A stretch of 64,000 nucleotides of DNA, taken from sequence record ON529857.1; one strand, written 5' to 3'. Positions 1-64,000 of this stretch are shown here, in pieces. How positions within the stretch are numbered: the first letter of the stretch is position 1; every line of letters starts with the position of its first letter. Under the pieces are notes generated by a model that was not told where the DNA came from, made no database searches, and worked only from the letters and a program-made list of their open reading frames with translations. The position numbers and the translations under genes are program-made.

Positions 1-397
1 CATCAGCCGGATCGTCCAGGTCCGAAGCGTCGACGGCTTCAACCTTCGAATAGTCCACGACCGGAGCAGCCGGAGCGGCGGCTTGCTGCTGGGCGGCCGC
101 GATCGCGGCCTGCTGCATCGCCAGTTGCTGGGCGACTTGCTGCTGCTGCGCCAGAAGCGCGGCGTTGGCGCCGTCGTTGGTCGAAGTCTTCTGACCCTGA
201 GCGGCGTCCAGAACCTTCTGCGAAGGCGACGGACCTTCCGGCACATGGGCGGTCGCGAACGGCGCATAATGGTTCGGCGACGCCTTCACGCCGGGAATCC
301 AGGAATAGCCGCAGCCGTTGACAAGGTCACGGGCGTTGGCGCGGGTGTGCATCTCGGCTTCGCCCGACGGGCTGTAGACGACGACGGAGTTCGACAT
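1..397 (-). CDS. Hypothetical protein downstream of the capsid module, probably virion-associated (partial, runs off left edge)
   Basis: Absent from ORF track. Hand translation from ATG at 397: MSNSVVVYSPSGEAEMHTRANARDLVNGCGYSW...LLAQQQQVAQQLAMQQAA. AGGA upstream; frame open to base 1. Confidence 0.75.
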   Translation of the reverse strand, partial: MSNSVVVYSPSGEAEMHTRANARDLVNGCGYSWIPGVKASPNHYAPFATAHVPEGPSPSQKVLDAAQGQKTSTNDGANAALLAQQQQVAQQLAMQQAAIAAAQQQAAAPAAPVVDYSKVEAVDASDLDDPAD

Positions 398-511
398 AGG
401 TCGGGTGGTCCTGTTTCGGGGGAGTTAGGCGGGGATGAAAAAGAGCGCAGGGGCACCCGCGCGAGCCCAAAACTTGTGACACGAATCGTCCTCGAAGTCA
501 AGATTTTCAAC

Positions 512-540
512 TTGACAAGCCAGGATTCACGTCACTGAGA
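512..540 (+). promoter_or_regulatory. Candidate plus-strand sigma70 promoter for the structured RNA
   Basis: Perfect TTGACA at 512-517; -10 is weak (CTGAGA at 17 bp). Predicted start ~546-547, at the first hairpin. Confidence 0.4.
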
Positions 541-544
541 AAAC

Positions 545-1144
545 AATCCACAGACGGGCTTATCTGTGGATAACTGACGATGTGTCGTTGACCCGTCACA
601 TCGACCCGGCTACACGTTCGTCATCGCTTCGGTAACGGAGCGGTCGGCGACCGGGCCTCGGCCCCTAGCCGGGGTTTCTCGACTTTCCTCAACCTTCGGG
701 AAGAGGACGGCGGGAAACTGGAGAACCAACCGGCGGGGTGACCCGCAGGACCTGGCCGTGGACACGAACCTTCAGACTGCCGCAGTCTTGAGTCGGTCCT
801 CAGGGATTGGACGGTGCCCAGCAAAGCGTCGTCACGATTTTCTCCGCGAGCCGTCCGCAGCAATGCGCCGGTTCGTCCAGAGACCTACATCGGTCGACTT
901 GCCTCCACGGGTTTTAGCCGGCCGATATGGTAGAGACGGAACACCGGGTCACACCGGACCGCTTACCGCCGGAACGGCTTCACCGTGGTGACACGGAATG
1001 CCCAACCGGACGACCCTTCCGGGAAACCGAGGAGGACCTCGTTCTCTCCCGGCCTAATCGTAAGAGATGGTCGGACAGTTAGGTCAGCCAGAACCAGATC
1101 GTCGGGGAAGCCCGCCTCAATCTTCGGATCGAGGCGGGCTTTTG
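545..1144 (+). ncRNA. Group I intron-like structured RNA (ORF-less, no host gene visible)
   Basis: P/Q/R/S-like elements in canonical order: GGCGGGAAAC 709-718, GUCCGCAGC 853-861, GUCCAGAGACCUA 875-887, UAAGAGAUGGUCGGAC 1061-1076. P5 = 719-725/840-846; P7 = GACC 882-885/GGUC 1069-1072. Several C(UUCG)G and GNRA-capped hairpins, all on the + strand. Confidence 0.7.
1107..1144 (+). terminator. Intrinsic terminator ending the plus-strand RNA (may also stop the converging minus-strand gene)
   Basis: AAGCCCGCCTC-AATC-TTCG-GATC-GAGGCGGGCTT followed by a T-run on the + strand. Confidence 0.7.
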
Positions 1145-1147
1145 CAT

Positions 1148-2083
1148 TTAGGCCTCGACGGTGAAAGACAGCTCCACCGGCGGAGACGTGCGCGTGCGCG
1201 TTTCCGCCTTCAGGGTCACGATGAAATCGCCGCCCGAGAAACCCTTGCGGTAGAACGACAGTCTCTGGATGTTCTGATAGACATAGCCGTCGGTGGTTCC
1301 GTCGGTGATGTCGATCCCTTCCGCCGGATTCTCCAGGTGAACCTTTCCGGCCGCATCCGTGCGCAGCGTCAGGACCAGATCGGATTCCGGCGCCTTGCCC
1401 GTCACCGTCAAGGTGATGGTATAGAGGTCCGTCAACACCTTGCCGGACGTCTTGTCGGTCAAGCCGATGCTGAAAGGGATGATCCAGTCCCGTCCCGCCG
1501 CCTGGGGCAGGGCGTAAACGCCTTCCACCGGCTGCACGACCGTCAGATCGTTTGGATAACGGGCCGCAGCCGCCAGCTCGATCTCGCCGTTGGTGGCCGT
1601 CGTCATCCCGCCGACCGGATTGCCGGAGCCGTGCGTCAGGTAGCCGTCCGGGGTCTTGAACGACGGCTCGACATCTTCGGCCGTCGTCGGCGCGGTCAAC
1701 TCCGCAGCCGGGACGACCGCCGTCGTGAAGGTCGTTTCAACCGTCTCGCCACCATAGACGGCCTGGACCGTAAACGAAATCGGACCAGGAGCATCCGCTT
1801 CCGTCCCGCCGGCGACGATGCGGGACCCCGCCAAAGCCAGCAGTCCTCCGGCCGCGTCCGTCAGCGAAAGCGACGCTTCAGGAATCGAGACGTAGACCTC
1901 GCCCACGGGCGCGTCCATCGCCGAGCCGGCGACCAGGGTGCCACCGCTGTAGAAGAGTTGGAGAGGCAGGGCGCGGCCCTGGGCTCCGGCGCCCGACATG
2001 CCGCCCGTGATGCGGCGCGGAAGCGGATCGCCTGGGGAGCTCTTGACGCGAGCGAGGAGATTGATCTTGCGAGTGATAGCCAT
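1148..2083 (-). CDS. Putative virion structural/decoration protein, 311 aa
   Basis: Long ORF with phage-like codon use directly after the minor capsid gene; rich in Thr/Gly/beta-strand residues. Confidence 0.6.
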   Translation of the reverse strand: MAITRKINLLARVKSSPGDPLPRRITGGMSGAGAQGRALPLQLFYSGGTLVAGSAMDAPVGEVYVSIPEASLSLTDAAGGLLALAGSRIVAGGTEADAPGPISFTVQAVYGGETVETTFTTAVVPAAELTAPTTAEDVEPSFKTPDGYLTHGSGNPVGGMTTATNGEIELAAAARYPNDLTVVQPVEGVYALPQAAGRDWIIPFSIGLTDKTSGKVLTDLYTITLTVTGKAPESDLVLTLRTDAAGKVHLENPAEGIDITDGTTDGYVYQNIQRLSFYRKGFSGGDFIVTLKAETRTRTSPPVELSFTVEA

Positions 2084-2127
2084 GATGCGTCCTTTTCATG
2101 ATGGCGTATGGTGGTTAACCACCTGGA

Positions 2128-2164
2128 TAAAGAAAAAGGGCCGCCCCTTTCGAGGCGGCCCTTC
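2128..2164 (-). terminator. Intrinsic terminator of the capsid transcript
   Basis: AAGGGCCGCC...GGCGGCCCTT stem followed on the - strand by TTTTTCTTT. Confidence 0.8.
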
Positions 2165-2190
2165 ATGTTTCCCGGACCGGGAGGCCTGGA

Positions 2191-2625
2191 TTAGGCCTTC
2201 GAGTTCGGAGCCGCGAACGCGTAGTACGAGACCGAAGCGCCCGAACCCAGTTCGGCGTAGATGCGGATGCCAGCGGCATCGTCATCAGCAGCCTTCAGGG
2301 TGGCCGGGTCGAACTTCAGCACGACCACGCTGCCGATCAGGGCAGCGGCGTCGATCGAACCGCCGGGGGCGTCGACCGGGTTGGCGCCGGCGGCGTCAAC
2401 GGTCTGAACCTTCAGGGCGGCGTCGCCGGTGGCAGCGTCGACGACGACGATGACGTCGAACGGCGTCTGGCCGTACATGTTCTTCAGATCGCCGCGACCG
2501 GCGGTCAGACGGTGCAGGTCAACGACCTGGCCGCCAGCAGCCGAAGCCGCCACAGCGGTGGCGCGATCCGAAAGGCTACGCAGCGCCAGGAGGGCGTCGT
2601 AACCGTGCTTGATCTTGGAGTTCAT
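2191..2625 (-). CDS. Minor capsid / head decoration protein
   Basis: 144 aa immediately after the MCP; N-terminus MNSKIKHGYDALLAL resembles the phiCbK-type minor capsid protein (from memory). Confidence 0.75.
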   Translation of the reverse strand: MNSKIKHGYDALLALRSLSDRATAVAASAAGGQVVDLHRLTAGRGDLKNMYGQTPFDVIVVVDAATGDAALKVQTVDAAGANPVDAPGGSIDAAALIGSVVVLKFDPATLKAADDDAAGIRIYAELGSGASVSYYAFAAPNSKA

Positions 2626-2700
2626 CTCAGAGATGTCCTTAGAAGGTGGTGGTGTTGTGGAAAGCCGGGGTGACCGAAGTCACCCCGTTGGGGTCACCGC

Positions 2701-3636
2701 TTACGCGGTCACCGCCGCCTTCTTGATGCCCCAGACGCGAGCGGCGGCGCGGCCCGACAGCACCGCGAGGCTGATCAGCCACTCGATGCGGGTGCGGTAA
2801 ACCGGCTTGTCGTTGACCTGACCCAGGTCGTCGACTTCCATCACGCCGTTTTGCAGGCCGATGACGCCCGAGTCGCCCACGTTCACGACGTAGATCGAGG
2901 TGCCAACGGGAGCGCCGCCACCGGGGCAGGCTTCGTTGAAGTCGATCACTTGCGTGTTCGTGTCGTCGTAGTCGGTGGTCAGGATCGGCAGGTCGTTATA
3001 GAACGCGACGCGCGTTCCATATTCGTCCTTGTCCCAGGTGATGAAGCCGGCGACCGAAGTCTGGCGCGAAGCGGCCGACAGCAGGTTGCGCATGCGCTTC
3101 GACATGATCAGGTGCGTGGCGCCGTCGACAGCGTCGATGGCTTCGTCCAGCACTTGCAGCGACAGAGCGTCACCGCCAGCGGTGGCGCCGGCCGGGATCA
3201 GCTGATCGCCGACGATGCGCTTGCGCAGGCCGTCGAATTCACGCGGATCGGCTTCCGAGTCGCCGTTGATGATCTTGCCGGCCAGGAAGAGCGACAGGGC
3301 CTTGACCTTCATCTTTTCCTGCATGGTGCGGATGTTCGCGCCATGAGTACGGATGAGGGCCTTATCGACGTCCAGGTCGCCGCCGACGATCTTCAGAACT
3401 TCGACTTGCGAGTTGATGACGCCGACGCCGTTCCCGTACGCTTCGTTGAAGCCACGGAAAGCCACGCCAGGCAGCTGACCTTCTTGGGTGTAGGTGTACG
3501 AACCACCCGGCACGTCCATGAAGGGGAGGACCTTCAGGAGGTCCGGATAAGCGAACAGCTCGATGATCGCCGAGCGCTTCACTTCGTCGTTGCCCATAGC
3601 CAGGTCAGAGGCTTCGAGCAGGGTCAAGGCAGCCAT
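2701..3636 (-). CDS. Major capsid protein (HK97 fold, phiCbK type)
   Basis: 311 aa; motifs LPFMDVPGGSYTYTQEGQLPGVAFRGFNE, GGDLDVDKAL, INGDSEADPREFDGLRKR, RTRIEW; lies after the scaffold gene. Confidence 0.93.
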   Translation of the reverse strand: MAALTLLEASDLAMGNDEVKRSAIIELFAYPDLLKVLPFMDVPGGSYTYTQEGQLPGVAFRGFNEAYGNGVGVINSQVEVLKIVGGDLDVDKALIRTHGANIRTMQEKMKVKALSLFLAGKIINGDSEADPREFDGLRKRIVGDQLIPAGATAGGDALSLQVLDEAIDAVDGATHLIMSKRMRNLLSAASRQTSVAGFITWDKDEYGTRVAFYNDLPILTTDYDDTNTQVIDFNEACPGGGAPVGTSIYVVNVGDSGVIGLQNGVMEVDDLGQVNDKPVYRTRIEWLISLAVLSGRAAARVWGIKKAAVTA

Positions 3637-3997
3637 TGGCTGTCTCCTCTAGGTTTCATGGTGGTCGTGTTCAGGGAGGCGGCCCCCGCCTCGGGCTCCC
3701 CCTCGGACCGACCACCGTCAGCACCCGAGGGAATATTTTTGAGTCACCTTTTCCGAAGAAACGTGACTCAATTCTGTGCGGATCGCCCCATGGCGCTCGA
3801 CGCGAAAGTGGTTGCCCGTTCGGGCGAAATCTGTGACGGCTTTTGACGAGAGCCGACCAACTCGGGGCCTGGAGTAGAAAGGAGGAAACACCTCCAAGCC
3901 CGGTCGACCTGAATGAACAGGCCTAGACATGACGGGGTCATACCCGACGCTTTAGGTCCGCCGACCAACCCCTTGGCGGAGGGGATTTCCGTGCGTC

Positions 3998-4792
3998 TTA
4001 CAGACGCGAAGCGCGATCGCCGTTCGCCAGGGCCAGCTTGTCGGCCGCCGACAGGTTGCGCATCTCGGCCTGGGTCTTGCCCAGAGCGCCGCGCTGCCCG
4101 CCGTCCGCACCGCCGCCAGCCGCGCCGCCGCCGTGAGTGCCCTTGAAGTAGTGAGGCGCTTCGTCCTTCAGCTTCAGAATCCACTCCTTGGGCGTCAGCG
4201 GCGAGCCGCCGTCAGCACCGTACAGTTGCAGATCGCCCTGGTAGGCCAGAACGCGACCATCATCGCCGGCGCGCCAGACTTCCGTCGCGCGGTGCAGGAT
4301 GTCGCGGACGGCCGCCGGAGCGACGCCCAGTTCCGGGTCGATCAGAGCGTCCTTGATGGCGGTATTCACCAGGGTGCGCTTGTAAGTCGATTCCAGATCG
4401 GTGGCCTTGGTCTTCCAGTTGGCGCCTTCCTTCTGGGCGGCGCGAATCTGGTCCTCCAGGACCTTCTTCATATCTTCGGTCCGGCGGATCACTTCTTCTT
4501 CGATCCGGCGGCTGTCGGTCAGCTGACCATCCTTCACGCGCTGCGACGTCGCGCGCAGTTCAGTCAGGTCGTTGACAAAGGCGGTGGGGTCTTCGCCGAC
4601 GATCGGCTCCAGCGTCTCCACCTTCTTCTTCAGCTCGTCGCGTTCCTTGACGAGCGTGATGTTGGTCTCGCGAAATTCGTCCAGTTTTTCCTGGGCGACG
4701 AGGTTGATTTGGACCTTGTCCCCATCAGCCTTGGCATAGCTGCGGAGCGGCTCCGGAATCTGATCCAGAGTGTCGAAAGTGCAAATGGGCAT
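3998..4792 (-). CDS. Capsid scaffolding protein
   Basis: Coiled-coil, charged 264-aa protein with Gly-rich linker and short C-terminal helix, directly upstream of the MCP. Start reassigned to MPICTF (4792). Confidence 0.75.
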   Translation of the reverse strand: MPICTFDTLDQIPEPLRSYAKADGDKVQINLVAQEKLDEFRETNITLVKERDELKKKVETLEPIVGEDPTAFVNDLTELRATSQRVKDGQLTDSRRIEEEVIRRTEDMKKVLEDQIRAAQKEGANWKTKATDLESTYKRTLVNTAIKDALIDPELGVAPAAVRDILHRATEVWRAGDDGRVLAYQGDLQLYGADGGSPLTPKEWILKLKDEAPHYFKGTHGGGAAGGGADGGQRGALGKTQAEMRNLSAADKLALANGDRASRL

Positions 4793-5012
4793 TACTGAGT
4801 TGTTTCTCTTGCGCCCTGGACCCCAGGGCATGGCGCTACGACCCGTGCGTCGCGAGATGATTTTACGGTGGGACCGGCTTCGGGGCCGTTCTCCTTCGGG
4901 ATGACGCGGACCCTATCAAAAAAGATTGGAAATGTCAAGAATCTCCTCAATTAAGTATTGACTGCCAGGATTCACGGCGCTACTGATTGGGGTTTGCCCA
5001 AAGAGTGGCCCC

Positions 5013-5585
5013 TTAGGAAGGCAGTTGTTTCTTCTGGGTCTTGACAGTATTGCGCGACTTCCGTTCAATGACGAAGCCGTAACGCGCCATATCCGAGGCG
5101 CTCTTTTCCTTGTGGCAGGGATCGGTGCAGAGTATCTGGACGTTCTCTGGTTCCCAGAATGACCAATCGCCAAATGCCAGGAACAACGGCACTACGTGAT
5201 CTGCTTGCCATTTATCCGACAAGCGATTCCATACCTTCCCACACTTAGCACATTTACCTTCGTCCCGCAAGAAGACATGCTGGCGCATCACCTTCGGATC
5301 GGAACGGAGCAAGTATTGGTTCACGCACGTCTGGCCGCACCAAGAACGGCGCAGATTCAACGTCACGCCGTCTACTTTAAAAATCTTCACGCCACACCAC
5401 CGGCAGTGTCCGGGCGGCTGACGCGTGATTTTCGATGGGTGGGTGCGGTGGTTGTAGGACACAGGCAGTTTGGACCCGCGCGGTTTCTTTGACCGACGCG
5501 GTCGGCGCGACGCACGGCGTCGGCGGGTAATCGTATTGGCGGTCGTCTTCGGGGGAGATGCGCGCCGCTTTGGGCGGCGGGCCAT
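5013..5585 (-). CDS. HNH endonuclease
   Basis: CRWCG and CAKCG zinc knuckles, WQADHVVPL, ENVQILCTDPCHKEKS. True start may be GTG at 5462. Lower GC than neighbours. Confidence 0.88.
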   Translation of the reverse strand: MARRPKRRASPPKTTANTITRRRRASRRPRRSKKPRGSKLPVSYNHRTHPSKITRQPPGHCRWCGVKIFKVDGVTLNLRRSWCGQTCVNQYLLRSDPKVMRQHVFLRDEGKCAKCGKVWNRLSDKWQADHVVPLFLAFGDWSFWEPENVQILCTDPCHKEKSASDMARYGFVIERKSRNTVKTQKKQLPS

Positions 5586-5615
5586 CAGGCGTCAGCCGGC
5601 TTTCGCCGTTCGTAT

Positions 5616-6071
5616 TCAGTCATCGGAAAAGAGGTGGCGCAGCGCCATCGCGTCCCAGTAGGCATTATGCTGGACGGCGCCTTCCAGCGAAGTCGGGTAG
5701 GATTGAACCCGCATCATCTCAAAGGTGAGGTGATGTTTGGCGACCATTTCACCAGGCCCCGTCATGAGCGCCCGGCAGAAGTAGGCGATGTCGTCCGGCC
5801 AGTCCGAGATGATGTGCGGTCGGTCATCCCCCAGAAGGTAGGCGGCGATGGTTCGCGCGGCATCCGCCGGCGTCAAACCCTTCCAGATCGACAGGTCGTC
5901 CGGAACCGATTCCAGCAGAGGTTTGACGTTCTCCTCAACCCAAGGCGTGCAGGGTTGTTCGGCCCGGTCCAGGATGATGTAAAGAGACTTGGCGCCGTCT
6001 TGCCGAATCAGCGCGAGACTGAGAAGATCACCGCCGAAGCCGTCGAACTCACAGTCGAGAAAATAGTTCAT
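5616..6071 (-). CDS. DEDDh 3'-5' exoribonuclease (Rv2179c-like)
   Basis: Motifs YFLDCEF, SDWPDDIAYF, HNAYWDAMAL. Confidence 0.8.
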   Translation of the reverse strand: MNYFLDCEFDGFGGDLLSLALIRQDGAKSLYIILDRAEQPCTPWVEENVKPLLESVPDDLSIWKGLTPADAARTIAAYLLGDDRPHIISDWPDDIAYFCRALMTGPGEMVAKHHLTFEMMRVQSYPTSLEGAVQHNAYWDAMALRHLFSDD

Positions 6072-6103
6072 AGATAGATGATTCAGGTGACGTTCACGGC
6101 AGT

Positions 6104-6376
6104 TTACGTCAACTTCCCCTTCAGCGCCGCCAGGTGCGCCAGGTTGTCGTGGTGGATGCGGATGTGATCGAGGAGCGCTTCGTAGGTCGCCAGGGCCTGG
6201 AGCCGGGACGCCTCAACGTCCGAACCGGACACGCGCCCTTTCGTCGGCGTGGTCGTCATCAGCTTGACGTAAGCGTTGTGCGCCAAGGCGTATTCGTGGT
6301 TGAGCGAATCGATGTCGCGGCGAGACGCCGTGGCGTCAGCGATCGCCTTCTTGATCGCGTCTTTGCGTGCACTCAT
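6104..6376 (-). CDS. Hypothetical helical protein (possible paralog of 61135-61377)
   Basis: Start reassigned to MSARKD; shares a RLQALATYEALLD-like segment with the gene upstream of terS. Confidence 0.65.
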   Translation of the reverse strand: MSARKDAIKKAIADATASRRDIDSLNHEYALAHNAYVKLMTTTPTKGRVSGSDVEASRLQALATYEALLDHIRIHHDNLAHLAALKGKLT

Positions 6377-6810
6377 AGGCGGGTGTGTTCGTCCCCATCG
6401 TCGATGTCCGGGGCCTGAACCGCTTCGACGATCTGAAACTGCGTCGTGTGCGGGAACAGCTGCGCGGCTTCTTCGGGAAGCCCTTCGAACAGCAGGTCCA
6501 ACTCTTCCAGCGTCCACGGACCGTCAGGATTCCGTTCTAGGATGTCGTCTTTCGCGGCAGTCATTTCATAGCCCAGATGCGTCAGCATGAAGCGCAAGAG
6601 ACCACCGGCCGGCGGCGCGACCTGGTCGGCATACTCCTCCGGAGACATATTCCAGTGCACGGCGACTTCACCCGTCACCGCCAGCGGAAAAGACCGATGC
6701 ACCGGTCCTTGCGAATCAGCCAGGATAGCGGCATAGAGGTCGGGGTCCGACAGATAGAGGCCGCGCTCATCCCGCTCCTGGGCGATCTCGGCCGGCGTCT
6801 TAGAGTCCAC
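6373..6810 (-). CDS. Hypothetical protein
   Basis: Acidic ORF overlapping both neighbours in an operon-like chain. Confidence 0.65.
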   Translation of the reverse strand: MDSKTPAEIAQERDERGLYLSDPDLYAAILADSQGPVHRSFPLAVTGEVAVHWNMSPEEYADQVAPPAGGLLRFMLTHLGYEMTAAKDDILERNPDGPWTLEELDLLFEGLPEEAAQLFPHTTQFQIVEAVQAPDIDDGDEHTRL

Positions 6811-7123
6811 GTTCGCACGCCTCCTTCAGCGCCTGGATCAGCTGGTTCGCCTGGCTCTCGTAGAGGAAGGAACGACGGGTCGCCTCAGCCGCGAGTTCAT
6901 CGGGCGTCACGGTCGGTTTCATCAAATCCACCTCGGCGTAGAGCGCCTTGTAGGCCAAGGCCCAGGCGAGACGTCGGGTGGATTGGACCGGCGCGGGCCA
7001 TTTCAGCAGCAGGGCGTCAACTTGCGGCACGGTGGTCTTCCTCTTGCAGCGGTTCCGCGCGTGGGGCCAGGCCGGCGCGAACCTGTTCGATCCATTCCCG
7101 CCGCGCTTCGTCGGCGCTGTCAC
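6800..7123 (-). CDS. Hypothetical protein (start uncertain)
   Basis: C-terminal two thirds look protein-like; overlaps neighbours. Confidence 0.5.
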   Translation of the reverse strand: MTAPTKRGGNGSNRFAPAWPHARNRCKRKTTVPQVDALLLKWPAPVQSTRRLAWALAYKALYAEVDLMKPTVTPDELAAEATRRSFLYESQANQLIQALKEACERGL

Positions 7124-7460
7124 GCGCCGGAAGATACGGACGGAACCCGATCACCACAGCGGAGCCTGGCGATTCGTAGATGATCTCGACCGCATCCGCC
7201 TGAGCCAGGTCGCTTTCCAGCTCTTCCTCCGGACCGGCGATCTCCAGGATCGCCAAGGCGAGACGGCGCGCCAGCCGCCGATCGAACAACATCTGGTTCT
7301 GCGGCGCGACGATCTCGACACAGCGTCCGTCGGGATTACCGATCGTGCGGAAGACGTGATGGAAGCGAGGGTCCATCGCCTCGGTGCAGCGCCAGACCAT
7401 CAATCCGCCTTGGATCGTCCGGACGAACGCCGCATCGGGCGGCGGAACCGACTTCGTCAA
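7017..7460 (-). CDS. Hypothetical protein
   Basis: 147-aa ORF in the coupled minus-strand chain. Confidence 0.6.
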   Translation of the reverse strand: MTKSVPPPDAAFVRTIQGGLMVWRCTEAMDPRFHHVFRTIGNPDGRCVEIVAPQNQMLFDRRLARRLALAILEIAGPEEELESDLAQADAVEIIYESPGSAVVIGFRPYLPARDSADEARREWIEQVRAGLAPRAEPLQEEDHRAAS

Positions 7461-7598
7461 CGCGGCGCCGTGGAGATGGTGGTGATGGCCGAGGTGTTCA
7501 TCAGCGCCGAGCGCAGCGATTCGTAACGGCGCGGAGCCAGGTAAGCCGGAACGATCGGAGCGAACAGCTTCGTCAAGGTCATCATGTCGGGAAGAAAC

Positions 7599-7835
7599 TC
7601 AGTTCGGGGGACGCCGTCCGCCCAGTTGCAGAAAATACAGCACGGCGCCGAAAGCGCCGACGAGACAGAAAAACGCCCCGATCGCATGGGCGAGAGGCGT
7701 TTCTCCAGGCGCCGCATCAATATACGGCACGACGATCTGCGCGAAGACCACCATGAACCATGCGGCGACGATCAGCATCAAGCTGCGGCGCTGCGCACGG
7801 GTCACAGGCGGTCTCCCCATTTGGAGAAGGCCCAC
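7599..7835 (-). CDS. Small membrane protein (2 TM)
   Basis: Two hydrophobic stretches: LMLIVAAWFMVVFAQIVV and AIGAFFCLVGAFGAVLYFL. Confidence 0.65.
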   Translation of the reverse strand: MGLLQMGRPPVTRAQRRSLMLIVAAWFMVVFAQIVVPYIDAAPGETPLAHAIGAFFCLVGAFGAVLYFLQLGGRRPPN

Positions 7836-8062
7836 TCTGCGAGGAGATAAAGGCCTGCCGCCGCGTTGGGGATCACGGCGCCGACTGTCATCGGCAAGAA
7901 CGTCAACCTGAGATCATGATGCCACAAAGCGTATGGCAACGCCAGAATTCCCCCGACGATCGCGCCGAGAAACGCCAACCCCACCACCCCGCCGACAATG
8001 GCGAGCGCAACGAGCCAGTTCATCGTGCCGCCCCAGCTATGCCCGAAGCCTGACGCGTCCAT
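7802..8062 (-). CDS. Small membrane protein (2-3 TM)
   Basis: Hydrophobic; likely start at MNWLVALAIV. Confidence 0.65.
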   Translation of the reverse strand: MDASGFGHSWGGTMNWLVALAIVGGVVGLAFLGAIVGGILALPYALWHHDLRLTFLPMTVGAVIPNAAAGLYLLAEWAFSKWGDRL

Positions 8063-8817
8063 CAGTCACTCTCCATCAACAGGGACTGGATGCGATCCCA
8101 GCCCGCGCTGTCGATCTTGTCAAGCGCCGACAGGAACAACCCGACCAGGCGATCCTTAGACACCTGGGGTCCCGCCATGCCGTGCTGCGGTGGTTGACCG
8201 CGCGGCGCGATGATGCCGGCCCAGGAATCCTCCTGGTTGAACTTCTTCATCACCGTCAGGGTGACGTTGTGGCCTCGGCTCTCGTGATAGCGGCGCTTCG
8301 GGAAGCTGTAGGTGTCGCCCGCCATCAGCACCTGAACGCCGCCGATTTTGACGTCCACGCCTCGGCGACGAATCGTCGGCTCCTCCGAGCCGAGATGAGC
8401 CGGCATGACTTCCCACTCATCGAACGATCCGTATCCGGGGACGAACTGGTCTCCCGATCCCGCCGTTTGAACGGCGCCTTCACCCACGTCGAGGAAGATG
8501 TTCGTCACCGCGCCGAGCAGAACCGTGGAGGTGAAATCGAATCGGTGGTCGTGTCGGCAACCGAAGGATTCCGGCTCCGTCGGCAGGTCCGGATGCCATA
8601 GGTGCAGCCGAACGTCCTCGCTCAAGTAGACCTGAGCGAAACCGACACCGGCGTGATAGCGCGGCTTCAGTCGCCCCGCCACCAGGCCGGAGCGCAGGTC
8701 GCCATGAAGCGGATGCCGGCGATCATTGTCAATGATCTCGGCGATCTTCCGATTGGCGGCCTCGGAGGCCTTCTTCAGCGTCGACGGTTTGATGGTCAAT
8801 TCACGTCCCCTTCCCAA
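8062..8817 (-). CDS. Cupin-fold (cysteine-dioxygenase-like) protein
   Basis: RLHLWHP...RHDHRFDFTSTVLLG and YHES metal-binding cupin motifs. Confidence 0.65.
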   Translation of the reverse strand: MGRGRELTIKPSTLKKASEAANRKIAEIIDNDRRHPLHGDLRSGLVAGRLKPRYHAGVGFAQVYLSEDVRLHLWHPDLPTEPESFGCRHDHRFDFTSTVLLGAVTNIFLDVGEGAVQTAGSGDQFVPGYGSFDEWEVMPAHLGSEEPTIRRRGVDVKIGGVQVLMAGDTYSFPKRRYHESRGHNVTLTVMKKFNQEDSWAGIIAPRGQPPQHGMAGPQVSKDRLVGLFLSALDKIDSAGWDRIQSLLMESD

Positions 8818-9710
8818 CCCGCCGGCGCCCGAAAGCCTGCCGCGTTCTTGTGCCCGCCACCACCGAACTCGCCCGCCACGATCGAGACGTTGACCGCGCT
8901 CGGATCGTCCTTGTCGGAACGCAGCGAGAACGAGCGGGACCCATCAGCCGCGTCGAAATAGATCGCTGCGAACGGCTCGCCCTTGCTCATGATGTTCCCG
9001 CCTTCCGAGGCGAAGATATAAGGCAGGTTCGCGACCGGGACATCGTAGCCGCCAATCGTCATGCGGCGCTTCGACGCTTTGATTGCGCCGGCGAGGTCGG
9101 AGTCGAACTTCTTGCAGAGCGCCCGGCCGATGTCGACCGCGATATCGAAGGTTTCGACCATCGACAAACGCACCGCCGCGTCGGACCAGGCCTTGAACGT
9201 CATCGGGGTCAGACCGATCCAGGCGCTGATCTCCTTGGAGGACGGCAGCGCCCACGTCCAGAGATCACGATCCTGGATGTAGCGGACCAGGTCCGGCAGG
9301 CGATCCGCCTCCGTGACGCCGAAGCTGCGCGTGAACGCCGTGACGTCGTCGCCATAGGCGAACTCCCACGCCAGCGCGGCGCCCGACTTGGACATGTCGA
9401 ACACGCCCTTGATCGTGCCGTCTTCGATCATCGGCTCCAGCAGACGCTGCGCCGATTCGTGGTGATCCAGGATGGTGACAGACGCGGCTTCCGACACGAT
9501 CTGCATCAGATCGTCCGGCTTGTAGGAGAAGTCGACCAGAAGGACGTGCTTGCCGGCGACGTCAGGAAGACTGTCAGCCTGATACTTGCCCGGCTGCATC
9601 TCGCAATCGGGCCAGCGCAGCTGGATCGCCCAGGCGGCGGTGAAACCGTCGGCGCAAGGGTGGTGATAGATGCACAGTTCGGGCGTATAGCCCTCAGGAG
9701 CGCGATACAT
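8796..9710 (-). CDS. DHH/DHHA1 family phosphoesterase
   Basis: IYHHPCADGF, VDFSY, ILDHH, DRDLW, FSLRS, GGGGHKNAAGF. Confidence 0.9.
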   Translation of the reverse strand: MYRAPEGYTPELCIYHHPCADGFTAAWAIQLRWPDCEMQPGKYQADSLPDVAGKHVLLVDFSYKPDDLMQIVSEAASVTILDHHESAQRLLEPMIEDGTIKGVFDMSKSGAALAWEFAYGDDVTAFTRSFGVTEADRLPDLVRYIQDRDLWTWALPSSKEISAWIGLTPMTFKAWSDAAVRLSMVETFDIAVDIGRALCKKFDSDLAGAIKASKRRMTIGGYDVPVANLPYIFASEGGNIMSKGEPFAAIYFDAADGSRSFSLRSDKDDPSAVNVSIVAGEFGGGGHKNAAGFRAPAGWEGDVN

Positions 9711-9711
9711 C

Positions 9712-9912
9712 TCAGTCCTCGTCGCTTGCGAGGATTTCGATCTCAGCCGATCCCTCCTGGACCAGCTCCATCGAGTCGTCAGCAGACAGCGACGAGGAGA
9801 TGTAGATTTCGCCGTCTTCGTTGCGGCCGATGACGACGACGTCTTCGAGCTCGGCGTCCATGGCGTCGTCCAGAGCGCGATGGGGCGGGATACGGAACTT
9901 GGGCTTACTCAT
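9712..9912 (-). CDS. Hypothetical acidic protein
   Basis: 66-aa ORF coupled to the DHH gene. Confidence 0.6.
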   Translation of the reverse strand: MSKPKFRIPPHRALDDAMDAELEDVVVIGRNEDGEIYISSSLSADDSMELVQEGSAEIEILASDED

Positions 9913-9945
9913 GTGGGGAACTTTTGAGGAAAAGGAAAAGGTTGG

Positions 9946-10338
9946 TCAGGCGCACGCCGGACAGGGCACGGGATGCGGAGCCGGGACGCCGGCCGTTCGC
10001 ACGACCTTGGCGCCGTAGCAGTTGGAGCAGGCGGCCGGATCGGCCGCCGCTTCCTTCTGCTTCATGGCGGTGATGCGCGCGGTGTGCTCGCAGCAGATGA
10101 AGCGATAGCCGTCTTTCGCGTCATATTTGATCGCGATCGGCAGCGCCTTTTCTTCCATGATCTTGTCGGCGAAATGCCGCAGCTCCCAGGCGGCGCGCAT
10201 GCGGGCGATGTCGAGCGGGAGCTCTTCAACGCCATAGGCGATGCCGTTCGTCATCACGACGTTGGTCTCGGTCTTATCAAGAAACACCGTAGCGATTTGC
10301 GCCGGATCGAGCAGAAACTTGTCGGAAAGAAGCAGCAT
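9946..10338 (-). CDS. Hypothetical protein with C-terminal Zn-finger
   Basis: CSNC...CPAC. Confidence 0.6.
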   Translation of the reverse strand: MLLLSDKFLLDPAQIATVFLDKTETNVVMTNGIAYGVEELPLDIARMRAAWELRHFADKIMEEKALPIAIKYDAKDGYRFICCEHTARITAMKQKEAAADPAACSNCYGAKVVRTAGVPAPHPVPCPACA

Positions 10339-10643
10339 CAGGCGGCCTCCGCCGGGCCGTAGGTCAGCACGCCGACGCGACCTTCATCATCAGGCGGAGA
10401 CAAGGCGATCGCATAGAGCGCGCTGTCCCCCGAAACTTCCGCCGCCAGGCAATCCCGCCACTGCTTCTTCAGGTAGGCGATCGCGATCGGCTCTTCGATC
10501 ACCTCGCACAGGTCGGACCCCCAGTCTTGCCGGCAGATGTAGTGGACGTCTTCACCGTCACGTTGGAACGTCCCGGCCTCGACGATCGTAGCGGGCTCGA
10601 TGAAGAAGGCTTCGCCGTTGCTGCGTTGATGGAGTTGAATCAC
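10338..10643 (-). CDS. Hypothetical protein
   Basis: Stop/start overlap with neighbours. Confidence 0.6.
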   Translation of the reverse strand: MIQLHQRSNGEAFFIEPATIVEAGTFQRDGEDVHYICRQDWGSDLCEVIEEPIAIAYLKKQWRDCLAAEVSGDSALYAIALSPPDDEGRVGVLTYGPAEAA

Positions 10644-11119
10644 AGGATCACCGTCGGGGCGTCGGGCGCCAGGTAAGGTTGAACAGAATGACGCACCCAG
10701 GCGTCATATTCGGACGTCGTGATGCCGTCGGCCGGCTGGGGCCGGATCACGACCAGGCCGCGAAAGCCGTGATACCCCCGCCCCGTGTAGGGGATGGCGG
10801 TCGCCGGGTAGGGAATGACCCGGACGCCGTCATCTCCGGGCACGGCGTCGGGCGACGCCACCAGGGGATAGAGGTCTTCGGCCGCCTGGCGAGAAGGGAC
10901 GCAGTAGACCAGGGCGCCGCGCGGCGTCCCCAGAGCCGGAAGCGCCTGAGTGCGCCGGCCCAGGGCATAGGCGTCCAGCTGATCCTGGGTCGGCTCGTGC
11001 AGATACCGATGCGACGTCGGATAGGTATGACCTTTGCGGCAGGTATCGTTTCCGTCCGGCCGCCGCTCTCGCGACATGCCGTCGTCCCCACAGTGCGGGC
11101 AGTAGCCGAGCATCCCCAT
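10640..11119 (-). CDS. Hypothetical protein with N-terminal Zn-ribbon
   Basis: GYCPHCG...CRKGH. Confidence 0.65.
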   Translation of the reverse strand: MGMLGYCPHCGDDGMSRERRPDGNDTCRKGHTYPTSHRYLHEPTQDQLDAYALGRRTQALPALGTPRGALVYCVPSRQAAEDLYPLVASPDAVPGDDGVRVIPYPATAIPYTGRGYHGFRGLVVIRPQPADGITTSEYDAWVRHSVQPYLAPDAPTVIL

Positions 11120-11433
11120 TACCAGCGCACCAGGAAGCTAGGGCGTCCCGCATGTCCGCCTTGGTAAAACTCGCTGCCGTAGCCCGCCACCTTGAGAGCG
11201 CGCGTCACCTCTTCGATCAGCTCGATCTTTTCCGGCCCCACGCGGGGATCGCCGAACAGTCCATAGATGTCGGTGCTCACCTGGCCCTGGTTGGCGGCAT
11301 GATCGATGCGCGCCTGGACGAGATAAAGCATCTCATCCAGCGTCACATTCGACATGGCGCGACGCACTTCACGCGCCGGCGTCAGGGTGGACATAGACAT
11401 CAGGGGCGCTTCGTCAGTCGATGGCATGATCAC
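11119..11433 (-). CDS. Hypothetical protein
   Basis: Resembles the adjacent 11414-11740 product (AL/VLEDAGY-like segment). Confidence 0.55.
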   Translation of the reverse strand: MIMPSTDEAPLMSMSTLTPAREVRRAMSNVTLDEMLYLVQARIDHAANQGQVSTDIYGLFGDPRVGPEKIELIEEVTRALKVAGYGSEFYQGGHAGRPSFLVRW

Positions 11434-11740
11434 GCTCGGGCCAGGACAGGTTGATGTAGCCGCGCGCCGCGTTCGAACCGGCGTCGACTTGGATCGTGTA
11501 GCCGGCGTCTTCGAGCACAGCGGCGAGGTCTTGCACGTAGGGCGACGGCTTGCCGGTCATCCAGGCGCCGGAATGCGGCTGGCCGACGATCGTGGTCAGA
11601 TCGATCACGGAGCGCCCCAGCGACACGGCCTGCTTCACCGCATAATCGATCTTGGCGTAGACGCCGGTCGGATCGGGCTGAGGCACGTAAAGGCGGGCTT
11701 CAGCGGCGGTGATGAAAGGGGCGGTCTTCTTCTTAGTCAT
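11414..11740 (-). CDS. Hypothetical protein
   Basis: 108-aa coupled ORF. Confidence 0.6.
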   Translation of the reverse strand: MTKKKTAPFITAAEARLYVPQPDPTGVYAKIDYAVKQAVSLGRSVIDLTTIVGQPHSGAWMTGKPSPYVQDLAAVLEDAGYTIQVDAGSNAARGYINLSWPERDHAID

Positions 11741-12072
11741 TAAACGGTCACTCGGTCGAGAAGGTGTTCTGCGATCGCCTCATCCGAAATCGCCGTTTTG
11801 AGCGGACGGCATTCGAAAAAGCGCGCATGATTGGGGTGTTCTGCGATCCACAGCCGCACGAAATAGGCGATGAAATCGTTGGGGACCTTGAACGCGTCGC
11901 CCTTGGTCTGGATGTCGCAATCCCAGCGGATACGGTTAGCCAACAGCCAACCGCTAATCTTCGGCACGCCCGCCTGGAGCGCTTCTTGCGCATAATCCTT
12001 CCAGGCGGCGTAGAACTCAGGATTGGCCTTGTCCCATCGCCGCCAGCGATCAAACTTGGTGACGGTGGTCAC
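11740..12072 (-). CDS. Conserved phage hypothetical protein
   Basis: Start reassigned to GTG 12072; ANPEFY...ISGWLLANRIRW...KVPNDFIAYFVRLW. Confidence 0.65.
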   Translation of the reverse strand: MTTVTKFDRWRRWDKANPEFYAAWKDYAQEALQAGVPKISGWLLANRIRWDCDIQTKGDAFKVPNDFIAYFVRLWIAEHPNHARFFECRPLKTAISDEAIAEHLLDRVTV

Positions 12073-12887
12073 GACTTCCCCATCTCCTGGATGAGGGCGT
12101 CGAAGCGCGCCTTGACCTCTTCTGGCGTCAGGACCTGACCCGCGTCGACCTTCGCCATGGAGCGTTCGACCTTGGCCTCCAGCCACTCGTCGTAGCTTTC
12201 GTGAATGTCGCCGACGGGGGTGATCGCCTGCTTCATGGCGGTGCGGACCGTTTCGGCGTCGCCCTTGCAGGCCGCCTCGATCACGTCACGCGACAGGCCG
12301 GTGGAGCGCATCATGTAGCGGATCGACCGTTCGAGCAGTTCGGCGGCGGTCAGCTCCGGCACCTCGACCGCCACGGCGTCCTTCATCGTCCCGAACATGT
12401 AGACGTCGACCTTGGAATGGCGCGTCGACAGCCAGGTGGTGAAGGCCGCTTTCAGCGCCGCTTGAACCGCGTCGTCAGTCCCGGCGTGATCCGTCGCGAT
12501 GTTGAAGGCGTCGCTCAGCGCCGTGAGGAGAATCTGTTCATCCTCTTCGGTGAAGGCGAAATCGCTGTCGAAGCCGTCCTCGCCCCAGCAGTCGGCGTTC
12601 TTGTCCAGGAACCACTCAAAGACGTCGTCACGATCGAAGTTCGGTCCCTTGGTCAGGTCGAAGTCCGGCGCGACCGTCAGGCGCTTGTCCGCTTCGGCGA
12701 TGTAGATGGTCGAGCCCGGCTCAGGGCCGAAGGGCTCGTCATGCGCCGACTTCAGCGCCGCCGCCTTGGCGTCGTCGAATGTGTTGAACGGGCCGTGGGC
12801 GTATTCGAATTCTTCGTGATCCGCCCAATAGAAACGGAAGACGCCGTTGGAGGGAGCGTCGGCCCAGTCGGGTTCATTAAACGCCAT
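12069..12887 (-). CDS. Hypothetical acidic protein, 272 aa
   Basis: Long ORF with typical codon use. Confidence 0.7.
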   Translation of the reverse strand: MAFNEPDWADAPSNGVFRFYWADHEEFEYAHGPFNTFDDAKAAALKSAHDEPFGPEPGSTIYIAEADKRLTVAPDFDLTKGPNFDRDDVFEWFLDKNADCWGEDGFDSDFAFTEEDEQILLTALSDAFNIATDHAGTDDAVQAALKAAFTTWLSTRHSKVDVYMFGTMKDAVAVEVPELTAAELLERSIRYMMRSTGLSRDVIEAACKGDAETVRTAMKQAITPVGDIHESYDEWLEAKVERSMAKVDAGQVLTPEEVKARFDALIQEMGKS

Positions 12888-12889
12888 GA

Positions 12890-13063
12890 TCAGGCCCCTT
12901 CCTGCAAGGCCTGGATCAAGGCCGAAACCTCAAGGCGATGAATGATGAAGTCGCACGCGCCCAGGTAATCCTGGCGGCCTTCACCGATCACGCGAACGAA
13001 CGACGCCTCGGGACGAGGATCGTCTCGGCCGGCGGCGTCACAGGGAATGAGTTGAAACGACAT
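12890..13063 (-). CDS. Small hypothetical protein, 57 aa
   Basis: Hand translation MSFQLIPCDAAGRDDP...LIQALQEGA; GGAG upstream; fills a gap. Confidence 0.5.
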   Translation of the reverse strand: MSFQLIPCDAAGRDDPRPEASFVRVIGEGRQDYLGACDFIIHRLEVSALIQALQEGA

Positions 13064-13139
13064 CTGAACTCCTACAGAGACAGCTGGACGTGGATGAGAG
13101 CCGCCAGTTCGACGCAGCGGCGGAACAAAGCGGGGATCA

Positions 13140-14105
13140 TCAGGCGATCTTTGACGTCACCTGGACGCAGGCGGCGGGTGAGGCGAAATAAGCAGGCGCG
13201 GCCGCGCGGTATCCTTCCCGATACGCCGCCGGGGAGCCTTCATGCGGATAGGCGAAAGGCGACATCTGGGAGGGGAACAGTCCGGTGGTCAGAAAGACAT
13301 ACCGGTGCAAGAAGCGATTACGCGCTTCGCTCGGCGACCAGGGTCGGATGGTGAAGGGCAGAGGATCGACGTCGCGCAACAAGGCCCAGACCTCGGTGTC
13401 TTCGGGACGACGCGGCATGAGATCGCGCTTTTCCGTCGCCAGCATCACCAGGTCGATTGCCTTGACCGGCGCGGACATCTTGGTCGGCAGGTTGAAGGTG
13501 CGCGCGATCGACGCCTCAACCCCGTGCTCGATCGCCCGGTAGCAGGGCATCAACTGCTTCAGCGGGCTGGAGACGTCTCCCAACACGCTTTCGGAGGCGT
13601 CATGCAGCAGCGCCTCCAGCTCATAGCCCGGTTCGCAGTTCTCACTCGCCAGTACGCTGTGCTGCGCCACGGTGTAAACAGCATTGGGATCGATGTGCGC
13701 GCCCAGCTGCCCGGTAAAGCGGCAAATCCGCGACAGACCGGCGGCGACGTCTTCGATCGTCAACGGCGTTGTGTCGGGCTCCAGGAAATCGAAGTAGACG
13801 CCAGACGCCAGCTGGATCGACGGGTGCATCTTCAGCTGGTTGATCGTCCCGTCCGCCATCACCTGGATTTCACGCGCCTTGGCGGTGGTGCGTTCTTCCA
13901 GCAGGTCCAGGTAGGCGTCCGCCACCAGAGCGGCGTCGGTGCCGAAATCAGAGCGGCCGGTCCTGGGGTCCGTCTCGGCGATCCGGGTGCGCATCCGCAG
14001 GCGAAGAGCGGCGTTGCGCAGCTGGTCCGGCGTCATCGACAGGCGAAAGCCTTCCAGCTGGAGGTCCTGGGTGCGATTGTTGGCGGCGTCTGCGGCGAGG
14101 CTCAT
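13140..14105 (-). CDS. HD-domain nucleotide phosphohydrolase (YfbR/phage HD family) with N-terminal extension
   Basis: LASGVYFDF, IEDVAAGLSRICRF, YTVAQHSV, ALLHDASE, GDVSSPLK. Confidence 0.88.
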   Translation of the reverse strand: MSLAADAANNRTQDLQLEGFRLSMTPDQLRNAALRLRMRTRIAETDPRTGRSDFGTDAALVADAYLDLLEERTTAKAREIQVMADGTINQLKMHPSIQLASGVYFDFLEPDTTPLTIEDVAAGLSRICRFTGQLGAHIDPNAVYTVAQHSVLASENCEPGYELEALLHDASESVLGDVSSPLKQLMPCYRAIEHGVEASIARTFNLPTKMSAPVKAIDLVMLATEKRDLMPRRPEDTEVWALLRDVDPLPFTIRPWSPSEARNRFLHRYVFLTTGLFPSQMSPFAYPHEGSPAAYREGYRAAAPAYFASPAACVQVTSKIA

Positions 14106-14185
14106 TCCGAGGCCTTAGAAATGGTTAACGCCAGCCGTGATGTCACGGCTGGCGCCCCATGTCAAGATTTACAACAGAGGTGGAG

Positions 14186-14497
14186 TCAGTCTCCTCCGCC
14201 GCCGCCTCCGTCACCCCCGCCGGAACAACCGCCGCCGCCGCCCGAACACGATCCCCCTCCGCCATGGTAATCACCGCCGCCGAAAAAGAAGACGGGAACA
14301 TCGTCCCCAGAATCGTAGCGACGCGACGACACATTGCGGGAAGTCGACCGATAGTCCATCCGCCTGGGTTCGGCCGACGTCAACGGGAAGAGTTCACGAG
14401 GTCCGCTCGTGGGGCGGCGTTTGCCGGCGGCGCCCAGCAGGGCTATCACGACGACGAACACCGTAAAGAAGATGCCGACGAAAATGAGGTCAGCCAT
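14186..14497 (-). CDS. Membrane-anchored protein with Gly-rich tail
   Basis: N-terminal TM MADLIFVGIFFTVFVVVIALLGAA; GGGGSCSGGGGG tail. Confidence 0.65.
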   Translation of the reverse strand: MADLIFVGIFFTVFVVVIALLGAAGKRRPTSGPRELFPLTSAEPRRMDYRSTSRNVSSRRYDSGDDVPVFFFGGGDYHGGGGSCSGGGGGCSGGGDGGGGGGD

Positions 14498-14654
14498 TTG
14501 GTTTCCTTCCGACAAACATGACGATTTGATAATCGCCGTCCGGCGAAATGCCGGTGGTGAAGTTGAGCGGCCCGACGCGGATGTCGCCGAACCAGGGCGA
14601 GGCGATGATGAAAATCAGGAACAGCCAGATTCCCGCGAAGACCGCGCCCCACAT
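14490..14654 (-). CDS. Small membrane protein, 54 aa
   Basis: Hand translation MWGAVFAGIWLFLIFIIASPWFG...; overlaps neighbours. Confidence 0.55.
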   Translation of the reverse strand: MWGAVFAGIWLFLIFIIASPWFGDIRVGPLNFTTGISPDGDYQIVMFVGRKPNG

Positions 14655-14935
14655 CACAGACGCCCCGACATGAAGTTGCGATGAAGGCCCAGCACCTGGG
14701 GGTCCTTCACCTTATTCGTCTGGGTGGGGCAGAGCCGGCGGCAGATCGCCACGATCTGACGTTCGCGCGCCTGACGGGTCTCTTCGTCAACCACTTCGAT
14801 CGGATTGACGTCCGCCTTGGCGAAGGCAGCGATGTAGGTGCGACTGTTCATCGCCCCGGACAGCGTGGCGCGTTTGGTCTCGCTTGCCGGATTGATCCGG
14901 TCCGTCTTATGGCGTTCGTCGATATTGCGGAACAT
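14654..14935 (-). CDS. Hypothetical protein
   Basis: 93-aa coupled ORF. Confidence 0.55.
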   Translation of the reverse strand: MFRNIDERHKTDRINPASETKRATLSGAMNSRTYIAAFAKADVNPIEVVDEETRQARERQIVAICRRLCPTQTNKVKDPQVLGLHRNFMSGRL

Positions 14936-14937
14936 GG

Positions 14938-15360
14938 TTACAGGGTCAGGACGCGGACAGGGCCGCCGGAATAGATGTCGTACTCAAGCGCACAGTGCAC
15001 CGCCTCGGACGCCGTAGCGCCGGCCGCCATGGCACCCAACGCGAGTTCACGGCCGGACCCCAGGGCGAAGTAGGGGCGATCCACGGTCAGGGAGCCGTAT
15101 TCGCTGAACAACACCGCATGGCCCGAAGGCGCGATGATGAAGCCGGTGCTTTCGGCGCCGCTGGATTCCATCGGGCAGCGCCCGTGGGCGCCTTTGCGGA
15201 CCCAGGCCATGAACGACACCACGGCCGCCCAGGTCCCAACGCCGCCGAACAGGACGCCGCGATGACTTTCGATCTTCACGGCGGAGCCTTCGCGGATGCC
15301 GTTCATCGTGACAAGGGAATCCGACGCCAGAACGCCGTCTCGATAAGCGATAGTGGTCAC
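14938..15360 (-). CDS. Ntn-hydrolase, proteasome-beta/HslV-like peptidase
   Basis: Start GTG 15360 gives (M)TTIAYRDGVLASDS with N-terminal Thr; YFALGSGRELALGAM, A..A...DIYSGG. Confidence 0.75.
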   Translation of the reverse strand: MTTIAYRDGVLASDSLVTMNGIREGSAVKIESHRGVLFGGVGTWAAVVSFMAWVRKGAHGRCPMESSGAESTGFIIAPSGHAVLFSEYGSLTVDRPYFALGSGRELALGAMAAGATASEAVHCALEYDIYSGGPVRVLTL

Positions 15361-15653
15361 GCAGGCTCGGTGGTTCGGGGTTTGCTGGATCGATAACGCT
15401 GCGGCACGGGCCAGCACGTCAGCAGGCTCTCGCCGGCGAACAGATAGAGATTGCCGCCGTGGACGCGGATGTTGGTCGCCTTGCGCTCGGACAGATAGAG
15501 ACCGTCCAGGTAACGCCGGAACGATCCGCTGAACGCCTTGGGCGGCGCGCCCTGCTCCAGCGCGGTTTCGGCCTGGCGCTGAACCGCCTTGCGCGGAATC
15601 CCCATACGCTTACGCGCGCGCAGCTCCGCGTGTTCGGTTACATGGGCGCTCAT
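15357..15653 (-). CDS. Hypothetical protein
   Basis: HVTEHAELRARKRMGI; 98-aa coupled ORF. Confidence 0.6.
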   Translation of the reverse strand: MSAHVTEHAELRARKRMGIPRKAVQRQAETALEQGAPPKAFSGSFRRYLDGLYLSERKATNIRVHGGNLYLFAGESLLTCWPVPQRYRSSKPRTTEPA

Positions 15654-15925
15654 GACACGCTCGCCATTTCGGCAGAGATGCGCTCGCTCGTCGCCAGGAA
15701 AGCGATCAGGTCCTCGACCTCGCGCTGATGCGCCGGAGTCAAGTCGGTCAGGCGACAGATCATGCGCTCCATCCGAGCATAGTCAGAGGATGTCATGACG
15801 ACGAGATGGGCGTATTCACCCGCGCTGCCCACGAGAACCGGTTCGACCAACGCCTTGCGCTGGATTTCCCGCCAGCCCAAGGTGTCGCTCGGCGTTGAGA
15901 TTCTCTGCATCAGGTGCATCTTCAT
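15650..15925 (-). CDS. Phd/YefM-like antitoxin-fold protein
   Basis: KALVEPVLV...HLVVMTSSDY matches the Phd/YefM N-terminal pattern. Confidence 0.5.
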   Translation of the reverse strand: MKMHLMQRISTPSDTLGWREIQRKALVEPVLVGSAGEYAHLVVMTSSDYARMERMICRLTDLTPAHQREVEDLIAFLATSERISAEMASVS

Positions 15926-15933
15926 GGCGTCTC

Positions 15934-16215
15934 CTATCCGGCTCGGCCGGGTTTGGCGGGTCGCATGTCGTAGGGGTTGGACCGCATCCCCAGGGGGATG
16001 GTGTCGTTCAACTCAGCCTGCGCCGGCTCGTAGATCGAGTAGTCGGAATCGTTGAGCACGATCCCGAAGAAGTTCCGGGTGTAGCGACGATAAAAGGTAT
16101 GGGCGTGCTTCTCCGTGTCTTCGATAAACGCCAGGGTGCGTCCCGTCACCGACGCGCCGATCGCGCGAAGCTTATCCACGCCGGTCGGGTTGAGAGTGGC
16201 GATGTAACGGGGCAT
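15934..16215 (-). CDS. Hypothetical protein
   Basis: 93-aa ORF. Confidence 0.55.
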   Translation of the reverse strand: MPRYIATLNPTGVDKLRAIGASVTGRTLAFIEDTEKHAHTFYRRYTRNFFGIVLNDSDYSIYEPAQAELNDTIPLGMRSNPYDMRPAKPGRAG

Positions 16216-16279
16216 TCAAGCATCCTGACACAGAGCGTCAGCGATACTGACACAGTTCTGGCGTTTTGGAAAGTTCGTC

Positions 16280-16870
16280 CTAGACCGTGGTTGCGCGATT
16301 GGCGCGCGTCCACTTCCGCAGGTTGGCGTCGAACAGCGCCAGGATCGGGTAGAAACGAACCTGCCACCGCAGGAAGGCGGCGTATCGCGGCGTCCCTTCT
16401 TCGGGATGGAAGTAGACGTAGATGCGCTCGCGCCAGGTAGCCGGCGGGGTCGAGGTGCTGCCGGAGCGGCGCCGCGAATACTTCATCTCGCCAATCGCGC
16501 GAAAACCGAGTTCATTCACGCGGGCGGTTTTCGCCAGCGGCGGCGTCGGGAAGTGGGGATGCACCTGGCCCGAAGACATGTGGTTGGGGCGAATGGTTTC
16601 CGACGTCATCCAGTCCGGTCGCAGCGGGCCGCGATTACACACCTCCGGCTCCGGTGTCGGATGCTGTCGGTGGTGCTGCCGGCGTTTCTCATTCGCCTGA
16701 TCGAACAGTCGTGAAGCGTCCTTGGCGGCCTGGCGCATGTTCGCCTTGGCGGCGTAGGCGCGCGCGTTGGCCTCCTCCCATTCACGGCGATTGAGGCTGA
16801 CCTGCTTGAGGTGGAGTTTCGCCTGGGCGTCCAGGGCGTCCGCGTCGGTCAGAAGGGTCGGCTTAAGCAT
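16280..16870 (-). CDS. Hypothetical protein with N-terminal coiled coil
   Basis: 196-aa ORF. Confidence 0.55.
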   Translation of the reverse strand: MLKPTLLTDADALDAQAKLHLKQVSLNRREWEEANARAYAAKANMRQAAKDASRLFDQANEKRRQHHRQHPTPEPEVCNRGPLRPDWMTSETIRPNHMSSGQVHPHFPTPPLAKTARVNELGFRAIGEMKYSRRRSGSTSTPPATWRERIYVYFHPEEGTPRYAAFLRWQVRFYPILALFDANLRKWTRANRATTV

Positions 16871-17465
16871 TCGCGCTCTCCGTGTGCATCTCCAGAGCGG
16901 TCGAAGACCAGTGCGGCCGATGCAGCACTTCGCCGGAAGGCATTTTCGCAGGATCGGCGCGGGTCAGCGTGGTGACGTAGGTCAGGGCCTCCTCCAACGT
17001 GTCGAAAGGCTGCGCGGGGGAACCTTCGGCGGTCTTCCAGCCGGCGACCGAAAAAACATCGCGCATTTGGTGGTAGTTAGGGTTCACCTGATGGTAGAAA
17101 CGATGGCGGATAATCGAAGCGATCTTTTCTCCGTCGACATGGATGACGGCGAACGAAGACTGCGTTCTCGTGGCGGTGTTCTCGATGTCGCGGTAAGCGT
17201 AGGCGAACGAAGCGTAAAACGCTTGCGCCTTATCAACATCAATGTTCGGGGCGGGTTCTTCACGGGGGGCCATCACGGCACGAGCGCATTGGGCCGCAGC
17301 ATGAGCCGCCGCCGCCCGTCGGCGCGCGGTCTGAGCGGCGGTCTTCGCTGCGTCAGCCTGCTGAGCCAAAGCCGCGTACTGCCGCTGGAGCTCCGACGCT
17401 TTCTTCAGCTCTTCCTTCAGGATGTCATCGAGAAGGCGCAGGTTTCCAAGGTCGTTCTCACTCAT
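16863..17465 (-). CDS. Hypothetical protein with N-terminal coiled coil
   Basis: 200-aa coupled ORF. Confidence 0.65.
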   Translation of the reverse strand: MSENDLGNLRLLDDILKEELKKASELQRQYAALAQQADAAKTAAQTARRRAAAAHAAAQCARAVMAPREEPAPNIDVDKAQAFYASFAYAYRDIENTATRTQSSFAVIHVDGEKIASIIRHRFYHQVNPNYHQMRDVFSVAGWKTAEGSPAQPFDTLEEALTYVTTLTRADPAKMPSGEVLHRPHWSSTALEMHTESANA

Positions 17466-17712
17466 AGTCGTGATCCGCCTTTGCAGTCGTCGTGAGGGTG
17501 ATGGTCGGGTAGACCTTCACGGTTGGAGCGTCCGACGTCGCGACCATCAGCAGGCCGGCGATGCCGGTGCCGATCATGATGATCGCTTCGGCGTGCTCGG
17601 GTCGAATGACATAGCCGAGCAGGCCAGCCAGAGCGATCAGACCCAGCCAGGTCGACCGCTCCAGCGCCTTGGTGAGCAGGAAGGTGTAGAGGGCTTTCCA
17701 GTTCCAGGTCAT
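17458..17712 (-). CDS. Small 2-TM membrane protein (holin-like topology)
   Basis: ERSTWLGLIALAGLLGY and AIIMIGTGIAGLLMV. Confidence 0.55.
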   Translation of the reverse strand: MTWNWKALYTFLLTKALERSTWLGLIALAGLLGYVIRPEHAEAIIMIGTGIAGLLMVATSDAPTVKVYPTITLTTTAKADHDYE

Positions 17713-18410
17713 TTGGAGCTCCCAAGCGTATCTTCGACCATCTCATCGGCAATCCGACGGGTGTCTTCGTCCAGGAGGGCCGCGACGGTCTGTTCGTCGG
17801 TGGTCATGGGCCGGGCGCCGTTCGCCAGCTTCAAGCGATCCGACGCGGACATCCGGCGAGCGGCGGCGACCGCCTGCGTATGCTCGGTGTCAGCCGGGCG
17901 CGCCGGCGCTTCGGGCGTTCCGGTCAGAACCCCGCGCAGCATGGCGGTCGCCTTGACCCGGCGCGCATCGGCCTCGTGGCGAAGCGTCGCCATCTTGGTG
18001 CGCACGCGGTTGAACTCCTCGCGGGTGTCTTCCCGCGACATCTCCAGCTTCACCGCGTCCGAGAGGTAGGTCATCGCGCGGGTGATGATGTCTTCCGCTT
18101 CCTGGAAGGTGTAGACGCCGCCGGGGGCCGGTTGAATCGAAGCGCGCGACGCCGCCGCGATCTTCGCCTCCAGCTCCGCGATACGCTGATGCGCCTGCTC
18201 CAAGGCCGTCGGCGAGGCTTCCAGGAAATCAACCTGGTAGCGGCGCGTCAGGTCGGAGATCGCGCGCGATGCGCTGGGGGTGCCTTCCGGGACGGTCACA
18301 TCATGGCCGGCGCCCGCCAGGGCTTGCGCCAGGACGGCGATGAGGGTGGTCTTGCCGCTGCCCTTGTCACCCGTGACGGTGACAGTGACGCGGGCGATGT
18401 TATCGGTCAT
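17709..18410 (-). CDS. Hypothetical protein with N-terminal Walker-A-like motif
   Basis: VTVTGDKGSGKTT followed by coiled coil. Confidence 0.6.
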   Translation of the reverse strand: MTDNIARVTVTVTGDKGSGKTTLIAVLAQALAGAGHDVTVPEGTPSASRAISDLTRRYQVDFLEASPTALEQAHQRIAELEAKIAAASRASIQPAPGGVYTFQEAEDIITRAMTYLSDAVKLEMSREDTREEFNRVRTKMATLRHEADARRVKATAMLRGVLTGTPEAPARPADTEHTQAVAAARRMSASDRLKLANGARPMTTDEQTVAALLDEDTRRIADEMVEDTLGSSK

Positions 18411-18411
18411 T

Positions 18412-18672
18412 TCAGAACCAGATCAGGAGGTTTGCATTGCGGAGACGCGGATGCACCTCCAGGTTGAGCCAGTCGACCAAGCGCTTACGCAGCTCTTCAG
18501 GGCCATCGCCCAGGTCGGGGTCTCTGGCGGACCAGCGCACAATCGCGGCCTCGTAGACCCGGCCCACAACAGCGGAAGAATCGAACGCCGACACGACGTG
18601 AAACAAGGCGCCGTCTCGGGGGTCGGACGGGCGCGGCTCGCCGATGACGACGTAGAGCGCCTGCCGCACCAT
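18412..18672 (-). CDS. Hypothetical protein
   Basis: Start reassigned to MVRQALY. Confidence 0.55.
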   Translation of the reverse strand: MVRQALYVVIGEPRPSDPRDGALFHVVSAFDSSAVVGRVYEAAIVRWSARDPDLGDGPEELRKRLVDWLNLEVHPRLRNANLLIWF

Positions 18673-19125
18673 CACAGCGTCCGGCCCAGGATGAACCCGA
18701 TGAGGCCGGCCGCCAGAATGGGCGTTCCGATCAGGATCGACAGTGTCGACAACCAATGACGAACACACCAGGCGAAAAGGCGATTGCCCCCTTCATCCAG
18801 CCAGTCGAAATTGGTGTCGTTGATCATGTCAGTTCGATCCGAGGCCTTCGAAGATGGAGCCGATCAGCTCCAGGCCGGATTCCAGGATGGCGAAGACCCA
18901 AAAGCCATCCCAGAAGCTGGTCGAACGGTCCGGACGCCGCTTCGTCCGGTCCGTCGTTTTGGCGAAATCGACCACGTCAGAAGAAGACGCAGCCGGAGAC
19001 CAGACCGCACAGGAAAATGACGGCGGCGGCCGACTTGGTCTCGCGGGCGATGGTGGCGGCCTGGCGCACAGCGGCTTCGACGGCGGCGACGATGGGGTTG
19101 GTGGAGTTCATGTCAGAAGGGTCCG

Positions 19126-19275
19126 TTAGGCTTTGGTTTCGGGGGTGGAAGTCAGGAAGGCCGTGAAGATTTTGGCGGTGTCGACGATGTCGTCGGCCGA
19201 AGAACCCTTCTCAGCGTGATAACGCAGCGCCATCTCAAGGGCCTTCTCGTTAACAATGACGTTGTGGTCGTTCAT
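19126..19275 (-). CDS. Small hypothetical protein, 49 aa
   Basis: Hand translation MNDHNVIVNEKALEMALRY... Confidence 0.5.
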   Translation of the reverse strand: MNDHNVIVNEKALEMALRYHAEKGSSADDIVDTAKIFTAFLTSTPETKA

Positions 19276-19472
19276 TTCACTTTCTTTCGCGGTCGCCCGC
19301 GTTTCGGGGGTGGAGGGGGAGCGGCCGCCGGCGTTTCGTCCGGCGATCGTTTCGTCAGCAAGGCGAGGTCCTCGTCATCCAACGCCGGCAACCCATACGG
19401 GTCGTCCGACATCAAATCCCGATCGTCCAGGTCATGGATCAGATCGTTCAGGTCGGCGTATCTGCGCGGCAT
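19272..19472 (-). CDS. Small protein with C-terminal AT-hook-like motif
   Basis: Start MPRRYADL; ends PPPPKRGRPRKKVK. Confidence 0.55.
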   Translation of the reverse strand: MPRRYADLNDLIHDLDDRDLMSDDPYGLPALDDEDLALLTKRSPDETPAAAPPPPPKRGRPRKKVK

Positions 19473-19485
19473 CGGCGTGGAGGGC

Positions 19486-19890
19486 TTAGTCCTGCTTGAG
19501 GCGGTAGATCGGCAGAGGCTGGGCCTCGGCGCCGTAGACGGCCGCATGGAAGACAGCGGTGGTCATCTCGACCACGCCCTTCTCCAGCAGCTCCGGCAGG
19601 CGGAACCCGCGCACGCGGTGGTCTTCGTGGTCGCGATCCGCGAACGATCGCCACTGCTTCTCGGTGGTCCAATCGGCGCCGGTGACCGCCAGGAGACGCA
19701 TCAGGGCGACGCAGGCCTTGAGCTCGACATTGGTCAAGCTGTCGGTCGACAGGTGATCCGGCAGGGCGGCCAGGCCGACCTTGTCTTCACCAGGACCGAT
19801 CGACGGGAAGGAGACGGTTCCAGGAGCGCGGAGCGGTTGGGCGGCGCCGGCTGCGCCGGGACCGGCTGGGCGGTAGGTTTGTTCAGTCAT
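19486..19890 (-). CDS. Hypothetical protein
   Basis: 134-aa ORF downstream of the portal. Confidence 0.6.
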   Translation of the reverse strand: MTEQTYRPAGPGAAGAAQPLRAPGTVSFPSIGPGEDKVGLAALPDHLSTDSLTNVELKACVALMRLLAVTGADWTTEKQWRSFADRDHEDHRVRGFRLPELLEKGVVEMTTAVFHAAVYGAEAQPLPIYRLKQD

Positions 19891-19897
19891 CGGGTAC

Positions 19898-20008
19898 TCA
19901 GCACTTCTTGCGCTTCATGGGGAGAGGGGTCTTCGGAGACGCCGGCTTGGCCCTCTTGGGCTTCACCGGCTTGGCGAACGGCGTCGCGGTCAGGATGTCG
20001 ATCGCCAT
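19898..20008 (-). CDS. Basic 36-aa peptide coupled to the portal stop
   Basis: MAIDILTATPFAKPVKPKRAKPASPKTPLPMKRKKC; TGATG overlap. Confidence 0.45.
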   Translation of the reverse strand: MAIDILTATPFAKPVKPKRAKPASPKTPLPMKRKKC

Positions 20009-21981
20009 CAGGCGGTATCCGTCCCGATACGCCGCGCCGGCGGCTGTTGCGGTGGCGCTTGCTTGGCCTTTGCGGCCGTTGCGGCGGACTTGCGCTGAAT
20101 CGCCAGCTGCTGCTGCTCCGCCTGGGTCGGCGGGGCCTGCTCCGGATCGCCCAGCTTGCGAGAAGCCGACACGGTCGTGGAGCCGAACTGCTGCGCCAGG
20201 GCGAACTTCTCTTCTTCCAACGCGCGGGCGCGCTCTTGCAACTCCAGCTCCTTGGCCTGGAAAGTCGCCTCGCGCGCCAGGCGCACCTGCTCCAGCTCCT
20301 GAGCCCGGCTGACGTAACCGCGACGCATCGCTTCGGCGTCGGGTTTGCCGATGAAGGAATTGGGGTCTTCCATCTTGGTGCGGAAGTCTTCCAGGGTCAT
20401 GGTCGTGGAGATCACCCCGTTGCGCACCATGGCTTCGTAGAAGACGTCGATCGGAATGTCGCCCTCCTTGAACAGCTGCTGGATCGCGCGGATCGCGCGT
20501 GCGTCCAGGGTGGTCGACAGGAAGGTGGTGTCCAGCTCGTAACGCAGCAGGGCGGTGTCTTGCAGCGGCACGTCGCGGAACAGCAGCCAATATCGCATCA
20601 AGGTCGTCATGCCCTCTTCCAGGGCGGTGATGACATTGAGCAGCAGGCTCTGTTCGTTCGCTTCGCGGATCGATGACTGCTGGTTGGATTCCGACGTCGA
20701 CTTCGACGAGCCGGGCATCATGCGACCGCCGATCGCGGCGATCTGCTGCTCCTTCTCGTCCAAGGCGCGCTCCAGGGTCTTGAGACCCTCGCCCTTGAAC
20801 TCCAGGATGCCGGGGATGCCGTCCGGGGTGGTTTCCCACACCGTGCCGGGGCCGATGTGATAGTTGGCCGAATCCGAATCCGAGGTGCCCGGCACATAGT
20901 AGGTCGGCAGGGCGGTGTAGAAGCGACCGTATTCCAGCTCCGCATAGGTGCGGTAGTGCTTCAGATTCAGGTCGACGATGTCGAGAAGCGGCGGCTTTTC
21001 GCAGTCCGCCGCATTGGAGAAGGCGCCGAAGAAGACGACCGGCAGGAATCTCAGCGGATTGCCGCGCACCTTCGGGTAGGTGACCTTGACCGGCTTGCTC
21101 AGCGGGTCTTCCTTGTAGACCTTCTGGCAGTAGACGCGCGATCCGTCTTCCTGGACCTCCAGGACCAGCTCGCGATACTGGGTGACGTAGGTGTAGCCGC
21201 CCGTCGCCGGCTGTTCGGCCGGGGTGCGGGACGTCACCGGCATCAGCTCGCCGTCGGCGGTGCGGATCATCGCCGTTTGCGGGCGCTTGCGGCGGCCGCG
21301 CGCCGGCTTTTCTTCGCCGATCCAGGGATTGTCGGCGCTGGCGCCCGGCGCCACGCGCACGAACTCGCGCAGCAGAACGCGGGTCGGGACATAGAAGCCC
21401 TCGACCTCTTCGATCTGCCAGTCGATGATGTTCTCGGCCGTATAGCCGACGACGTAGGGCTGCGGCTTCTTACCGACCGGCGTTTCGTCAACATCCGCCA
21501 AGGCCAGGAAGCGGCCCATGGCGATCTGCTCGGCGGCGATCGTCTTGGCGAAGGAAGCGTGGCTGGTGCCGTCTTTGGCGAACCGCGCCAGCGCCGGCAG
21601 GAGCTTCTCACCCTGGTCGATCACCACCTCCGCGCCGCCGGCGTCGCGGGAGACGACGCGACCGGGCTGCGGCAGGTGACGAATGACAGGAGGGCGGCGG
21701 AAAACCTGCCCGACCATGCCGGACAGCGTCTGAGACGCCATGTTGTAGAACACCGCCCGATGCAGATACTGCTCGTACTGATCGTCGGTCGACCCTTCCA
21801 TCGGGCGCAGGTAGACCGCACCCTTACGCTTGATCTCGCGCTCGCCCGCGAGCGCGTCCCTGATCTTCTGCCAATCCTCAGCCCAGTAGCTGTATTCCGG
21901 GTGAGCGACGATCGAGCTGAAAGCCGCGATTGCGCGTTTCGTCCGGCCGATATTGGTGGAATTGGGTGTGGTGCCGGCCAT
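20008..21981 (-). CDS. Portal protein (DUF4055-like)
   Basis: HPEYSYWAEDWQKIRDALAGE, YLHRAVFYN, PPLLDIVDLNLKHYRTYAELEYG; start reassigned to MAGTTPN. Confidence 0.9.
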   Translation of the reverse strand: MAGTTPNSTNIGRTKRAIAAFSSIVAHPEYSYWAEDWQKIRDALAGEREIKRKGAVYLRPMEGSTDDQYEQYLHRAVFYNMASQTLSGMVGQVFRRPPVIRHLPQPGRVVSRDAGGAEVVIDQGEKLLPALARFAKDGTSHASFAKTIAAEQIAMGRFLALADVDETPVGKKPQPYVVGYTAENIIDWQIEEVEGFYVPTRVLLREFVRVAPGASADNPWIGEEKPARGRRKRPQTAMIRTADGELMPVTSRTPAEQPATGGYTYVTQYRELVLEVQEDGSRVYCQKVYKEDPLSKPVKVTYPKVRGNPLRFLPVVFFGAFSNAADCEKPPLLDIVDLNLKHYRTYAELEYGRFYTALPTYYVPGTSDSDSANYHIGPGTVWETTPDGIPGILEFKGEGLKTLERALDEKEQQIAAIGGRMMPGSSKSTSESNQQSSIREANEQSLLLNVITALEEGMTTLMRYWLLFRDVPLQDTALLRYELDTTFLSTTLDARAIRAIQQLFKEGDIPIDVFYEAMVRNGVISTTMTLEDFRTKMEDPNSFIGKPDAEAMRRGYVSRAQELEQVRLAREATFQAKELELQERARALEEEKFALAQQFGSTTVSASRKLGDPEQAPPTQAEQQQLAIQRKSAATAAKAKQAPPQQPPARRIGTDTA

Positions 21982-22198
21982 GAGGAGCAGAAAAAGGCGA
22001 GGGCCGAAGGATTCGGCCCTCAAAGGCGTAGAACGAAGTTCGAGTTAGGCTTTTAAGCCTTACTCTGCCAGGATTACTGTCATGAAAGGGGTTGATTGTC
22101 AAGAAAAACGGCGTTTGAGGGTGATTCGGAGTCCCTGTTACGGCGATTTTCACGATTTTCGCGTTGACAGCCGGTTTTCGCTACCTTAAACCTCAGGT

Positions 22199-22447
22199 TC
22201 ACCCAAGGAAGGCCGAGGCTTTCTCGACAACCCGTAACCCGGAGGCGATCATGAAGTGAAACTCAGCGTCCCCGTCGTCTACGGGGCCGGCGGACGGGTG
22301 AAACCCAGACATTCGGACGTCGCGTTCACAAACGATCAAGGCCCTGTCGTCGACAGGGCCTTTTTTCACATCACCAGCTGGGGTCTTCGCCGCACAACGG
22401 CGTTTGGGACAGATCGCGCACGCCGCCGCGTCCAGGACCGCCGACAT
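22199..22447 (-). CDS. Hypothetical Cys-containing protein
   Basis: 82-aa ORF between protease and portal. Confidence 0.45.
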   Translation of the reverse strand: MSAVLDAAACAICPKRRCAAKTPAGDVKKGPVDDRALIVCERDVRMSGFHPSAGPVDDGDAEFHFMIASGLRVVEKASAFLG

Positions 22448-23087
22448 TGATCACCCCGACGACGCGTCCCGCGCCGTCCAGGACCGGACCGCCCGACATT
22501 CCCGAATGGGCTTCGCCGCTCATGATCGCCTGGTGCAGCGCCGGTTGGGAGGCGTTGCGCAAGGGCATGTCAGCGTAGACGCCCGTAAAGGTGAAGCGCT
22601 GGAGGGCGAAGTCCCGGCCATAGGCCCAGCCAACACCGAGATATTCCCGACCACGCCGCAGCCCGCCGCAATGCAGCTCCAGCTGCGCCGGTGTCGGCAG
22701 AGGCACCGCCAGGACCGCAAGGTCCAGCGCCCGGTCGAAATGGAGCGGGGTCATGGGCTTGTCCTGGAACACGCACTGGGCGGCGCCCTCCACGACGTGC
22801 GCCGCCGTCAGGACGCGCCCCGGCCCGATCACCGATCCGGTTCCGGTCACAACGCGCACCTGCAAGCGTTGAAGCACTGTCAACGACGAAAGCGGCGTAT
22901 CCGGCGGCACGCCTTCCGGCAAAACCAGGCACAGGATCATCCCGGTGCTGTTGAGGTTGACGAAGTAGGGTCCAGAGGCGCGACCGACCAAGCCCATGGG
23001 TTCCGCCTGGACGGGCGGCGCCGACAATGACGTCGGAAACGTCAGGCACAGCAAGAAGGCCGTAAAGGCGGCGGCGAGACGACGCAT
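22371..23087 (-). CDS. Trypsin-like serine protease with N-terminal signal peptide
   Basis: Catalytic triad motifs LTAAHV, DLAVL, GMSGGPV; MRRLAAAFTAFLLCLTF signal-like N-terminus. Confidence 0.85.
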   Translation of the reverse strand: MRRLAAAFTAFLLCLTFPTSLSAPPVQAEPMGLVGRASGPYFVNLNSTGMILCLVLPEGVPPDTPLSSLTVLQRLQVRVVTGTGSVIGPGRVLTAAHVVEGAAQCVFQDKPMTPLHFDRALDLAVLAVPLPTPAQLELHCGGLRRGREYLGVGWAYGRDFALQRFTFTGVYADMPLRNASQPALHQAIMSGEAHSGMSGGPVLDGAGRVVGVINVGGPGRGGVRDLSQTPLCGEDPSW

Positions 23088-23438
23088 GGGCGAGGGAAGC
23101 TCCAAGAACGCCGAAATTATGCCCTGTTTGCCAGAATTCACAACAATTCGTCAGAAATAACGGCGATTTTCGGATTCCTGAAAATGGATTCACAAAATTT
23201 TCGGCAATTCGGACCTGGTTTTTGGATTCACTTCCAGGAAAACACGAGGTCGCTATAAAAATCGCCCCCTACCCCCCTCCCTTCGCCAGGCCAGGGGCAA
23301 TTGCTAAATTTGATCCTTAGACGCTTGGCGCCCCCGCGAGAATCGGGCCGAAGAGGGGGTCCGTGGGTCCCTCCGGTCCCATTTTGAAACAGGGGGGTGG
23401 CCCCCTCCGCCGAGGGAGGGGACCGAGGGGCGAGGCGG

Positions 23439-23696
23439 TCAGGCCGCCGCCGCGATTTCGGAGGCTCCCGCCGCCATCTCCGCTTGAACCGCCTTTTCGA
23501 TCGCGGCGAAGTCGGAGGGGGAGGTGTTGGCCTTCAGGTCAGCCATCGAGCGGATTTGCGCGCCCTTCATGTTGGCCTTACGGAAAGCCGCGTTCAGGAC
23601 GTAGTGGAAGCGAGTGGCGATTGCCCCGGCTTGTTGAGCCGTCAGCAGCGACTGGAGGACTTCATAGTGAGAGGCGACCATTTGCATTTTCGTCAT
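23439..23696 (-). CDS. Hypothetical protein
   Basis: 85-aa ORF, last gene of the array. Confidence 0.65.
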   Translation of the reverse strand: MTKMQMVASHYEVLQSLLTAQQAGAIATRFHYVLNAAFRKANMKGAQIRSMADLKANTSPSDFAAIEKAVQAEMAAGASEIAAAA

Positions 23697-23916
23697 TCCC
23701 TTCGGAGGGCGGGGCCGATCCCCGCCGCCGATGAGTCAGTTATACGCAATGCGTTTCTTAACATCAAGCCCTTTCTGCGTATTTCGCAGAAAAAAGTTCG
23801 CGCGCCGGGCCTGTTTCCAAGGCCCGCCGTTACGGCCCTTTTCCGGGCCGTGGAGCGGTTCGGGGCGTGGCGGGCGTCCTAGCCTGCCGCGCCCCTAGAA
23901 GAGCGTCAGCGCGCGC

Positions 23917-24180
23917 CTAGCGGGCCAGGGCGCGGGGTTCTGGCTCACAGCGCGCGCCGTCCAGTTCGGCGGAGGCGGTCACGCAGTCGAGCGCGGTCAG
24001 GTTCCAATCCGCCACGTCGAGGCGGTCAGGCTCTTGCGGCGTCGGGGCGGGCAGGATCAGGGAGAACGTCGGCTCTTGCGCCTTGGCGGGCATGAGGGCG
24101 GCGAAGCCGCGTTGATCGTCATACGACGCCAAGGCGACGGCGAGGGCGATCATCAGGGCGAAGGGAATAGCGTTTCGCAT
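23917..24180 (-). CDS. Hypothetical exported/membrane protein
   Basis: MRNAIPFALMIALAVALAS hydrophobic N-terminus. Confidence 0.55.
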   Translation of the reverse strand: MRNAIPFALMIALAVALASYDDQRGFAALMPAKAQEPTFSLILPAPTPQEPDRLDVADWNLTALDCVTASAELDGARCEPEPRALAR

Positions 24181-24229
24181 GGGCGGGGCTTTCATGTGAG
24201 GGCGGGCGGGAAGCCCGCCCTAGAAGGGT

Positions 24230-24397
24230 TCAGGCCAGAACGTCACGGATGCGGGCCAGCGCGTCCGAGGGGCGCGCGGTTTCGCCGGTCCATTCGGCGC
24301 GGACGTGCGCCGGAACGGAAGCGGAGGCTTGCGGCTGCACCGGGGCGCGCGGGGTCATGCGGGCCGAGGGGGTCAGGGGCGAGCGGTGCTTGAACAT
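24230..24397 (-). CDS. Cassette hypothetical protein, 55 aa
   Basis: GGAGA RBS and own promoter (24447). Confidence 0.6.
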   Translation of the reverse strand: MFKHRSPLTPSARMTPRAPVQPQASASVPAHVRAEWTGETARPSDALARIRDVLA

Positions 24398-24558
24398 GGG
24401 TCGTTCTCCGTGGTTGCCTCTCTCTTGTAAGGGCGAGCGCACACGCTGTCAACGCCTTTTTATCAGAAAAGAGGGTTAACAGTTTCGGCGGGTTTGTTAA
24501 GGTTAACGCCAGCCGGGAAAGAGAAACCCGCCCCGGCGAACCGGGGCGGGCTGGATCG

Positions 24559-25473
24559 TCAGGCGGCCAGCGCCAGCGCCTCGGCGGCCTCGCCTTGCGG
24601 CTCTTGCGCGGCGTCAGCCTCGGCGGCTTTCAGGATGTAATCCGCCGCCGTCTGGGCCTTCGTGCAAGCCTGAATAAACGCCTTCGGGTTGGAGCGGATG
24701 CGGGCCGCCCAATGGCCGATATAGGCGGCGTGGTCGTCGCGCTCGACACTGGCGAAGCCTTGCGAGGCGCAGACAAACGCCGCCGTCAGTTCCGCGACCA
24801 GTTCCTCAAAGGCGTAAGCCTCATCGCCGAATTCACGGCCAAAGGTGCGGTTAAGGCGATGCTCCGCGCCGGTCCAATGCCCCAGCTCATGAAAGGCCGT
24901 CGAATAATAGCCGTCCGCGTTGATGAAGTCGGCGAAGGCGGGCAGGTGGATGCGGTCGAAAGTCGGGGTATAGAACGCCTTAGACCCGCCGTGGCGGACT
25001 TCCGCGCCCGTGGCGACGATCAGGGCGTCAGCGGCGGCGATGCGCTCCGCTTCGGGCAGGATCGAAGCCGGGGCGGCTTCGGGCAGTTCCACGCCCTCGC
25101 ATTGCGCGATGTTGAACACGGTGTAGACCTTGGCGAAGAATCGCGAGGTCGTCTCGCCCGTCGCGGCGTCTTCCTTCGTGGTGCGCGACCAGAAAAAGAC
25201 CGGCGTTCCCTTCTCGCCCTTGCGAACCGAACCGCCGCGCGCCTTGGCCTGTTTGAACGTCATCCAGACGGGTTCCGCGTAACCCTTGGCCTCTTGCTCC
25301 ATCCACAGCCAAAAGGTGTTGGCGCCGCGATAGGCGCGGCCTTCGATGTTGCGGGGCAGGGCCAGGGCCGAACCGCGCGCGGTCCAAGGCTTCGACCAAG
25401 GGCGAACGCCCGATTCCAGTTTACCGGCAATCGTGGCGGCGATCTTGTCAAACACTTCGTTAGCTTGTGCCAT
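24559..25473 (-). CDS. ardC: ArdC-family antirestriction ssDNA-binding protein (DUF1738 + zincin-like domain)
   Basis: PWSKPW, YRGANTFWL, WMTFKQAK..GGSVRKGEKG, VFNIAQCEG, YYSTAFHELGHWTG...RLNR, YAFEELVAEL, HAAYIGHW. Confidence 0.92.
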   Translation of the reverse strand: MAQANEVFDKIAATIAGKLESGVRPWSKPWTARGSALALPRNIEGRAYRGANTFWLWMEQEAKGYAEPVWMTFKQAKARGGSVRKGEKGTPVFFWSRTTKEDAATGETTSRFFAKVYTVFNIAQCEGVELPEAAPASILPEAERIAAADALIVATGAEVRHGGSKAFYTPTFDRIHLPAFADFINADGYYSTAFHELGHWTGAEHRLNRTFGREFGDEAYAFEELVAELTAAFVCASQGFASVERDDHAAYIGHWAARIRSNPKAFIQACTKAQTAADYILKAAEADAAQEPQGEAAEALALAA

Positions 25474-25559
25474 GGGGCGTCTCCGTTGCTGTCAACGTCG
25501 TTTTATTGGTTGGACGGTTAGCCGTCAATCCCCATTCCGAATAATTCTGAATGATCGCG

Positions 25560-25651
25560 TTAACCTCTCTTTAACACTTTCATGCTAGTCTGGCATGGGG
25601 AGGGATGCGCTAGGCCGTTAACCATACCCGTTAAGGTTAACGCCGTGTTAA
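25560..25651. promoter_or_regulatory. Two canonical CtrA-type boxes (TTAA-N7-TTAA) upstream of ardC
   Basis: TTAAcctctctTTAA at 25560-25574 and TTAAcgccgtgTTAA at 25637-25651. Confidence 0.65.
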
Positions 25652-25729
25652 GGTTAACGCTATCGAGCGCGCAAAAGAAAGGCCGCCCAGCGGGCGGCCC
25701 AGTTTAGGAGGAAGCGGGAAGAAAGAGCG

Positions 25730-25924
25730 TCAGTCCCAGCCCAGCGCGCGGCGGGCCTCGGCGCGGGCGGCGCGACCATGCAGCGGGCGCGAGGCGACGG
25801 CCTCGCCGTCAAGGTCCATGTCGTCGAATTGGCGGGCGCGTTCGCGGCGGTCAGTCTGGCGGGCGAAGGCGGCGCGGCGGGCCTCGAAAGCGTCAACGTC
25901 ATTACGGCGGAAAGTGCGGGCCAT
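25730..25924 (-). CDS. Cassette hypothetical protein
   Basis: Own promoter (25993). Confidence 0.6.
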   Translation of the reverse strand: MARTFRRNDVDAFEARRAAFARQTDRRERARQFDDMDLDGEAVASRPLHGRAARAEARRALGWD

Positions 25925-26105
25925 GTCAGGACTCCAAGGTTTCGCCTCCGGCCTATCCGGGGCTTCATCACGTTAGGGCGGGGCGTTCTGGGTGTCAACC
26001 ACTTTTCTACAGAAAGATGGTTAACATTTCCGGGGCGGCTGTTAACCTTAACAGTTAAGGTTAATGCGGAGGGGTGAAAGAAAAGGGGCTTTTCAGCCCC
26101 TCCCC

Positions 26106-26336
26106 TTAGTGGCGCTTGGCTTGGGTCGCCAGCCGCAGGGCGGTTGCGCGATCAATGCGCTTGCCTTGGAAGGTGTGCGAATGGCGGGTGATGCGGCCAT
26201 TCGCGCCACGGTGAACGCGGGTCATCAGTTCGCCCCCGTTGACTTGCATCGTCGTCACCGTCAGGCGGGCGGCGCGGGCGGCGACCGTGGCGGTCGTCAG
26301 GGCAAGGCGGGCGTTCAGGTTGCGGGCGGTTTGCAT
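26106..26336 (-). CDS. Cassette hypothetical basic protein
   Basis: GGAGACACCCGATG RBS, promoter 26387. Confidence 0.7.
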   Translation of the reverse strand: MQTARNLNARLALTTATVAARAARLTVTTMQVNGGELMTRVHRGANGRITRHSHTFQGKRIDRATALRLATQAKRH

Positions 26337-26584
26337 CGGGTGTCTCCCTGTTCCGATGACCCCAATCTAGGGGAGGGCATGGGGAGTGTCAACCGCTTTT
26401 CTGTAGAAAAGAGGGTTAACAGAATAGGCCCGTTTCGCCGGTCACGGCGAGGGCGGCGCGGTCATGGGGCGAGGCGTGACCGGCGCAGGGCGCGCCGCCG
26501 GGTCGGTCCCTGCCCCTCTCTAGGCTTGGGGAGGTCGCGGGCGACGGGGCGGCGCTTGAAAGGCCCTCGCGGGGGTAAAGTGAA

Positions 26585-26690
26585 GCGGCGTCAAGTCAAG
26601 TTCCGCGTAGGCGAAAGTGAAGCGACGTCAAGTCAAGCGCGGGGGCGAAAACCCGGCCCGGTCAAACCGGGCCGGGTCAAGGTCAGGCCG
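26585..26690. repeat. CGTCAAGTCAA short-repeat cluster 1
   Basis: CGTCAAGTCAAG at 26589 and 26626 plus degenerate GGTCAA copies. Confidence 0.7.
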
Positions 26691-27162
26691 CCAAGACGCG
26701 GCGATTGACGCGATTCGCATAGGCCCAGGCGCGGCTGTCTTCCTCGGCGCGCTCATAGGCCGCCTTGGCGTCGGCGGCGCGTTGGGCGTCGAACGCCTCG
26801 CGCGGAAACGCCTTCTCGATGCGCTCGCGTTGCGTCTCGTGCCAAGGGCGCGGATCATAGACCGGCGGCGGGGCGGGCGGGGTCTTGCCGTCCAGCGTGA
26901 CACGGGCGCCGTTCAGGCCGTGCGACCACATACCGCCGGGGTTGAGGTGCGCCAGCAGGTCGAGCGGGTCCATGCCTTCGGGCGCGGTCAGGGCGAGGCC
27001 GCCGCGCTTGTTCAGGGCGTGGGCCGGAAACTGGCCCGTCTCCGGGTCGCGCAGGATCAGGGCGTATTCAGCGGCGAAGCCGGCTTCATCCACGCGGCCC
27101 TTTTCGAGCAAATAGGCGTTGATGGCGGGATTGTTCTTGGCGGCCTTGGCGAGGGTCAACAT
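26683..27162 (-). CDS. Cassette hypothetical protein
   Basis: Start MLTLAKAA after consensus RBS. Confidence 0.7.
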   Translation of the reverse strand: MLTLAKAAKNNPAINAYLLEKGRVDEAGFAAEYALILRDPETGQFPAHALNKRGGLALTAPEGMDPLDLLAHLNPGGMWSHGLNGARVTLDGKTPPAPPPVYDPRPWHETQRERIEKAFPREAFDAQRAADAKAAYERAEEDSRAWAYANRVNRRVLAA

Positions 27163-27306
27163 GGGGTGTCTCCGTTGCGTTGCCCCCGGTGTAGGGGATG
27201 GGCGCACAGGTGTCAACCCCTATTTTCTGGAAAATAGCCCTAGAAGATGACGCTAGGGCGTTAACCTTAACAAATCCCGACCATAGCGCCGGGGCGGCGC
27301 CTGGCC

Positions 27307-27627
27307 CTAGTGGGCGGGGAAGATCACCCGCCCTTGAGGCGTCACATCGTAATCCCACGCGGCGAACAGGGCGGCTTCGGCCAGCGCGTCCTCGCGCGAC
27401 ATCGATGCGGCGGCCTCGGCGGCTTCCACCGCGTCAATGTCCGCCAGTTCCTCGGCGTAGGCGTCGGGATCGCCGTAGCCGCAGGGACGGTTGGGGCGGT
27501 TGGCGAGCCACGCCTCGGCCTCGGCGAGGGTGATGCGGCCCATGGACGGGCGCGAGCCGTAGTCGTTCTTGTAGAGGTCCGAGTAGAGGCTAAGGACCGA
27601 TTCTTCGTGGGTCGGAGCGGGGAACAT
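27307..27627 (-). CDS. Cassette hypothetical protein
   Basis: Start MFPAPTHEE; SDLYKNDYGSRP. Confidence 0.7.
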   Translation of the reverse strand: MFPAPTHEESVLSLYSDLYKNDYGSRPSMGRITLAEAEAWLANRPNRPCGYGDPDAYAEELADIDAVEAAEAAASMSREDALAEAALFAAWDYDVTPQGRVIFPAH

Positions 27628-27946
27628 GGCGTCTCTCCGGCGGGACCATCCCGCCACATGAGCAATCTAGCAAAGAGAAGTTAACAAGAGGTAAACGCCG
27701 GGAGGTTTTCTGGCGAAAAATCGGCGCGGGTCCCCGACTTGAATCGGGCAGGGTCCCCGGATCGATTCCGGCGGGTTCGTCGCAAGTCAGGGCGCCGCCG
27801 ATGCGCCGGGTCGATTCCCACTCATGGCGCATGAGCAGGCCCGTTCCGATCAGTTGCGGGTGTTTGTGGATCGGCTCGCCACACGCCGTTACGGCGGTTT
27901 TACCGCCCGGCGCAACCGCGCCGAGCAGGTGAATCTTCAACGCCAT
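27590..27946 (-). CDS. Hypothetical protein (C-terminal part doubtful)
   Basis: Coupled to the arfA-like gene; C-terminus runs through GGGTCCCC repeats and intergenic DNA. Confidence 0.4.
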   Translation of the reverse strand: MALKIHLLGAVAPGGKTAVTACGEPIHKHPQLIGTGLLMRHEWESTRRIGGALTCDEPAGIDPGTLPDSSRGPAPIFRQKTSRRLPLVNFSLLDCSCGGMVPPERRHVPRSDPRRIGP

Positions 27947-27947
27947 G

Positions 27948-28058
27948 TCAGCGCCCCTTGCGGGTGTAGGAACCCTTACCCTTACGGGGACGAACCACGC
28001 GGGGGCGATAGGCCGGGGTGGCGAGGGCGGCGGCGGCCGGGTTTTTCTTGGGCTTCAT
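27948..28058 (-). CDS. arfA: ArfA-like alternative ribosome-rescue factor, 36 aa
   Basis: Below ORF-track cutoff: MKPKKNPAAAALATPAYRPRVVRPRKGKGSYTRKGR, with the ArfA KGKGSY.RK signature; consensus RBS and own promoter (28109). Confidence 0.72.
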   Translation of the reverse strand: MKPKKNPAAAALATPAYRPRVVRPRKGKGSYTRKGR

Positions 28059-28125
28059 GGGGTGTCTCCGTTGAAAGCGAAGTCACCTTTAAAGGAAGAG
28101 AGGTTGACTGTCAACCCCTCTTCAG

Positions 28126-28479
28126 TCAGGGCAGGCGCGCCGGGTTCAGCTTCAGCGAGCGGAGGCGAATCGACAGGGCGCCTTTGGCCGGGCTTCGCGT
28201 CGACTTCTCCAGCTTGCCCGTCTTGGCCTTGCAGCAGGGGCAGGCCTTGGCTTGGGTCGGCAGGACGTGGCCCGCCAAGGGGTCCAGCGTTCCGCGCACA
28301 GACAGGGTCAGGGCGAGCCCTTGCAGGGAGGTCAACGCGCCCGAGCGGCGGCGGCGCAGGTCGTCATGAACCGTCAGGCCCGCCGCAAGCCGGTTGGGCC
28401 GCGTTACGGCCACAGTCGAGGTGGAAACGCGGTATCCGCCCGGCAAGAGGCCGCGTGTGTCGGGGATATAGCGGCGCAT
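28126..28479 (-). CDS. Hypothetical protein
   Basis: 117 aa, CPCC; second gene of a cassette. Confidence 0.5.
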   Translation of the reverse strand: MRRYIPDTRGLLPGGYRVSTSTVAVTRPNRLAAGLTVHDDLRRRRSGALTSLQGLALTLSVRGTLDPLAGHVLPTQAKACPCCKAKTGKLEKSTRSPAKGALSIRLRSLKLNPARLP

Positions 28480-28481
28480 GG

Positions 28482-28991
28482 TCAGACCGTCAGCGCGTCG
28501 CGCGCCGCCGTCAGTTGGTCGATCAGCATATCCAGACGCCGCACGGCCTCCGCGCCCGAATCACAACCTTCCTTGGCGTCCAGTTCCACCATGACGGCGG
28601 TAAAGATGGTGTCGCCGTAGTGTGGCGCGTCGGCCAGGGTGCGAATCCATGACAGTTCACCTTCACAGTAGGCGGAGGCGAATTCGCACTGCCACGGCGA
28701 CAGGGGCGAGGCGGGCAGAATCGCGCCCAGAATTTGCGGCCCGAGGTCGTCAGCGACGCGCAGGATTTGGAAGCGGCCCGCCATGCCGTCGTCATAGGCG
28801 AGTTGCAGTTCCTTGGCGAGTTGATAGGCGAACTGTTCGCCGGTCGCCGAACCTTCAGCGACCCCCAGAACGGCCTCGTCGTCGCCTATATCGCGTTGCA
28901 TCAGCACGATCGCGTGATACTCGCTAGGGCTGGCGCGGAAGGACGCCAGAGCGTCCAGCGGGGCGATGAAGGGTGTGAGTTTTTCAGTCAT
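28482..28991 (-). CDS. Cassette hypothetical protein
   Basis: Start MTEKLTPF after consensus RBS. Confidence 0.75.
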   Translation of the reverse strand: MTEKLTPFIAPLDALASFRASPSEYHAIVLMQRDIGDDEAVLGVAEGSATGEQFAYQLAKELQLAYDDGMAGRFQILRVADDLGPQILGAILPASPLSPWQCEFASAYCEGELSWIRTLADAPHYGDTIFTAVMVELDAKEGCDSGAEAVRRLDMLIDQLTAARDALTV

Positions 28992-29141
28992 CGGGTGTCT
29001 CCGTTGTCGGTCCCTCCCTTCTAGCGGGGCGGGCGGAGGTGTCAACCTCTTTTTCTCACTTAATCTAGCGTTAAGGTTAATGCGAGCGGGCCGCAAAAAG
29101 GGGCGTCGCCAGTCCGGCGCCGCCCAGTCTTGCACCTTGTG

Positions 29142-29408
29142 TTAGCGGCCTTGAGCCGCCCGGCGGCGCCAGTCCGCGACCGCCTCCGGCAGGTTGGAGA
29201 AATAGCCGCCCTTGTGGTAGCCGCCCAAGTCGTCATTGCGCCAATGCGTGACGAAGGGGTGGCCCGTGTTGTCGGGAAGGTGGCGCAGGACGACGGCGCC
29301 CTTGCACAGGCCGCGACCGCCCGGAGTCTTGGACTCCAGCAGGGTCACGCGCTTGGAGGGATCGGCGGCGGCAAGGGCCTCTTGGGCCTGGGTCAGATAG
29401 TCAGCCAT
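29142..29408 (-). CDS. Cassette hypothetical protein
   Basis: HPFVTHW...GGYHKGGYF; consensus RBS. Confidence 0.75.
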   Translation of the reverse strand: MADYLTQAQEALAAADPSKRVTLLESKTPGGRGLCKGAVVLRHLPDNTGHPFVTHWRNDDLGGYHKGGYFSNLPEAVADWRRRAAQGR

Positions 29409-29563
29409 GGGGCGTCTCCGTTGTTGACGCCCTAGAACTAAAACAGGGCGGCGGGACTGTCAACATCTCTTTTACAGAAAAGAGGGTTAATGCGCGAGGG
29501 TGTTTCGTTAACCTTAACGCCGGGCGGACGCGATGCGCCCCGGCGCTAGGCCGGGGCGTCGCC

Positions 29564-29854
29564 CTAGAGCGGGTGCAGGCAATGCCACAGGGCGTTAGGG
29601 ACTTCCTCCCCAGCGGACACGGCGGGGAAGTCCGTCGAACCGCCTTCCGGGCCGTAATGAGGCAGGGAGCAGGGCGGAAGGTCGCCCATGAGGCGGATAC
29701 GATAGAGCGGCACGTCAGCGAACGGGGGGTTTTCCACCAGTCCCAGAACCTCGGCGGTGACGCTCCCGTTCATGTAATAGGGCTCATAGGTTACGATCTG
29801 GCCCGGCTTGAAAGTGGTGTTCTCCGGGGTGCGGACGGGGGCGAGCGCCGTCAT
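29564..29854 (-). CDS. Hypothetical SH3-like protein
   Basis: FKPGQIVTY...YRIRL. Confidence 0.6.
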   Translation of the reverse strand: MTALAPVRTPENTTFKPGQIVTYEPYYMNGSVTAEVLGLVENPPFADVPLYRIRLMGDLPPCSLPHYGPEGGSTDFPAVSAGEEVPNALWHCLHPL

Positions 29855-29857
29855 GGC

Positions 29858-30037
29858 TTAGAACCCCTCGGCGATGGCGGCGGCCTGCCGCAGATGCTGT
29901 TCCCCCAGCTTGCGCAGGGCGACGCGCAGCAGACGCCACGCCTCTTTGCGGTTTCCGGCCAGGGCGGCGGCTTCGGCCCGGCGCGCGAAGTGCATCTTGG
30001 ACTTGCGAGCGAGGCGGACGGCTTTGCGGTTGGTCAT
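29858..30037 (-). CDS. Cassette basic protein (paralog of 54582-54794)
   Basis: HFARRAEAAALAGNRKEAWRLL. Confidence 0.7.
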   Translation of the reverse strand: MTNRKAVRLARKSKMHFARRAEAAALAGNRKEAWRLLRVALRKLGEQHLRQAAAIAEGF

Positions 30038-30189
30038 CGGGCGTCTCCGTTTCGATGCCCAAGGTGTAGGGGATGGGCGCGGTGGTGTCAACATCTCTTT
30101 TATAGAAAAATGGTTAACACCCGGTGGGGGTTTGTTAAGGTTAACGCAGGGCGGGCAGGCCGCCGCCCGGCGAACCGGGCGGCGGGGGA

Positions 30190-30612
30190 TCAGTCGGCGG
30201 GGCGTCCCGTTCGGATGCAGTCGCGGGCCTGTTGCAGCGTGTAGCGGGTCAGCCACAGGCGGCCCGCTTCGTCGTCGCTGGCCTCCGGCGTCAGGCCGGG
30301 AAGGCGCGACAGGCGGGCGGCGTTGGCGCACAGCATCTCAGACGGTAGAAGCGCGGCGCACAGAGCCTTGAGCGTTCCCACGTCCAAACCGTTATAGCCG
30401 TCGCCCGCCTTACGGATGACGGCGGCGGCGCGGGCGATCTGCCCCAAAATCGGCAGGACGGCGGACGCCTCTTCCATGGCGGCTTGCGTTAGTTCGATCA
30501 GGTCCGCCGCGTCGTCGTCGCCGTGGGACGCGGCGTCATACCAGATATCAGCGCCCGCCCCCTTGTCGAGGGCGGCGCCGAGGTCCAGCGGGATCGAGCG
30601 GCGCTCGCCCAT
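30190..30612 (-). CDS. Hypothetical protein
   Basis: Coupled second gene of a cassette. Confidence 0.65.
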   Translation of the reverse strand: MGERRSIPLDLGAALDKGAGADIWYDAASHGDDDAADLIELTQAAMEEASAVLPILGQIARAAAVIRKAGDGYNGLDVGTLKALCAALLPSEMLCANAARLSRLPGLTPEASDDEAGRLWLTRYTLQQARDCIRTGRPAD

Positions 30613-30896
30613 TAGACCGCCTCCCAGCCGGTTTCCGCGTTGTCGTTTTGGACGACTTGCAGTTGCAGCGCCGAATCATAGTTCGGGGTGAAGGGGCCGA
30701 GAATCCGCAAGGTGGCCTCTTCGATCTCCTCTTCGGTGAAGCCGTGTTCGCCAGAGCAGAAGAAGGCGGCGGCCTGTTCCCCGGCGGCGGTGGCGTCGGG
30801 GTTGCCCCCTTCCTCATACCACACTTCGTCAGAGGCCAGGCGCCCGCCGTTCGCGTCGAGCAGGTGGACGACAAAGAAAAAGGCTTGGGTTTGCAT
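30612..30896 (-). CDS. Cassette acidic hypothetical protein
   Basis: Start MQTQAFF after consensus RBS. Confidence 0.7.
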   Translation of the reverse strand: MQTQAFFFVVHLLDANGGRLASDEVWYEEGGNPDATAAGEQAAAFFCSGEHGFTEEEIEEATLRILGPFTPNYDSALQLQVVQNDNAETGWEAV

Positions 30897-31048
30897 CGGG
30901 TGTCTCCGTGTTGATGCCCAAGGTGTAGGGGATGGGCGCGGAGGTGTCAACACCTCTTTTTCACGGAAAAGGGTTAACGTCGCGAGGGTTTTGTTAAGGT
31001 TAACGCGAACGGTTCGCAGCGCGCCGCCCGGCGAACCGGGCGGCGGGG

Positions 31049-31204
31049 TCAGGCTTGCAGGGCGTCGCGGATCAGCCGCTTGATCCCGTCGAGGGTGTCG
31101 GCGCGCAACCGTTGCCCGTCCGGGGCGGTGGCGGTCCAGCGGATTCCGCTGGCGTTCAGGTCGGCGGGGTGAATGAACACCCCGCGATATTGCTTCATCT
31201 TCAT
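31049..31204 (-). CDS. Small hypothetical protein, 51 aa
   Basis: Hand translation MKMKQYRGVFIHPAD...GIKRLIRDALQA; GGAGG RBS. Confidence 0.6.
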   Translation of the reverse strand: MKMKQYRGVFIHPADLNASGIRWTATAPDGQRLRADTLDGIKRLIRDALQA

Positions 31205-31626
31205 GCCGTCACCTCCGCCGGGGCGCGAATCATATCGGCGAGCAGGTCAATCGCCTTGTTGACGACCGGCAGGGAATAGACGCAGAACTCGCCCAAGGTG
31301 ACGACTTGCGCCGACTGCCACAGATAGGCGCGCAGATTGGCGCGGCGCTCGCCGTTCGCGGGCTTTTCGGTGGTGATGAAAATCGTGGCGCCTAGCGCCG
31401 GGTAGTCGTGAAACCCTGACGGGAATCGGGTGCCGAAACCGCGCATGGCGTTCTTGTCGAACCAATAGCCTCGACGGCGCCGGGCGTAGTCGCGTTCGAT
31501 ATTGGCGAGGCAGTTGCTCGAACCGGTGAAGGCCGGGCCTTCGTGCGGGGCGGGGGATTGCGCGGCCAGGGCGGCTTGCAGGTCGCTAAGGGCGGCGGCG
31601 GCGAGGCGTTGGGCTTGCGTGGACAT
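31201..31626 (-). CDS. Cassette hypothetical protein
   Basis: Start MSTQAQ; YWFDKNAMRGFGTR. Confidence 0.7.
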   Translation of the reverse strand: MSTQAQRLAAAALSDLQAALAAQSPAPHEGPAFTGSSNCLANIERDYARRRRGYWFDKNAMRGFGTRFPSGFHDYPALGATIFITTEKPANGERRANLRAYLWQSAQVVTLGEFCVYSLPVVNKAIDLLADMIRAPAEVTA

Positions 31627-31775
31627 GAGGCGTCTCCGTTTCGATGCCCAAGGTGTAGGGGATGGGCGGGAAGGTGTCAACACCCTTTTTCTGTAATAAT
31701 ACGGTTCACGCTTGTTAAGGTTAATGCGACCGGAACGCATGACCCGCCCGGCGAACCGGGCGGGGTGATGCAGGG

Positions 31776-32096
31776 TCAACCGATCAGGCGAGTCTTAAGC
31801 GTCGCGCGGCCTTCCGGCGTCAGTTTGGCGCGTTGAGTGCGGAGGAAGGTCAAGGCGTTCTCATAGCTGGCGACCCGGCCCGCATACTGGCGTTCCAACC
31901 ACTTGAGCGGGGCCGGGTATTGCGAGGCGTAAAAGGCCACGCGGCCCGGCGTGATGCGTGGAAACAGCTTGGCGCGGGCTTCCTTGATCGAGGTCGCGCC
32001 CGGCGCGGGCAGGGAGGCGACCACGCGGCCCTTGCGGAGAATATGAGCCGTATTCAGTTCCGGCGCATAGGCGTGGCGTTCAAGAGCGATTTTCAT
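31776..32096 (-). CDS. Cassette hypothetical protein
   Basis: Start MKIALERH after consensus RBS. Confidence 0.7.
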   Translation of the reverse strand: MKIALERHAYAPELNTAHILRKGRVVASLPAPGATSIKEARAKLFPRITPGRVAFYASQYPAPLKWLERQYAGRVASYENALTFLRTQRAKLTPEGRATLKTRLIG

Positions 32097-32249
32097 CCGG
32101 TGTCTCCGTTGCGATGACCAAGGTGTAAGGGATGGGCGGGAACGTGTCAACCTCTTTTTATTGTGAAGAGGGTTAACGCCGGAAAGTGATTTGTTAAGGT
32201 TAACACGGCGCGGGTGGAGGAAACCGCCCGGAGAACCGGGCGGCGGGGA

Positions 32250-32759
32250 TCAGCGCGCCTTGCGGGCGCAATGCGCCTCATATTCGAAGCCGCTCATGAT
32301 GACGGGCGGGTCGTCGTGATTGGCCTCCGCCGATTCGCGCGCTTCATTCCAAGCGTCGTCACGCATGGCGTCGCGGCCTTCGTCGCTGTCTTCATAGTCG
32401 TCGGAATCCAGCGTGACGGTGATTCGGCCCGAGACGTAGGGCGCCGTTTCGGGCGCTTCCGGGTCGCGGATGAACGCCCGATAGGTCGAGGGTTCGCCGC
32501 CGTTCTCATATTCTTCGCCGTCCCCGCCGTCCTGCAAATAGGCTTCGGCGGCGGCGGGATCATCGGCGCGGTCCGTAAGGAAGGCGTTACGCAGGAAGTC
32601 GATACGCGACGACGGCGTGAGGCTGCAAACGTGCGTCGCCTCGCCTTCGCAGAACAGATAGAGGCCGAACACCGGCGAGCCGGCCAGGGCGGGCGGAAGG
32701 TTCCAATATTGCGTCTCTTCAACCGCTAGGGCGCGGAAGTGAAATTCGACTTGGGCCAT
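32250..32759 (-). CDS. Cassette acidic hypothetical protein
   Basis: Start MAQVEFHF after consensus RBS. Confidence 0.7.
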   Translation of the reverse strand: MAQVEFHFRALAVEETQYWNLPPALAGSPVFGLYLFCEGEATHVCSLTPSSRIDFLRNAFLTDRADDPAAAEAYLQDGGDGEEYENGGEPSTYRAFIRDPEAPETAPYVSGRITVTLDSDDYEDSDEGRDAMRDDAWNEARESAEANHDDPPVIMSGFEYEAHCARKAR

Positions 32760-32903
32760 GAGGTGTCTCCGTTTCGATACCCAAGGTGTAGGGGATGGGC
32801 GGGAGAATGTCAACACCTCTTTTTCAGAAAATGTCGGGCAAGGTTTTGTTAAGGTTAACGCGACGGGGACGCGGAACGCCCCGGCTTCGCGCCGGGGCGT
32901 GGG

Positions 32904-33173
32904 TCATCCGTCAGACCGGGGGTGCGCCAGATAGTCGAGAACCGAACCACCTTCGCAATCCGCTTCGGGGCAATGCAGGCGCATCGACCATGTAAAGCGC
33001 GGCGTCTGGTCGTCGCCGTCTTCGCCCGGCGCGATCCCGACGACGTGCGACACGTCTTCGCGATCCATCCAGCGATTGGCGGCGACGACTTCCGCCGTCG
33101 TCAGGCTGGAGGCGTCGCCGTTGATCAGATAGGGCGCCCACGCTTCCGGGCCGGTTATGGTGACGAACCTCAT
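32904..33173 (-). CDS. Hypothetical protein
   Basis: MRFVTITGPEAWAPYLINGDASSL; coupled. Confidence 0.65.
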   Translation of the reverse strand: MRFVTITGPEAWAPYLINGDASSLTTAEVVAANRWMDREDVSHVVGIAPGEDGDDQTPRFTWSMRLHCPEADCEGGSVLDYLAHPRSDG

Positions 33174-33508
33174 TGGACACCTGCGATGATCGACATATCG
33201 CCGTAGAACTTGCCGCCGTAAGCGATCAAATCCGATTCGGCGTAAAGGTGCCAGTCGATCCACCGGCGGTCGTCGCCGTCCACCGTGAAGCCCATGCCGT
33301 TGCTGACGCCGCGCGCCTCCCAATCGGCGAACACTTCGGGGAAAGCCGCCTTGAACGCCTCGCGTTCCATGGCGAACTTCACATCGCACAGATAGGTGAT
33401 GTGGACATAGCGGAAGGGGCCGATAGTCGGGCCTTCAAACCCAAAATCGTCCATCTCCTGATCGACCGAATCGCGGCCGTGGAAAAGTCGGATATGCACG
33501 TCAGCCAT
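33170..33508 (-). CDS. Cassette hypothetical protein
   Basis: LFHGRD...GFEGPTIGP...YGGKFYGD. Confidence 0.75.
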   Translation of the reverse strand: MADVHIRLFHGRDSVDQEMDDFGFEGPTIGPFRYVHITYLCDVKFAMEREAFKAAFPEVFADWEARGVSNGMGFTVDGDDRRWIDWHLYAESDLIAYGGKFYGDMSIIAGVQ

Positions 33509-33606
33509 GGGGTGTCTCCGTTGTTGGCCCTCTTGTTGTAGAGCCGGGGCGGGAGAGTGTCAACACCTCTTTTTCAGAAAAAGGATTAACAGATTCCGGG
33601 CGGGCA

Positions 33607-33650
33607 TTAACCTTAACTCCGCGTTAAGGTTAACGCGAGCGGCTCGCAGA
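33607..33650. promoter_or_regulatory. Representative full cassette operator: TTAACCTTAA-N7-TTAAGGTTAA plus GCGA-N5-TCGC
   Basis: ttaaccttaa ctccgcg ttaaggttaa c gcga gcggc tcgc; full versions also near 49098, 52426, 53121, 54885. Confidence 0.75.
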
Positions 33651-33681
33651 ACACCGCCCGGCGAACCGGGCGGCGGGGAGA

Positions 33682-33936
33682 TCAGGCGGCGGGCGGCGCC
33701 GGGATCGGATAGCGGGCGGCGAGGTCTTTGGCCGTCCATGCGTCCGGGGTGTCAAGGTCGCGGTCCTCGGCGTAGAGGCGAGCGCATTCCTGCACGGTCT
33801 CGCCGCGCTGGAGGTGATCGTCATACAGGCCGCGCAGTTCGGACTCGTCGGCCCCGGCGTCGCGGTAGTCGATGCCGTAGCCCGCCAGCAGGGCGGCGTT
33901 TGCGGCGGCGAGCCAGAGTTCAAAGGTGGGATACAT
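33682..33936 (-). CDS. Cassette hypothetical protein
   Basis: Consensus promoter and RBS. Confidence 0.7.
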   Translation of the reverse strand: MYPTFELWLAAANAALLAGYGIDYRDAGADESELRGLYDDHLQRGETVQECARLYAEDRDLDTPDAWTAKDLAARYPIPAPPAA

Positions 33937-34148
33937 CGGGTGTCTCCGTTGTTGATGGCTCCACTCTAGGGGTTGGGCTGGAGAGTGTCAACACTTCTTT
34001 TTCAGAAAAGAGGGTTAACAGAATCCGGGACGCCGTTAAGGTTAATGCGACCCGTTCGCGTTAACCTTAACGGGCGACGGGCGGAAATGGTTAACGGGGT
34101 GTTAACCATGGGCCAGGTTCGGGGGCGGTCGCCCGCCCCCTTCCCCGA

Positions 34149-34433
34149 TCAGGCCGCTTCGATGGGCATGGACGCCATAGCGGCGTCAATGGTCGCGGTC
34201 AGGTCGGCAATCGCCGCATCATGCTTCGTCTTGCCCTTGTAGGTCTTGCCGGTGATGGCCGAGGCGCTGGCGAGCATTTTGGTGATGGTAACGCCGCGCG
34301 TCGGGATCATGCCGCAGTCACGGTGAAGCTTGATGCCCATCCGCAGGGACTTAAGGCCGTAGAGCTTGACGGCGTCCGCGCCTTCATAGGTGACGGCGCC
34401 GGTCTTGCTGACGGTGATGCGGTCGTTGTTCAT
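34149..34433 (-). CDS. Cassette hypothetical protein
   Basis: Consensus promoter and RBS. Confidence 0.75.
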   Translation of the reverse strand: MNNDRITVSKTGAVTYEGADAVKLYGLKSLRMGIKLHRDCGMIPTRGVTITKMLASASAITGKTYKGKTKHDAAIADLTATIDAAMASMPIEAA

Positions 34434-34618
34434 CGGGTGTCTCCGTTGTTGATGGCTTCACTCTAGGGGTTGGGCGGCAGGGTGTCAACACCTCTTTTTC
34501 AGAAAAGATGGTTAACGGATTCCGGTGGTTTTGTTAACCTTAACGCCGGGGCGGGTTTTGTTAAGGTTAACGCGAGCGGGTCGCAGGGCGCGCCCCGGCT
34601 AGGCCGGGGCGCCGAGGG

Positions 34619-34987
34619 TCAACCCTCAAAGCGGTCATGAACGGGGGCGATGGCGGTGTATCGGCCGCCGCCGAGGCTTTCCACAGCCTCGCCGAAACGG
34701 CTGTCGCTCGTTCCGGCATAGTTGCCGCCCATCATCAGCCAGCGCGAGTCTTTCGCGCCGGTGGCGTCCGCCGGGACGATCTTGACCGATCCGGCGACGT
34801 TGCCCTTCACCAGATAGGCGGCGGGGGCGTCTTCGGACGGCGAGGACGGTCCAGACACATTGACGAGCGTGAGGGCGGCCACGCGGCTCGAAACGCCGCC
34901 GTTGGTGCAATCCTCCGCGTCCAGCTTCAGCAGGTCGCCGGGGCGATCCGCCGGGGCGCGGCGGTAGATGTAAACAGTCAGGCCCAT
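34619..34987 (-). CDS. Cassette hypothetical protein
   Basis: DCTNGGVSS...MMGGNYAGTSDSRF; consensus promoter and RBS. Confidence 0.75.
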   Translation of the reverse strand: MGLTVYIYRRAPADRPGDLLKLDAEDCTNGGVSSRVAALTLVNVSGPSSPSEDAPAAYLVKGNVAGSVKIVPADATGAKDSRWLMMGGNYAGTSDSRFGEAVESLGGGRYTAIAPVHDRFEG

Positions 34988-35121
34988 CGGGGTGTCTCCG
35001 TTGTTGATGACTTCACTCTAGGGGTTGGGCGGTAGGGTGTCAACACCTCTTTTGCAGAAAAGATGGTTAACGGATTCGGGTGGTTTGTTAAGGTTAACGC
35101 GACTGAATCGCAGAACGGCCT

Positions 35122-35256
35122 TTACAGGCCGCCCCCGAACCCCGACGCCGCCGTGACGCCCGCCAGCGCCATAAAGGCGGCGACCCATAGCCAAGCCGCC
35201 TGAAAGGATTCAGCCCGGCGGCGGCGGTCGAGAGCGGAGGGACGGCGCCGGGTCAT
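35122..35256 (-). CDS. Small membrane peptide, 44 aa
   Basis: MTRRRPS...AAWLWVAAFMALAGV; coupled. Confidence 0.45.
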   Translation of the reverse strand: MTRRRPSALDRRRRAESFQAAWLWVAAFMALAGVTAASGFGGGL

Positions 35257-35441
35257 GCCGGGCGCCCGTCCGACGCCAGCACCTCTAGGTGACAGGCATG
35301 GCCGATCCGGTTGAGATGGCGCATGGCGCTGTTCGCCGTGTTCAGGTCCGCATAGGACACGCCAGAGGCGATGAAATAAGGCGCGGCGTCTCGGCGCGGG
35401 TCGCCGCGATGGGGAGCGAGGGAAGGGACGACGGCGAACAT
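35253..35441 (-). CDS. Cassette hypothetical protein
   Basis: GGAG RBS, promoter 35511. Confidence 0.6.
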   Translation of the reverse strand: MFAVVPSLAPHRGDPRRDAAPYFIASGVSYADLNTANSAMRHLNRIGHACHLEVLASDGRPA

Positions 35442-35646
35442 GGCGGAACTCCCGAACGGGCGGAATTGCCCTGGCGTTCATGGCCTCAATCTAGGAGCGG
35501 TGGCACAGGTTGTCAACCATTCTTTTATATTGGAATGATTAACGGCGGTGGGTGGGTTCTGTTAACCTTAACGCCGGGATGGAATCTGTTAAGGTTAACG
35601 CAAACGGGTCGCAAGGCGCGCCCGGCTCGAAAGCCGGGCGCGGGTC

Positions 35647-36267
35647 TCACATGGTTCCGATAGAGCCGTCGTCGCCCATCGCCAAGTCATAGTCCCCGAA
35701 CTCGCGGGCGGCTTCGCTGAGGCGTTCGGCTTGCGGTTCGGGCCAATCGCCGTCCCAGAAGCCCGCGCCGTGACCGTTGCGGGTCAGCCAAAAGTCATGA
35801 CCGGCGCGGCCCCATTCGTCAAAGTCCGGGCCGCAAACTACCTTGCCCGTCGCTATGGCGGATTCGATGGTGGCGCGATTCGCCGTCACGAAGGCGGCGC
35901 AATCGGCGATCATGTCGCGCAGGGTTTCGGGGCGAACGTCAAACGGCCCGAAGTCAAGCGCCCGGTCGCCTTCGGCGCGGGGGTCGCCGTGTTTGAACTC
36001 TACGCCCGTCCACAGGGCGGATACGATATAGGCTTGCGCGAAGTCGTCCGCCGCATCGAACAGGCGGCCCGATTCCACCCGATAGGCGGCGCGGGTCGCG
36101 GCGTCGGCTTCCTCCGCCGCCTCGACGATCTTACGCGCCTTGGCGAGGTCCGCCTTAGAGTGCAAATGCTGTAAGCCTAGAACCTCGCGCGCGGCGATCA
36201 ATTCGGGCGTCATGACGCTGTATTCAGGAACGACGGCGGCGGCGGTCAGTTGAGCCAGGGTCTGCAT
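35647..36267 (-). CDS. Cassette hypothetical protein, GHDFW..RNGHGAGF family (paralog of 49170-49742)
   Basis: AGHDFWLTRNGHGAGFWDGDWPEP. Confidence 0.8.
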   Translation of the reverse strand: MQTLAQLTAAAVVPEYSVMTPELIAAREVLGLQHLHSKADLAKARKIVEAAEEADAATRAAYRVESGRLFDAADDFAQAYIVSALWTGVEFKHGDPRAEGDRALDFGPFDVRPETLRDMIADCAAFVTANRATIESAIATGKVVCGPDFDEWGRAGHDFWLTRNGHGAGFWDGDWPEPQAERLSEAAREFGDYDLAMGDDGSIGTM

Positions 36268-36669
36268 GGGGTGTCTCCCGTTGTCTATGCCCCTCTTATA
36301 GAAGGCGGCTTGCAAGAGTGTCAACCCCTCTTTTTCAAAAATCTTCGCGGGCGACGGGCTGGGCGTTAACCTTAACGGATTCCCGCCCGAGGTTAACCTT
36401 AACGAAAAACGCCCAAGTGTTAACCACCTTTTCGCTTGCTCTGTCGGCGCGTTCCGCTAGTCTGGATGATGGAATCTCGCCCCTTGACCGGGGCGCGCAT
36501 CGCTGGCGCCTGCCTGCGATCCATGGTCTTTGACATCCCGCGCCCGGCGCGGGGTTACGCGCTCGCCTGCCCGTCGCCGGGTCGGGTCCGCCGTCGCTCG
36601 CCTCGCCTCGCGGGCGGCCGGGCGGCGCCGACCGCATGGCGGGAGGGAGCGCCAGGACGAAACCCGGAA

Positions 36670-36820
36670 GGGTCAAGTCCGAGGCCGTCGAATCGAAATG
36701 ACGTCAAGTCAAATCGAAACGGCGTCAAGTCAAGTCAAACTCAAATCGCGTCAAGTCAAGTTCGCCGGCGTCAAACTGAAACGGCGTCAGGTCAAGTCAC
36801 GTTTCGTCAAATCGAAACCG
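36670..36820. repeat. CGTCAAGTCAA short-repeat cluster 2
   Basis: About 7 copies (36702, 36723, 36749, 36769, 36785, 36805) separated by AATCG/AAAC linkers; non-coding. Confidence 0.85.
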
Positions 36821-36853
36821 GGCTTAAATGTGGCGAAGTGAGGGCGAGCGCCC

Positions 36854-36928
36854 TCACTTGAACATCATGACGACGAAGCAGGCCAGGAGGAGTTTCCAGG
36901 CGCTGAAGAGAGAATCGAGGGCTTTCAT
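36854..36928 (-). CDS. 24-aa hydrophobic micropeptide (paralog of 54980-55054)
   Basis: MKALDSLFSAWKLLLACFVVMMFK. Confidence 0.55.
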   Translation of the reverse strand: MKALDSLFSAWKLLLACFVVMMFK

Positions 36929-36944
36929 AGGGTTACGCTTTCTC

Positions 36945-37075
36945 TTGCAGTCACGAAGTTCTGGATTCGTGACAGGGGGTTTTGGGGGCGTGAGTCATGA
37001 TTCAAGGGATTCGTGACTCGTTTGGAGCGGCGGCCGGCCCGGTTTTCGTGACTCGGGCCGGAATTTCGTGACTCA
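36945..37075. repeat. TTCGTGACTC / GTCACGAA repeat cluster rich in GANTC
   Basis: 7 GANTC sites between 36964 and 37074. Confidence 0.75.
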
Positions 37076-38017
37076 GTCCTCGTCGCCGGGGTCGAACGGG
37101 TCGGCCCATTGGGTGGTGACGGTCAGCATCCCTTCATGCCCGTAGAACTCATAAGAGTGGCCCGGCTTGAGGTCGAAGCTGGGGAAGGCGTCGATCTGCT
37201 TGATCAGGTCGGCGGAACCGGCGACGTGCGCGGCGATAGCGGCGTCTTGTGCGAACAGGCGGCGCAGGATCGCCTGCACCTGCTCGGGCGTGTCGGCGTA
37301 ACGCGGCGAGACCGCCGGGGATTCGCGGTGGATGCGGTAGCGACGCGCGCGGACCTTGATCTCGAACGGGCCAGCCCAGGCGCGCACTTCCGCCGGGGCG
37401 GCGGCGGCGTCGGACAGGGCGTCGAACGCCGTCAGGTCATGAGTCGCCACCGCGTCTTGAAACTCCGCGCGGGTGACGGGATAGGTCCAGCGGGCGTCGT
37501 CCACGTCCATGGCGTGGTCCATAATCATGGCCTGACCGGTGAAGATCGCCAGATAGGGGGCGGCTTCGTTGTTCAGCTCGGGCGGGTCGCGGTCCATCCA
37601 GAAGCGATAGAGGGCCGCCCAGGCGCGCGCTCTGTCGCGATCTCCCGTGTCCGGCTCGCAGGCCTCTTGCAAGGCCTCAATCGCCTGCGTGCGATCCGGC
37701 TGGTCGGCGTCCAGCTGGTCGCGCTGATGGGCGTCATAGGACAGCAGCACCGCGCAGGTGAAGCGGGCGTCCCACTCGCCGGCCGGGCCTGCCGCCAACG
37801 ACTCGCGCACCTCGGGATGCGTGATGTGGGAAAATTCGGAAGGGTCCCCGGCGGTGAATTCGGAAGGGTCCCCGGCCGAAAATTGCGAAGGGTCCCCGGC
37901 GTTGATTTCAGCAGGGTCCCCCGACTCGATTCGGTCGGCCTCCCTCGTCAGCGTAGCGGCCTGCGCCAACAGGGTGGCGGCGGCGGCGCGCATGACGGCG
38001 GCGGATGTCAGTCTCAT
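37073..38017 (-). CDS. Cassette hypothetical protein with N-terminal AGDPSEF repeats
   Basis: 314 aa; four 24-bp GGGTCCCC units at 37842-37920 are read in frame. Confidence 0.7.
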   Translation of the reverse strand: MRLTSAAVMRAAAATLLAQAATLTREADRIESGDPAEINAGDPSQFSAGDPSEFTAGDPSEFSHITHPEVRESLAAGPAGEWDARFTCAVLLSYDAHQRDQLDADQPDRTQAIEALQEACEPDTGDRDRARAWAALYRFWMDRDPPELNNEAAPYLAIFTGQAMIMDHAMDVDDARWTYPVTRAEFQDAVATHDLTAFDALSDAAAAPAEVRAWAGPFEIKVRARRYRIHRESPAVSPRYADTPEQVQAILRRLFAQDAAIAAHVAGSADLIKQIDAFPSFDLKPGHSYEFYGHEGMLTVTTQWADPFDPGDED

Positions 38018-38156
38018 GGGCGGGTCTCCGTGTTCTCGATGCCGGCACCGTAAAGGGCGCCCACTGGAGTGTCAACCTCTTTTCTTCAGAGAAGTCTGCG
38101 GCGAGCGTTAACCCTAATGAGTTGTTAAGGTTAATGTAAACCGGTCGCAAAAGAAA

Positions 38157-38216
38157 GCGCCCGCCGGGGGAGACAGACCCGGCGGGCGCGACTGACGGGG
38201 AGACAGGCCGTCAGTC
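38157..38216 (-). terminator. Double hairpin/terminator with UGUCUCC loops (family of 6 loci)
   Basis: Two stems, each with loop TGTCTCC on the - strand, then TTTCTTTT; also at 39373-39434, 40320-40382, 46522, 48224, 51663. Confidence 0.8.
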
Positions 38217-38633
38217 TATCAGGTAGCGCCCCAGACCGGCGGTCGGCACCTCGGCGCCGTCGCGGTAGGCGACAGACCCCAGCATCCCGAAGACGGCGTT
38301 ACGGTCGCCCCGGTCGTATTCGGCGGCCTCGAACCGGCGCAGGATCGTCGGTTGGGCGGCGAAGCGGACATTGCGCGCATAGGGGTCGAGGTGCTTGTCC
38401 TGACCGGTGAAGAGGAACCATCCCCGTTCATGGGTGCCGCCGCCCAGCCAGCGGCGCTTGCGGCTGATGTGGATTTCGCGGTCGCCGTTGCCCGCCGTCA
38501 CCCAGACGGTGCGGCCCGGCAGGGCCAGCGACAGTTCCCGCAAGGCTTCGTGCATCATGTCGCAAGTCAGGTCGAACAGCGCGTCCTCGGCGTCCTCGAC
38601 CGCCTTCAGGGCTTGGGTGAAAACGTCGCTCAT
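38211..38633 (-). CDS. Hypothetical protein
   Basis: Coupled second gene. Confidence 0.65.
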   Translation of the reverse strand: MSDVFTQALKAVEDAEDALFDLTCDMMHEALRELSLALPGRTVWVTAGNGDREIHISRKRRWLGGGTHERGWFLFTGQDKHLDPYARNVRFAAQPTILRRFEAAEYDRGDRNAVFGMLGSVAYRDGAEVPTAGLGRYLID

Positions 38634-39250
38634 GCCTTGGAGGCCTCAATGAGGGCCTGTTGCGCCTTCAGCGGCATACGATCCCAATCCTCGCTGGACA
38701 GGTCATAGGCCGCCATGGCGCGCTCGGCGTCGTCATACTCCGCCTCGATCTCCTCATTACGGCGAAGCTGAATGGCGGCGCGGCGCGCTTCGTCCGCGAG
38801 ATTATCCAGCAGATATTTCAGGTCCACGTCCAGAACCCCGTTGCCGCGCAGCCAGGCGACGACGCGATCAAAGGCGGCGATCTCGCCTTGAGCCTCTTGC
38901 GGCGTCAGGTCGTCCAGCCGGGCGTCGTGGTTGAGGGCCGATTCGTTCACCATCCAGACCAGAGCCTCCAGCAGGGCGTCGTCCGCCAGCATGGTGGGGC
39001 GCATCAGGGTCCGGCCGTCCGCCTGCTCAACGTCGAAGGTCGAGACGCCGGCTTGCAGGTAGTCGGTGAACTCCGGCATGACCGTCCAGCCGCCGTCCGA
39101 CAGGTGGGTTTCGTGCGCGATGGAGGCCAGGGCCTTGTCGCGGGCTTCCTGCGGCGTCTCGGCCTCGACGGCGATGGTCTTGCAGGCGGTCAGGTGGGCA
39201 TAGGCCGTCACCAGATAGTTGATCCGAACGGAACTGCGGGCGGTGGTCAT
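38630..39250 (-). CDS. Cassette hypothetical protein
   Basis: Consensus RBS; IAVEAETPQEA. Confidence 0.75.
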   Translation of the reverse strand: MTTARSSVRINYLVTAYAHLTACKTIAVEAETPQEARDKALASIAHETHLSDGGWTVMPEFTDYLQAGVSTFDVEQADGRTLMRPTMLADDALLEALVWMVNESALNHDARLDDLTPQEAQGEIAAFDRVVAWLRGNGVLDVDLKYLLDNLADEARRAAIQLRRNEEIEAEYDDAERAMAAYDLSSEDWDRMPLKAQQALIEASKA

Positions 39251-39430
39251 GGGGTGTCTCCCGTTGCTGTTGCGTTCGTTCTAGGTCGCCGATTGTGAGG
39301 TGTCAACCGTTTTTCTACAGAAAATAGCGCACCGGTTTCTGTTAAGGTTAATGCGAACCGAACGCAAAGAAAACGCCCGGCCGGGGGAGACAATCCCGGC
39401 CGGGCGTGGGGCTGACGGGGAGACAGGCCG

Positions 39431-40198
39431 TCAGTCGGGGTCGCCGTAACGCTCGCCGCAGCGGCCGCAGGTCGTATCGCGGTGCAGGCGGCCCGGCTCG
39501 CCGATCCAGTCGTGCAGGCCCGCCTGACAGTCGGCGTCGAAGGCGATGGGGGTCAGTTCGTCGGCGAAGGCGTCTTCCTCCTCTCCGCCCGGCAGACGCA
39601 CCCGATACATGGCTCCGACTTCGGGGTCGCATTCGTCATCACCCAGAGGGCGCACGATCTCGACGCGGGTTCCGGGGGCGACCGTCGCATCCGAAGCGGT
39701 CGAGGCGAACAGGGCGATTTCGTCACGCATGAACACGTCAGCCGTAACGCTGTCGATCACGCTGTATGCCCCGTTGAACAGACGGTCAGGGTCAATCATC
39801 ATATGACCCGACCCTAAGAAAGCCTCGGCGGCTTCCACCGTGGCGAAGCGGGCGACGAAGGTTTCAGCCTCGCCGGGCGTCGGCTCGGGGTTCTGGAGCG
39901 TCACCAGCACCGGCAGGACAGACAGGCGTTCCGGCGTCGTGTAGCCATCGCCCAGGTCCATGATGGCCTCGGCGCTCGAATCCTCGATCTCGCAGCCCTC
40001 CAGCGAGCCGGGGTCGAGCAGGTGGCGCAGGCAGCCCGAAACGTCAGGGTTGGCGCGCGATCCCAGGAAGTCCGCGTATTCCGCCGGCTCCGCGTTGGGG
40101 TTGGCGTCGAGGTAGGCCGCCACGGCGGCGGCGTGCAGAGCACGCGGATCAAAGACCTTGAGGCTGATCGTCACGTCATAGGCGATGCGGCTGGACAT
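39431..40198 (-). CDS. Cassette hypothetical protein (multi-domain, C-terminal Cys motif)
   Basis: Consensus RBS; GTRVEIVRPL...YRVRLPGG; TCGRCG. Confidence 0.75.
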   Translation of the reverse strand: MSSRIAYDVTISLKVFDPRALHAAAVAAYLDANPNAEPAEYADFLGSRANPDVSGCLRHLLDPGSLEGCEIEDSSAEAIMDLGDGYTTPERLSVLPVLVTLQNPEPTPGEAETFVARFATVEAAEAFLGSGHMMIDPDRLFNGAYSVIDSVTADVFMRDEIALFASTASDATVAPGTRVEIVRPLGDDECDPEVGAMYRVRLPGGEEEDAFADELTPIAFDADCQAGLHDWIGEPGRLHRDTTCGRCGERYGDPD

Positions 40199-40377
40199 AG
40201 GGTGTCTCCCGTTGGTGTTGAGACCGTTCTAAGGCGGCGGTTGTGGGGTGTCAACCGCTTTTTCACAGAAAAGTTCTGGAGGGGCGCGTTAAGGTTAATG
40301 CGAACCGGACGCAAAGAAAACGCCCGGCCGGGGGAGACAAGCCCGGCCGGGCGTGGGGCTGACGGGGAGACAGACCG

Positions 40378-41016
40378 TCAGCTTAGGGGTGCGGAGCCGT
40401 CCCAGCCCTCCGGCTGCGTGAACGGATCATCCAAGGCGCGCACCAGGACGGCGGCCTCGTCTTCGGTGATCTCGTCCGCGTTCAGGCGGTTGCAAATCAC
40501 CTCGATCTGCTCCTGAGCGTGGGCGCTGATGACGGCGGCCTGCACGAAGTCGTCTTCCGGCTCGCCGCTGGCGTCAATGCGGTAGAGGCCGACGTGTTCG
40601 TTATCGTCGGTGCAGACGTGCCAGTCGTAGCGCAGGCGGGCGGGCAGTTCGTCTTCGGCCTCGGCCTTCCAGTTCTGCAAGCCGTTGACGGCGCCGGCGA
40701 GGTCGCCGCTCGACCAGTTGTCCACGACGGCTTGAGCGGCCTGGGCGCCCTCGCTGACCAGATTCAGCAGGTGCGCCGCCTGAGCGGTGGTCAGGACGAT
40801 CAGCTTTTCGCCCCGGCCCATCGCCGCCTCGATCAGTTCGCAGGCGGTGGCGTCCTTCGGCGGCTCGGGCGGCAGAACCTTCAAGGCGTTCTGCACGTCG
40901 TTGAAGAGTTCTTCGTAATCGTCCAGCTCGGGCGGGACTTGGTTCTCCCGCATGGCGTTGTCGCGGGCGTTGGTGGTGAGCTGCAAGGACAGCAGGGCGT
41001 AATAGAGGGTGTTCAT
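40378..41016 (-). CDS. Cassette acidic hypothetical protein
   Basis: Start MNTLYY after consensus RBS. Confidence 0.75.
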   Translation of the reverse strand: MNTLYYALLSLQLTTNARDNAMRENQVPPELDDYEELFNDVQNALKVLPPEPPKDATACELIEAAMGRGEKLIVLTTAQAAHLLNLVSEGAQAAQAVVDNWSSGDLAGAVNGLQNWKAEAEDELPARLRYDWHVCTDDNEHVGLYRIDASGEPEDDFVQAAVISAHAQEQIEVICNRLNADEITEDEAAVLVRALDDPFTQPEGWDGSAPLS

Positions 41017-41161
41017 CGGGTGTCTCCGTGTTCGTGTTGAGACCGTTCTAGGGCGCCCGCTGTTCGGTGTCAACTACTTTTTCGTAGAAATATTCCGCCA
41101 GCCTCATTAACCTTAACGCAAGCGGGTCGCAAAAACGCCCGGCCGAAGCCGGGCGTTCGCC

Positions 41162-41911
41162 TTAACCCTTGAGCGGGGGCAGGTAGTCGAGATCGACCAT
41201 CGGCGGCTCGCCGTCCTTGCCGCTCTTGGCGGCTTGCAGGATGGATTCCATCAGGGTTTGGGTCGCCGTGCCGTCGCGCAGGCGGGCCGCCGTCGGGGAC
41301 GATTCGACCTTTTCCGCATAGACGCCGGACGCAGCCTTCACCGCTTCCAGGCAAGCCTGCATCGCCGTTTGCGCGGTGCGGTGCGCTTCCGCCGCCGCCT
41401 CTTGCAACGCGGTCTTATAGGCGCCTTGGCCTTCCTCCGACATCTGCATCAGTCGCTCGCTTTCCTTCAGCATCCGCGCCGCTTCATGGGCGGTAAGGGC
41501 GATGGCGTTGGGAAGTTCGTCGGCCGCCTTAGCGTAGAGCGTCAACAGACGCGCCGCCTCAACAGCGTCATCGGCATAGACGGCGCCGGCGTCCGACCAG
41601 TTGTTCGCCAGCACCGCCAGGGCGGCCTGAGCGGCGTAGTGCGGCAGGGTCGAGCCGCTTTCGAGGTCTTCCAGGCGCTGGGCCAGCCGCAGGGTCAGCG
41701 GATCGGTGTTCTGCGCCAGGGCCAGGGTCATGAACTCCGGCTGGACCTGAAACTCCGTGACGGAACCGTCGTCGTCTTCGTGCGTCAGGCCCTCGGCGCT
41801 CATGTAATGCTGCACGGCGAACTCCAGCGAGCGGCGCACATGGGCAGGGTCCACAGCGCCGCCTTCGACTTGCAGGGTGACGATGTAATTGATGGTGACG
41901 GGTGCGGTCAT
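41162..41911 (-). CDS. Cassette hypothetical protein
   Basis: Consensus promoter and RBS. Confidence 0.75.
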   Translation of the reverse strand: MTAPVTINYIVTLQVEGGAVDPAHVRRSLEFAVQHYMSAEGLTHEDDDGSVTEFQVQPEFMTLALAQNTDPLTLRLAQRLEDLESGSTLPHYAAQAALAVLANNWSDAGAVYADDAVEAARLLTLYAKAADELPNAIALTAHEAARMLKESERLMQMSEEGQGAYKTALQEAAAEAHRTAQTAMQACLEAVKAASGVYAEKVESSPTAARLRDGTATQTLMESILQAAKSGKDGEPPMVDLDYLPPLKG

Positions 41912-42050
41912 CGGGTGTCTCCGGTGGTTGATCTGTCTCCCTTCTAGGCCGCCCGGTGTAAGGTGTCAACCACTTTTCTACAGAAAACTTCTCGTTAAGG
42001 TTAACGTGGGCGGGGCGCAAAAACGCCCGGCCGAAGCCGGGCGTTCAGGG

Positions 42051-43016
42051 TCAGGCGGGGATGTTGGAGAAGTCGGGGCTGTCGCCGTCCTGCGGCGTCA
42101 CCTCGATCCACGACATGCGTTCCATGTAGCGCTTGACGGAGCCGGACGGCAGGCCGTTGAGGATGTAGAGCAGGGCGAGGCGTTTAGCCGCTTCGCTGGC
42201 GCGGGCGCTGATCCGGGTGCAGTAGGAGGAATCCTCCACATACTCCCAGGCGCCGTCCGCCCCCTTGCGCTCGACCGAGACCCGCATCAGGGGTTCATCA
42301 CCCGGATCGGTCTGGTCATAGTCTCCGTCCGCCCCTTCCCCGATGTATTCCAGCATCACCGCGTCGTCGCCGTTTTCTTCGCGCAGTTCGGGCGCGTCGA
42401 ACGGCTCCGCTGAGCCGGGCACATCAGGCAGGAACTCCGAAGCGGCGGCCGCCCAATCTTCCAGAATGGTCGAGGCTTCAACCATGGACGTTCCCGCCTG
42501 CCGGGCGTCGGTCAGCGCCTGGATCGACTCGACCGCCGATTCGACAGCCCTCAGCAGCGGGCGCGTCAGAGGGTCCGTCACCAGGGCGTCGGCCGCGTCA
42601 TCGTGCGACAGGCGTTGGATCGGCCCCGCCGTTCCAGCGCGATAGAGATAGACGGCGCGGCCTTGATGACCGAATCCGTAGGCGTTCCAATGCGCGCCGA
42701 CCACCTCGGCCGCCGCGCCGTGATCGCCATACACCAGCGTATCCGCCACGACGGCGCCGGAAGGGTCCGCCGCGACGACGCGATACGCCGGCAGGGTGAC
42801 GGTCTGCAAGTCGAACTCATAGTCGATGTCTTCCTCGCCTATCCAGTTGCTGATGGCGGCGGTGTCAGCCCCCACGTCTTCGGGCAGGCCGTAGGCTTGC
42901 AGTTCGCGCACCACGTCCGCCAGGGCGGCGGCTTCGGACGGGAAGAATTGAGCGCCCATGCCGTATTTGTTACGGGTGATGAGCAGGACGGTCGGGGCGA
43001 GGCTAGGCAGGGTCAT
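42051..43016 (-). CDS. Cassette acidic hypothetical protein, 321 aa
   Basis: Consensus promoter and RBS; EYIGEGADGDY...DSSYCT. Confidence 0.8.
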   Translation of the reverse strand: MTLPSLAPTVLLITRNKYGMGAQFFPSEAAALADVVRELQAYGLPEDVGADTAAISNWIGEEDIDYEFDLQTVTLPAYRVVAADPSGAVVADTLVYGDHGAAAEVVGAHWNAYGFGHQGRAVYLYRAGTAGPIQRLSHDDAADALVTDPLTRPLLRAVESAVESIQALTDARQAGTSMVEASTILEDWAAAASEFLPDVPGSAEPFDAPELREENGDDAVMLEYIGEGADGDYDQTDPGDEPLMRVSVERKGADGAWEYVEDSSYCTRISARASEAAKRLALLYILNGLPSGSVKRYMERMSWIEVTPQDGDSPDFSNIPA

Positions 43017-43135
43017 CGGGTGTCTCCGGTGGTTGTTCTGCCTCTCTTCTAGGCCGGACGGCGTAGAGTGTCAACAGCTTTTCTTTAGAAAACTTCTCGT
43101 TAAGGTTAACGAGAACGGTTCGCAGAAAAGCCGGG

Positions 43136-43243
43136 TCAAGCGACCCGGCTCCACATCTGCTGCGCCAGCATGAAGAGATAGTAGAGGATGACGCCCGCCA
43201 GCATCAGCAGGGCCATCCCCAGGCGCGGCGCCCGCGCGGTCAT
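43136..43243 (-). CDS. Small membrane peptide, 35 aa
   Basis: MTARAPRLGMALLMLAGVILYYLFMLAQQMWSRVA; ATGA coupling. Confidence 0.5.
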   Translation of the reverse strand: MTARAPRLGMALLMLAGVILYYLFMLAQQMWSRVA

Positions 43244-43794
43244 GCGCCGTCCGCTTCGTCTTCGTCGTCGTCTTCCGACGCCAGCCTGCCGTCATAGGCC
43301 AGAAGGTCGCCAATCGCCTCGTTGCCGCGTTCCGACAGAATGTCGTCCAGACGGCGGCGGTTGTTGACCAGCCAGTCGGCGGCTTCCTCTTCGGTGCCGT
43401 CGAAGCGGTCGATCACGTCTTCAACGGTGAAGACGGTCGGAGCGGCGCCGGCGAGACGGATGGCCTCGGTCAGGTCATAGACGCTGATCGCAACGTCGAT
43501 GGCGTAGATGTGACCGTTGAAGCCGATTCGCTCTTCGGCGAACAGCACGATCTCGACGTCGGACAGGTCGTCCAGGGTCTTGATCTCGTCCAGCGGCTTT
43601 TGCGTGTGGATGTCGTAGTCTTCCAGCCCGCTTTGCAGCGACGTGGCGTCGGTATAGCGGCCCGCCATCCAGTCGCGCGCCTGCTGCGCCTTGGCGTCCT
43701 CGGCCTCGACTTCGGAGGCGTAGGGGGCGCCGTCCGGCTCGTAGCCGTTGGCGGTGACGGCCAGTTGATAGAGTTTGAGTTTCGCGGTCTGCAT
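43240..43794 (-). CDS. Cassette acidic hypothetical protein
   Basis: Start MQTAKLK after consensus RBS. Confidence 0.75.
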   Translation of the reverse strand: MQTAKLKLYQLAVTANGYEPDGAPYASEVEAEDAKAQQARDWMAGRYTDATSLQSGLEDYDIHTQKPLDEIKTLDDLSDVEIVLFAEERIGFNGHIYAIDVAISVYDLTEAIRLAGAAPTVFTVEDVIDRFDGTEEEAADWLVNNRRRLDDILSERGNEAIGDLLAYDGRLASEDDDEDEADGA

Positions 43795-43931
43795 GGGGTG
43801 TCTCCCGTTGTTGGTCATCCCCTTCTAGGCCGCGCGGTCTTTTGTGTCAACTTCTTTTCTACAGAAAACTTTTCGTTAAGGTTAATGCGAGCGGATCGCA
43901 AAACGCCCGACCGAAGCCGGGCGTCTGCGGG

Positions 43932-44405
43932 TCAGTAGGGGCGGGCGGCCTCGGGTTCGTCGTAGAGAATATCCAGATCATCGACCGAAACGACGACAGA
44001 CCCGCCGCAGTCAAGCGACACCTCCACGCGGGCGAACCCATCGGCGAAGGTGTCGGGCAAGATCGTGGTGATCTCGCCCCGGTCGGCATGGGTCGGCACG
44101 TCGCAGCGGTCGCCCGCATCCCAGCCCTTGGTCTCGTTCTCGTCCGCGTCGTCTTCGCCGTCGTCGATCAGGGATTCGACCTCGCGCAGGCCGTTGGCCC
44201 AGGCGGTGACGGCTTCGACGTTATCCCCCAGGACATGAACGCCCTGGCCCCACTGTTGATAGGAGCCTTCATAGTAGGAGGCGAAGACGCGCAGGTCGTC
44301 CCCCTGCCGGTCGCGGCGGATGAAGACGATGTCGGCGCCCTTGCCGACGCCTTCGGTCAGCTCTTCGACGGTCGGGGCGCGAAACTCGATCAGCTTGGTG
44401 GTCAT
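43932..44405 (-). CDS. Cassette hypothetical protein
   Basis: Start MTTKLIE; YQQWGQ...LGDNV. Confidence 0.75.
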   Translation of the reverse strand: MTTKLIEFRAPTVEELTEGVGKGADIVFIRRDRQGDDLRVFASYYEGSYQQWGQGVHVLGDNVEAVTAWANGLREVESLIDDGEDDADENETKGWDAGDRCDVPTHADRGEITTILPDTFADGFARVEVSLDCGGSVVVSVDDLDILYDEPEAARPY

Positions 44406-44542
44406 GGGGTGTCTCCCGTTGTTGGTCATCCCCTTCTAGGCCGGGCGTGGTGGTGTGTCAACCTCTTTTTGGTAGTTATTCATCCGTTAAGGTTAACACA
44501 AGGGGGGTTCGCAAAAAGCCGGGATTGCTCCCGGCCTTCGCC

Positions 44543-45214
44543 TCAGTGGGACAGGGCGGCGTAGAAGGTGTGATCCTGCGGAACCGCCACCGTGACAGAG
44601 CCGAACTCGATTTCGAGCGCCTTGCGGTCGGGCGTCAACCCGATGCCCGTCACGACCGCCAGATCATCATAGAAAAGCTGCGCAGCGGTCTCGACCTCGG
44701 CGTCCGGCGTGTCCAGGCGGTTCGCATATTCGTCGTTGGCGAGGTTGATCCGCATCCCCGTCATGACCGCGTAAGCCTTGACCGGGATCAGGCCCTGATC
44801 GACCGCCTCGCACATATCCATCATGGATTCGCCGACCCGCACCAGTTCGGCGACCGACAGGAAATTGGGGCGGTCCTCGCCTTCGATGTTCGAGACCCCT
44901 TCCAGATTCGCCAGCATGGCGCCGATGTCCCACATCGCGCCTTCCTCGGAGGCGACCACAGCCAGGGCGGCGGCCTTGGGGTCGCCCTCGACGCCGTTGG
45001 GGCCATAGCTGCGGCTGTTGGCGAAGTCCTCGTCGCCGGCCTCGTCCACCAGATAGCCGGTGATCTCCTCGGCGTCTTCGGCGGCCCTGGCCGCCAGGGC
45101 GGCGGCGCCGTCGAATTGGGCGGTCGCCTTGGCGATGGCCTCTTCATGCGAGGCGGCGGTCACTTCGACCGCGACGCGGGCGGTGAAATAGACGGTTACG
45201 CGGTGGGTGTTCAT
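44543..45214 (-). CDS. Cassette hypothetical protein
   Basis: Start MNTHRV; VEVTAASHEEAI. Confidence 0.75.
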   Translation of the reverse strand: MNTHRVTVYFTARVAVEVTAASHEEAIAKATAQFDGAAALAARAAEDAEEITGYLVDEAGDEDFANSRSYGPNGVEGDPKAAALAVVASEEGAMWDIGAMLANLEGVSNIEGEDRPNFLSVAELVRVGESMMDMCEAVDQGLIPVKAYAVMTGMRINLANDEYANRLDTPDAEVETAAQLFYDDLAVVTGIGLTPDRKALEIEFGSVTVAVPQDHTFYAALSH

Positions 45215-45352
45215 GGGCTGTCTCCCGTTGTTGGTCATCCCCTTCTAAGGCGGGGCGGGAGGGGTGTCAACCTCTTTTCTACAGCTATCTCGCTGTTAAG
45301 GTTAACGCAAGCGGTTCGCAAAACGCCCCGGCCGGAGCCGGGGCGCGCGTCT

Positions 45353-45667
45353 TCAGTAAGGCTCGGCGTTCCTGACGAAAATCACCGCCGAGGGCGAACC
45401 TTCCTCGTCCTCTTCGTCAGAGTCCATCATGTCGATCAGGTCGCGGGTGTCCTTGGCGTTCTGGCGGTGTTGCTCCGCCACCTTGTCCCAGTTGCGGCTC
45501 GGGTCGGCTTCGTGGGCGGCGTCGAACTGGGCGGCGTAATCGTCGTAACGTCCAGCAGCGATCACCAGAGCGTGGCGCATGGTGTTCCGCTGCTTATCCA
45601 CGAGGCGGTGGTGGGCGCCCTTGGCGATGATCAGGTCGCCGCGCGAAAAGGTGATGGGGTCTTGCAT
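45353..45667 (-). CDS. Cassette hypothetical protein
   Basis: Consensus promoter and RBS. Confidence 0.7.
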   Translation of the reverse strand: MQDPITFSRGDLIIAKGAHHRLVDKQRNTMRHALVIAAGRYDDYAAQFDAAHEADPSRNWDKVAEQHRQNAKDTRDLIDMMDSDEEDEEGSPSAVIFVRNAEPY

Positions 45668-45718
45668 GGGTGTCTCCCGTTGGTGATGCCCCCGTTATAG
45701 GCCGGGGCTGCGGGAGTG

Positions 45719-46045
45719 TCAACCACTCTTTTGCAGTTTTTCCTGTTCGTTGTAGTAGGTCAGCAGGGCCGCCGCATCCAAGGCGTTGCGGCGCGCCCCC
45801 TCGTCGTAGTTGCGCGACCACGACAGGCTGAACAGTTGGGAAACCAGTTGCTCCAGCGAGCCGTCCGCCGCCGGCGCCAGGCCGCCCTCATGGGCGCGCA
45901 GGACCGCTTCGGCTTCGGCCTGAACCGCTTCGGCGCGGGCCACCGCGTCGCAGTCGCGAGACCAGCCCGCGTCCAGCGTCAGAGTCGCGGTCACATCGTT
46001 CAGCGCCTGCGACAGGGCGCGGATCAGGGGCAGGGCGTCCTGCAT
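45719..46045 (-). CDS. Hypothetical protein
   Basis: GGAGGA RBS, second gene. Confidence 0.65.
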   Translation of the reverse strand: MQDALPLIRALSQALNDVTATLTLDAGWSRDCDAVARAEAVQAEAEAVLRAHEGGLAPAADGSLEQLVSQLFSLSWSRNYDEGARRNALDAAALLTYYNEQEKLQKSG

Positions 46046-46047
46046 GG

Positions 46048-46407
46048 TCAGTCCTCCTGCCCGACTTCGGCGGCCTCGTTGGGGAAGGCGGCTTCCAGCG
46101 CCGCGACCAGAACCGGGTCACGCCCGCCGCGAATCACCCGCTTGATCGCGGCCGATTCGTCCTCGCTCGGGCCTTCTCCGCCCGTCATGCCGAAACGCAC
46201 ATTCCACGCATCGGCGATTTCTTGGGCGCCGGCGCGGGTCTCGTCCATGCCGTCCAGGGTGTAGTCGAAGGCCGACTCCAGGTGCTGGCCCTTGATCCAG
46301 AAGGCGGACGCGGCCGCGTCGGTGGTGTCCTCCCAGCCGCCGTCCGGGCCGTTCGGCTCATGGGTCGGCTGGACATAGTAGAAGAAAAAGGCTTGGCGCG
46401 GGATCAT
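46048..46407 (-). CDS. Cassette hypothetical protein
   Basis: Start MIPRQAFF after consensus RBS. Confidence 0.7.
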   Translation of the reverse strand: MIPRQAFFFYYVQPTHEPNGPDGGWEDTTDAAASAFWIKGQHLESAFDYTLDGMDETRAGAQEIADAWNVRFGMTGGEGPSEDESAAIKRVIRGGRDPVLVAALEAAFPNEAAEVGQED

Positions 46408-46612
46408 GGCGGGGCGTCTCCGTGTTGTTGCTCCCCTTCTAGGCCGGGCGCGGTGGTGTGTCAACCTCTTTTCGGTAGTTATTTATCCGTTAAGGTTAAT
46501 GCGAGCCGGACACAAAGAAAACGCCCGGCCGGGGGAGACAGGCCCGGCCGGGCGCTTCAGGCGGAGAGGATGCAGAAGGTGACGAAATAGAACCAGAGGC
46601 GGGCGGGCAAAC

Positions 46613-46987
46613 TCAAGCGGGCGGCCCCATCCGGCTGTCGACCCATTCCGGCCCCCAAGTGAGGATGCGCAGGCGATCCGCCATCGACTGAACCGCCAGG
46701 GCGCGGGCGGCGCGCACGTCGCCCTTCAGGGCGCGCGACGCCAGTTGCAGACAGAGATAGTTGTCGTCGATGAAACGATCCATCTCGTCCAGCTTCTCGA
46801 TGCCGACGCTGAGCGCGGTCTGCGCCGTCAGTTCGGCGCCGCCGATGTTGAACACCGCCCAGCCTTCCGTGAGGTTGGTCTCGTTGTCCTTCTCGATGAT
46901 AGCGGCGTATTCCTTCAGCATCCCCAGCAGGGCGTTGATGAGGACCACCTTGGGCATGTCGTCGATCTTCTTCATCTCAGTCCTCAT
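46613..46987 (-). CDS. Hypothetical protein
   Basis: Coupled gene. Confidence 0.6.
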   Translation of the reverse strand: MRTEMKKIDDMPKVVLINALLGMLKEYAAIIEKDNETNLTEGWAVFNIGGAELTAQTALSVGIEKLDEMDRFIDDNYLCLQLASRALKGDVRAARALAVQSMADRLRILTWGPEWVDSRMGPPA

Positions 46988-47342
46988 ACATGGCGTCGTT
47001 GAACAGGTCTTGCGAACCGGGATCGGTGAACTCCAGAATCGTTTCTTCGCGAATCGTCTGGGTCAGCACGGCGCGGCCGTCGTCGGTGGTGGTCGATTCG
47101 CTCTTGTAGGTCCGCAGGATCAGGCGGACATCGTCGAGCGACTTGAAGTCGCCGAAGACCACAGATTCGGGCCGGGCATAGACCATCTGCCGGGCCTCGG
47201 GGCGGCGCAGCAGGGCGAGGCGCAGAGCCTTGGCCTCGAACGGCGCCAGCGGCTCCAGCATCGTGCGCTGTTGGCGGCTGGCGGACTTGAAGCCGCCCCA
47301 GGCGTCGCCGACGACTTCAATGATCAGGGTGCCGTGGTTCAT
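46977..47342 (-). CDS. Hypothetical protein
   Basis: Start MNHGTLII; GDFKSLDDV. Confidence 0.65.
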   Translation of the reverse strand: MNHGTLIIEVVGDAWGGFKSASRQQRTMLEPLAPFEAKALRLALLRRPEARQMVYARPESVVFGDFKSLDDVRLILRTYKSESTTTDDGRAVLTQTIREETILEFTDPGSQDLFNDAMYED

Positions 47343-47536
47343 GACGGCGCCCGATCCAGATTCATCCGCTTCGTGGTCGTGCGGGTGCGGCCGTCGTCGC
47401 AGGCGACGATGAAACGACCGGTGTCGGCGGGGACGCGCTTCAGGCGGCCCAGCCACGTCGGGGCGATGCCGTTGCGGTCGGGGCGGCCGTAAAGCCGCAC
47501 CCGGTCGCCGGGGGCGAGGGTGGCGCGGGCGTCCAT
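47339..47536 (-). CDS. Small SH3-like hypothetical protein
   Basis: LAPGDRVRL...RFIVACDDG. Confidence 0.6.
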   Translation of the reverse strand: MDARATLAPGDRVRLYGRPDRNGIAPTWLGRLKRVPADTGRFIVACDDGRTRTTTKRMNLDRAPS

Positions 47537-47733
47537 CAGCGAATCGCCTTGGCGCGGATCGACTTTTCGGTGACTTCCTGCATGAAGTTGGCGGGGTTGG
47601 ACATCAGATAGTTGCACTGATCGTTCAGCAGGGTCTTGACCTCGCGGCGCGCCTGCGCCCGGTTCATCCAGGCCGGCACCGTGACCTTGACGGTGAATTC
47701 CAGTTCCTTGCGGCGTTTGATCGTCTTGGGCAT
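47536..47733 (-). CDS. Cassette small basic protein
   Basis: Consensus promoter and RBS. Confidence 0.7.
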   Translation of the reverse strand: MPKTIKRRKELEFTVKVTVPAWMNRAQARREVKTLLNDQCNYLMSNPANFMQEVTEKSIRAKAIR

Positions 47734-47775
47734 GGGGTGTCTCCCGTTGTTTGATGGCTCAGGTGTAGCCCGGCG

Positions 47776-48114
47776 TCAGGCCGGTGTCAACTCCTCTTTT
47801 ATACTATTTTTCGCCGCCTCGGCCAGGGCGGTGAAGCCCGCCTCCTTCAACGTCGCATAGAGGTGTCCGTGCAGATAGCGCAGGGTCGAGCGGCCGCGCA
47901 TGATCGTGCGCACCACGCCCAGGGGTTCGCCCTTGCGGTTGCGGACGGTGATGATGATGGTGGTCTTTTCCGACCCATAGGGCGACGGCAGTTCAGGGCC
48001 TTCCACCTGATACAGCACCTCGGCGCTCTGGCGCGGGGTCGTCAGGGTCAGGGTCTGGATGGCGCCCTTGATCAGGGTGTCGCCGTAAAGAAAGGTCATG
48101 CGGGCGCGAGCCAT
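47776..48114 (-). CDS. Cassette hypothetical protein
   Basis: Consensus promoter and RBS. Confidence 0.7.
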   Translation of the reverse strand: MARARMTFLYGDTLIKGAIQTLTLTTPRQSAEVLYQVEGPELPSPYGSEKTTIIITVRNRKGEPLGVVRTIMRGRSTLRYLHGHLYATLKEAGFTALAEAAKNSIKEELTPA

Positions 48115-48268
48115 GGGGTGTCTCCTCTGTTCGCCCTCCTTCTAGGCCGGGCGCGGCCGGGTGTCAACCCCTTTTCCGTAGTTATGGGTTTGTTAAGGTT
48201 AACGCGAACCGCTCGCGAAAAATGCGCCCGGCCGGGGGAGACAAGCCCGGCCGGGCGCGGTCGGCGCC

Positions 48269-48622
48269 TCAGGCGTTGAGGTCGCCGTATTCGGTCCCGC
48301 ATTGCAGGATTTCGCCCGTCTCGTCGCTGAAATGGATTTGATTCAGCCGCAGGAAGGCGCCGGTGCGGGCGTGGGGCCATTCGACCTGACAGGTGAGCAT
48401 ATCGTCGAAGATCACCTTAGGCTCGCCGTATTGCGACCAGTCGATGCCGCCGCGCGCGTCAATCTCGCCCTTGGCGTCGGAGACGATGCGATCCAGCACC
48501 GACCGGGCGATCCGGCCCGGCGCGCTCTTGATCCCATAGGCGCCGCGCCCGTTGTTGGCGAAGCTGTTCCAGTTGCTTTCGTCTTGAGTGTAGTTCTCGA
48601 CGTCGATCTGTTCGTCCGTCAT
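48269..48622 (-). CDS. Hypothetical protein
   Basis: GGAG RBS, second gene. Confidence 0.65.
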   Translation of the reverse strand: MTDEQIDVENYTQDESNWNSFANNGRGAYGIKSAPGRIARSVLDRIVSDAKGEIDARGGIDWSQYGEPKVIFDDMLTCQVEWPHARTGAFLRLNQIHFSDETGEILQCGTEYGDLNA

Positions 48623-48626
48623 CGCC

Positions 48627-49010
48627 TCACTCCTTGTTGATGATCAGATAGCCCGGCACGTCGTCGCGGGCTTGCGGGCGCACCACGAAGAGATAGAACC
48701 GGCCGTTGTGGGTGCGATTCTTGGCCTCGGCGGCGTCGCGGGTCGGATAGACCGACAGGCCCAGGGCGGGCAACCAGTCGCCGACCCACGGCTCGTCGTT
48801 GAGCGTCAGCAGATACTGCTGCGGCAGGTCGTCCTCGTCGCGCTCGTCTTCGCTCTCGTCCAGATGCTCGACCTCCCACCAGCCGGCGCCGTGGGCGTCG
48901 CCCGAGGTGTAGCCCTCGCGAACCTGCCCGGCGATCATGTCCAGCACGTCCGCCAGATGATCGGCGGTCAGGGAGGCGCGGGGGCGGAAGGTGAAAACCG
49001 TGTTCTTCAT
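48627..49010 (-). CDS. Cassette hypothetical protein
   Basis: VLDMIAGQVREGYTSG. Confidence 0.7.
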   Translation of the reverse strand: MKNTVFTFRPRASLTADHLADVLDMIAGQVREGYTSGDAHGAGWWEVEHLDESEDERDEDDLPQQYLLTLNDEPWVGDWLPALGLSVYPTRDAAEAKNRTHNGRFYLFVVRPQARDDVPGYLIINKE

Positions 49011-49169
49011 GTCGGGTGTCTCCGTTGTTCTGTCTCCCTTCTAGCCGGGGCGATTTCAAGTGTCAACCGCTTTTGTGTAGATAATGCCGGAGAGACGTTA
49101 ACCTTAACACCGCATTAAGGTTAATGCGAACGGGGCGCAGAAAGGCGGTCCGTCAGGACCGCCCTCGCG

Positions 49170-49742
49170 TCAGGCCAGATAGACCTTGCCGTCGTCGCCG
49201 ATATAGACCCCGACCGTCCCGAAAGCCTCGGCGGCGGATTGCAGGGCCGTGCCGTGCGGCGAGGGCCAGCCGCCGTCGAAGAAACCGGCGCCATGCCCGT
49301 TGCGGCTGCGCCAGAAGTCATGCCCCGCCTTGGGGCTGTCGATGTCGGGAAAGGCCAGCGTCGCCGTCTCGGGCATGGCCTCGGCGTAGGCGTCGAAGTC
49401 GCGCGTTCCCCGGAACAGGTCGCAGTCGGCGATGATGCGCGCCAGCGTCTCCGGCGCCAGGTCGGTGAAGCGGGCGGCGCGGAAGGACGGCGCGTCGGCG
49501 GGCTTGTCGTCGCACCACCATTCGGACTCGTTCAGGTCCGTGAGCATCCAGTCCCAGGCGCCGTCGCTGCGCGTCTGCGGGGCGAGACTCCAGCCTTGAA
49601 ACAGGGCGATGATGTAGCCTTGGGTGAAGGCGTCAAGGTCGCGATCCCACAGATAGACGTTTGACGCCTTCGGCGCCCAGGAAACGGGCGGATCAAGCGG
49701 GATGCAAACCTCTCCGGTGGTGTCGAGTATGAGTTCCGGCAT
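49170..49742 (-). CDS. Hypothetical protein, GHDFW..RNGHGAGF family (paralog of 35647-36267)
   Basis: AGHDFWRSRNGHGAGFFDGGWPSP. Confidence 0.8.
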   Translation of the reverse strand: MPELILDTTGEVCIPLDPPVSWAPKASNVYLWDRDLDAFTQGYIIALFQGWSLAPQTRSDGAWDWMLTDLNESEWWCDDKPADAPSFRAARFTDLAPETLARIIADCDLFRGTRDFDAYAEAMPETATLAFPDIDSPKAGHDFWRSRNGHGAGFFDGGWPSPHGTALQSAAEAFGTVGVYIGDDGKVYLA

Positions 49743-49752
49743 GGGGCGTCTC

Positions 49753-49956
49753 CTACAGGGCCAGGGCGGCGTCGAAGGCCGCCGATTGCAGTTTCTTGGC
49801 GGCTTCGGCTTCGCGGGGGTGCCGCTGCGCCAGACCGTCAAAGCGTTCTTTCTGGTGCGACCGCTCGCCGTCAGCGGTGGTCATGTTCATCACCTCGCCC
49901 CACAGGTGGGCCATTTCGAGGATTAGGACGGAACGGCGGGAAGCGTTCATATACAT
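49753..49956 (-). CDS. Cassette hypothetical protein
   Basis: Consensus promoter and RBS. Confidence 0.65.
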   Translation of the reverse strand: MYMNASRRSVLILEMAHLWGEVMNMTTADGERSHQKERFDGLAQRHPREAEAAKKLQSAAFDAALAL

Positions 49957-50027
49957 CGGGTGTCTCCGGTTGCGGTGGTTCTGTAGTAGCCCGCCGCAAC
50001 CGGAGTGTCAACCGTTCTTTTTCAGAA

Positions 50028-50504
50028 TCAGCACCGCCGCAACATTTCGCGCGTCAAGGCTTCTTCCTGGCGGGCGATGTCAATCGCGGCGCGCTCATTC
50101 GCCTTGGCGTGGGCGCTGGCGGCCTGTTCCTGACAGATGGCCTGACGCCGGCGAATCTCATTGGTCGAAAGGGTGCGGAACAGGACGTCGGCGTCCTGAT
50201 CGACCTTGACGGTCCAGTGCTGCGCGGATTCATCGTCCGACCGCAGGTGCGGTGGGAAATAGATGTCCGCCACGTCCTGTTGAAAGAAGGTGCCGTCGCC
50301 GCGCATCTTGCGTTCCAGGTCCGCCACCTCGGCGGGCGCGATCTCGTCGATTGAGAAGGTCACGCTTTCGCCCAGGCCGTCGCCCTCGTCGATGAAATGG
50401 CCGATCTGCCCCAGCGACATACGCTCGACGGCGTGAACGTCTTCGGGCGTATGGGCCGTGTGCAGAACCGTCACGGTGATGACGGTGCGGATGATCTGAG
50501 GCAT
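50028..50504 (-). CDS. Cassette hypothetical protein
   Basis: Consensus promoter and RBS. Confidence 0.7.
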   Translation of the reverse strand: MPQIIRTVITVTVLHTAHTPEDVHAVERMSLGQIGHFIDEGDGLGESVTFSIDEIAPAEVADLERKMRGDGTFFQQDVADIYFPPHLRSDDESAQHWTVKVDQDADVLFRTLSTNEIRRRQAICQEQAASAHAKANERAAIDIARQEEALTREMLRRC

Positions 50505-50656
50505 GGGGGTGTCTCCCGTTGTTGTTCGCCGCCTGTGTAAGGCGGTCGAAAAGGAGTGTCAACCTCTTTTTCACAGAAAGTCGTCAACCTTAATGCGGTG
50601 TTAAGGTTAACGCGAACCGACCGCACAAAAGAAAACCCGGCCGAAGCCGGGTTCCC

Positions 50657-50989
50657 TCAGAAAGGTATGTCGGAGTCCAGCGCGGGCGCCGGCTCGACGG
50701 GGGCGGGCGGGGCGTTCAGGGCGGCGATGTAGGCCGCCTGCTCCGCCTCGCTCATGTCCCAGAAGGAATCATCTTCCGGGTGCGGGCCGCGCGGTCCCCG
50801 ATAATGGGGGTTGCGCTCCCAGGTGTCGAACGGCGACAGCACATATTCGCTGTCCGGGTCGAGGCTTCCATAGGCCGAGACATATTGAAACACCGCCTCG
50901 TTCATGTATTCCGCCTGTCCCATCGCCTCCTGCGCCAGGGCGTCCGCCTTTTCGCGTTCGTAGGCGTCGACTCGTTCCAGGTAGTCCAT
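50657..50989 (-). CDS. Cassette acidic hypothetical protein
   Basis: FDTWERNPHYRGPRGPHPEDD; ends DSDIPF (SSB-like acidic tail). Confidence 0.7.
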   Translation of the reverse strand: MDYLERVDAYEREKADALAQEAMGQAEYMNEAVFQYVSAYGSLDPDSEYVLSPFDTWERNPHYRGPRGPHPEDDSFWDMSEAEQAAYIAALNAPPAPVEPAPALDSDIPF

Positions 50990-51185
50990 GTTCAGTTCTC
51001 CGGTTGAAGCTACTTCATGGCGGTTCTCCTTGGGTTGGGGTTGCTCTCGTCTTGAGGCCCCACCATAGCAGGGCGGTTCAGGGTGTCAACACCTTTTTCG
51101 CAGAAAAATCGACGAGGCGGTTCTGTTAAGGTTAATGCGACCGGTGCGCAGATAGACCCCGGCTTAGGCCGGGGTCGTGTGCGCG

Positions 51186-51542
51186 TCAGCCGCCGAGGCG
51201 CTGGATGATTTCGTCATTCGACATCGTGTCCATCAGTTCCTCGACGCGGCGGGCCTTTTCAGCCTCGACCTTCTGGGCCGCCTCCTGCGCGCGGCGATAT
51301 TCGGCCATCGCCGCCTTGCCCGCCTCGGTCGTCTCGGGATCGACGGTCATGTAAAGCGTGACCTCGCGGCCCTGGCGATCCACGAAGACCGGGCGCCCGG
51401 ACGGCGTCATCGTCACGGTGAAATGGTGCTTGACCAGCCGATTGGCGGTCTCCATCCCGAAGTCGCCGCCGAAGCAGCCGCCGGCCGCCTTGACGGTGTG
51501 GTTTTTACGCAGACGGGTGTGATAGCCGATATTCTTGTGCAT
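51186..51542 (-). CDS. Cassette hypothetical protein
   Basis: Consensus promoter and RBS. Confidence 0.7.
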   Translation of the reverse strand: MHKNIGYHTRLRKNHTVKAAGGCFGGDFGMETANRLVKHHFTVTMTPSGRPVFVDRQGREVTLYMTVDPETTEAGKAAMAEYRRAQEAAQKVEAEKARRVEELMDTMSNDEIIQRLGG

Positions 51543-51705
51543 GGGGTGTCTCCTCCCTTGATCTGTCCCAGGGTATAGCCGGGGCGGTTCTAGGTGTCAA
51601 CCGCTTTTTCATAGAAAATGCCGGGGATGCGTTAAGGTTAACGCGAACCGCTCGCGAAAAATGCGCCCGGCCGGGGGAGACAAGCCCGGCCGGGCGCGGT
51701 TTGGT

Positions 51706-52332
51706 TCAGACGGCGACGTGCTTGCCGGTCTCGTCGAACCAATAGCCGTTGATCTGCAAGGTCTCGTTGACCGCCTCGTCGGAGGTTTCGGCCTCGTAAG
51801 CCTCGCGAAGCTGTTCCCAAATCCAGTCCATGTATCGGCGCAGGACGTCCGCCAGGGCGCGCTCCGTCTCGGGCGTCACGTCGCCGTCTTCGCCGAGGGT
51901 GACATGAATGTCCACGGACCCCGAATGGGTGTAGCGGTCGCGGTGGCTGATCTCCGCGCGCAGGGCGAAGGCGTTGTCCTGTTGCAGGGTGAACAGGTCG
52001 GCGGCGATTTGAAGCAGCTTCGCATCTTGCGGGGCCTCTTCCTTGAGCGCCGCGAGGGCGCCGGCCTTGAAGACGTAGCCGCCGGTGAAACAGGCGCCGT
52101 CGCCTTGGGTGTAGAAGCCGCTCCACAGGATGCGCGGGCTTCCGTTCCGTTCGGTGTCGATGGTGATTCCCATCAGGGCGGCGAAGTCGTCCGCCTCCTC
52201 CAGCACCGTGTCGGCGTAGTTGGTGTCCCCCGCCATCACCACGTCGGTGAACCACTGGCGGGCGGCCGCCTTGGCCTTCTCGGTCGGCAATTCGTCGATC
52301 TGATAGAGGGTGCGGGTCTGGGTCATGGGCAT
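51706..52332 (-). CDS. Conserved hypothetical, SGFxxQGDGA family (often auto-annotated as antitoxin in mobile elements)
   Basis: LYQIDELP...AKAAARQWF, ILWSGFYTQGDGACF, YEAETSDEAV...GYWFDETG. Confidence 0.7.
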   Translation of the reverse strand: MPMTQTRTLYQIDELPTEKAKAAARQWFTDVVMAGDTNYADTVLEEADDFAALMGITIDTERNGSPRILWSGFYTQGDGACFTGGYVFKAGALAALKEEAPQDAKLLQIAADLFTLQQDNAFALRAEISHRDRYTHSGSVDIHVTLGEDGDVTPETERALADVLRRYMDWIWEQLREAYEAETSDEAVNETLQINGYWFDETGKHVAV

Positions 52333-52499
52333 GGCGGGTGTCTCCGTTGTTCTGCTTCCCTTCTAGCCGGGGCGGTCTCAGGTGTCAACCACTTTTTCAC
52401 AGAAAATAGCAGGGCGGCGGCCATTAACCTTAATGGGGTGTTAAGGTTAATGCGAGCGGGTCGCAGAACGCCCCGGCTTCGGCCGGGGCGCATCGCGGG

Positions 52500-53030
52500 T
52501 CATCCCTCCCCGAAGTAGAAGGCGCCCAGCCACGTCCGAATCGCCTCGTCCTCTTCATAGGAGGTCGGGTAATCCGTCCACGGCGTCCCCCAGTCCTGAT
52601 ATTGCAGGCGGGCGTTCGACGGGTCGCCCCACGTCCCCAGCTCGCCGCGCAGGCGCAGCGCCGGGCCGCCGGTGCTCAGCAGGATTTGAAACTCTTCGGC
52701 GCCGTCGCGGTCCTCGGGATCGCGCGGGCCGGGGTCGCGCCAGCCGTCGCGCACCTGAACCGACAGGACCGATTCGATGATCTCCTGACGCACGGCGTCC
52801 TTGTCCACCTCCTCGCCTTCGACCGGCTCGACGCTGTAGTCGTCCAGCCCCGCCGCCTCGGCGGCTTCCTCGGCCGCCTCTTCGGTCTCATAGGTGGCGC
52901 TCTCGTAGCCGTCCGCCTCGATCGTGTAGCCGATCGGCTCGGGCGTGTCGTCGGCGGCGTTCAGCTTGGCGGCCTGCTCCACGATGGTGGAAAGCCAGGC
53001 GGCGGCGTTGCCTTTAGCGTGTTCGCTCAT
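52500..53030 (-). CDS. Cassette acidic hypothetical protein
   Basis: EFQILLSTGGPALRLRGEL, YQDWGTPW. Confidence 0.75.
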   Translation of the reverse strand: MSEHAKGNAAAWLSTIVEQAAKLNAADDTPEPIGYTIEADGYESATYETEEAAEEAAEAAGLDDYSVEPVEGEEVDKDAVRQEIIESVLSVQVRDGWRDPGPRDPEDRDGAEEFQILLSTGGPALRLRGELGTWGDPSNARLQYQDWGTPWTDYPTSYEEDEAIRTWLGAFYFGEG

Positions 53031-53191
53031 GTCGGTGTGTCTCCGTTGTTGGTGACACCCTTTTAGCCGGAGCGATTCAGGGTGTCAACACATCTTTTTC
53101 AGAAAATACAGAAGGAGGTGTTAACCTTAATACGGCGTTAAGGTTAACGCGAACGGATCGCAGAACGCCCCGGCGTCGTCCGGGGCGAGGA

Positions 53192-53404
53192 TCAGCCCTT
53201 GAACCAGGACTCAGGCGCAGACCCGATCCAATGCGGGCGACCATTCGTCAGGGTGCGGCGAATGTGGCGCGAGGGCAGGGCGTCGTCGCGAATGACGACT
53301 TCATGCGCCTGCTGGCGCGCCCATGCCTTCGCCTTGGCGAGGGCGGTGAAAGAGCGGCGCGCCACGATCTCGCGGAGGGTCAGGGCGGTGGCGGTGTAGG
53401 CCAT
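53192..53404 (-). CDS. Hypothetical protein
   Basis: AAAGGA RBS, second gene. Confidence 0.6.
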   Translation of the reverse strand: MAYTATALTLREIVARRSFTALAKAKAWARQQAHEVVIRDDALPSRHIRRTLTNGRPHWIGSAPESWFKG

Positions 53405-53419
53405 GATTCGTCCTTTCGT

Positions 53420-53665
53420 TCAGTTCTGGCGCAGGCCGGGGAAGGCCGGATTCTGGTCGCACCACGCCTGCGCCTCCGCCTCGGTGGTGAAGGGCATACG
53501 GCAAAGGCCGGTGGTGCCGTCGGGGTGTTCGACCGTCCAGCCCGCCGGCTCGCGGGTCCAGTTCGGCTTGTCGGCCTCGCTCGACCAGGGGGCGGCGCCT
53601 CGGACGGAGGCGGTGCGGCCGGTCACGGCGTGGCGCCAGACGTGGTGCGGGATGGGGCGGCTCAT
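53420..53665 (-). CDS. Cassette hypothetical protein
   Basis: Consensus promoter and RBS. Confidence 0.7.
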   Translation of the reverse strand: MSRPIPHHVWRHAVTGRTASVRGAAPWSSEADKPNWTREPAGWTVEHPDGTTGLCRMPFTTEAEAQAWCDQNPAFPGLRQN

Positions 53666-53738
53666 GGGGCGTCTCCGTTGTTGGTGACACCCTTCTAGCC
53701 GGACGCCAGAAGGGTGTCAACCTCTTTTTATCAGAAAA

Positions 53739-54536
53739 TCAGTCCCGCGTGTCGGCGATCATCTGCGCCGTCTCGGCGGCGATCTCCTGGCGGTCGCCGA
53801 CGATCAGCCAGCCGTCTTCGTCGGCGTTCGGATCGAAGACGACGAAGGGGCCTTCATGCTGCGCCGCGCGGGCGATCAGTCCGGCCTTGATCGCCTCATG
53901 CCGGGCGGCGATCTCGTCAGGCGTCAGGGACGGGGCGCCGTGGAAGGCGTGGACGTCGAACCGTCCTTCGAGGAAGGCGGCGCGGCGGCGAAACTGATAG
54001 CCGCCCATCATCACCTCACATTCGGCTTGCGAATAGATTTCGGGGCCGAACAGATGGCCGATCACGTCGCCCTTGTTCTGCTTGGTCAGATAGGCAGGCG
54101 GATCGACAAAGCGCACGATCAGGCCCAAGAATCCACCTTCGGTGAAATAGCCGGTGACGACGGCGCGCCCCAGGTTGTTGAAGTTGGCTTCCACTTCGGA
54201 GCCCACGGCGGGCGGCGGCTCCTCCCCGCCCCAGCGCGGCAGAAGGCTCTGAGTCTCGACCGGGCGGCCGTCCGCATCCCATTCCAGCGCCTCCCATTGC
54301 GGCAGGTCAGGCGTCCAGCCGTAGCCGTAAACCTCCAGCAGCCAGGACGGGCCGTAACGGTTGCGGATCAGCCGCAGCGCGGCGGCGTCGTCCTCGTCGC
54401 TCTCGCGCGCTTCGGCCCAGACCGCGCACAGGGCGGTTTTCCAGCCCCCGGCGGCGCCGGCGTATTTGGTCGCGAACGCCTCCAGGGCGGCGCGGGCGGG
54501 GTCGCGCAGGGGCGGATAGGTCACAGCGTCAGTCAT
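53739..54536 (-). CDS. Cassette hypothetical protein, 265 aa
   Basis: Consensus promoter and RBS; LRLIRNRYGPSWL. Confidence 0.75.
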   Translation of the reverse strand: MTDAVTYPPLRDPARAALEAFATKYAGAAGGWKTALCAVWAEARESDEDDAAALRLIRNRYGPSWLLEVYGYGWTPDLPQWEALEWDADGRPVETQSLLPRWGGEEPPPAVGSEVEANFNNLGRAVVTGYFTEGGFLGLIVRFVDPPAYLTKQNKGDVIGHLFGPEIYSQAECEVMMGGYQFRRRAAFLEGRFDVHAFHGAPSLTPDEIAARHEAIKAGLIARAAQHEGPFVVFDPNADEDGWLIVGDRQEIAAETAQMIADTRD

Positions 54537-54581
54537 GGGGCGTCTCCCGTTTCGGTGTTGAGCCTGTCTATCCGGGCGGCG

Positions 54582-54794
54582 TCAGCTTGTCAACCGATTT
54601 TCTGTGGAAAGCGTTTCGCGCGGCTGGACCGCATAGGTGCGGCGCACGGCGCGCTCCGCCCCCTGCTTCTGCAAGGCCAGCTTGAGGCAGCGATGCGCCT
54701 CGTCCCGATCCCCCGCCAGGGCGGCCTCTTCGGCGCGGCGCGCGAAATACAGCTTGGCGCGGCGGGAATGGCGGGCGGCGATCTTGGCGTTCAT
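54582..54794 (-). CDS. Cassette basic protein (paralog of 29858-30037)
   Basis: YFARRAEEAALAGDRDEAHRCL. Confidence 0.7.
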   Translation of the reverse strand: MNAKIAARHSRRAKLYFARRAEEAALAGDRDEAHRCLKLALQKQGAERAVRRTYAVQPRETLSTENRLTS

Positions 54795-54979
54795 CGGGTG
54801 TCTCCGTTGCGTCTGTCCTTTCGTTCTAGGGCAGGGCGAGGATGGTGTCAACCTCTTTTCTGTAGAAAAATGCAGTCGGCCCGTTAACCTTAATGCGGCG
54901 TTAAGGTTAATGCGAGCGGCTCGCGTTAACCTTAACAAGCTGGGGCGCGGGTAGGCCCGCCAGCGGCGGGCCTTGTCGG

Positions 54980-55054
54980 CTATTTAAACAGCATGACCAC
55001 GACGACGGCGAGCGCCAGTTTCCACGCGCCAAGGGCGCGGTCCAGCACCTTCAC
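54980..55054 (-). CDS. 24-aa hydrophobic micropeptide (paralog of 36854-36928)
   Basis: (GTG)MKVLDRALGAWKLALAVVVVMLFK; GTGA overlap with the upstream stop. Confidence 0.55.
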   Translation of the reverse strand: MKVLDRALGAWKLALAVVVVMLFK

Positions 55055-55350
55055 GCGCCCTCCGGCGCGATGAAATAGACGCGATCAATAAACGTCACCT
55101 CGACGCCCTCGGGCTGTTCGTCCGGGCTGTCGGTCTCCAGATCGGCGTCGATCAGCACGGTCTGGAGGCTGTTCTCCAGCCACGTCACATAGTCGGGGTC
55201 CGTGTCCGCCGTCTCCAGAACGGCGTCAAGGTCGGCGTCGAGACTGGCGCGCAGCATCTGCACGGCGTCTTGCCAATCCATCGGACCTGCGGGCGCCTCT
55301 TCGGGCAGGTAGCCCGGCACATTGGAGCCGACGACATATTGGTGGGACAT
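55051..55350 (-). CDS. First cassette gene, acidic hypothetical protein
   Basis: Start MSHQYVVGSNVPGYLPE; promoter 55404. Confidence 0.7.
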   Translation of the reverse strand: MSHQYVVGSNVPGYLPEEAPAGPMDWQDAVQMLRASLDADLDAVLETADTDPDYVTWLENSLQTVLIDADLETDSPDEQPEGVEVTFIDRVYFIAPEGA

Positions 55351-55769
55351 GGGCGGGGGGCCTTTCGTGTTGCGGTCCTGCCTTGTCCCACGCCCGGCGT
55401 CAGGTGTCAACCGCTTTTCTTCAGAAAACTTCGCCGCGCGGCGGGTGGGCGTTAACCTTAACACTTAACCTTAATCGTTAAGGTTAATGCGAACGGCTCG
55501 CGTTAACCTTAATAACCCTGCGCCGCGTGCGGGTATGGCCGGGTCATACCCGGTATGACCGGGGAGGGCCGGACGGCCTCGAACCAGGGCCGGGCCTGGA
55601 TGACTCGGACGGCGTTAACCTTAACAAACCGTTACCTGCGAATGCGTCGCAGGTGCTGTCTCAACTCCGGCCCCGGCCCCCCTGGCGGGGCGGCCCCCAT
55701 CAGGTGCGAATGCGTCGCAGGAGGGCTCGCATCGTCCGGCCCCCGGCCCCTGGGGGCGAAACCAAACCG

Positions 55770-56015
55770 TGTCGAATCAAGCCGGCGTCGAATCGAAACG
55801 ACGTCAAGTCAAGTTTGGCACCAGCGAAACGAAACGCGCGCGCGTCAAATCGGGCTCGCGTCAAATTTCGCTCCCGTTGAATCGCGCGGGCGTCAAGTCG
55901 CGTTGAAACGCGCTCGCGTCGAATCGATCGGGCGTCAAGTCGCCAGGCCGGGCGTCGAAGCGGGCGGGCGTCAAGTCGACCCGGCGCGTCGAAACCCGCT
56001 GGCGTCAAGCCGGGG
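55770..56015. repeat. CGTCAA(G/A)TC short-repeat cluster 3
   Basis: About 7 CGTCAA units (55802, 55843, 55859, 55891, 55933, 55969, 56003) interleaved with CGTCGAA units; non-coding. Confidence 0.85.
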
Positions 56016-56259
56016 TGTCGAGGACGCGGAGCGCGGATCAGACGCGCGACGCCGCCCGGCAAGGAGGACAGCCCGCCGGCCGGCGCCTGGACAATACACG
56101 CCCTCGACGCCCCATCGGGACCCGGATCGCCGGCGCTGTCAAGCGCGCGGTCATAGGAGGGCGATTGTGCAGGTGCGAAATGGGCGCGACGGAGCGCAGA
56201 GCGGTTGACGGCGACGGGGCGTTTGGCGGCGTAAAGAAACCCGCTGCGGTCCAGGCGGG

Positions 56260-56665
56260 GCGGGGAATCCGCTGTCACGAAACCCCTCAAAGGTGACTCT
56301 GGGGATGGGGCGGTTTTCGTAAGGCGGGGGCGGCGGGTCGCCGGTCTGAAGCGGGGTCCAGGGCGGATCAGGGCCAAATAAGGCGAGAATGGGGCAGTCA
56401 CGAAATTCGGAGCCGGGCGGCGGGGCGAATTCGGGCGTTTGTTGAAAACATTGAGGTTTTCGGGAGGGTTTCGTGACTCGGATCAGGGGCTCAGGGCCTC
56501 CTTTGGGTTGAAATTGTCCCGAAAACGGGGGCGAATCCCAGTCACGTTTCTATAAGTCGTTGTTTTTACTGCGGAAATATCTTTGAGTCACGAATCCCCT
56601 CAAGGGTGACTGCGTCAGGCCGGGATCGACAAGCGCCGGGCGGCGCCCGATCCTATGGATTCAGC
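56260..56665. repeat. GTCACGAA / GANTC-rich, lower-GC non-coding element
   Basis: 26-bp near-identical imperfect palindromes GTCACGAAWCCCCTCAARGGTGACT at 56274 and 56587; 7 GANTC sites in ~400 bp. Confidence 0.7.
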
Positions 56666-56774
56666 GGCGTCGACGCCGGCGGTCCGGCGGGGCTTGGAAG
56701 ACATTGAGGATGTCCAGCATATACCAGACGAGGGCGGCATACGCCGTCAGCAGGATCACGCACAGCCAGCCCAT
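56661..56774 (-). CDS. Possible small membrane peptide, 37 aa
   Basis: MGWLCVILLTAYAALVWYMLDILNVF...; GGAGA upstream. Confidence 0.4.
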   Translation of the reverse strand: MGWLCVILLTAYAALVWYMLDILNVFQAPPDRRRRRR

Positions 56775-56899
56775 AGGGCGTCTCTCCCAGCGATCGTGGA
56801 CGCGGCTCGCCGCGCCTGTTCCCCACGTCAGGGCTAACACATCCCAGGCCGCGCGTCGCCTGGTGGAAATCCGCAGTTCTGCGATCTCGAATCGCCGGG

Positions 56900-57075
56900 A
56901 GAATTCGCAGGGTCCCTCGCCCGAAAAATCGCTAGGGTCCCCAGCCGGAAAATTCGCAGGGTCCCCGGCGGCTGAATTTCGAGGGTCCCCGTCCGGGGGA
57001 AAATTCGAAAGGGTCCCGCTGATGAATCGGCCGGGTCCCCCGCCGCTCGAAAGATGAATTCCGAAGGGTCCCCGC
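56900..57075. repeat. GGGTCCC iteron-like array (7 copies)
   Basis: Starts at 56910, 56935, 56959, 56983, 57011, 57033, 57066; most preceded by an AAT(T) tract. Confidence 0.85.
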
Positions 57076-57438
57076 CGGTCATACTCGGTAGGGCCAAGCC
57101 ATGCCCGCACGTCGGGCGGGGTCATTAAGGTTAATGCGACCGCGTCGCAGTTCGCCGCCCGACAGGGGCCGAGGGCCGCTCACTCTTGGGGACTCGATGG
57201 AAGAGTGGCGCCTTTACAACAATTTCTCTGTCAACACTTGCAGGACAAAAAGTCGATTCGGAATTTCCTCTTACGGACGCCCGACTTGAGACCCTTGTAA
57301 GGGAATGGGATGCGTTGAAAATCTGTTATAGGATTTAGAGTAGACCTGAGACAAACGAGAGTCCCAACACGGCCTGGAGTCAAAGAACCCCGCCGGGTTA
57401 GGACGGGGTTCAAGTGATTTTAAGTTTTGGCGGACGCC

Positions 57439-60174
57439 TTAACCGAAGGAGCCGATCTTCTTGGAGCCGTAGCGGGTGCGCCGGCCCTTCATGTATTTCA
57501 GCGCCTGGGTCATGGCGTCGACCTGGTCGTCGTGCGCCCCGTCGGGGAACTGCGCCACCTCCTTGACGAAGCCGCTCAGCCACTCCGCGTCCTTGGGCAG
57601 GTAGACGTCGCCGGCGGTGATCAACGGGCTCACCTCGTCGAAGCGGAACTCCTTGGACTGGCCGTGCGGGTCGATGCCGACGATGGGGGCCGGCGCCAGG
57701 CGGCGTTGCGAATCCGTCCGACCCCGGTTCTGGATGTAGGCCGTCCCCTGGCCCTTGTCTTCGACCAGGATCACGTCCACGTCGTCGTCGATCGCCTGCT
57801 TTTCGATGAGCGGGATCATGTCGTTGAACTCGACCTTCTTGCGGGTCTGGCGCAGCAGGTGGTATTGCCCGTCGTGCGTCTCGCCCCAGGTCTGGGCCAC
57901 GGTGTAGTCGGCCCGTTCCGTCACCTTGGCGGCGCAGTCGACCGACAGGACGATGCGGCGGTAATAGGCGCGGCGGTCCGGCTTGGCGCGGCCGACCTCG
58001 TCGATCAGCCCCTCTTCACGCGCCTTCTTCAGCGCCTCGTCGGTCTTGTGCAGCGGCTGACGGTAGAACTGGAACTTCGACGCGACCGAGTCATCCGAGG
58101 TGGCGTCCGCCATCTGCTGATAGACCAGGGCGAATCGCTGGAACGTCCACTCGGTTTTCTTCGTCACATAGAAGGCGAGATCGTAGTAGTCCCACAAGAC
58201 GTCGCCCAGCTTGCGGCCGAGCACGTCGTTCTCTTCATCGACGCACAACGCCGGCGCCTCCACCTGGTGCCAGCGGGCGTAGGGCGGCAGGTGCTTGTTC
58301 ATGTCCATGAGGTGCCCGGTCAGGTCGTGCTCATGGAAGCGCGTCATGATCAGGAACATCTTGGACATGGGCAGCATACGCGAGCCGATGTCGCCGACGA
58401 ACCAGGTGTTGACCTTCTCGCGCTGCACCGCGCTTTCGGCCTCCTCGATCTTGGCGTAGGGGTCGTCGACGCAGGCGAAATGCGCGCGGAAACCGTGGAC
58501 GGCCTGACCGACGCCCTTGGCGACATACTGACCGCCCTTGCCGGCGATGGCCCATTGGTCGGCGGCGCGCGTCGAGTAGTCGATCACCACCTCGGGGAAG
58601 ACGCGGCGGAACTCGGGCGAGCCGACCAGGCCGCGAATCTTCTTGGAGAACTCGTTCTCGACGAAGCGTTGGGAGTGGCCCCCGCCGATGATCTTCAGCG
58701 TCGGTTGACGCCCCAGACGCCAGGCGACGAACAGGCGCGAGGCGTAGGTGGAGTTGTGCACCACCACCCCGTCGGCCAGGAACGTCGAGTCCTTGTAGAC
58801 GGTCAGGCAGCGGCACTCGCCCTGTCCCGCCGGGCTCACCTCCACCACCTTGTCGGTCGCCTTGGAGCCGTAGGGCAGGCGCTTGGCGATGAAGTCGGCG
58901 TCGTTGCGGCCGAGGAACTGCACCCCGGCGTCCAGCAGGGTTTCCACCGCCGGGCCGCGCACGATCACCTTGGGCAGGCCGCGCTCCGGCGCCTCCATCC
59001 GGGCGTCCACATCGAAGCGCGCCAGCAGCCGTTGCAGGTCGCGCGCCAGGCCCGGCGACTTGACCGCCACCGACACCGTGGCCTGGCTGAAGCGTTTGGG
59101 CGTGGTGGCGCGCAGGCGATACAGCGTCGACAGATAGGCGCGCACCTTGACGTCGTCGCCCTTGAACACCCATTCGGGCACGCGCCGTTCGGTCGCCCGC
59201 ACCGCCATCCCCAGGGCGTCGCGCAGCGGCTTGGCGTCGAAGTTGCGCAGGCGCAGCATGTGGCGGCGGTTCGCCGGCAGCCAGTTCTTGTGATAGCGGA
59301 TGCCCATGCGCGTCAGCAGCGCCTCGGCCTCCTCCACCTGGTCGGTCTTGGCGAACCACAGTTGCAGGTTGAAATAGGGCTTGCCGGTGTGGGGCGAGAT
59401 CGCCTCGTTGAAGCCGCCGCAGACGGCGAAGAAGGCCGCCAGACGGAAGGCGTCCTCGCTCATGCCGGAGGTGTCGTTGCGCCCGTTCTGCTCGTCGATC
59501 GGGCCGCCCACCACGGTCAGGTTCATGCCCGGCCGCAGGTCTTCGGCGTTGATCCAGGCCGGGGCCGCGCCGGGGCGCGTGACCTGGAACGGATGGTCGG
59601 GGGCCGAATAGACGACCCGGCCCTTCTCGGTCTCGATCTTCAGCAGCGGCAAGACGCCCTGCTCATGCACCGCCTCGACCTTGCGGCGGCGGCCGGTGTG
59701 GGTGATGACCTCCTCGCCCGGCGTGATGTCGGCGATGCGCTTCCACGAGCCGTCGCCCATCATGACCGGGGTGTCGACGTGCAGCGGCTTGGCGTGACCG
59801 GGCGGGCAGTTCAGGATGAACCGGTCCATCTCCGGGTCCATCTCGATCTTCTGAAGCAGCTCGGTCAGATAGACGTGCCAGGCCGATTCGGGCGGCTCGT
59901 CCGGCGAGACGTATTCGCAAAAGGCGTTGAAATCGTCCCGCGCCAGCGGTAGAAGCTTCTCCAGATGACGGCGTTGCAGTTCTTCGGACAGGCTGTTCAG
60001 CGCCGTGATCTGCTGATTGACGTCGTTGGTCTGGGTCAGGGCGTAGATGCCCTGGCGGGTGACGTCCGGCAGGATGAGGCCGCGCTCGGCCGAGCGCTTG
60101 GCTTCCATCGCCAGGTTCTGCAACCGGCGCGACGACTGTCGGGCGCGGATGCGGTCTTCGATCAAATAGGTCAT
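57439..60174 (-). CDS. terL: Terminase large subunit, intein-containing (911-aa precursor, ~566 aa spliced)
   Basis: Walker A LNCPPGHAK|ST split by the intein; Walker B FACVDDP; IMTRFHEHDL; nuclease motifs SVDCA, DYTV, HDDQVDAMTQAL. Confidence 0.95.
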   Translation of the reverse strand: MTYLIEDRIRARQSSRRLQNLAMEAKRSAERGLILPDVTRQGIYALTQTNDVNQQITALNSLSEELQRRHLEKLLPLARDDFNAFCEYVSPDEPPESAWHVYLTELLQKIEMDPEMDRFILNCPPGHAKPLHVDTPVMMGDGSWKRIADITPGEEVITHTGRRRKVEAVHEQGVLPLLKIETEKGRVVYSAPDHPFQVTRPGAAPAWINAEDLRPGMNLTVVGGPIDEQNGRNDTSGMSEDAFRLAAFFAVCGGFNEAISPHTGKPYFNLQLWFAKTDQVEEAEALLTRMGIRYHKNWLPANRRHMLRLRNFDAKPLRDALGMAVRATERRVPEWVFKGDDVKVRAYLSTLYRLRATTPKRFSQATVSVAVKSPGLARDLQRLLARFDVDARMEAPERGLPKVIVRGPAVETLLDAGVQFLGRNDADFIAKRLPYGSKATDKVVEVSPAGQGECRCLTVYKDSTFLADGVVVHNSTYASRLFVAWRLGRQPTLKIIGGGHSQRFVENEFSKKIRGLVGSPEFRRVFPEVVIDYSTRAADQWAIAGKGGQYVAKGVGQAVHGFRAHFACVDDPYAKIEEAESAVQREKVNTWFVGDIGSRMLPMSKMFLIMTRFHEHDLTGHLMDMNKHLPPYARWHQVEAPALCVDEENDVLGRKLGDVLWDYYDLAFYVTKKTEWTFQRFALVYQQMADATSDDSVASKFQFYRQPLHKTDEALKKAREEGLIDEVGRAKPDRRAYYRRIVLSVDCAAKVTERADYTVAQTWGETHDGQYHLLRQTRKKVEFNDMIPLIEKQAIDDDVDVILVEDKGQGTAYIQNRGRTDSQRRLAPAPIVGIDPHGQSKEFRFDEVSPLITAGDVYLPKDAEWLSGFVKEVAQFPDGAHDDQVDAMTQALKYMKGRRTRYGSKKIGSFG
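58753..59787 (-). mobile_element. Intein (345 aa) with LAGLIDADG-like domain, inserted in the TerL Walker A motif
   Basis: N-terminus PLHVDTPVMMGDG (block A), APDHPF (block B), ECRCLTV (block F), VVVHN/S (block G). Confidence 0.93.
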
Positions 60175-60189
60175 GGTGTCGTGTTAAGG

Positions 60190-60450
60190 TTAACGAGCCG
60201 AAACGGGCTCGACGTCGATGTCGAGCTCGGCGGCGCGCAGCAGCCCCTCGACGGAGGTCGCCAGCACTTCATCGCCACGATGGCGAGCGACGACCCGGAT
60301 GGTGCGCACCGCCTGCTCCAGGCGGACGATGCGACGGCGAAGCGCCGAGGCGTGCGCCAGGAGCGCCGCGACGACGAAGGTGAAGGCCAGGACGATGCCG
60401 ACCAGCAGGCCGGCGGCGAGCGCCGCGTCCACGGGCACGCAGGCGGTCAT
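60190..60450 (-). CDS. Small membrane protein
   Basis: Single TM ALAAGLLVGIVLAFTFVVAALL between terS and terL. Confidence 0.65.
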   Translation of the reverse strand: MTACVPVDAALAAGLLVGIVLAFTFVVAALLAHASALRRRIVRLEQAVRTIRVVARHRGDEVLATSVEGLLRAAELDIDVEPVSAR

Positions 60451-61133
60451 TCGGGAACCCCCGCGTCATCGTCCAACTGATCGAGCACGCCCATGGCCTC
60501 GTCCAGGTCCGGCAGGTCGGCCCCCAGGGCGACGTCGGTCTCCGATCCGGTCGACAGCTCGCGCGCCTTGGCGAGGTTGGGGGCCGGCGGCGAGCGGACC
60601 TGTCCGGCGATCAGCTCCATAGCGGTCTCGTGGGTGAAGTCGCGCGACAGGTCGGCCTCGGTGCGTTCGGCCGCCGGCAGGGCGTCCATCGCCGCGCCCA
60701 GCAGGGCGTCCATCTTGTCCAGGTCCAGCGTCTGCGGCACGCCGCCGCCGTCGTCGCCGTCCGAGCCGCCCTGGAACATGCCCAGGTCCTTGCCGATCAG
60801 CTCCAAGGCCGCGTTCGATTCCTTGAACAACTCCGCCTTGGCGGCCAGGATCGCGTTCTCCGCCAGCTGCGAGATCACCCAGGCGCGCGACGCGCCGGTG
60901 ATGGTGCCCACCACCTTGGCGGCCTCTCGGGCGGCGACCCGCTGCGATTCGCGCTGCGCCTGGTAGTCCTCGAACAGCTCGGCGATGCGCAGCTTGATCG
61001 TCTCGTCCTGCTCCAGGTGCGTGGTCGAGGTGCCGGGCGCATAACCGGCGGCCTGCGCCGCCTGGGCGGGCTTCATCCCGCGCGCACGGTGCTTGGCGTA
61101 GAGTTCGTTTCGGTCGTTAGAAAGTCTTGGCAT
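60447..61133 (-). CDS. terS: Terminase small subunit
   Basis: HTH-like N-terminus (ARGMKPAQAAQAAGYA), oligomerisation helix ALELIGKDLGMF, position upstream of terL. Confidence 0.8.
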   Translation of the reverse strand: MPRLSNDRNELYAKHRARGMKPAQAAQAAGYAPGTSTTHLEQDETIKLRIAELFEDYQAQRESQRVAAREAAKVVGTITGASRAWVISQLAENAILAAKAELFKESNAALELIGKDLGMFQGGSDGDDGGGVPQTLDLDKMDALLGAAMDALPAAERTEADLSRDFTHETAMELIAGQVRSPPAPNLAKARELSTGSETDVALGADLPDLDEAMGVLDQLDDDAGVPE

Positions 61134-61134
61134 G

Positions 61135-61377
61135 TCAGGCCTCGGAAAGGTCGATCAGCCGTCGGGTCAGCTTTCCGATGTGGATGTTGAGGTCGAGGAA
61201 GATTTCGTAGTAGGTGAGCGCCGCCACGCGGTGCTCTTCGATAAGCGCGTCTTTGGCGCCCTGGTGGGTCAGGGACAGGACCGAGGACTGGTTCTCCATG
61301 CAGACCGCGAACGTCAGTTCGGCGCGGTGCTTCAACCGCTCGATCTCCGCATGGATGTCGGCGCGGGTCTCGGTCAT
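61135..61377 (-). CDS. Hypothetical helical protein (possible paralog of 6104-6376)
   Basis: MTETRADIHAEIERL...EEHRVAALTYYEIFLD. Confidence 0.65.
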   Translation of the reverse strand: MTETRADIHAEIERLKHRAELTFAVCMENQSSVLSLTHQGAKDALIEEHRVAALTYYEIFLDLNIHIGKLTRRLIDLSEA

Positions 61378-61859
61378 GACGGCGCCTCGGCGAACTCGAC
61401 GTCGACCACCACCTCGACGCCCTGATGGGTCAGGGTGCGCAGCACGTCCGACAGCCGCACCTGGTTCTCCTCCAGACCGTCGCGGTTGAGCGGCGGGGGC
61501 GCGTCTTCGTCGTCGCCGTCGCCGTCGTCCGCTTCTTCCGGGGTCAGGCTTTCGACGCCCATGCCGCAGTCGGACACCGCCAGCAGGTCTTCCGGCACGA
61601 TGGTCTCCACCTCGTCCGGCTCGCGGCTTTCGTGCGGCAGGTGAAAGCCCATCTTGACCTTGATCGGCACGCGGACCCGCACCAGCATCTGCCCGCGCGA
61701 GTCCAGAACGCCGGTCGGCGTCATGATCGGTTCGCGCGGGTCGTCGACCAGGTGATCGGCGGTCCACGAAATGCTGCCGTCTTCACCCGGAATGGGTCCG
61801 GAACGCGGCCGGCTGCGCCAGGCGGTCAGTCGGCGCAGGGCGGCTTGGACTTGGGTCAC
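61374..61859 (-). CDS. Hypothetical protein with acidic tail
   Basis: 161-aa coupled ORF. Confidence 0.65.
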   Translation of the reverse strand: MTQVQAALRRLTAWRSRPRSGPIPGEDGSISWTADHLVDDPREPIMTPTGVLDSRGQMLVRVRVPIKVKMGFHLPHESREPDEVETIVPEDLLAVSDCGMGVESLTPEEADDGDGDDEDAPPPLNRDGLEENQVRLSDVLRTLTHQGVEVVVDVEFAEAPS

Positions 61860-62365
61860 TCAGGGAACTCCACCAAGGTCAGGGGTTTGGTCGGCGGCGT
61901 GCGCAGCAGCATGACCACGCCGTAGAGGCACAGGAGCGCCGCCTCGGCGCGGCCGTCGTCCTTGACGCGGGCGAACAGCTTCAGCGCGCAAGGGAACATC
62001 TCCATGGCGCGGCGACGCGCCTCGTTCTTGTCCTTGGGCGTCTTGGTGGCGGTCTTCCACTCCTGCGGCCGCACCTTGGTCAGCATCGAACGCGCCGCTG
62101 CGGCGCCTTCCAGGATGCCGAGCGCCCGGCCGAAGTTGAACGCCGAGGTCACGCCCATCTGCGGCGACGACCACACGTCCTCGATCACGACATAGTCAGG
62201 ATCGGCGGCGATGATCGCCTGCCCGACGCCGCCCGGCGACACGGCCTCCTTGCCGCTGCGGCCCGGCTCGCGCGGCATGTCGGTGATCGCCAGCGTCCAG
62301 GTTTCAGTGTCGATCAGCGCCAGAGCGCCGTTCTTGCCGGGGTCGATGCCCAGGATGCGGCTCAT
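61856..62365 (-). CDS. RuvC-like Holliday junction resolvase
   Basis: ILGIDPG, VVIEDV, FNFGRALG, DGRAEAALL. Confidence 0.88.
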   Translation of the reverse strand: MSRILGIDPGKNGALALIDTETWTLAITDMPREPGRSGKEAVSPGGVGQAIIAADPDYVVIEDVWSSPQMGVTSAFNFGRALGILEGAAAARSMLTKVRPQEWKTATKTPKDKNEARRRAMEMFPCALKLFARVKDDGRAEAALLCLYGVVMLLRTPPTKPLTLVEFPE

Positions 62366-62529
62366 GACGACACCGCCTCGGCGTCCAGCAGGGTCAAGGC
62401 GTAATCCAGCGCGGCGCGCTCCACCTCGTTCATGCAGGTCGACGCCAGGCGATCACGCCACAGGCCCAGAACGACGGCGCAGGCGTAACTCGCCTCGGCC
62501 TGCTCACAAGGCGGGAAAGGTTCGCGCAT
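62362..62529 (-). CDS. Small hypothetical protein, 55 aa
   Basis: Hand translation MREPFPPCEQAEASY...; overlaps both neighbours. Confidence 0.5.
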   Translation of the reverse strand: MREPFPPCEQAEASYACAVVLGLWRDRLASTCMNEVERAALDYALTLLDAEAVSS

Positions 62530-62786
62530 CAGAATTCCGGCCCGTAGCGCAGCGTCAAGCGATCCATCTCGTCGCCGTCATGGGCGCGTTGCTGCACCCG
62601 CAGCATGTTGACCTCGAAACGCAGGCGCTGGTTCTCCGCCAGCAGATCGGTCAGGGCGACGGACAGTTGCTGGCTCTGCGGATCGCCGGCGCGGGCCAGG
62701 TCGAGCGCCAGGTCTTGAAGGGTGGTCGGTTCGGACATCACAGGGTCTCTTCGGCGCGGCGGCGCGCGGCGGCATGGGTCATCCAC
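62529..62786 (-). CDS. Hypothetical coiled-coil protein
   Basis: Likely start MSEPTTLQDL. Confidence 0.55.
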   Translation of the reverse strand: MDDPCRRAPPRRRDPVMSEPTTLQDLALDLARAGDPQSQQLSVALTDLLAENQRLRFEVNMLRVQQRAHDGDEMDRLTLRYGPEF

Positions 62787-62894
62787 GCCAGGGACAGGTC
62801 GTCGGCGTCGTTCCAGCGGTCGAAGGCCGGCGTCAGCAGCATGACCGGCGGCTCCGGCATCAACGGGATTTTCGGCGTAGCCGGGCGCGGGGGA

Positions 62895-63476
62895 TTAGGC
62901 ATCCAGGATCGCCTTACGTTGTCGCGGGACGCGCCCCGTCGGGGCCTTGCCGGTGGTCAGATTGGTGATGACCTGCTCGGCCAGGACGCGGCGCGGATCG
63001 CCCGCCTTCAGCAACCCTTCGACCGGCTGCACCACACCGGCGGCGAGCGAGCGATCCACCGCCACCACCTCGCCCATGCGCTTGCGCCCGGCGCCGTCGA
63101 TCCATTCGATCTGTTCGCGGTCCTTGGCGGGGAAGCGGTAGCCGGTGCGCATCACCCATTCGCTCGTGACCTGGCGCAGGGCGAAGTCGAGGTGATGGGT
63201 GATGTCGCGCAGGATCAGGCACAGACCCATGTCGGCGGGCCAGGAGTTCTCGTTCTTCAGGTGACAGGCGGCGCGAAAGCCGTCCGCCCCGCTACGCCGC
63301 ACCGCCGCGATCACGCCGGCGCAAATCTCATGCGGCTCCAGCGCCGGCACACGCGGGCGAAGCCAGTCCAGCAGAGCGGGGATGTGGGCCTCGACCGAGC
63401 GGGCGATCACCGCATCCGCGAGAGGGTCGGGGCGGCCGTCGCCTTCGGGCAGCGGGCTGAGAGGGGCAGGAGCCAT
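62895..63476 (-). CDS. Hypothetical protein, 193 aa
   Basis: Long ORF starting after the non-coding repeat region. Confidence 0.65.
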   Translation of the reverse strand: MAPAPLSPLPEGDGRPDPLADAVIARSVEAHIPALLDWLRPRVPALEPHEICAGVIAAVRRSGADGFRAACHLKNENSWPADMGLCLILRDITHHLDFALRQVTSEWVMRTGYRFPAKDREQIEWIDGAGRKRMGEVVAVDRSLAAGVVQPVEGLLKAGDPRRVLAEQVITNLTTGKAPTGRVPRQRKAILDA

Positions 63477-63678
63477 GTGTACCAGTTACGCAGGCGGGTA
63501 TAGCCCCGCTAACTGGCGAGTTTCTCTCACAATTTACAGCGAATGTCAAGAATCGCCACAAACGGAGTCAGTCTTACCGACAGACAACGGCGACGTCAAC
63601 CCTGTAGCGAGCGAAGTGGAATCAGCGTGGGTGTGGCCGGCAAATTCAAAATTCGTCAAAAGAGCGATTCTGATTTTA

Positions 63679-63819
63679 CCCTACCCCTATCATGTGAAGT
63701 AAGTAAGTTTTATATGGTAAAAAGAGTATTAAGGTGGAATTGATAATTAGCGGCGTTGAGAGGCCGATTCTCCATTTCCCCTACCCCTATCATGTGAAGT
63801 AAGTAACTTTTATATGGTA
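63679..63819. repeat. 41-bp AT-rich direct repeat, two copies 100 bp apart
   Basis: CCCTACCCCTATCATGTGAAGTAAGTAA(G/C)TTTTATATGGTA at 63679 and 63779. Confidence 0.9.
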
Positions 63820-63866
63820 GATAAAGTAAATAGCCCTCCCAGCGCCCTTCGGCACCTCGTCTCGTA

Positions 63867-64000
63867 AACTCACTCTTTCATGTTCCTTACAAAGCCCCAT
63901 AAAGAGGTGGGTTCCGGCCTGGGGTGGTTATCTCTAACTCACTCTTTCATGTTCCTTACAAAGCCCCATAAAGAGGTGGGTTCCGGCCTGGGGTGGTTAT
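63867..64000. repeat. 69-bp-period tandem repeat (runs to window edge)
   Basis: AACTCACTCTTTCATGTTCC...GGGGTGGTTAT identical at 63867 and 63936. Confidence 0.9.

Follow-up and report, generated by a model that had tools for sequence, protein, structure and literature searches.

The plus strand between two head genes of Brevundimonas phage vB_BpoS-Kikimora (ON529857), a jumbo phage, quite probably carries an independent RNA gene whose ~520-nt product represents a new family with a conserved fold and acts early and in trans as an accessory RNA, not as a group I ribozyme. Comparison of homologs points to a real and previously undescribed family of large structured phage RNA, found in Kikimora-like and Domovoi-like jumbo phages. 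The stretch of DNA analysed here (the window, 64 kb long) is the 3' part of the Kikimora genome. In it, the interval 399-1147 (~750 nt) is flanked by KIKIMORA_04060 and _04070, both of them minus-strand genes of the head module, and MCP, scaffold and one head protein are encoded nearby; an earlier reading made from the sequence only, which had described ~600 nt devoid of a credible ORF between two minus-strand virion-module genes, was right on this point. Relative to the RNA unit (623-1144), the upstream minus-strand genes are convergent and the downstream ones divergent, and there is no plus-strand gene on either side of it. Pfam and PHROGs searches of the neighbouring small ORFs gave no useful assignment.

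The interval shows no sign of encoding a protein. No conserved ORF was found in 399-1147 when the homologs were compared, and every frame contains at least three stops in the Kikimora and Marchewka lineages. A plus-strand protein is nonetheless annotated at this place in related phages (DOMOVOI_05190, KABACHOK_04620; 214 aa, plus strand), and a 182-codon plus-strand frame does stay open across the region in three Domovoi-group phages; the same frame, however, is broken by five stops in Marchewka and Bambus and by three in Kikimora and Gurke, the indels that separate the lineages are mostly not multiples of three, and substitutions spread over the three codon positions as 38/27/31, with no 3-periodicity. 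A protein-coding gene is thus already refuted by stops, indels and the lack of codon-position periodicity, and we give this reading next to no credence. The strand of the RNA is defined as well: the plus-strand fold has a z of -4.9 against shuffles, compared with -2.7 for the minus strand, which bears out the earlier remark that the plus strand is rich in RNA-type hairpins; 65 G.U cells stand against 12 A.C cells in a strand test that favours plus, and the GNRA and UUCG loops are correct only when read on this strand. Compensatory changes, absence of a coding signal and a defined strand are all found here, as would be expected of a conserved structured non-coding RNA.

Homologs of the RNA amount to 17 distinct sequences in ~9 lineages, all located at the same site. 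They come from seven B. pondensis phages with genomes of at least 300 kb (among them Kikimora, Gurke, three Domovoi-group phages, Marchewka and Bambus) and from Logan, ENA and JGI contigs, which were reached via a flanking protein through a protein database followed by an exact-protein contig look-up. When covariance models are made from Domovoi-group sequences only, they find the Kikimora RNA in its entire length and in collinear order, and the only place that they match on the plus strand of the window is 623-1144. Exact-pattern scans of IMG/VR (three patterns), JGI metagenomes (one) and GTDB genomes (two) returned chance matches in coding DNA or nothing, and the IMG/VR loci with a related MCP yielded no homolog, the two closest contigs stopping short of the site. 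The RNA is missing from close relatives such as L055; in other relatives the site is empty or holds reverse-strand ORFs, the latter being the case in CcrColossus, CcrPW, L051 and L068.

Alignment of these homologs, proposed earlier as a check for covariation, gave a strong signal. Covariation was assessed in two domain alignments fitted to the structure of the model. Among seven sequences, 93.6% and 93.4% of cells are paired and both sides have changed in 19 of 56 and 19 of 61 pairs; with 11-14 distinct sequences, 93.7% and 92.1% of cells are paired and both sides have changed in 24 of 56 and 42 of 61 pairs, although such cell counts exceed the number of independent events because the sequences fall into ~9 related lineages. 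For the alignments of 11-14 sequences, none of 500 shuffles attained the observed covariation score, the share of paired cells or the count of two-sided changes, and slid controls left 28-47% of cells paired. Five hairpin loops remain GNRA in nearly every lineage although their letters vary. The predicted elements are collected in Table 1.

Table 1. Predicted elements of the RNA gene and its upstream region (positions counted from the first letter of the window).
Element	Positions	Strand	Description
Inverted repeat ATCCACAGA / TCTGTGGAT	546..573	.	~50-75 bp upstream of the predicted start
Predicted promoter	588..616	+	-35 TTGACCC 588-594, 14-nt spacer, -10 GCTACACG 609-616
Predicted transcript, structured non-coding RNA	623..1144	+	~520 nt; 5' end inferred from promoter, 3' end at terminator U-tract
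H1	624..643	+	8-bp hairpin, GNRA loop GUAA 632-635
LR0, 5' strand UCGGCGA	644..650	+	candidate end-closing helix with 1099-1105
H2b	653..664	+	GGGC-CUCG-GCCC hairpin, nearly invariant
H3	674..718	+	outer stem 674-681/711-718, apical C(UUCG)G 693-700
Domain LR1	719..846	+	helix 719-725/840-846 closes a four-way junction with H4/5, H6 and H7
LR1 hairpin H4/5	730..749	+	GNRA loop 738-741
LR1 hairpin H6	751..804	+	loop CCG 780-782
LR1 hairpin H7	810..833	+	
Hx	847..875	+	GNRA loop GCAA 860-863
H8	883..931	+	long hairpin 889-896/919-926, base 883-885/929-931
Domain LR2	933..1048	+	GAGA 933-936 / UCUC 1045-1048 closes a junction with H9, H10 and H11/12
LR2 hairpin H9	937..961	+	loop GUCACA
LR2 hairpin H10	969..1009	+	GNRA loop 988-991
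LR2 hairpin H11/12	1010..1042	+	GAAA loop 1023-1026
H13	1051..1085	+	stem 1051-1057/1079-1085; apical part with GNRA-like GUAA
Apparently single-stranded CCAGAACCAGA	1088..1098	+	two CAGA repeats, adjoins LR0 3' strand
LR0, 3' strand UCGUCGG	1099..1105	+	candidate 7-bp helix with 644-650
Intrinsic terminator	1106..1144	+	G+C-rich hairpin, UUCG loop, then UUUU; -30.1 kcal/mol, z -5.7

In the conserved fold suggested by these comparisons, a GNRA hairpin and a nearly invariant block on the 5' side are accompanied by the two junction domains LR1 and LR2, long hairpins and a probable helix joining the ends. The 5' GNRA hairpin H1 keeps 6-7 of 7 pairs in each lineage while its loop reads GUAA, GAAA or GUGA; what had been taken for a C(UUCG)G loop at ~627 is in fact part of its stem. 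The most conserved block of the RNA, ~624-673, includes H2b, on which covariation is uninformative because the hairpin is nearly invariant. A stem pairing 605-612 with 666-673, proposed in the sequence-only reading, was rejected: its 5' side is the -10 region of the promoter, probably upstream of the transcript, and several phages have uncompensated mismatches in it. The candidate end-closing helix LR0 forms 7 of 7 pairs in 16 of 16 sequences and appears in the MFE fold, in the centroid fold and in the RNAalifold consensus; it has undergone one compensatory change (G-C/A-U) and two one-sided changes. LR0 competes with a 5-bp local stem (644-648/668-672), which contains an uncompensated C.A in L058 and L059. 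Although it has a rival and a single compensatory event behind it, LR0 probably joins the 5' and 3' ends of the RNA.

Both sides have changed in 5 of the 8 pairs of H3 helix 1, and the C(UUCG)G loop noted earlier near 695, at its apex, is real and conserved. So is the long-range helix 719-725/840-846, which had also been read correctly from the single sequence: 3 of its 7 pairs have changed on both sides, and each hairpin that it encloses shows compensatory changes. In Hx, both sides differ in 5 of 9 pairs of helix 1, and the loop is GCAA, GCGA, GUAA or GAAA. H8 is likewise supported by covariation. The base of H8 in Kikimora (CCUACA/UAUGG) looks by eye like an 11-nt tetraloop receptor; this candidate was set aside, the likeness being restricted to Kikimora and not conserved in other lineages. 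A further helix that had been put forward, 914-920/1049-1057, exists in the Kikimora clade only and clashes with two covariation-supported helices. The LR2 closing helix is itself almost invariant, with one C-G variant, whereas in helices 6-10 of its domain both sides differ in 3-12 pairs each; the GNRA loops reported near 988 (GUGA, 988-991) and 1023 are real and conserved. From the longer pairing 933-941/1041-1048 that had been drawn here, the GAGA/UCUC core is real and conserved. H13 has the weakest positional homology between clades, with two compensatory changes in its inner stem between Domovoi and Marchewka.

Junction and single-stranded segments are invariant. The segment CCAGAACCAGA is nearly so, with the variants CAGAACAAGA and CAGAUUCAGA, and the conserved-helix scan of the seven isolate sequences found no pairing partner for it. 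Three other contacts were considered and dropped: a helix between the 5' leader and the 3' tail, given by RNAalifold for Domovoi and Marchewka, because Kikimora lacks it and its place would be within or upstream of the -10 box; and a kissing contact between the H9 and H10 loops as well as a GUCA/UGAC pairing between the flank of H7 and the H5 loop, neither of which, judged by eye, is conserved across lineages.

The RNA appears to possess its own transcription signals. The Caulobacter sigma-73 consensus, reportedly given by Malakooti and Ely in 1995 as TTGACGS-N10-14-GCTANAWC, is fitted by the predicted promoter in Kikimora and perfectly so in Domovoi and Marchewka; the promoter is also kept in the metagenomic homologs. 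A relaxed motif, TTGACNN-N12-16-GCTANA, occurs 8 times in the 64-kb window where 0.19 would be expected, and the remaining 7 copies are located upstream of small minus-strand ORFs. This promoter class suggests early rather than late expression of the RNA. At the other end, the plus-oriented terminator described earlier is borne out by its predicted stability, and its upper stem covaries among lineages. Further upstream, the inverted repeat includes a perfect DnaA-box 9-mer, TTATCCACA, on the minus strand at 565-573; the 9-mer is found once in the 64-kb window, and the repeat is retained in every homolog for which upstream sequence was read, from which we infer that DnaA may bind there. With its own promoter and terminator and an orientation antisense to the head genes, the predicted RNA is supported as a free-standing transcription unit, in keeping with the earlier proposal that the gene stands by itself and has the RNA as its product.

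That same proposal had identified the product as an IC1/IE-like group I ribozyme without host exons, self-processing or acting in trans, with the four core elements in canonical order and a guanosine-binding P7. The strings on which it rested do exist: in Kikimora and Gurke, segments 706-717, 857-864, 876-889 and 1061-1076 resemble, in canonical order, the classical P, Q, R and S elements, and GACC 882-885 is able to pair with GGUC 1069-1072. Covariance-model searches with RF00028, which had been suggested as a check, found no Intron_gpI in the window when the gathering score was applied, and neither Intron_gpI nor GIR1 was matched at E<=10 in 380-1250 (871 nt) or at E<=5-10 in 8 homologous loci (L003 and seven more); the Intron_gpI model is not very sensitive, since it scores the T4 td intron at 40.3 bits (gathering score 50) and misses the T4 nrdB intron, so that the absent match is weak evidence by itself. 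The comparative data weigh more heavily. Outside the Kikimora clade the P/Q/R/S-like strings are absent, and each of them lies within another helix: the P-like string in H3, the Q-like one in Hx, the R/P3' segment in the 5' strand of the covariation-supported local hairpin H8 and the S-like one in H13. H3 and Hx carry three compensatory changes each between Kikimora and the new lineage L042, so the changes in the P-like and Q-like strings are compensated inside these hairpins and preserve no P4. The proposed P7 is complete, with 4 of 4 pairs, in no lineage but that of Kikimora and Gurke; in the Domovoi group it falls, uncompensated, to 1 of 4, and in Marchewka and L042 to 3 of 4, L042 having lost C885-G1069. 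The gap between Hx and H8, only ~9 nt, is too short for both the 5' strand of P7 and the 3' strand of P3; both junction domains are nested, and the conserved-helix scan of the seven isolate sequences found no crossing (pseudoknot) helix with covariation. The unit also lacks exons and a plus-strand ORF and comes with a promoter and a terminator of its own. A group I ribozyme is therefore very improbable, and on these comparative grounds we judge that the RNA is neither a group I intron nor a derivative of one. What it shares with group I introns is a similar size range, many GNRA loops and, in the Kikimora clade only, strings in canonical order; it differs in having no model match, no exons, no splice-site context, no conserved P4/P7 and no space for a P3/P7 pseudoknot, the segments concerned belonging to other covariation-supported helices. 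The case illustrates that, unless homologs are compared, group I-like consensus strings in a single sequence may lead astray.

Rfam searches, whether run at the gathering score or with permissive E-values, produced only chance matches far below threshold (CRISPR-DR28, rnk_pseudo, Guanidine-II). The models of GOLLD, ROOL, OLE, HEARO and raiA had no match even at E<=10, and neither RNase P RNA, tmRNA, group II introns nor small self-cleaving ribozymes were matched (Rfam, with ARAGORN for tmRNA). In general character, the RNA nevertheless resembles these ornate RNAs: like GOLLD (RF01998-type), ROOL, OLE, raiA and HEARO, it is several hundred nt long with many covariation-supported helices, it has multi-helix junctions and abundant tetraloops, and it appears to be an independent transcript without an obvious coding or cis-regulatory role; GOLLD and ROOL are, in addition, phage- or prophage-encoded. 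It differs from them in its occurrence in alphaproteobacterial jumbo siphophages, in its fixed position in a head module and in the lack of any model match. Bacteria and phages have few structured RNAs that exceed 400 nt and covary strongly, and the known examples (RNase P, group I and II introns, OLE, GOLLD, ROOL, HEARO) are all ribozymes, RNP cores or RNA-only assemblies. By comparison, phi29 pRNA is also a phage-encoded structured RNA, and a link of the RNA described here to head morphogenesis is suggested by position alone; phi29 pRNA, however, measures ~120-174 nt, is confined to phi29-like podophages and is encoded at the genome end instead of in the head module, has no sequence or model similarity to this RNA, and the promoter class found here suggests early, not late, expression.

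Two other functional readings of the RNA have to be weighed against an accessory role in trans. It may belong to a new class of ribozyme or RNA-only nano-assembly, catalysing a putative new reaction or assembling into a homo-oligomeric cage in the manner of GOLLD and ROOL, expressed early via sigma-73 and DnaA and directed at a host process. The length of ~520 nt, the two junction domains and the five persistently GNRA loops, which together suggest tertiary docking, would suit such an object, as would the invariant junction and single-stranded segments; moreover, large ornate phage-associated RNAs form RNA-only complexes (PMC12286853). Against this, the RNA is similar in neither sequence nor model to Rfam ribozymes or ornate RNAs, no loop was seen that is self-complementary throughout the lineages and would point to oligomerisation, and, unlike many GOLLD and ROOL loci, the locus has no adjacent tRNA genes, ARAGORN finding neither tRNA nor tmRNA genes in the 64-kb window. 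We regard this as unlikely overall; if true, the RNA would target replication control, RNA repair or defence.

An element acting mainly in cis is less likely still: either a replication-origin or primer transcript, for which ColE1 RNA II and the T4 R-loop origins offer parallels, or a convergent unit serving to insulate the minus-strand head operon or to process it. The conserved DnaA-box repeat immediately upstream, the convergence with the upstream minus-strand genes and divergence from the downstream ones, and a separate minus-strand terminator that stands back to back with the RNA's own in the Domovoi group all fit this idea. A primer or insulator, however, would need neither ~120 base pairs kept by compensation nor loops retained as GNRA; the strong terminator ends the transcript, with no run into a DNA-unwinding element, the element is absent from close relatives, and cumulative GC skew has no turning point at the locus.

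In the preferred reading, that of an early trans-acting accessory RNA, host RNA polymerase with sigma-73 would transcribe the gene from a promoter of the class that also precedes clusters of small phage genes, presumably early ones, and the DnaA-box repeat upstream may modulate this transcription. The transcript would stop at its own terminator and, because both of its ends are proposed to be locked in helices, accumulate as a stable, compact folded particle. This folded RNA would then act in trans, its likeliest role being that of a scaffold or decoy that engages a protein partner, or else of an RNA-only assembly. Its function would be accessory and moron-like and would serve host takeover or counter-defence, not splicing; the scaffold or decoy role is a guess. 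The position in the head module could instead indicate a role in head assembly or packaging, and the DnaA boxes together with the promoter could indicate a replication or cis-regulatory role. As for its gene, a predicted promoter and terminator, variable presence and a place between conserved genes are all features of a moron-type autonomous unit, which it appears to be. Like phage morons, it combines a host-type promoter with an intrinsic terminator in the orientation opposite to the surrounding late operon, its presence varies among close relatives, and the site holds other cargo in some relatives; the cargo here, in contrast, is a large structured RNA and not a protein. Since a cultivable phage-host pair exists (Kikimora and relatives on Brevundimonas pondensis LVF1), the transcription signals are clear and close relatives both with and without the RNA are at hand, its function is directly testable.

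In some lineages, an ORF of 56-64 aa lies just upstream of the RNA on the same strand. In published genomes, the RNA region itself is either unannotated or mis-annotated as a hypothetical protein.

Comparison of homologous loci establishes, at the level of sequence, an autonomous, conserved and highly structured RNA gene in Brevundimonas phage vB_BpoS-Kikimora (ON529857.1, 312.6 kb, Dolichocephalovirinae), the source of the window as identified by blastn (window position 400 is record position 249015). The interval 399-1147 is flanked by the two minus-strand genes KIKIMORA_04060 and KIKIMORA_04070; their same-strand neighbours encode a phrog_427 protein, the major capsid protein, a scaffolding protein and a head protein, which bears out the placement of the interval in the capsid module by the sequence-only reading. 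The interval is non-coding: across 588-1145, all six frames contain at least three stops in Kikimora, Gurke, Marchewka and Bambus, and an open plus-strand frame (182 codons, with 5 stops in Marchewka) exists only in the three phages of the Domovoi group. Domovoi and Marchewka differ by 96 substitutions, which divide 38/27/31 among codon positions, and the lengths of most indels separating the lineages are not divisible by three. Two of the three Domovoi-group phages have the open frame annotated as a 214-aa hypothetical protein; the CDSs overlying the RNA gene, DOMOVOI_05190 (L002 2458-3102) and KABACHOK_04620 (L005 2405-3043), are almost certainly spurious.

Features of the RNA locus (window positions unless a fetched locus, L0xx, is named; H, hairpin; LR, long-range helix)
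Feature	Position	Strand	Remark
KIKIMORA_04060	start codon at 398	minus	phrog_10854, unknown function
KIKIMORA_04070		minus	311 aa, without family
Inverted repeat ATCCACAGA/TCTGTGGAT	546-571		contains perfect DnaA-box 9-mer TTATCCACA at 565-573
Predicted promoter	588-616	+	TTGACCC-N14-GCTACACG
H1	624-643	+	GNRA loop
LR0	644-650/1099-1105	+	7-bp helix, probable
Nearly invariant block	includes hairpin 653-664	+
H3	674-718	+
LR1	719-725/840-846	+	closes junction with H4/5, H6, H7
Hx	847-875	+
H8	883-931	+
LR2	933-936/1045-1048	+	closes junction with H9, H10, H11/12
H13	1051-1085	+
Conserved single strand CCAGAACCAGA	1088-1098	+
Predicted intrinsic terminator	1106-1144	+	G+C-rich hairpin, UUCG loop, then UUUU
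Seven other promoter-like motifs	29020-29045, 47764-47790, 49040-49066, 51574-51600, 52362-52388, 53062-53088, 53694-53720	minus	TTGACACC...CCCCGGCTA(G/T/A/C)A
56-64 aa upstream ORF	L002 2316-2486 (+); L004; L005; L064 2228-2398; L056 2605-2799	same as RNA	some lineages only

The element is, by its signals, a plus-strand transcription unit with its own predicted promoter and terminator. The homologous promoters, TTGACGG-N14-GCTACATC and GCTAAATC in Domovoi and Marchewka, fit the Caulobacter sigma-73 consensus, reported by Malakooti and Ely (1995) as TTGACGS-N10-14-GCTANAWC, at every position. In the 64-kb window a looser motif, TTGACNN-N12-16-GCTANA, turns up 8 times where 0.19 copies are expected (0/100 shuffles reach 8). 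Six of the seven other copies were compared with the annotation; each lies in an intergenic gap immediately ahead of a small hypothetical gene on the minus strand. Together with the RNA promoter, these motifs look like an early-promoter family of the phage, and the resemblance of the array to an early-gene array suggests that the host polymerase transcribes the RNA early. The terminator hairpin folds at -30.1 kcal/mol (z -5.7); in the Domovoi group it adjoins a second terminator, on the minus strand, in a back-to-back arrangement. The 522-nt plus-strand fold has a z of -4.9 versus -2.7 for the minus strand (dinucleotide shuffles), the model structure contains 65 G.U cells versus 12 A.C cells, and the conserved tetraloops read as GNRA or UUCG on the plus strand only. 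A 10-nt inverted repeat, CGATGTGTCG / CGTCACATCG (578-603), flanks the -35 hexamer and may be an operator; different palindromes lie at or beside the -35, or within the spacer, in other lineages.

Some 50-75 bp upstream of the inferred RNA start, the inverted repeat holds the sole perfect DnaA-box 9-mer of the 64-kb window; it is kept in all homologs with upstream sequence read, frequently with a third copy, which is direct in Domovoi-like phages. The repeat suggests control by host DnaA or a phage factor. It could also be read as part of a replication origin, which is less likely; cumulative GC skew has no turning point at the locus.

The secondary structure was derived with RNAalifold from an alignment of Domovoi and Marchewka, and covariance models were built solely from the three nearly identical Domovoi-group sequences for two regions, R1 (H3 and the LR1 domain) and R2 (Hx, H8 and the LR2 domain). 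In the 64-kb window, R1 has one full-length match (672-848, 28.8 bits, E 5e-5), continued in order by the full-length match of R2 (846-1053, 22.5 bits, E 3e-5). A second, weak R2 match at 46669-46770 (+) (15 bits, E ~0.006-0.01), which spans the model with large deletions, probably represents G+C-rich hairpins. Neither the covariation score nor the percentage of cells paired is reached by any of 500 shuffles in any of the four alignments, and in the 14-row R2 alignment every measure is unreached.

Pairing and covariation in the R1 and R2 regions (the alignments are fitted to the model structure and their rows are related, so that counts are cells, not independent events)
Region	Alignment	Cells paired	Pairs changed on both sides	Shuffles reaching	Slid controls
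R1	7 isolates	93.6%	19/56	0/500	30-48%
R2	7 isolates	93.4%	19/61	3/500	31-42%
R1	11 distinct rows	93.7%	24/56	0/500	28-47%
R2	14 distinct rows	92.1%	42/61	0/500	33-41%

Support independent of the model comes from a plain MAFFT alignment of Kikimora with L042, a contig of a new lineage 88% identical to it, in which compensatory changes fall in H3 (3), Hx (3), H6, H8 and H10. The loops of H1, H5, Hx, H10 and H12 remain GNRA in nearly all lineages despite changes of letter (GUAA/GAAA/GUGA in H1; GUGA/GCGA/GUAA in H5), the exceptions being the L064 variants of Hx and H12; this pattern is a signature of putative tertiary docking. LR0 is a probable helix: it can form in 16/16 tabulated sequences with one compensatory G-C/A-U change, and it is found in the MFE fold, the centroid fold and the RNAalifold consensus. 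The local 5-bp stem that competes with LR0 (644-648/668-672) contains an uncompensated C.A in L058/L059.

The sequence-only reading had taken the element for a free-standing group I ribozyme; its observation was largely right and valuable, but the label was wrong. Strings resembling P, Q, R and S do occur in order in Kikimora, and they are, we believe, what that reading had picked up; they are confined to the Kikimora clade, and the likeness to the Tetrahymena S element, put at 14/16 by the sequence-only reading, is lost, even if exact, on comparison with homologs. Intron_gpI, GIR1 and all other Rfam families gave no match at the gathering score, at E<=10 (871 nt) or at E<=5-10 (eight homologous loci). 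For group I, taken alone, this is a weak negative because the model showed limited sensitivity on phage T4 (L066, 137955-145112), where it scored the td intron below the gathering score (40.3 bits, E 1e-7) and missed the nrdB intron at E<=1, a warning against using it alone to exclude group I introns. The strings belong to other, covariation-supported hairpins: P to H3, Q to Hx, R/P3' to H8 and S to apical H13. The P-like GCGGGAAA becomes GCGUGGAG in L042, with compensation within H3 and not in a P4. The proposed P7 (882-885/1069-1072) forms 4/4 pairs only in Kikimora and Gurke, 3/4 in Marchewka and 1/4 in the Domovoi group, and L042 loses the pair C885-G1069 uncompensated. The ~9 nt between Hx and H8 are too short for P7 5' plus P3 3', no crossing (pseudoknot) helix with covariation was found, and no exons surround the RNA. 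On these grounds together the group I reading is rejected. ARAGORN found no tRNA or tmRNA in the window, and RNase P RNA, group II introns, small ribozymes, GOLLD, ROOL, OLE, HEARO and raiA gave no Rfam match. Full-text literature searches found no description of this RNA. On present comparisons it represents a new family, for which Rfam 15 offers no detectable relative, and it joins the few large, ornate RNAs already known from phages and bacteria.

A blastn search of 50,697 phage records places the element in the seven B. pondensis phages of at least 300 kb and in no others, always at the same site; the paper describing these phages (PMC10070969) makes no mention of it. The interval is absent from the Caulobacter relatives phiCbK, CcrRogue, CcrColossus, CcrPW and C2 and from Brevundimonas phage Bajun, some of which hold reverse-strand ORFs at the site instead. 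Exact-pattern scans of IMG/VR, JGI metagenomes and GTDB genomes returned chance matches only; the productive route was a flanking-protein search of a 5.8-billion-protein collection, followed by the contigs encoding its relatives. Logan, ENA and JGI contigs thus carry the RNA at the same site (L042-L049, 88% identical to Kikimora; L056-L064 and L067, nhmmer 442 down to 98 bits), for a total of 17 distinct sequences in about nine lineages. L055 encodes a flank protein 80% identical to that of Marchewka, yet has only a 250-nt gap without RNA (1587-1837); reverse-strand ORFs replace the RNA in L051 (2924-3816) and L068 (1813-2805), and nothing is detectable at the site in L052 and L054. This present/absent pattern argues for a widespread but dispensable, moron-like element. 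More generally, close relatives differ in what they carry at the site that separates the head-decoration genes from the 04060 homolog (L013/L014 ~2384-2815, L055, L051, L068): nothing in some, unrelated reverse-strand ORFs in others. The site behaves like a hot spot for the insertion of antisense cargo. The 56-64 aa ORF just upstream of the RNA has promoter-like and RBS-like signals of its own and no Pfam or PHROG match; it may encode a partner for the RNA or be cargo in its own right.

The RNA would be made early by the host polymerase, would owe its stability to both ends being locked in helices, would adopt a compact tertiary fold and would act in trans in its folded form. Three features, its orientation, the class of its promoter and its patchy occurrence among close relatives, favour an accessory (moron-type) role over a core step of head assembly; we propose such a role with modest confidence, for example the binding or sequestering of a protein or an RNA-only particle. 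The most interesting possibility, a ribozyme of a new class or a self-assembling RNA, is an improbable one. Two further elements were also seen. A terminator-like hairpin with a T-run (443-462, minus) lies in the leader that runs from the divergent region to the KIKIMORA_04060 start codon; it may act as an attenuator or close the upstream minus-strand operon. The Rfam model of BjrC68, an alphaproteobacterial sRNA, is matched below threshold (30 bits versus a gathering score of 39) on the downstream side of the decoration-protein gene: between genes in L003 (3662-3746, -) and L056 (1105-1189, +) and within a called ORF in L058 (1242-1313, +). The matches may mark a small RNA that these phages conserve, or a terminator element.

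Follow-up and report, generated by a model that had tools for sequence, protein, structure and literature searches.

In T4-type phages, promoter-early stem-loop (PeSL) cassettes have been described (Arbiol et al. 2010, PMC2839356; Comeau et al. 2014, PMC4122927), with about 50 units per genome in phages phi1 and RB49 (PMC2839356). The phiCbK-like phages have a terminal repeat that is rich in TTAA/CtrA sites and packed with small genes that are unknown (Mascolo et al. 2022, PMC9437464), the start position of which was given by Gill et al. 2012 (PMC3556154), and the Bacillus phage SPO1 carries a host-takeover module of 24 genes in a 13.2-kb terminal redundancy (PMC10531801). The PeSL units and the phiCbK-like repeats are precedents for the array analysed here, for which an earlier note on this DNA knew of no description at this scale and regularity.

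The window, a stretch of 64 kb, matches positions 248616-312615 of ON529857.1 at 100% and corresponds to the last 64 kb of the genome of Brevundimonas phage vB_BpoS-Kikimora, a phiCbK-like jumbo siphophage of 312.6 kb belonging to the Dolichocephalovirinae. Coordinates below are those of the window. The record annotates 60 minus-strand genes between 23.4 and 55.5 kb, and profile matches together with unit anatomy place an array of 42 repeated promoter units and around 60 small genes at 24398..55536 on the minus strand. According to the record annotation, the upstream neighbour of the block is the large terminase subunit gene (57439..60174, minus strand) and the downstream neighbours are the portal and trypsin-like peptidase genes (20008..23087, minus strand); the same neighbour genes bound the block in Gurke, Kabachok, phiCbK and Colossus. 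The Kikimora block begins directly after the large terminase gene, as do the terminal repeats of phiCbK and Colossus. Sequence inspection revealed a terminase-proximal cluster of about eight GGGGACCC iterons (56897..57093, minus strand), a candidate for the packaging or terminal-repeat boundary region, and an equivalent cluster lies just past the terminase gene or at the left genome end in phiCbK, Colossus and one metagenomic relative. Also on the minus strand are a middle cluster of four GGGGACCC iterons (37828..37923, within the annotated gene 37073-38017) and a distal pair of iterons of around 24 bp each (27728..27758), which Gurke, Kabachok and Domovoi have at the same position. The record is a circular assembly. 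That the block lies in a direct terminal repeat is suggested by positional homology together with the iteron clusters. The description of the region as first-injected in the earlier note was overstated, the positional homology with the phiCbK and Colossus terminal repeats being the sole basis for such an entry order. Tandem GTCAA/TTGACG-type repeats, to which no strand is assigned, lie beneath an annotated plus-strand ORF (repeats 55771..56009, ORF 55600-56208), and a second, shorter set is found at 36687-36797.

Each unit opens with a GC hairpin, which is followed by 12-bp TTAA palindromes and a T/A tract; then come TTGACA and, after a spacer of 17 nt, a host-type -10, GGAG and ATG. All 42 copies contain the exact TTGACA, 38 of them have TA after the 17-nt spacer and in 39 the -35 and the ATG are 53-60 nt apart, with GGAG mostly 11 nt ahead of the ATG. 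The A/T tract consists of a T run at -18 to -13 and an A run at -10 to -5, AAAA being present in 41/42 units, and at a fixed offset the -10 region matches at least four of the seven specified positions of the Caulobacter RpoD consensus (PMC8144410) in 35/42 units. The TTAA boxes turned out to be 12-bp palindromes, one to four per unit, a feature that the earlier note had missed. Judged from these motifs, the units carry a strong sigma-70-type promoter in which an AT-rich tract precedes the -35. One complete unit, which had served as the example of the proposed module and could be read directly as exact, occupies 34434..34610 on the minus strand, with the -35 at 34488-34483, the -10 at 34465-34460, the ATG at 34433, a hairpin, two TTAA palindromes, the T/A tract and the ribosome site. 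At the other end of the unit, a strong GC hairpin lies 0-27 nt past the stop codon in 34 of 35 intergenic gaps, with a median energy of -27.8 kcal/mol against -17.1 kcal/mol for random windows of the block, and the T tails behind the hairpins are short. Generic sigma-70 and terminator scans are of little use here: the -10 boxes are Caulobacter-type, and T tails of this length do not satisfy the terminator rule. A generic terminator scan gave no enrichment in the block.

A profile HMM of the promoter core (75 nt, 33 seed copies) identified 42 minus-strand copies, from 24411 to 55433, and no credible copy in the remaining 280 kb of the Kikimora genome (best match E=0.25). The claim of an array of some 40 cassettes carrying their own expression signals is thus confirmed by the count and supported by the anatomy. 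On the minus strand, the first base of TTGACA falls at 24452, 25998, 26392, 27216, 28114, 29045, 29463, 30091, 30950, 31680, 32150, 32813, 33563, 33991, 34488, 35043, 35516, 36324, 38075, 39306, 40254, 41073, 41969, 43074, 43850, 44461, 45270, 45722, 46464, 47790, 48167, 49066, 50011, 50562, 51089, 51600, 52388, 53088, 53720, 54593, 54851 and 55410. Promoters are spaced 258-1751 nt apart (median 742), and there are 27 one-gene and 13 two-gene cassettes, one of three genes and one of four. Although the block represents 10.3% of the genome, it contains 50 of the 54 genome-wide occurrences of TTAACCTTAA, together with 33/38 of KGTTGACAC and 36/42 of GGAGACRCC, all three words with a strict strand bias. 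Compared with shuffles of the window, TTGACA-N17-TAnnnT was found 8 times against 0.04 expected and the ribosome-site word 39 times against 6. In a search of 50,697 phage records, Kikimora and Gurke alone gave a full-length match to the 34434..34610 query, and a pattern scan of IMG/VR returned 43 single matches, none of which fits the unit profile. Rfam gave no match, and no relevant mention of the 12-bp palindrome turned up in a full-text literature search.

The genes behind these promoters have little in common. The 60 block proteins have a median length of 114 aa, 37 of them are acidic and about 55 belong to no known family; Pfam recognises four (ArdC, ArfA, DUF7447 and DUF6926). Similarity was found in only 2 of 1770 protein pairs, corresponding to two paralogue pairs, and because the cargo is unrelated the array is not a paralogue array. 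The 304-aa product of 24559..25473 (minus strand), labelled 'DNA primase TraC' in the record, is of the ArdC anti-restriction type (Pfam ArdcN E=1.6e-37, MPTase-PolyVal E=3e-44, PHROG 7245 anti-restriction E=1e-85). A 36-aa ArfA-like alternative ribosome-rescue factor is encoded at 27948..28058 (minus strand; Pfam ArfA E=1.9e-9 and record annotation) and is conserved in Kabachok at 85%, and a 141-aa DUF7447 protein at 31201..31626 (minus strand; PF24239 E=4.5e-26). The anti-host character ascribed to the cargo is suggested by ArdC and ArfA and is overstated for the block, since these are 2 of 60 genes; PADLOC returned no match, and anti-defence roles for the cargo may be supposed from sequence. 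Units lie mostly upstream of genes without known relatives, in what is a variable region, and with so many familyless genes the block is a defined place to seek host-takeover and counter-defence functions. One small protein (51186..51542, minus strand, 118 aa) is widely distributed, with 67 homologue clusters, one of them on a plasmid-like contig. It has no Pfam or PDB sequence match, and its AlphaFold2 model (pLDDT 91) matches no PDB fold. The winged-helix label given in Domovoi is not supported. This protein was dropped as a candidate binder of the palindromes for lack of a Pfam or PDB match and because members of its family are found in hosts that have no CtrA. For TgrL, a regulator of phiCbK, and the paralogues in its host, the ChIP-derived motif is not TTAA-based (PMC10688885, S2 table), and they were likewise set aside.

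We consider it probable, at roughly 0.7, that the block is an accessory early-gene region of the host-takeover type, organised as a row of self-contained cassettes. The hairpin that opens a cassette would stop or dampen read-through from the preceding one. The TTAA palindromes are predicted sites of a DNA-binding protein, with host CtrA as the leading candidate, and the T-run/A-run tract sits where an UP element would. Next come the exact -35, the 17-nt spacer, a -10 near the Caulobacter RpoD consensus and a leader, some 20 nt long, whose strong ribosome site is at a fixed distance to the ATG. Under this model the main RNA polymerase of the host would transcribe each cassette separately and early in infection; the earlier statement that each is expressed at once by host RNA polymerase went too far, being a reading of the sequence. 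Comparison of relatives shows that genes are added, removed and swapped by recombination at the hairpin, promoter and ribosome-site/ATG stretches, and therefore the unit is both an expression signal and a portable homology. Finally, recombination between units would have carried a new promoter version across the array before Kikimora and Gurke split, freeing the core promoter from the CtrA box at -35.

What did the ancestral promoter look like? The relatives have a CtrA-box core promoter at equivalent places, which the earlier note had missed. TTGACA-type promoters number 38 in Kikimora and 44 in Gurke and are absent from Kabachok and Domovoi, whereas CtrA-box-type promoters number 32 in Kabachok and 29 in Domovoi and none in Kikimora or Gurke. 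A CtrA-box profile built from the Kabachok promoters matched 50 sites in Kabachok, 42 in Domovoi, 22 in Colossus, 7 in phiCbK and one in Kikimora, the latter being its only match genome-wide and the sole promoter of this type left (27640..27700, minus strand, upstream of gene 27307-27627). All the Colossus and phiCbK matches lie in their terminal repeats, and those of phiCbK include the gp005 and gp018 promoters, to which CtrA binds and which are active only with it (PMC9437464). When orthologous upstream regions are aligned, hairpin, palindrome, -10 and ribosome site correspond and the -35 differs. As far as sequence comparison can tell, the new observation here is that the CtrA-box promoter is replaced by a consensus -35 plus A/T tract in 41/42 Kikimora/Gurke units, and we infer that the unit descends from the CtrA-box promoter used by the relatives in this block.

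These data bear on whether the block obeys cell-cycle control by CtrA ('lytic deferment'). If the TTAA palindromes were CtrA sites, the cassettes would be expressed only where CtrA is active and not at once everywhere. Promoters of the corresponding block in phiCbK are bound by CtrA, which activates them (PMC9437464), and these promoters match the Kabachok-type profile. The canonical TTAA-N7-TTAA occurs at 66 sites in Kabachok and at 10 in Kikimora, the latter all in the block and each in a unit where it is formed between paired palindromes, and both promoter lineages have kept the 12-bp palindromes. Nevertheless, the spacing within a single palindrome is TTAA-N2-TTAA and not N7, a canonical site is missing from most units, a perfect -35 with an A/T tract should need no activator, and in Colossus and phiCbK the CtrA-box promoters occur without the palindromes. 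On balance such control seems doubtful for Kikimora, although it is the strongest competitor of the cassette model. In any case, sister lineages that infect the same host species and have either a CtrA-box promoter or one with a consensus -35 in front of orthologous cassettes are a natural comparison for studying lytic deferment.

The cassette model further holds that genes are exchanged at the units. Seven cassette-sized gains or losses were found in two pairs of close relatives, and in 7/7 the junctions fall within the repeated unit. Between Kabachok and Domovoi there are four whole-gene events, 4/4 with junctions in units. At each of them the sequence of the shorter genome combines the two repeat copies that flank the gene into a chimera. 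The stretch common to both copies measures 37 nt where it lies in a hairpin and 59 nt where it lies in a promoter; in the two events at the ribosome site/ATG it measures 14 and 13 nt. Between Kikimora and Gurke the best match switches within the unit in 3/3 events, and two genes are Kikimora-only by genome comparison (53192..53404, 70 aa; 47339..47536, 65 aa; both minus strand). The junctions are unusually clean, including 13-14-nt ribosome-site/ATG crossovers that exchange the gene and leave its promoter unchanged. Genes of Kikimora and Gurke are 66-100% identical with steps at cassette borders, the block being 87.6% identical and its flanks around 95%. Gene order is fully collinear in this pair, and several swaps and moves as well as one inversion separate it from that of the more distant Kabachok, so that cassette order and content are not invariant among relatives. 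Part of the junction signal is to be expected anyway, because viable gains and losses fall between genes and the gaps are mostly units.

A different reading, which we regard as unlikely, is that many strong early promoters and terminators have been kept alike by selection and that recombination is incidental, the block having no role as a gene library. The most conserved columns are indeed the -35, the A/T tract and the ribosome site, with the rest of the unit only about 50% identical, and the collinearity of Kikimora and Gurke speaks in its favour. Likewise, the units are no better conserved than the genes. Units are on average 52% identical, with a median longest exact common run of 13 nt, and most unit pairs would therefore be poor substrates for classical homologous recombination; units flanking the Gurke-only cassettes are not unusually alike. 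The repeat-bounded recombination foreseen in the earlier note is supported by the position of the junctions and weakened by the low similarity of the units. However, selection does not readily explain why the 17-nt spacer, without known sequence requirement, is 0.59 identical between neighbours and 0.39 between distant pairs, why identical hairpins recur at six sites, why the seven gains or losses are chimeric within units, or why each lineage has one promoter type across the whole array.

Whole units are also more alike between neighbours than between distant positions (0.61 versus 0.50; 0/2000 permutations reach 0.61). This gradient, as well as the three nearly identical units at 33991, 34488 and 35043, might be expected from tandem duplication of one cassette followed by gene divergence, but the genes downstream of these three units are unrelated and the near absence of similar protein pairs makes this origin very improbable. 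Site-specific cassette capture, as in an integron, would account for an ordered single-strand row of unrelated small genes with hairpin-containing repeats between them, but is hardly credible, since 0/60 block proteins match a recombinase family, the only 'integrase' of the genome is around 140 kb distant, every cassette has its own promoter and the junctions lie at varied unit positions (hairpin, promoter, ribosome site) and not at one crossover point.

A bolder proposal, tentative and to our mind somewhat short of an even chance, is that the array is a self-homogenising family in which some 40 promoters were converted from a CtrA-dependent form to a regulator-independent consensus with an UP-like tract, the change spreading by recombination or gene conversion while the repeats double as plug-in points. 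Orthologous Kikimora/Gurke units are 85% identical versus 52% for non-orthologous ones, which means that no homogenisation is visible since the split of these two phages. If the proposal were true, a single evolutionary step could put all early genes of a phage under a different control, and its units would be plug-in points for new genes, down to precise ribosome-site/ATG swaps.

How does the block compare with known systems? Taken together, the interpretation of the earlier note is partly supported, in that PeSL-like shuffling of cassettes agrees with the data and both the integron analogy and the unprecedented scale do not. In integron arrays, too, small unrelated genes follow one another in one direction, with repeats between them. 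Nevertheless, the analogy is poor, because the block has no integrase, attC-type site or common promoter, relies on 42 separate promoters and would exchange genes by homology or microhomology at several unit positions. That the array is integrase-free was correct, no integrase being found in it or beside it among the terminase, peptidase and portal genes. The SPO1 module and the pre-early terminal-repeat region of T5 resemble it in having small, mostly unique genes beside or inside a long terminal repeat, which are thought to act first in infection from host-type promoters, a behaviour that in Kikimora is predicted from sequence. Unlike the Kikimora block, they are not described in the literature that we found as having a regular repeated unit or a recombination role, and with respect to an SPO1-type module only ArdC and ArfA in the block point to anti-host roles. 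The likeness to the phiCbK-like terminal repeats is closer: location after the large terminase and before the peptidase and portal genes, small unknown genes, intergenic TTAA-based sites, GGGGACCC iterons at the start and, in Kabachok and Domovoi, the corresponding CtrA-box promoter type. In contrast, Kikimora and Gurke keep a single CtrA-box promoter, the other 41 being TTGACA with an A/T tract; the Kikimora block reaches 32 kb and 42 promoters compared with 10-17 kb and 7-22 profile matches; and phiCbK and Colossus lack the 12-bp palindromes. With PeSL cassettes, the Kikimora units share a composite structure (stem-loop, AT-rich tract, strong sigma-70-type promoter and ribosome site) and gain/loss junctions located in units between close relatives (4/4 and 3/3 here), and like them they work as both expression signal and portable homology. 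The differences are that neither the phage lineage nor the host is related and the sequences are not homologous, that the Kikimora copies form one contiguous single-strand row of 32 kb whereas those of T4-type phages are distributed over several hyperplastic regions, that the hairpin is always upstream of the promoter, and that TTAA palindromes and a strict ATG spacing are added. Because Kikimora is a siphophage of the Dolichocephalovirinae and not a T4-type myovirus, its array is a PeSL analogue and not a member of that family, and it extends promoter/terminator-mediated modular shuffling, so far documented in T4-type myoviruses, to unrelated giant siphophages of Alphaproteobacteria.

In the block between 23.4 and 55.5 kb, the same regulatory unit recurs, far beyond chance, in the gaps that precede the 60 annotated genes, which bears out the recurring module described from the first reading of the sequence. 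The window matches, with full identity, positions 248616-312615 of ON529857.1, the genome of Brevundimonas phage vB_BpoS-Kikimora (312,615 bp). This member of the subfamily Dolichocephalovirinae is related to phiCbK of Caulobacter, and its isolation host is B. pondensis LVF1; the paper reporting Kikimora makes no mention of this region or of the genome ends. A profile of the 75-nt promoter core, built from 33 seed copies, identified 42 minus-strand copies between 24411 and 55433, and its best match in the other 280 kb of the genome reached only E=0.25. The component words of the unit are also concentrated and strand-biased in the block, which represents 10.3% of the genome and holds 50 of the 54 occurrences of TTAACCTTAA, 33 of the 38 of KGTTGACAC and 36 of the 42 of GGAGACRCC. 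Twenty-seven cassettes comprise one gene, 13 two genes, one three genes and one four genes, with consecutive promoters separated by 258-1751 nt (median 742). The rest of the genome is arranged in long operons with abutting or overlapping genes.

How is a unit built? It begins with a GC-rich hairpin, located 0-27 nt past the preceding stop codon in 34 of 35 gaps and with a median energy of -27.8 kcal/mol, compared with -17.1 for random windows of the block. Six cassette ends (38159-38178, 39.4, 40.3, 46.5, 48.2 and 51.7 kb) carry one 35-nt hairpin in nearly the same form, and a small GCGA..TCGC inverted repeat lies immediately before many TTAA palindromes, so that the repeated unit reaches further upstream than the promoter. 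Since the T tails are short and a generic terminator scan showed no enrichment, these hairpins are only putative terminators. The 'TTAA boxes' of the earlier note are present, in the form of a 12-bp palindrome (GTTAA and TTAAC half-sites around CC or GG) that occurs in one to four copies per unit, the nearest starting 35, ~45 or ~54 nt before the -35. When two palindromes are adjacent, their inner TTAAs make a canonical TTAA-N7-TTAA, and the ten sites of this kind all lie in the block. Before the -35, a T run (-18 to -13) precedes an A run (-10 to -5); this tract, with an A+T content of 0.62 versus 0.35 in the block and AAAA in 41 of the 42 units, is presumably UP-element-like, judging by position and composition. 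All 42 copies carry an exact TTGACA, followed by C or G in 39, and a TA after the 17-nt spacer is found in 38, within -10 hexamers such as TAGAAG, TACACC or TAGAAC. At a fixed offset, 35 of the 42 copies match at least four of the seven specified positions of the Caulobacter RpoD -10 consensus (PMC8144410). The unit ends with a short leader and a ribosome site, GGAG usually being 11 nt before the ATG, and the distance from -35 to ATG is 53-60 nt in 39 of 42 copies. An Rfam search of the window gave no match.

In the more distant relatives Kabachok and Domovoi, the units share their hairpins, palindromes, -10 boxes and ribosome sites with those of Kikimora but lack TTGACA; the -35 position is occupied by a canonical box for the host cell-cycle regulator CtrA (TTAA-N7-TTAA), and the -10 follows 10 nt later. 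Promoters of the TTGACA type number 38, 44, 0 and 0 in Kikimora, its close relative Gurke, Kabachok and Domovoi respectively, and the strict CtrA-box pattern 0, 0, 32 and 29. A CtrA-box-type profile built from Kabachok promoters had 50 matches in Kabachok, 42 in Domovoi, five in a metagenomic relative and, all within their terminal repeats, 22 in Colossus and seven in phiCbK; Kikimora (27666) and Gurke had a single match each. Among the phiCbK matches are the gp005 and gp018 promoters, which are bound by CtrA and lose their activity in a ctrA mutant (Mascolo et al., PMC9437464). Of 50,697 phage records, those of Kikimora and Gurke alone contain the full Kikimora unit, which was not found in IMG/VR either. 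An uncultured relative (contig L055 of run SRR30224755, 1-13800) has this layout of the region too: the end of a terminase-like gene is followed by GGGGACCC iterons and then by small genes, whose CtrA-box-type promoters have longer, hairpin-containing leaders.

On the simplest reading, the ancestral promoters were of the CtrA-box type, and in the lineage of Kikimora and Gurke the TTGACA type took their place across the whole array. When orthologous upstream regions are aligned, the hairpin, palindrome, -10 and ribosome site are homologous, and TTGACA aligns with the upstream half of the CtrA box, with a spacer ~3 nt shorter. It is unlikely that 41 units changed in parallel and that each of them also acquired the same A/T tract; the TTGACA type may therefore have spread through the array by recombination from unit to unit. 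Units that are neighbours resemble each other more closely than distant ones do, spacer included. Any such spread would predate the split between Kikimora and Gurke, since their orthologous units are 85% identical versus 52% for non-orthologous ones.

What might bind the palindromes? The leading candidate is CtrA, because of the TTAA half-sites and the precedent in relatives. The spacing of single palindromes is wrong for a canonical CtrA site, and the 12-bp palindromes are absent from Colossus and phiCbK. A block-encoded protein (51186-51542), whose 'winged helix' label in the record of Domovoi lacks support, was examined as the binder and dropped, as was a TgrL/XRE motif. The palindrome part of the unit weakly matches positions 138182-138248 of OL955261.1, the unrelated alphaproteobacterial Erythrobacter phage vB_EliS-L02, and this may be a further instance of clustered TTAA sites. 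The products of two genes outside the window (ON529857.1 88032-88553 and 134433-135023; Kikimora pieces L003 and L004), a GcrA-like cell-cycle regulator and a protein that the annotation names as a MotA-type middle-transcription regulator, are possible players in a switch away from the early cassettes.

Comparison among relatives supports gene turnover bounded by the repeats, as the earlier note had proposed. Gurke, with 84-95% DNA identity here and 47 units, has 58 of the 60 block genes, in unchanged order, plus about seven additional ones; identity between Kikimora and Gurke genes ranges between 66% and 100% and changes abruptly at cassette borders, and it amounts to 87.6% over the block versus ~95% in the flanks. 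Kabachok shares 37 of the 60 genes; there are several local swaps, two genes have moved elsewhere and one is inverted, so that neither order nor content is invariant. The Kabachok and Domovoi blocks, 94-96% identical, differ by four whole-gene gains or losses, in all of which the shorter genome joins the upstream flank of one copy to the downstream flank of the other; the stretches shared at these junctions are 37 nt of hairpin, 59 nt of promoter, and 14 and 13 nt of ribosome site/ATG. Between Kikimora and Gurke, the best match switches inside the unit in three cassette gains or losses, and six of the eight Gurke-extra segments fall within -33 to +92 of a -35. The junctions of these four and three events thus lie inside units, with the caveat that viable gains or losses must be intergenic and that the intergenic spaces are mostly units. 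Two further caveats apply. On average, units are only 52% identical, and their exact common run has a median of 13 nt and reaches at least 20 nt in 51 of 861 pairs; and the units flanking Gurke-only cassettes showed no unusual likeness to each other.

The cargo was rightly described as small proteins, acidic or without known function: the 60 block proteins have a median of 114 aa and 37 are acidic. Its description as anti-host holds for two genes at most. Four Pfam families were recognised, corresponding to an ArdC-type anti-restriction protein (24559-25473; ArdC N-terminal domain and zincin-like peptidase in Pfam and PHROGs), named 'DNA primase TraC' in the record, to ArfA (27948-28058), to a DUF7447 protein (31201-31626) and to a DUF6926 protein. 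PHROGs added eight further families, none with a function, and PADLOC gave no match. Only two pairs of block proteins are related (35647-36267 with 49170-49742, and 29858-30037 with 54582-54794; 45% and 50% identity). The small protein encoded at 51186-51542 (L056 10001-10357) is widespread, with 67 homologue clusters; one of these comes from a plasmid-like contig that also carries ParA, MvaT-type and integrase genes, another from a Pseudomonas genome. Its fold, predicted with confidence (pLDDT 91), had no match in the PDB.

On the minus strand, the block is flanked by the large terminase gene (57439-60174) on one side and the peptidase and portal genes (20008-23087) on the other. The direct terminal repeat of phiCbK, of 10.3 kb, spans the first 20 small genes, and that of Colossus, of ~16.7 kb, begins directly after the terminase gene and extends over nearly all of the block, as far as the peptidase and portal genes (PMC3556154). 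The Kikimora block is the positional counterpart of this region. Clusters of ~24-bp GGGGACCC iterons are located directly after the terminase gene in Kikimora, Gurke, Kabachok, Domovoi and the metagenomic relative; in phiCbK and Colossus they are near the left genome end, with one more copy just past the right end of the terminal repeat. Terminase-proximal (56897-57093), middle (37828-37923) and distal (27728-27758) clusters occupy conserved positions in Gurke, Kabachok and Domovoi as well, the middle one inside an annotated, conserved 314-aa gene. These clusters may mark packaging or repeat boundaries, and a terminal repeat of ~19 or 29 kb would be a reasonable guess for Kikimora from their positions. 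Two sets of tandem GTCAA/TTGACG-type repeats with units of 16-42 bp (55771-56009 and 36687-36797) each have an iteron cluster on their upstream side and TTAA palindromes on their downstream side; the plus-strand ORF 55600-56208, which overlies the first set, is perhaps not a genuine gene. In phiCbK, gp021 (L008 10537), with which the genes beyond the terminal repeat begin, has upstream an iteron copy and a TTGACA-N17-TA match; the gene strand of that phiCbK block has no other such match.

Taken as a whole, the earlier interpretation is partly supported. The cassettes stand as autonomous and the likeness to integrons does not hold; nor is the scale unprecedented, for the T4-type phages phi1 and RB49 have about 50 promoter-early stem-loop (PeSL) units each (PMC2839356). 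First entry into the cell, immediate expression and anti-defence roles, as the earlier note proposed them, would be further, putative features of the block. The junctions seen between Kikimora and Gurke and between Kabachok and Domovoi follow the same pattern as those of PeSL units (PMC2839356; PMC4122927). What is new is the apparent array-wide switch of promoter type, together with the precise junctions. With the Kikimora array, a PeSL-like organisation is found in a new phage lineage, where it is combined with the CtrA-site-rich terminal-repeat region already known from phiCbK-like phages.
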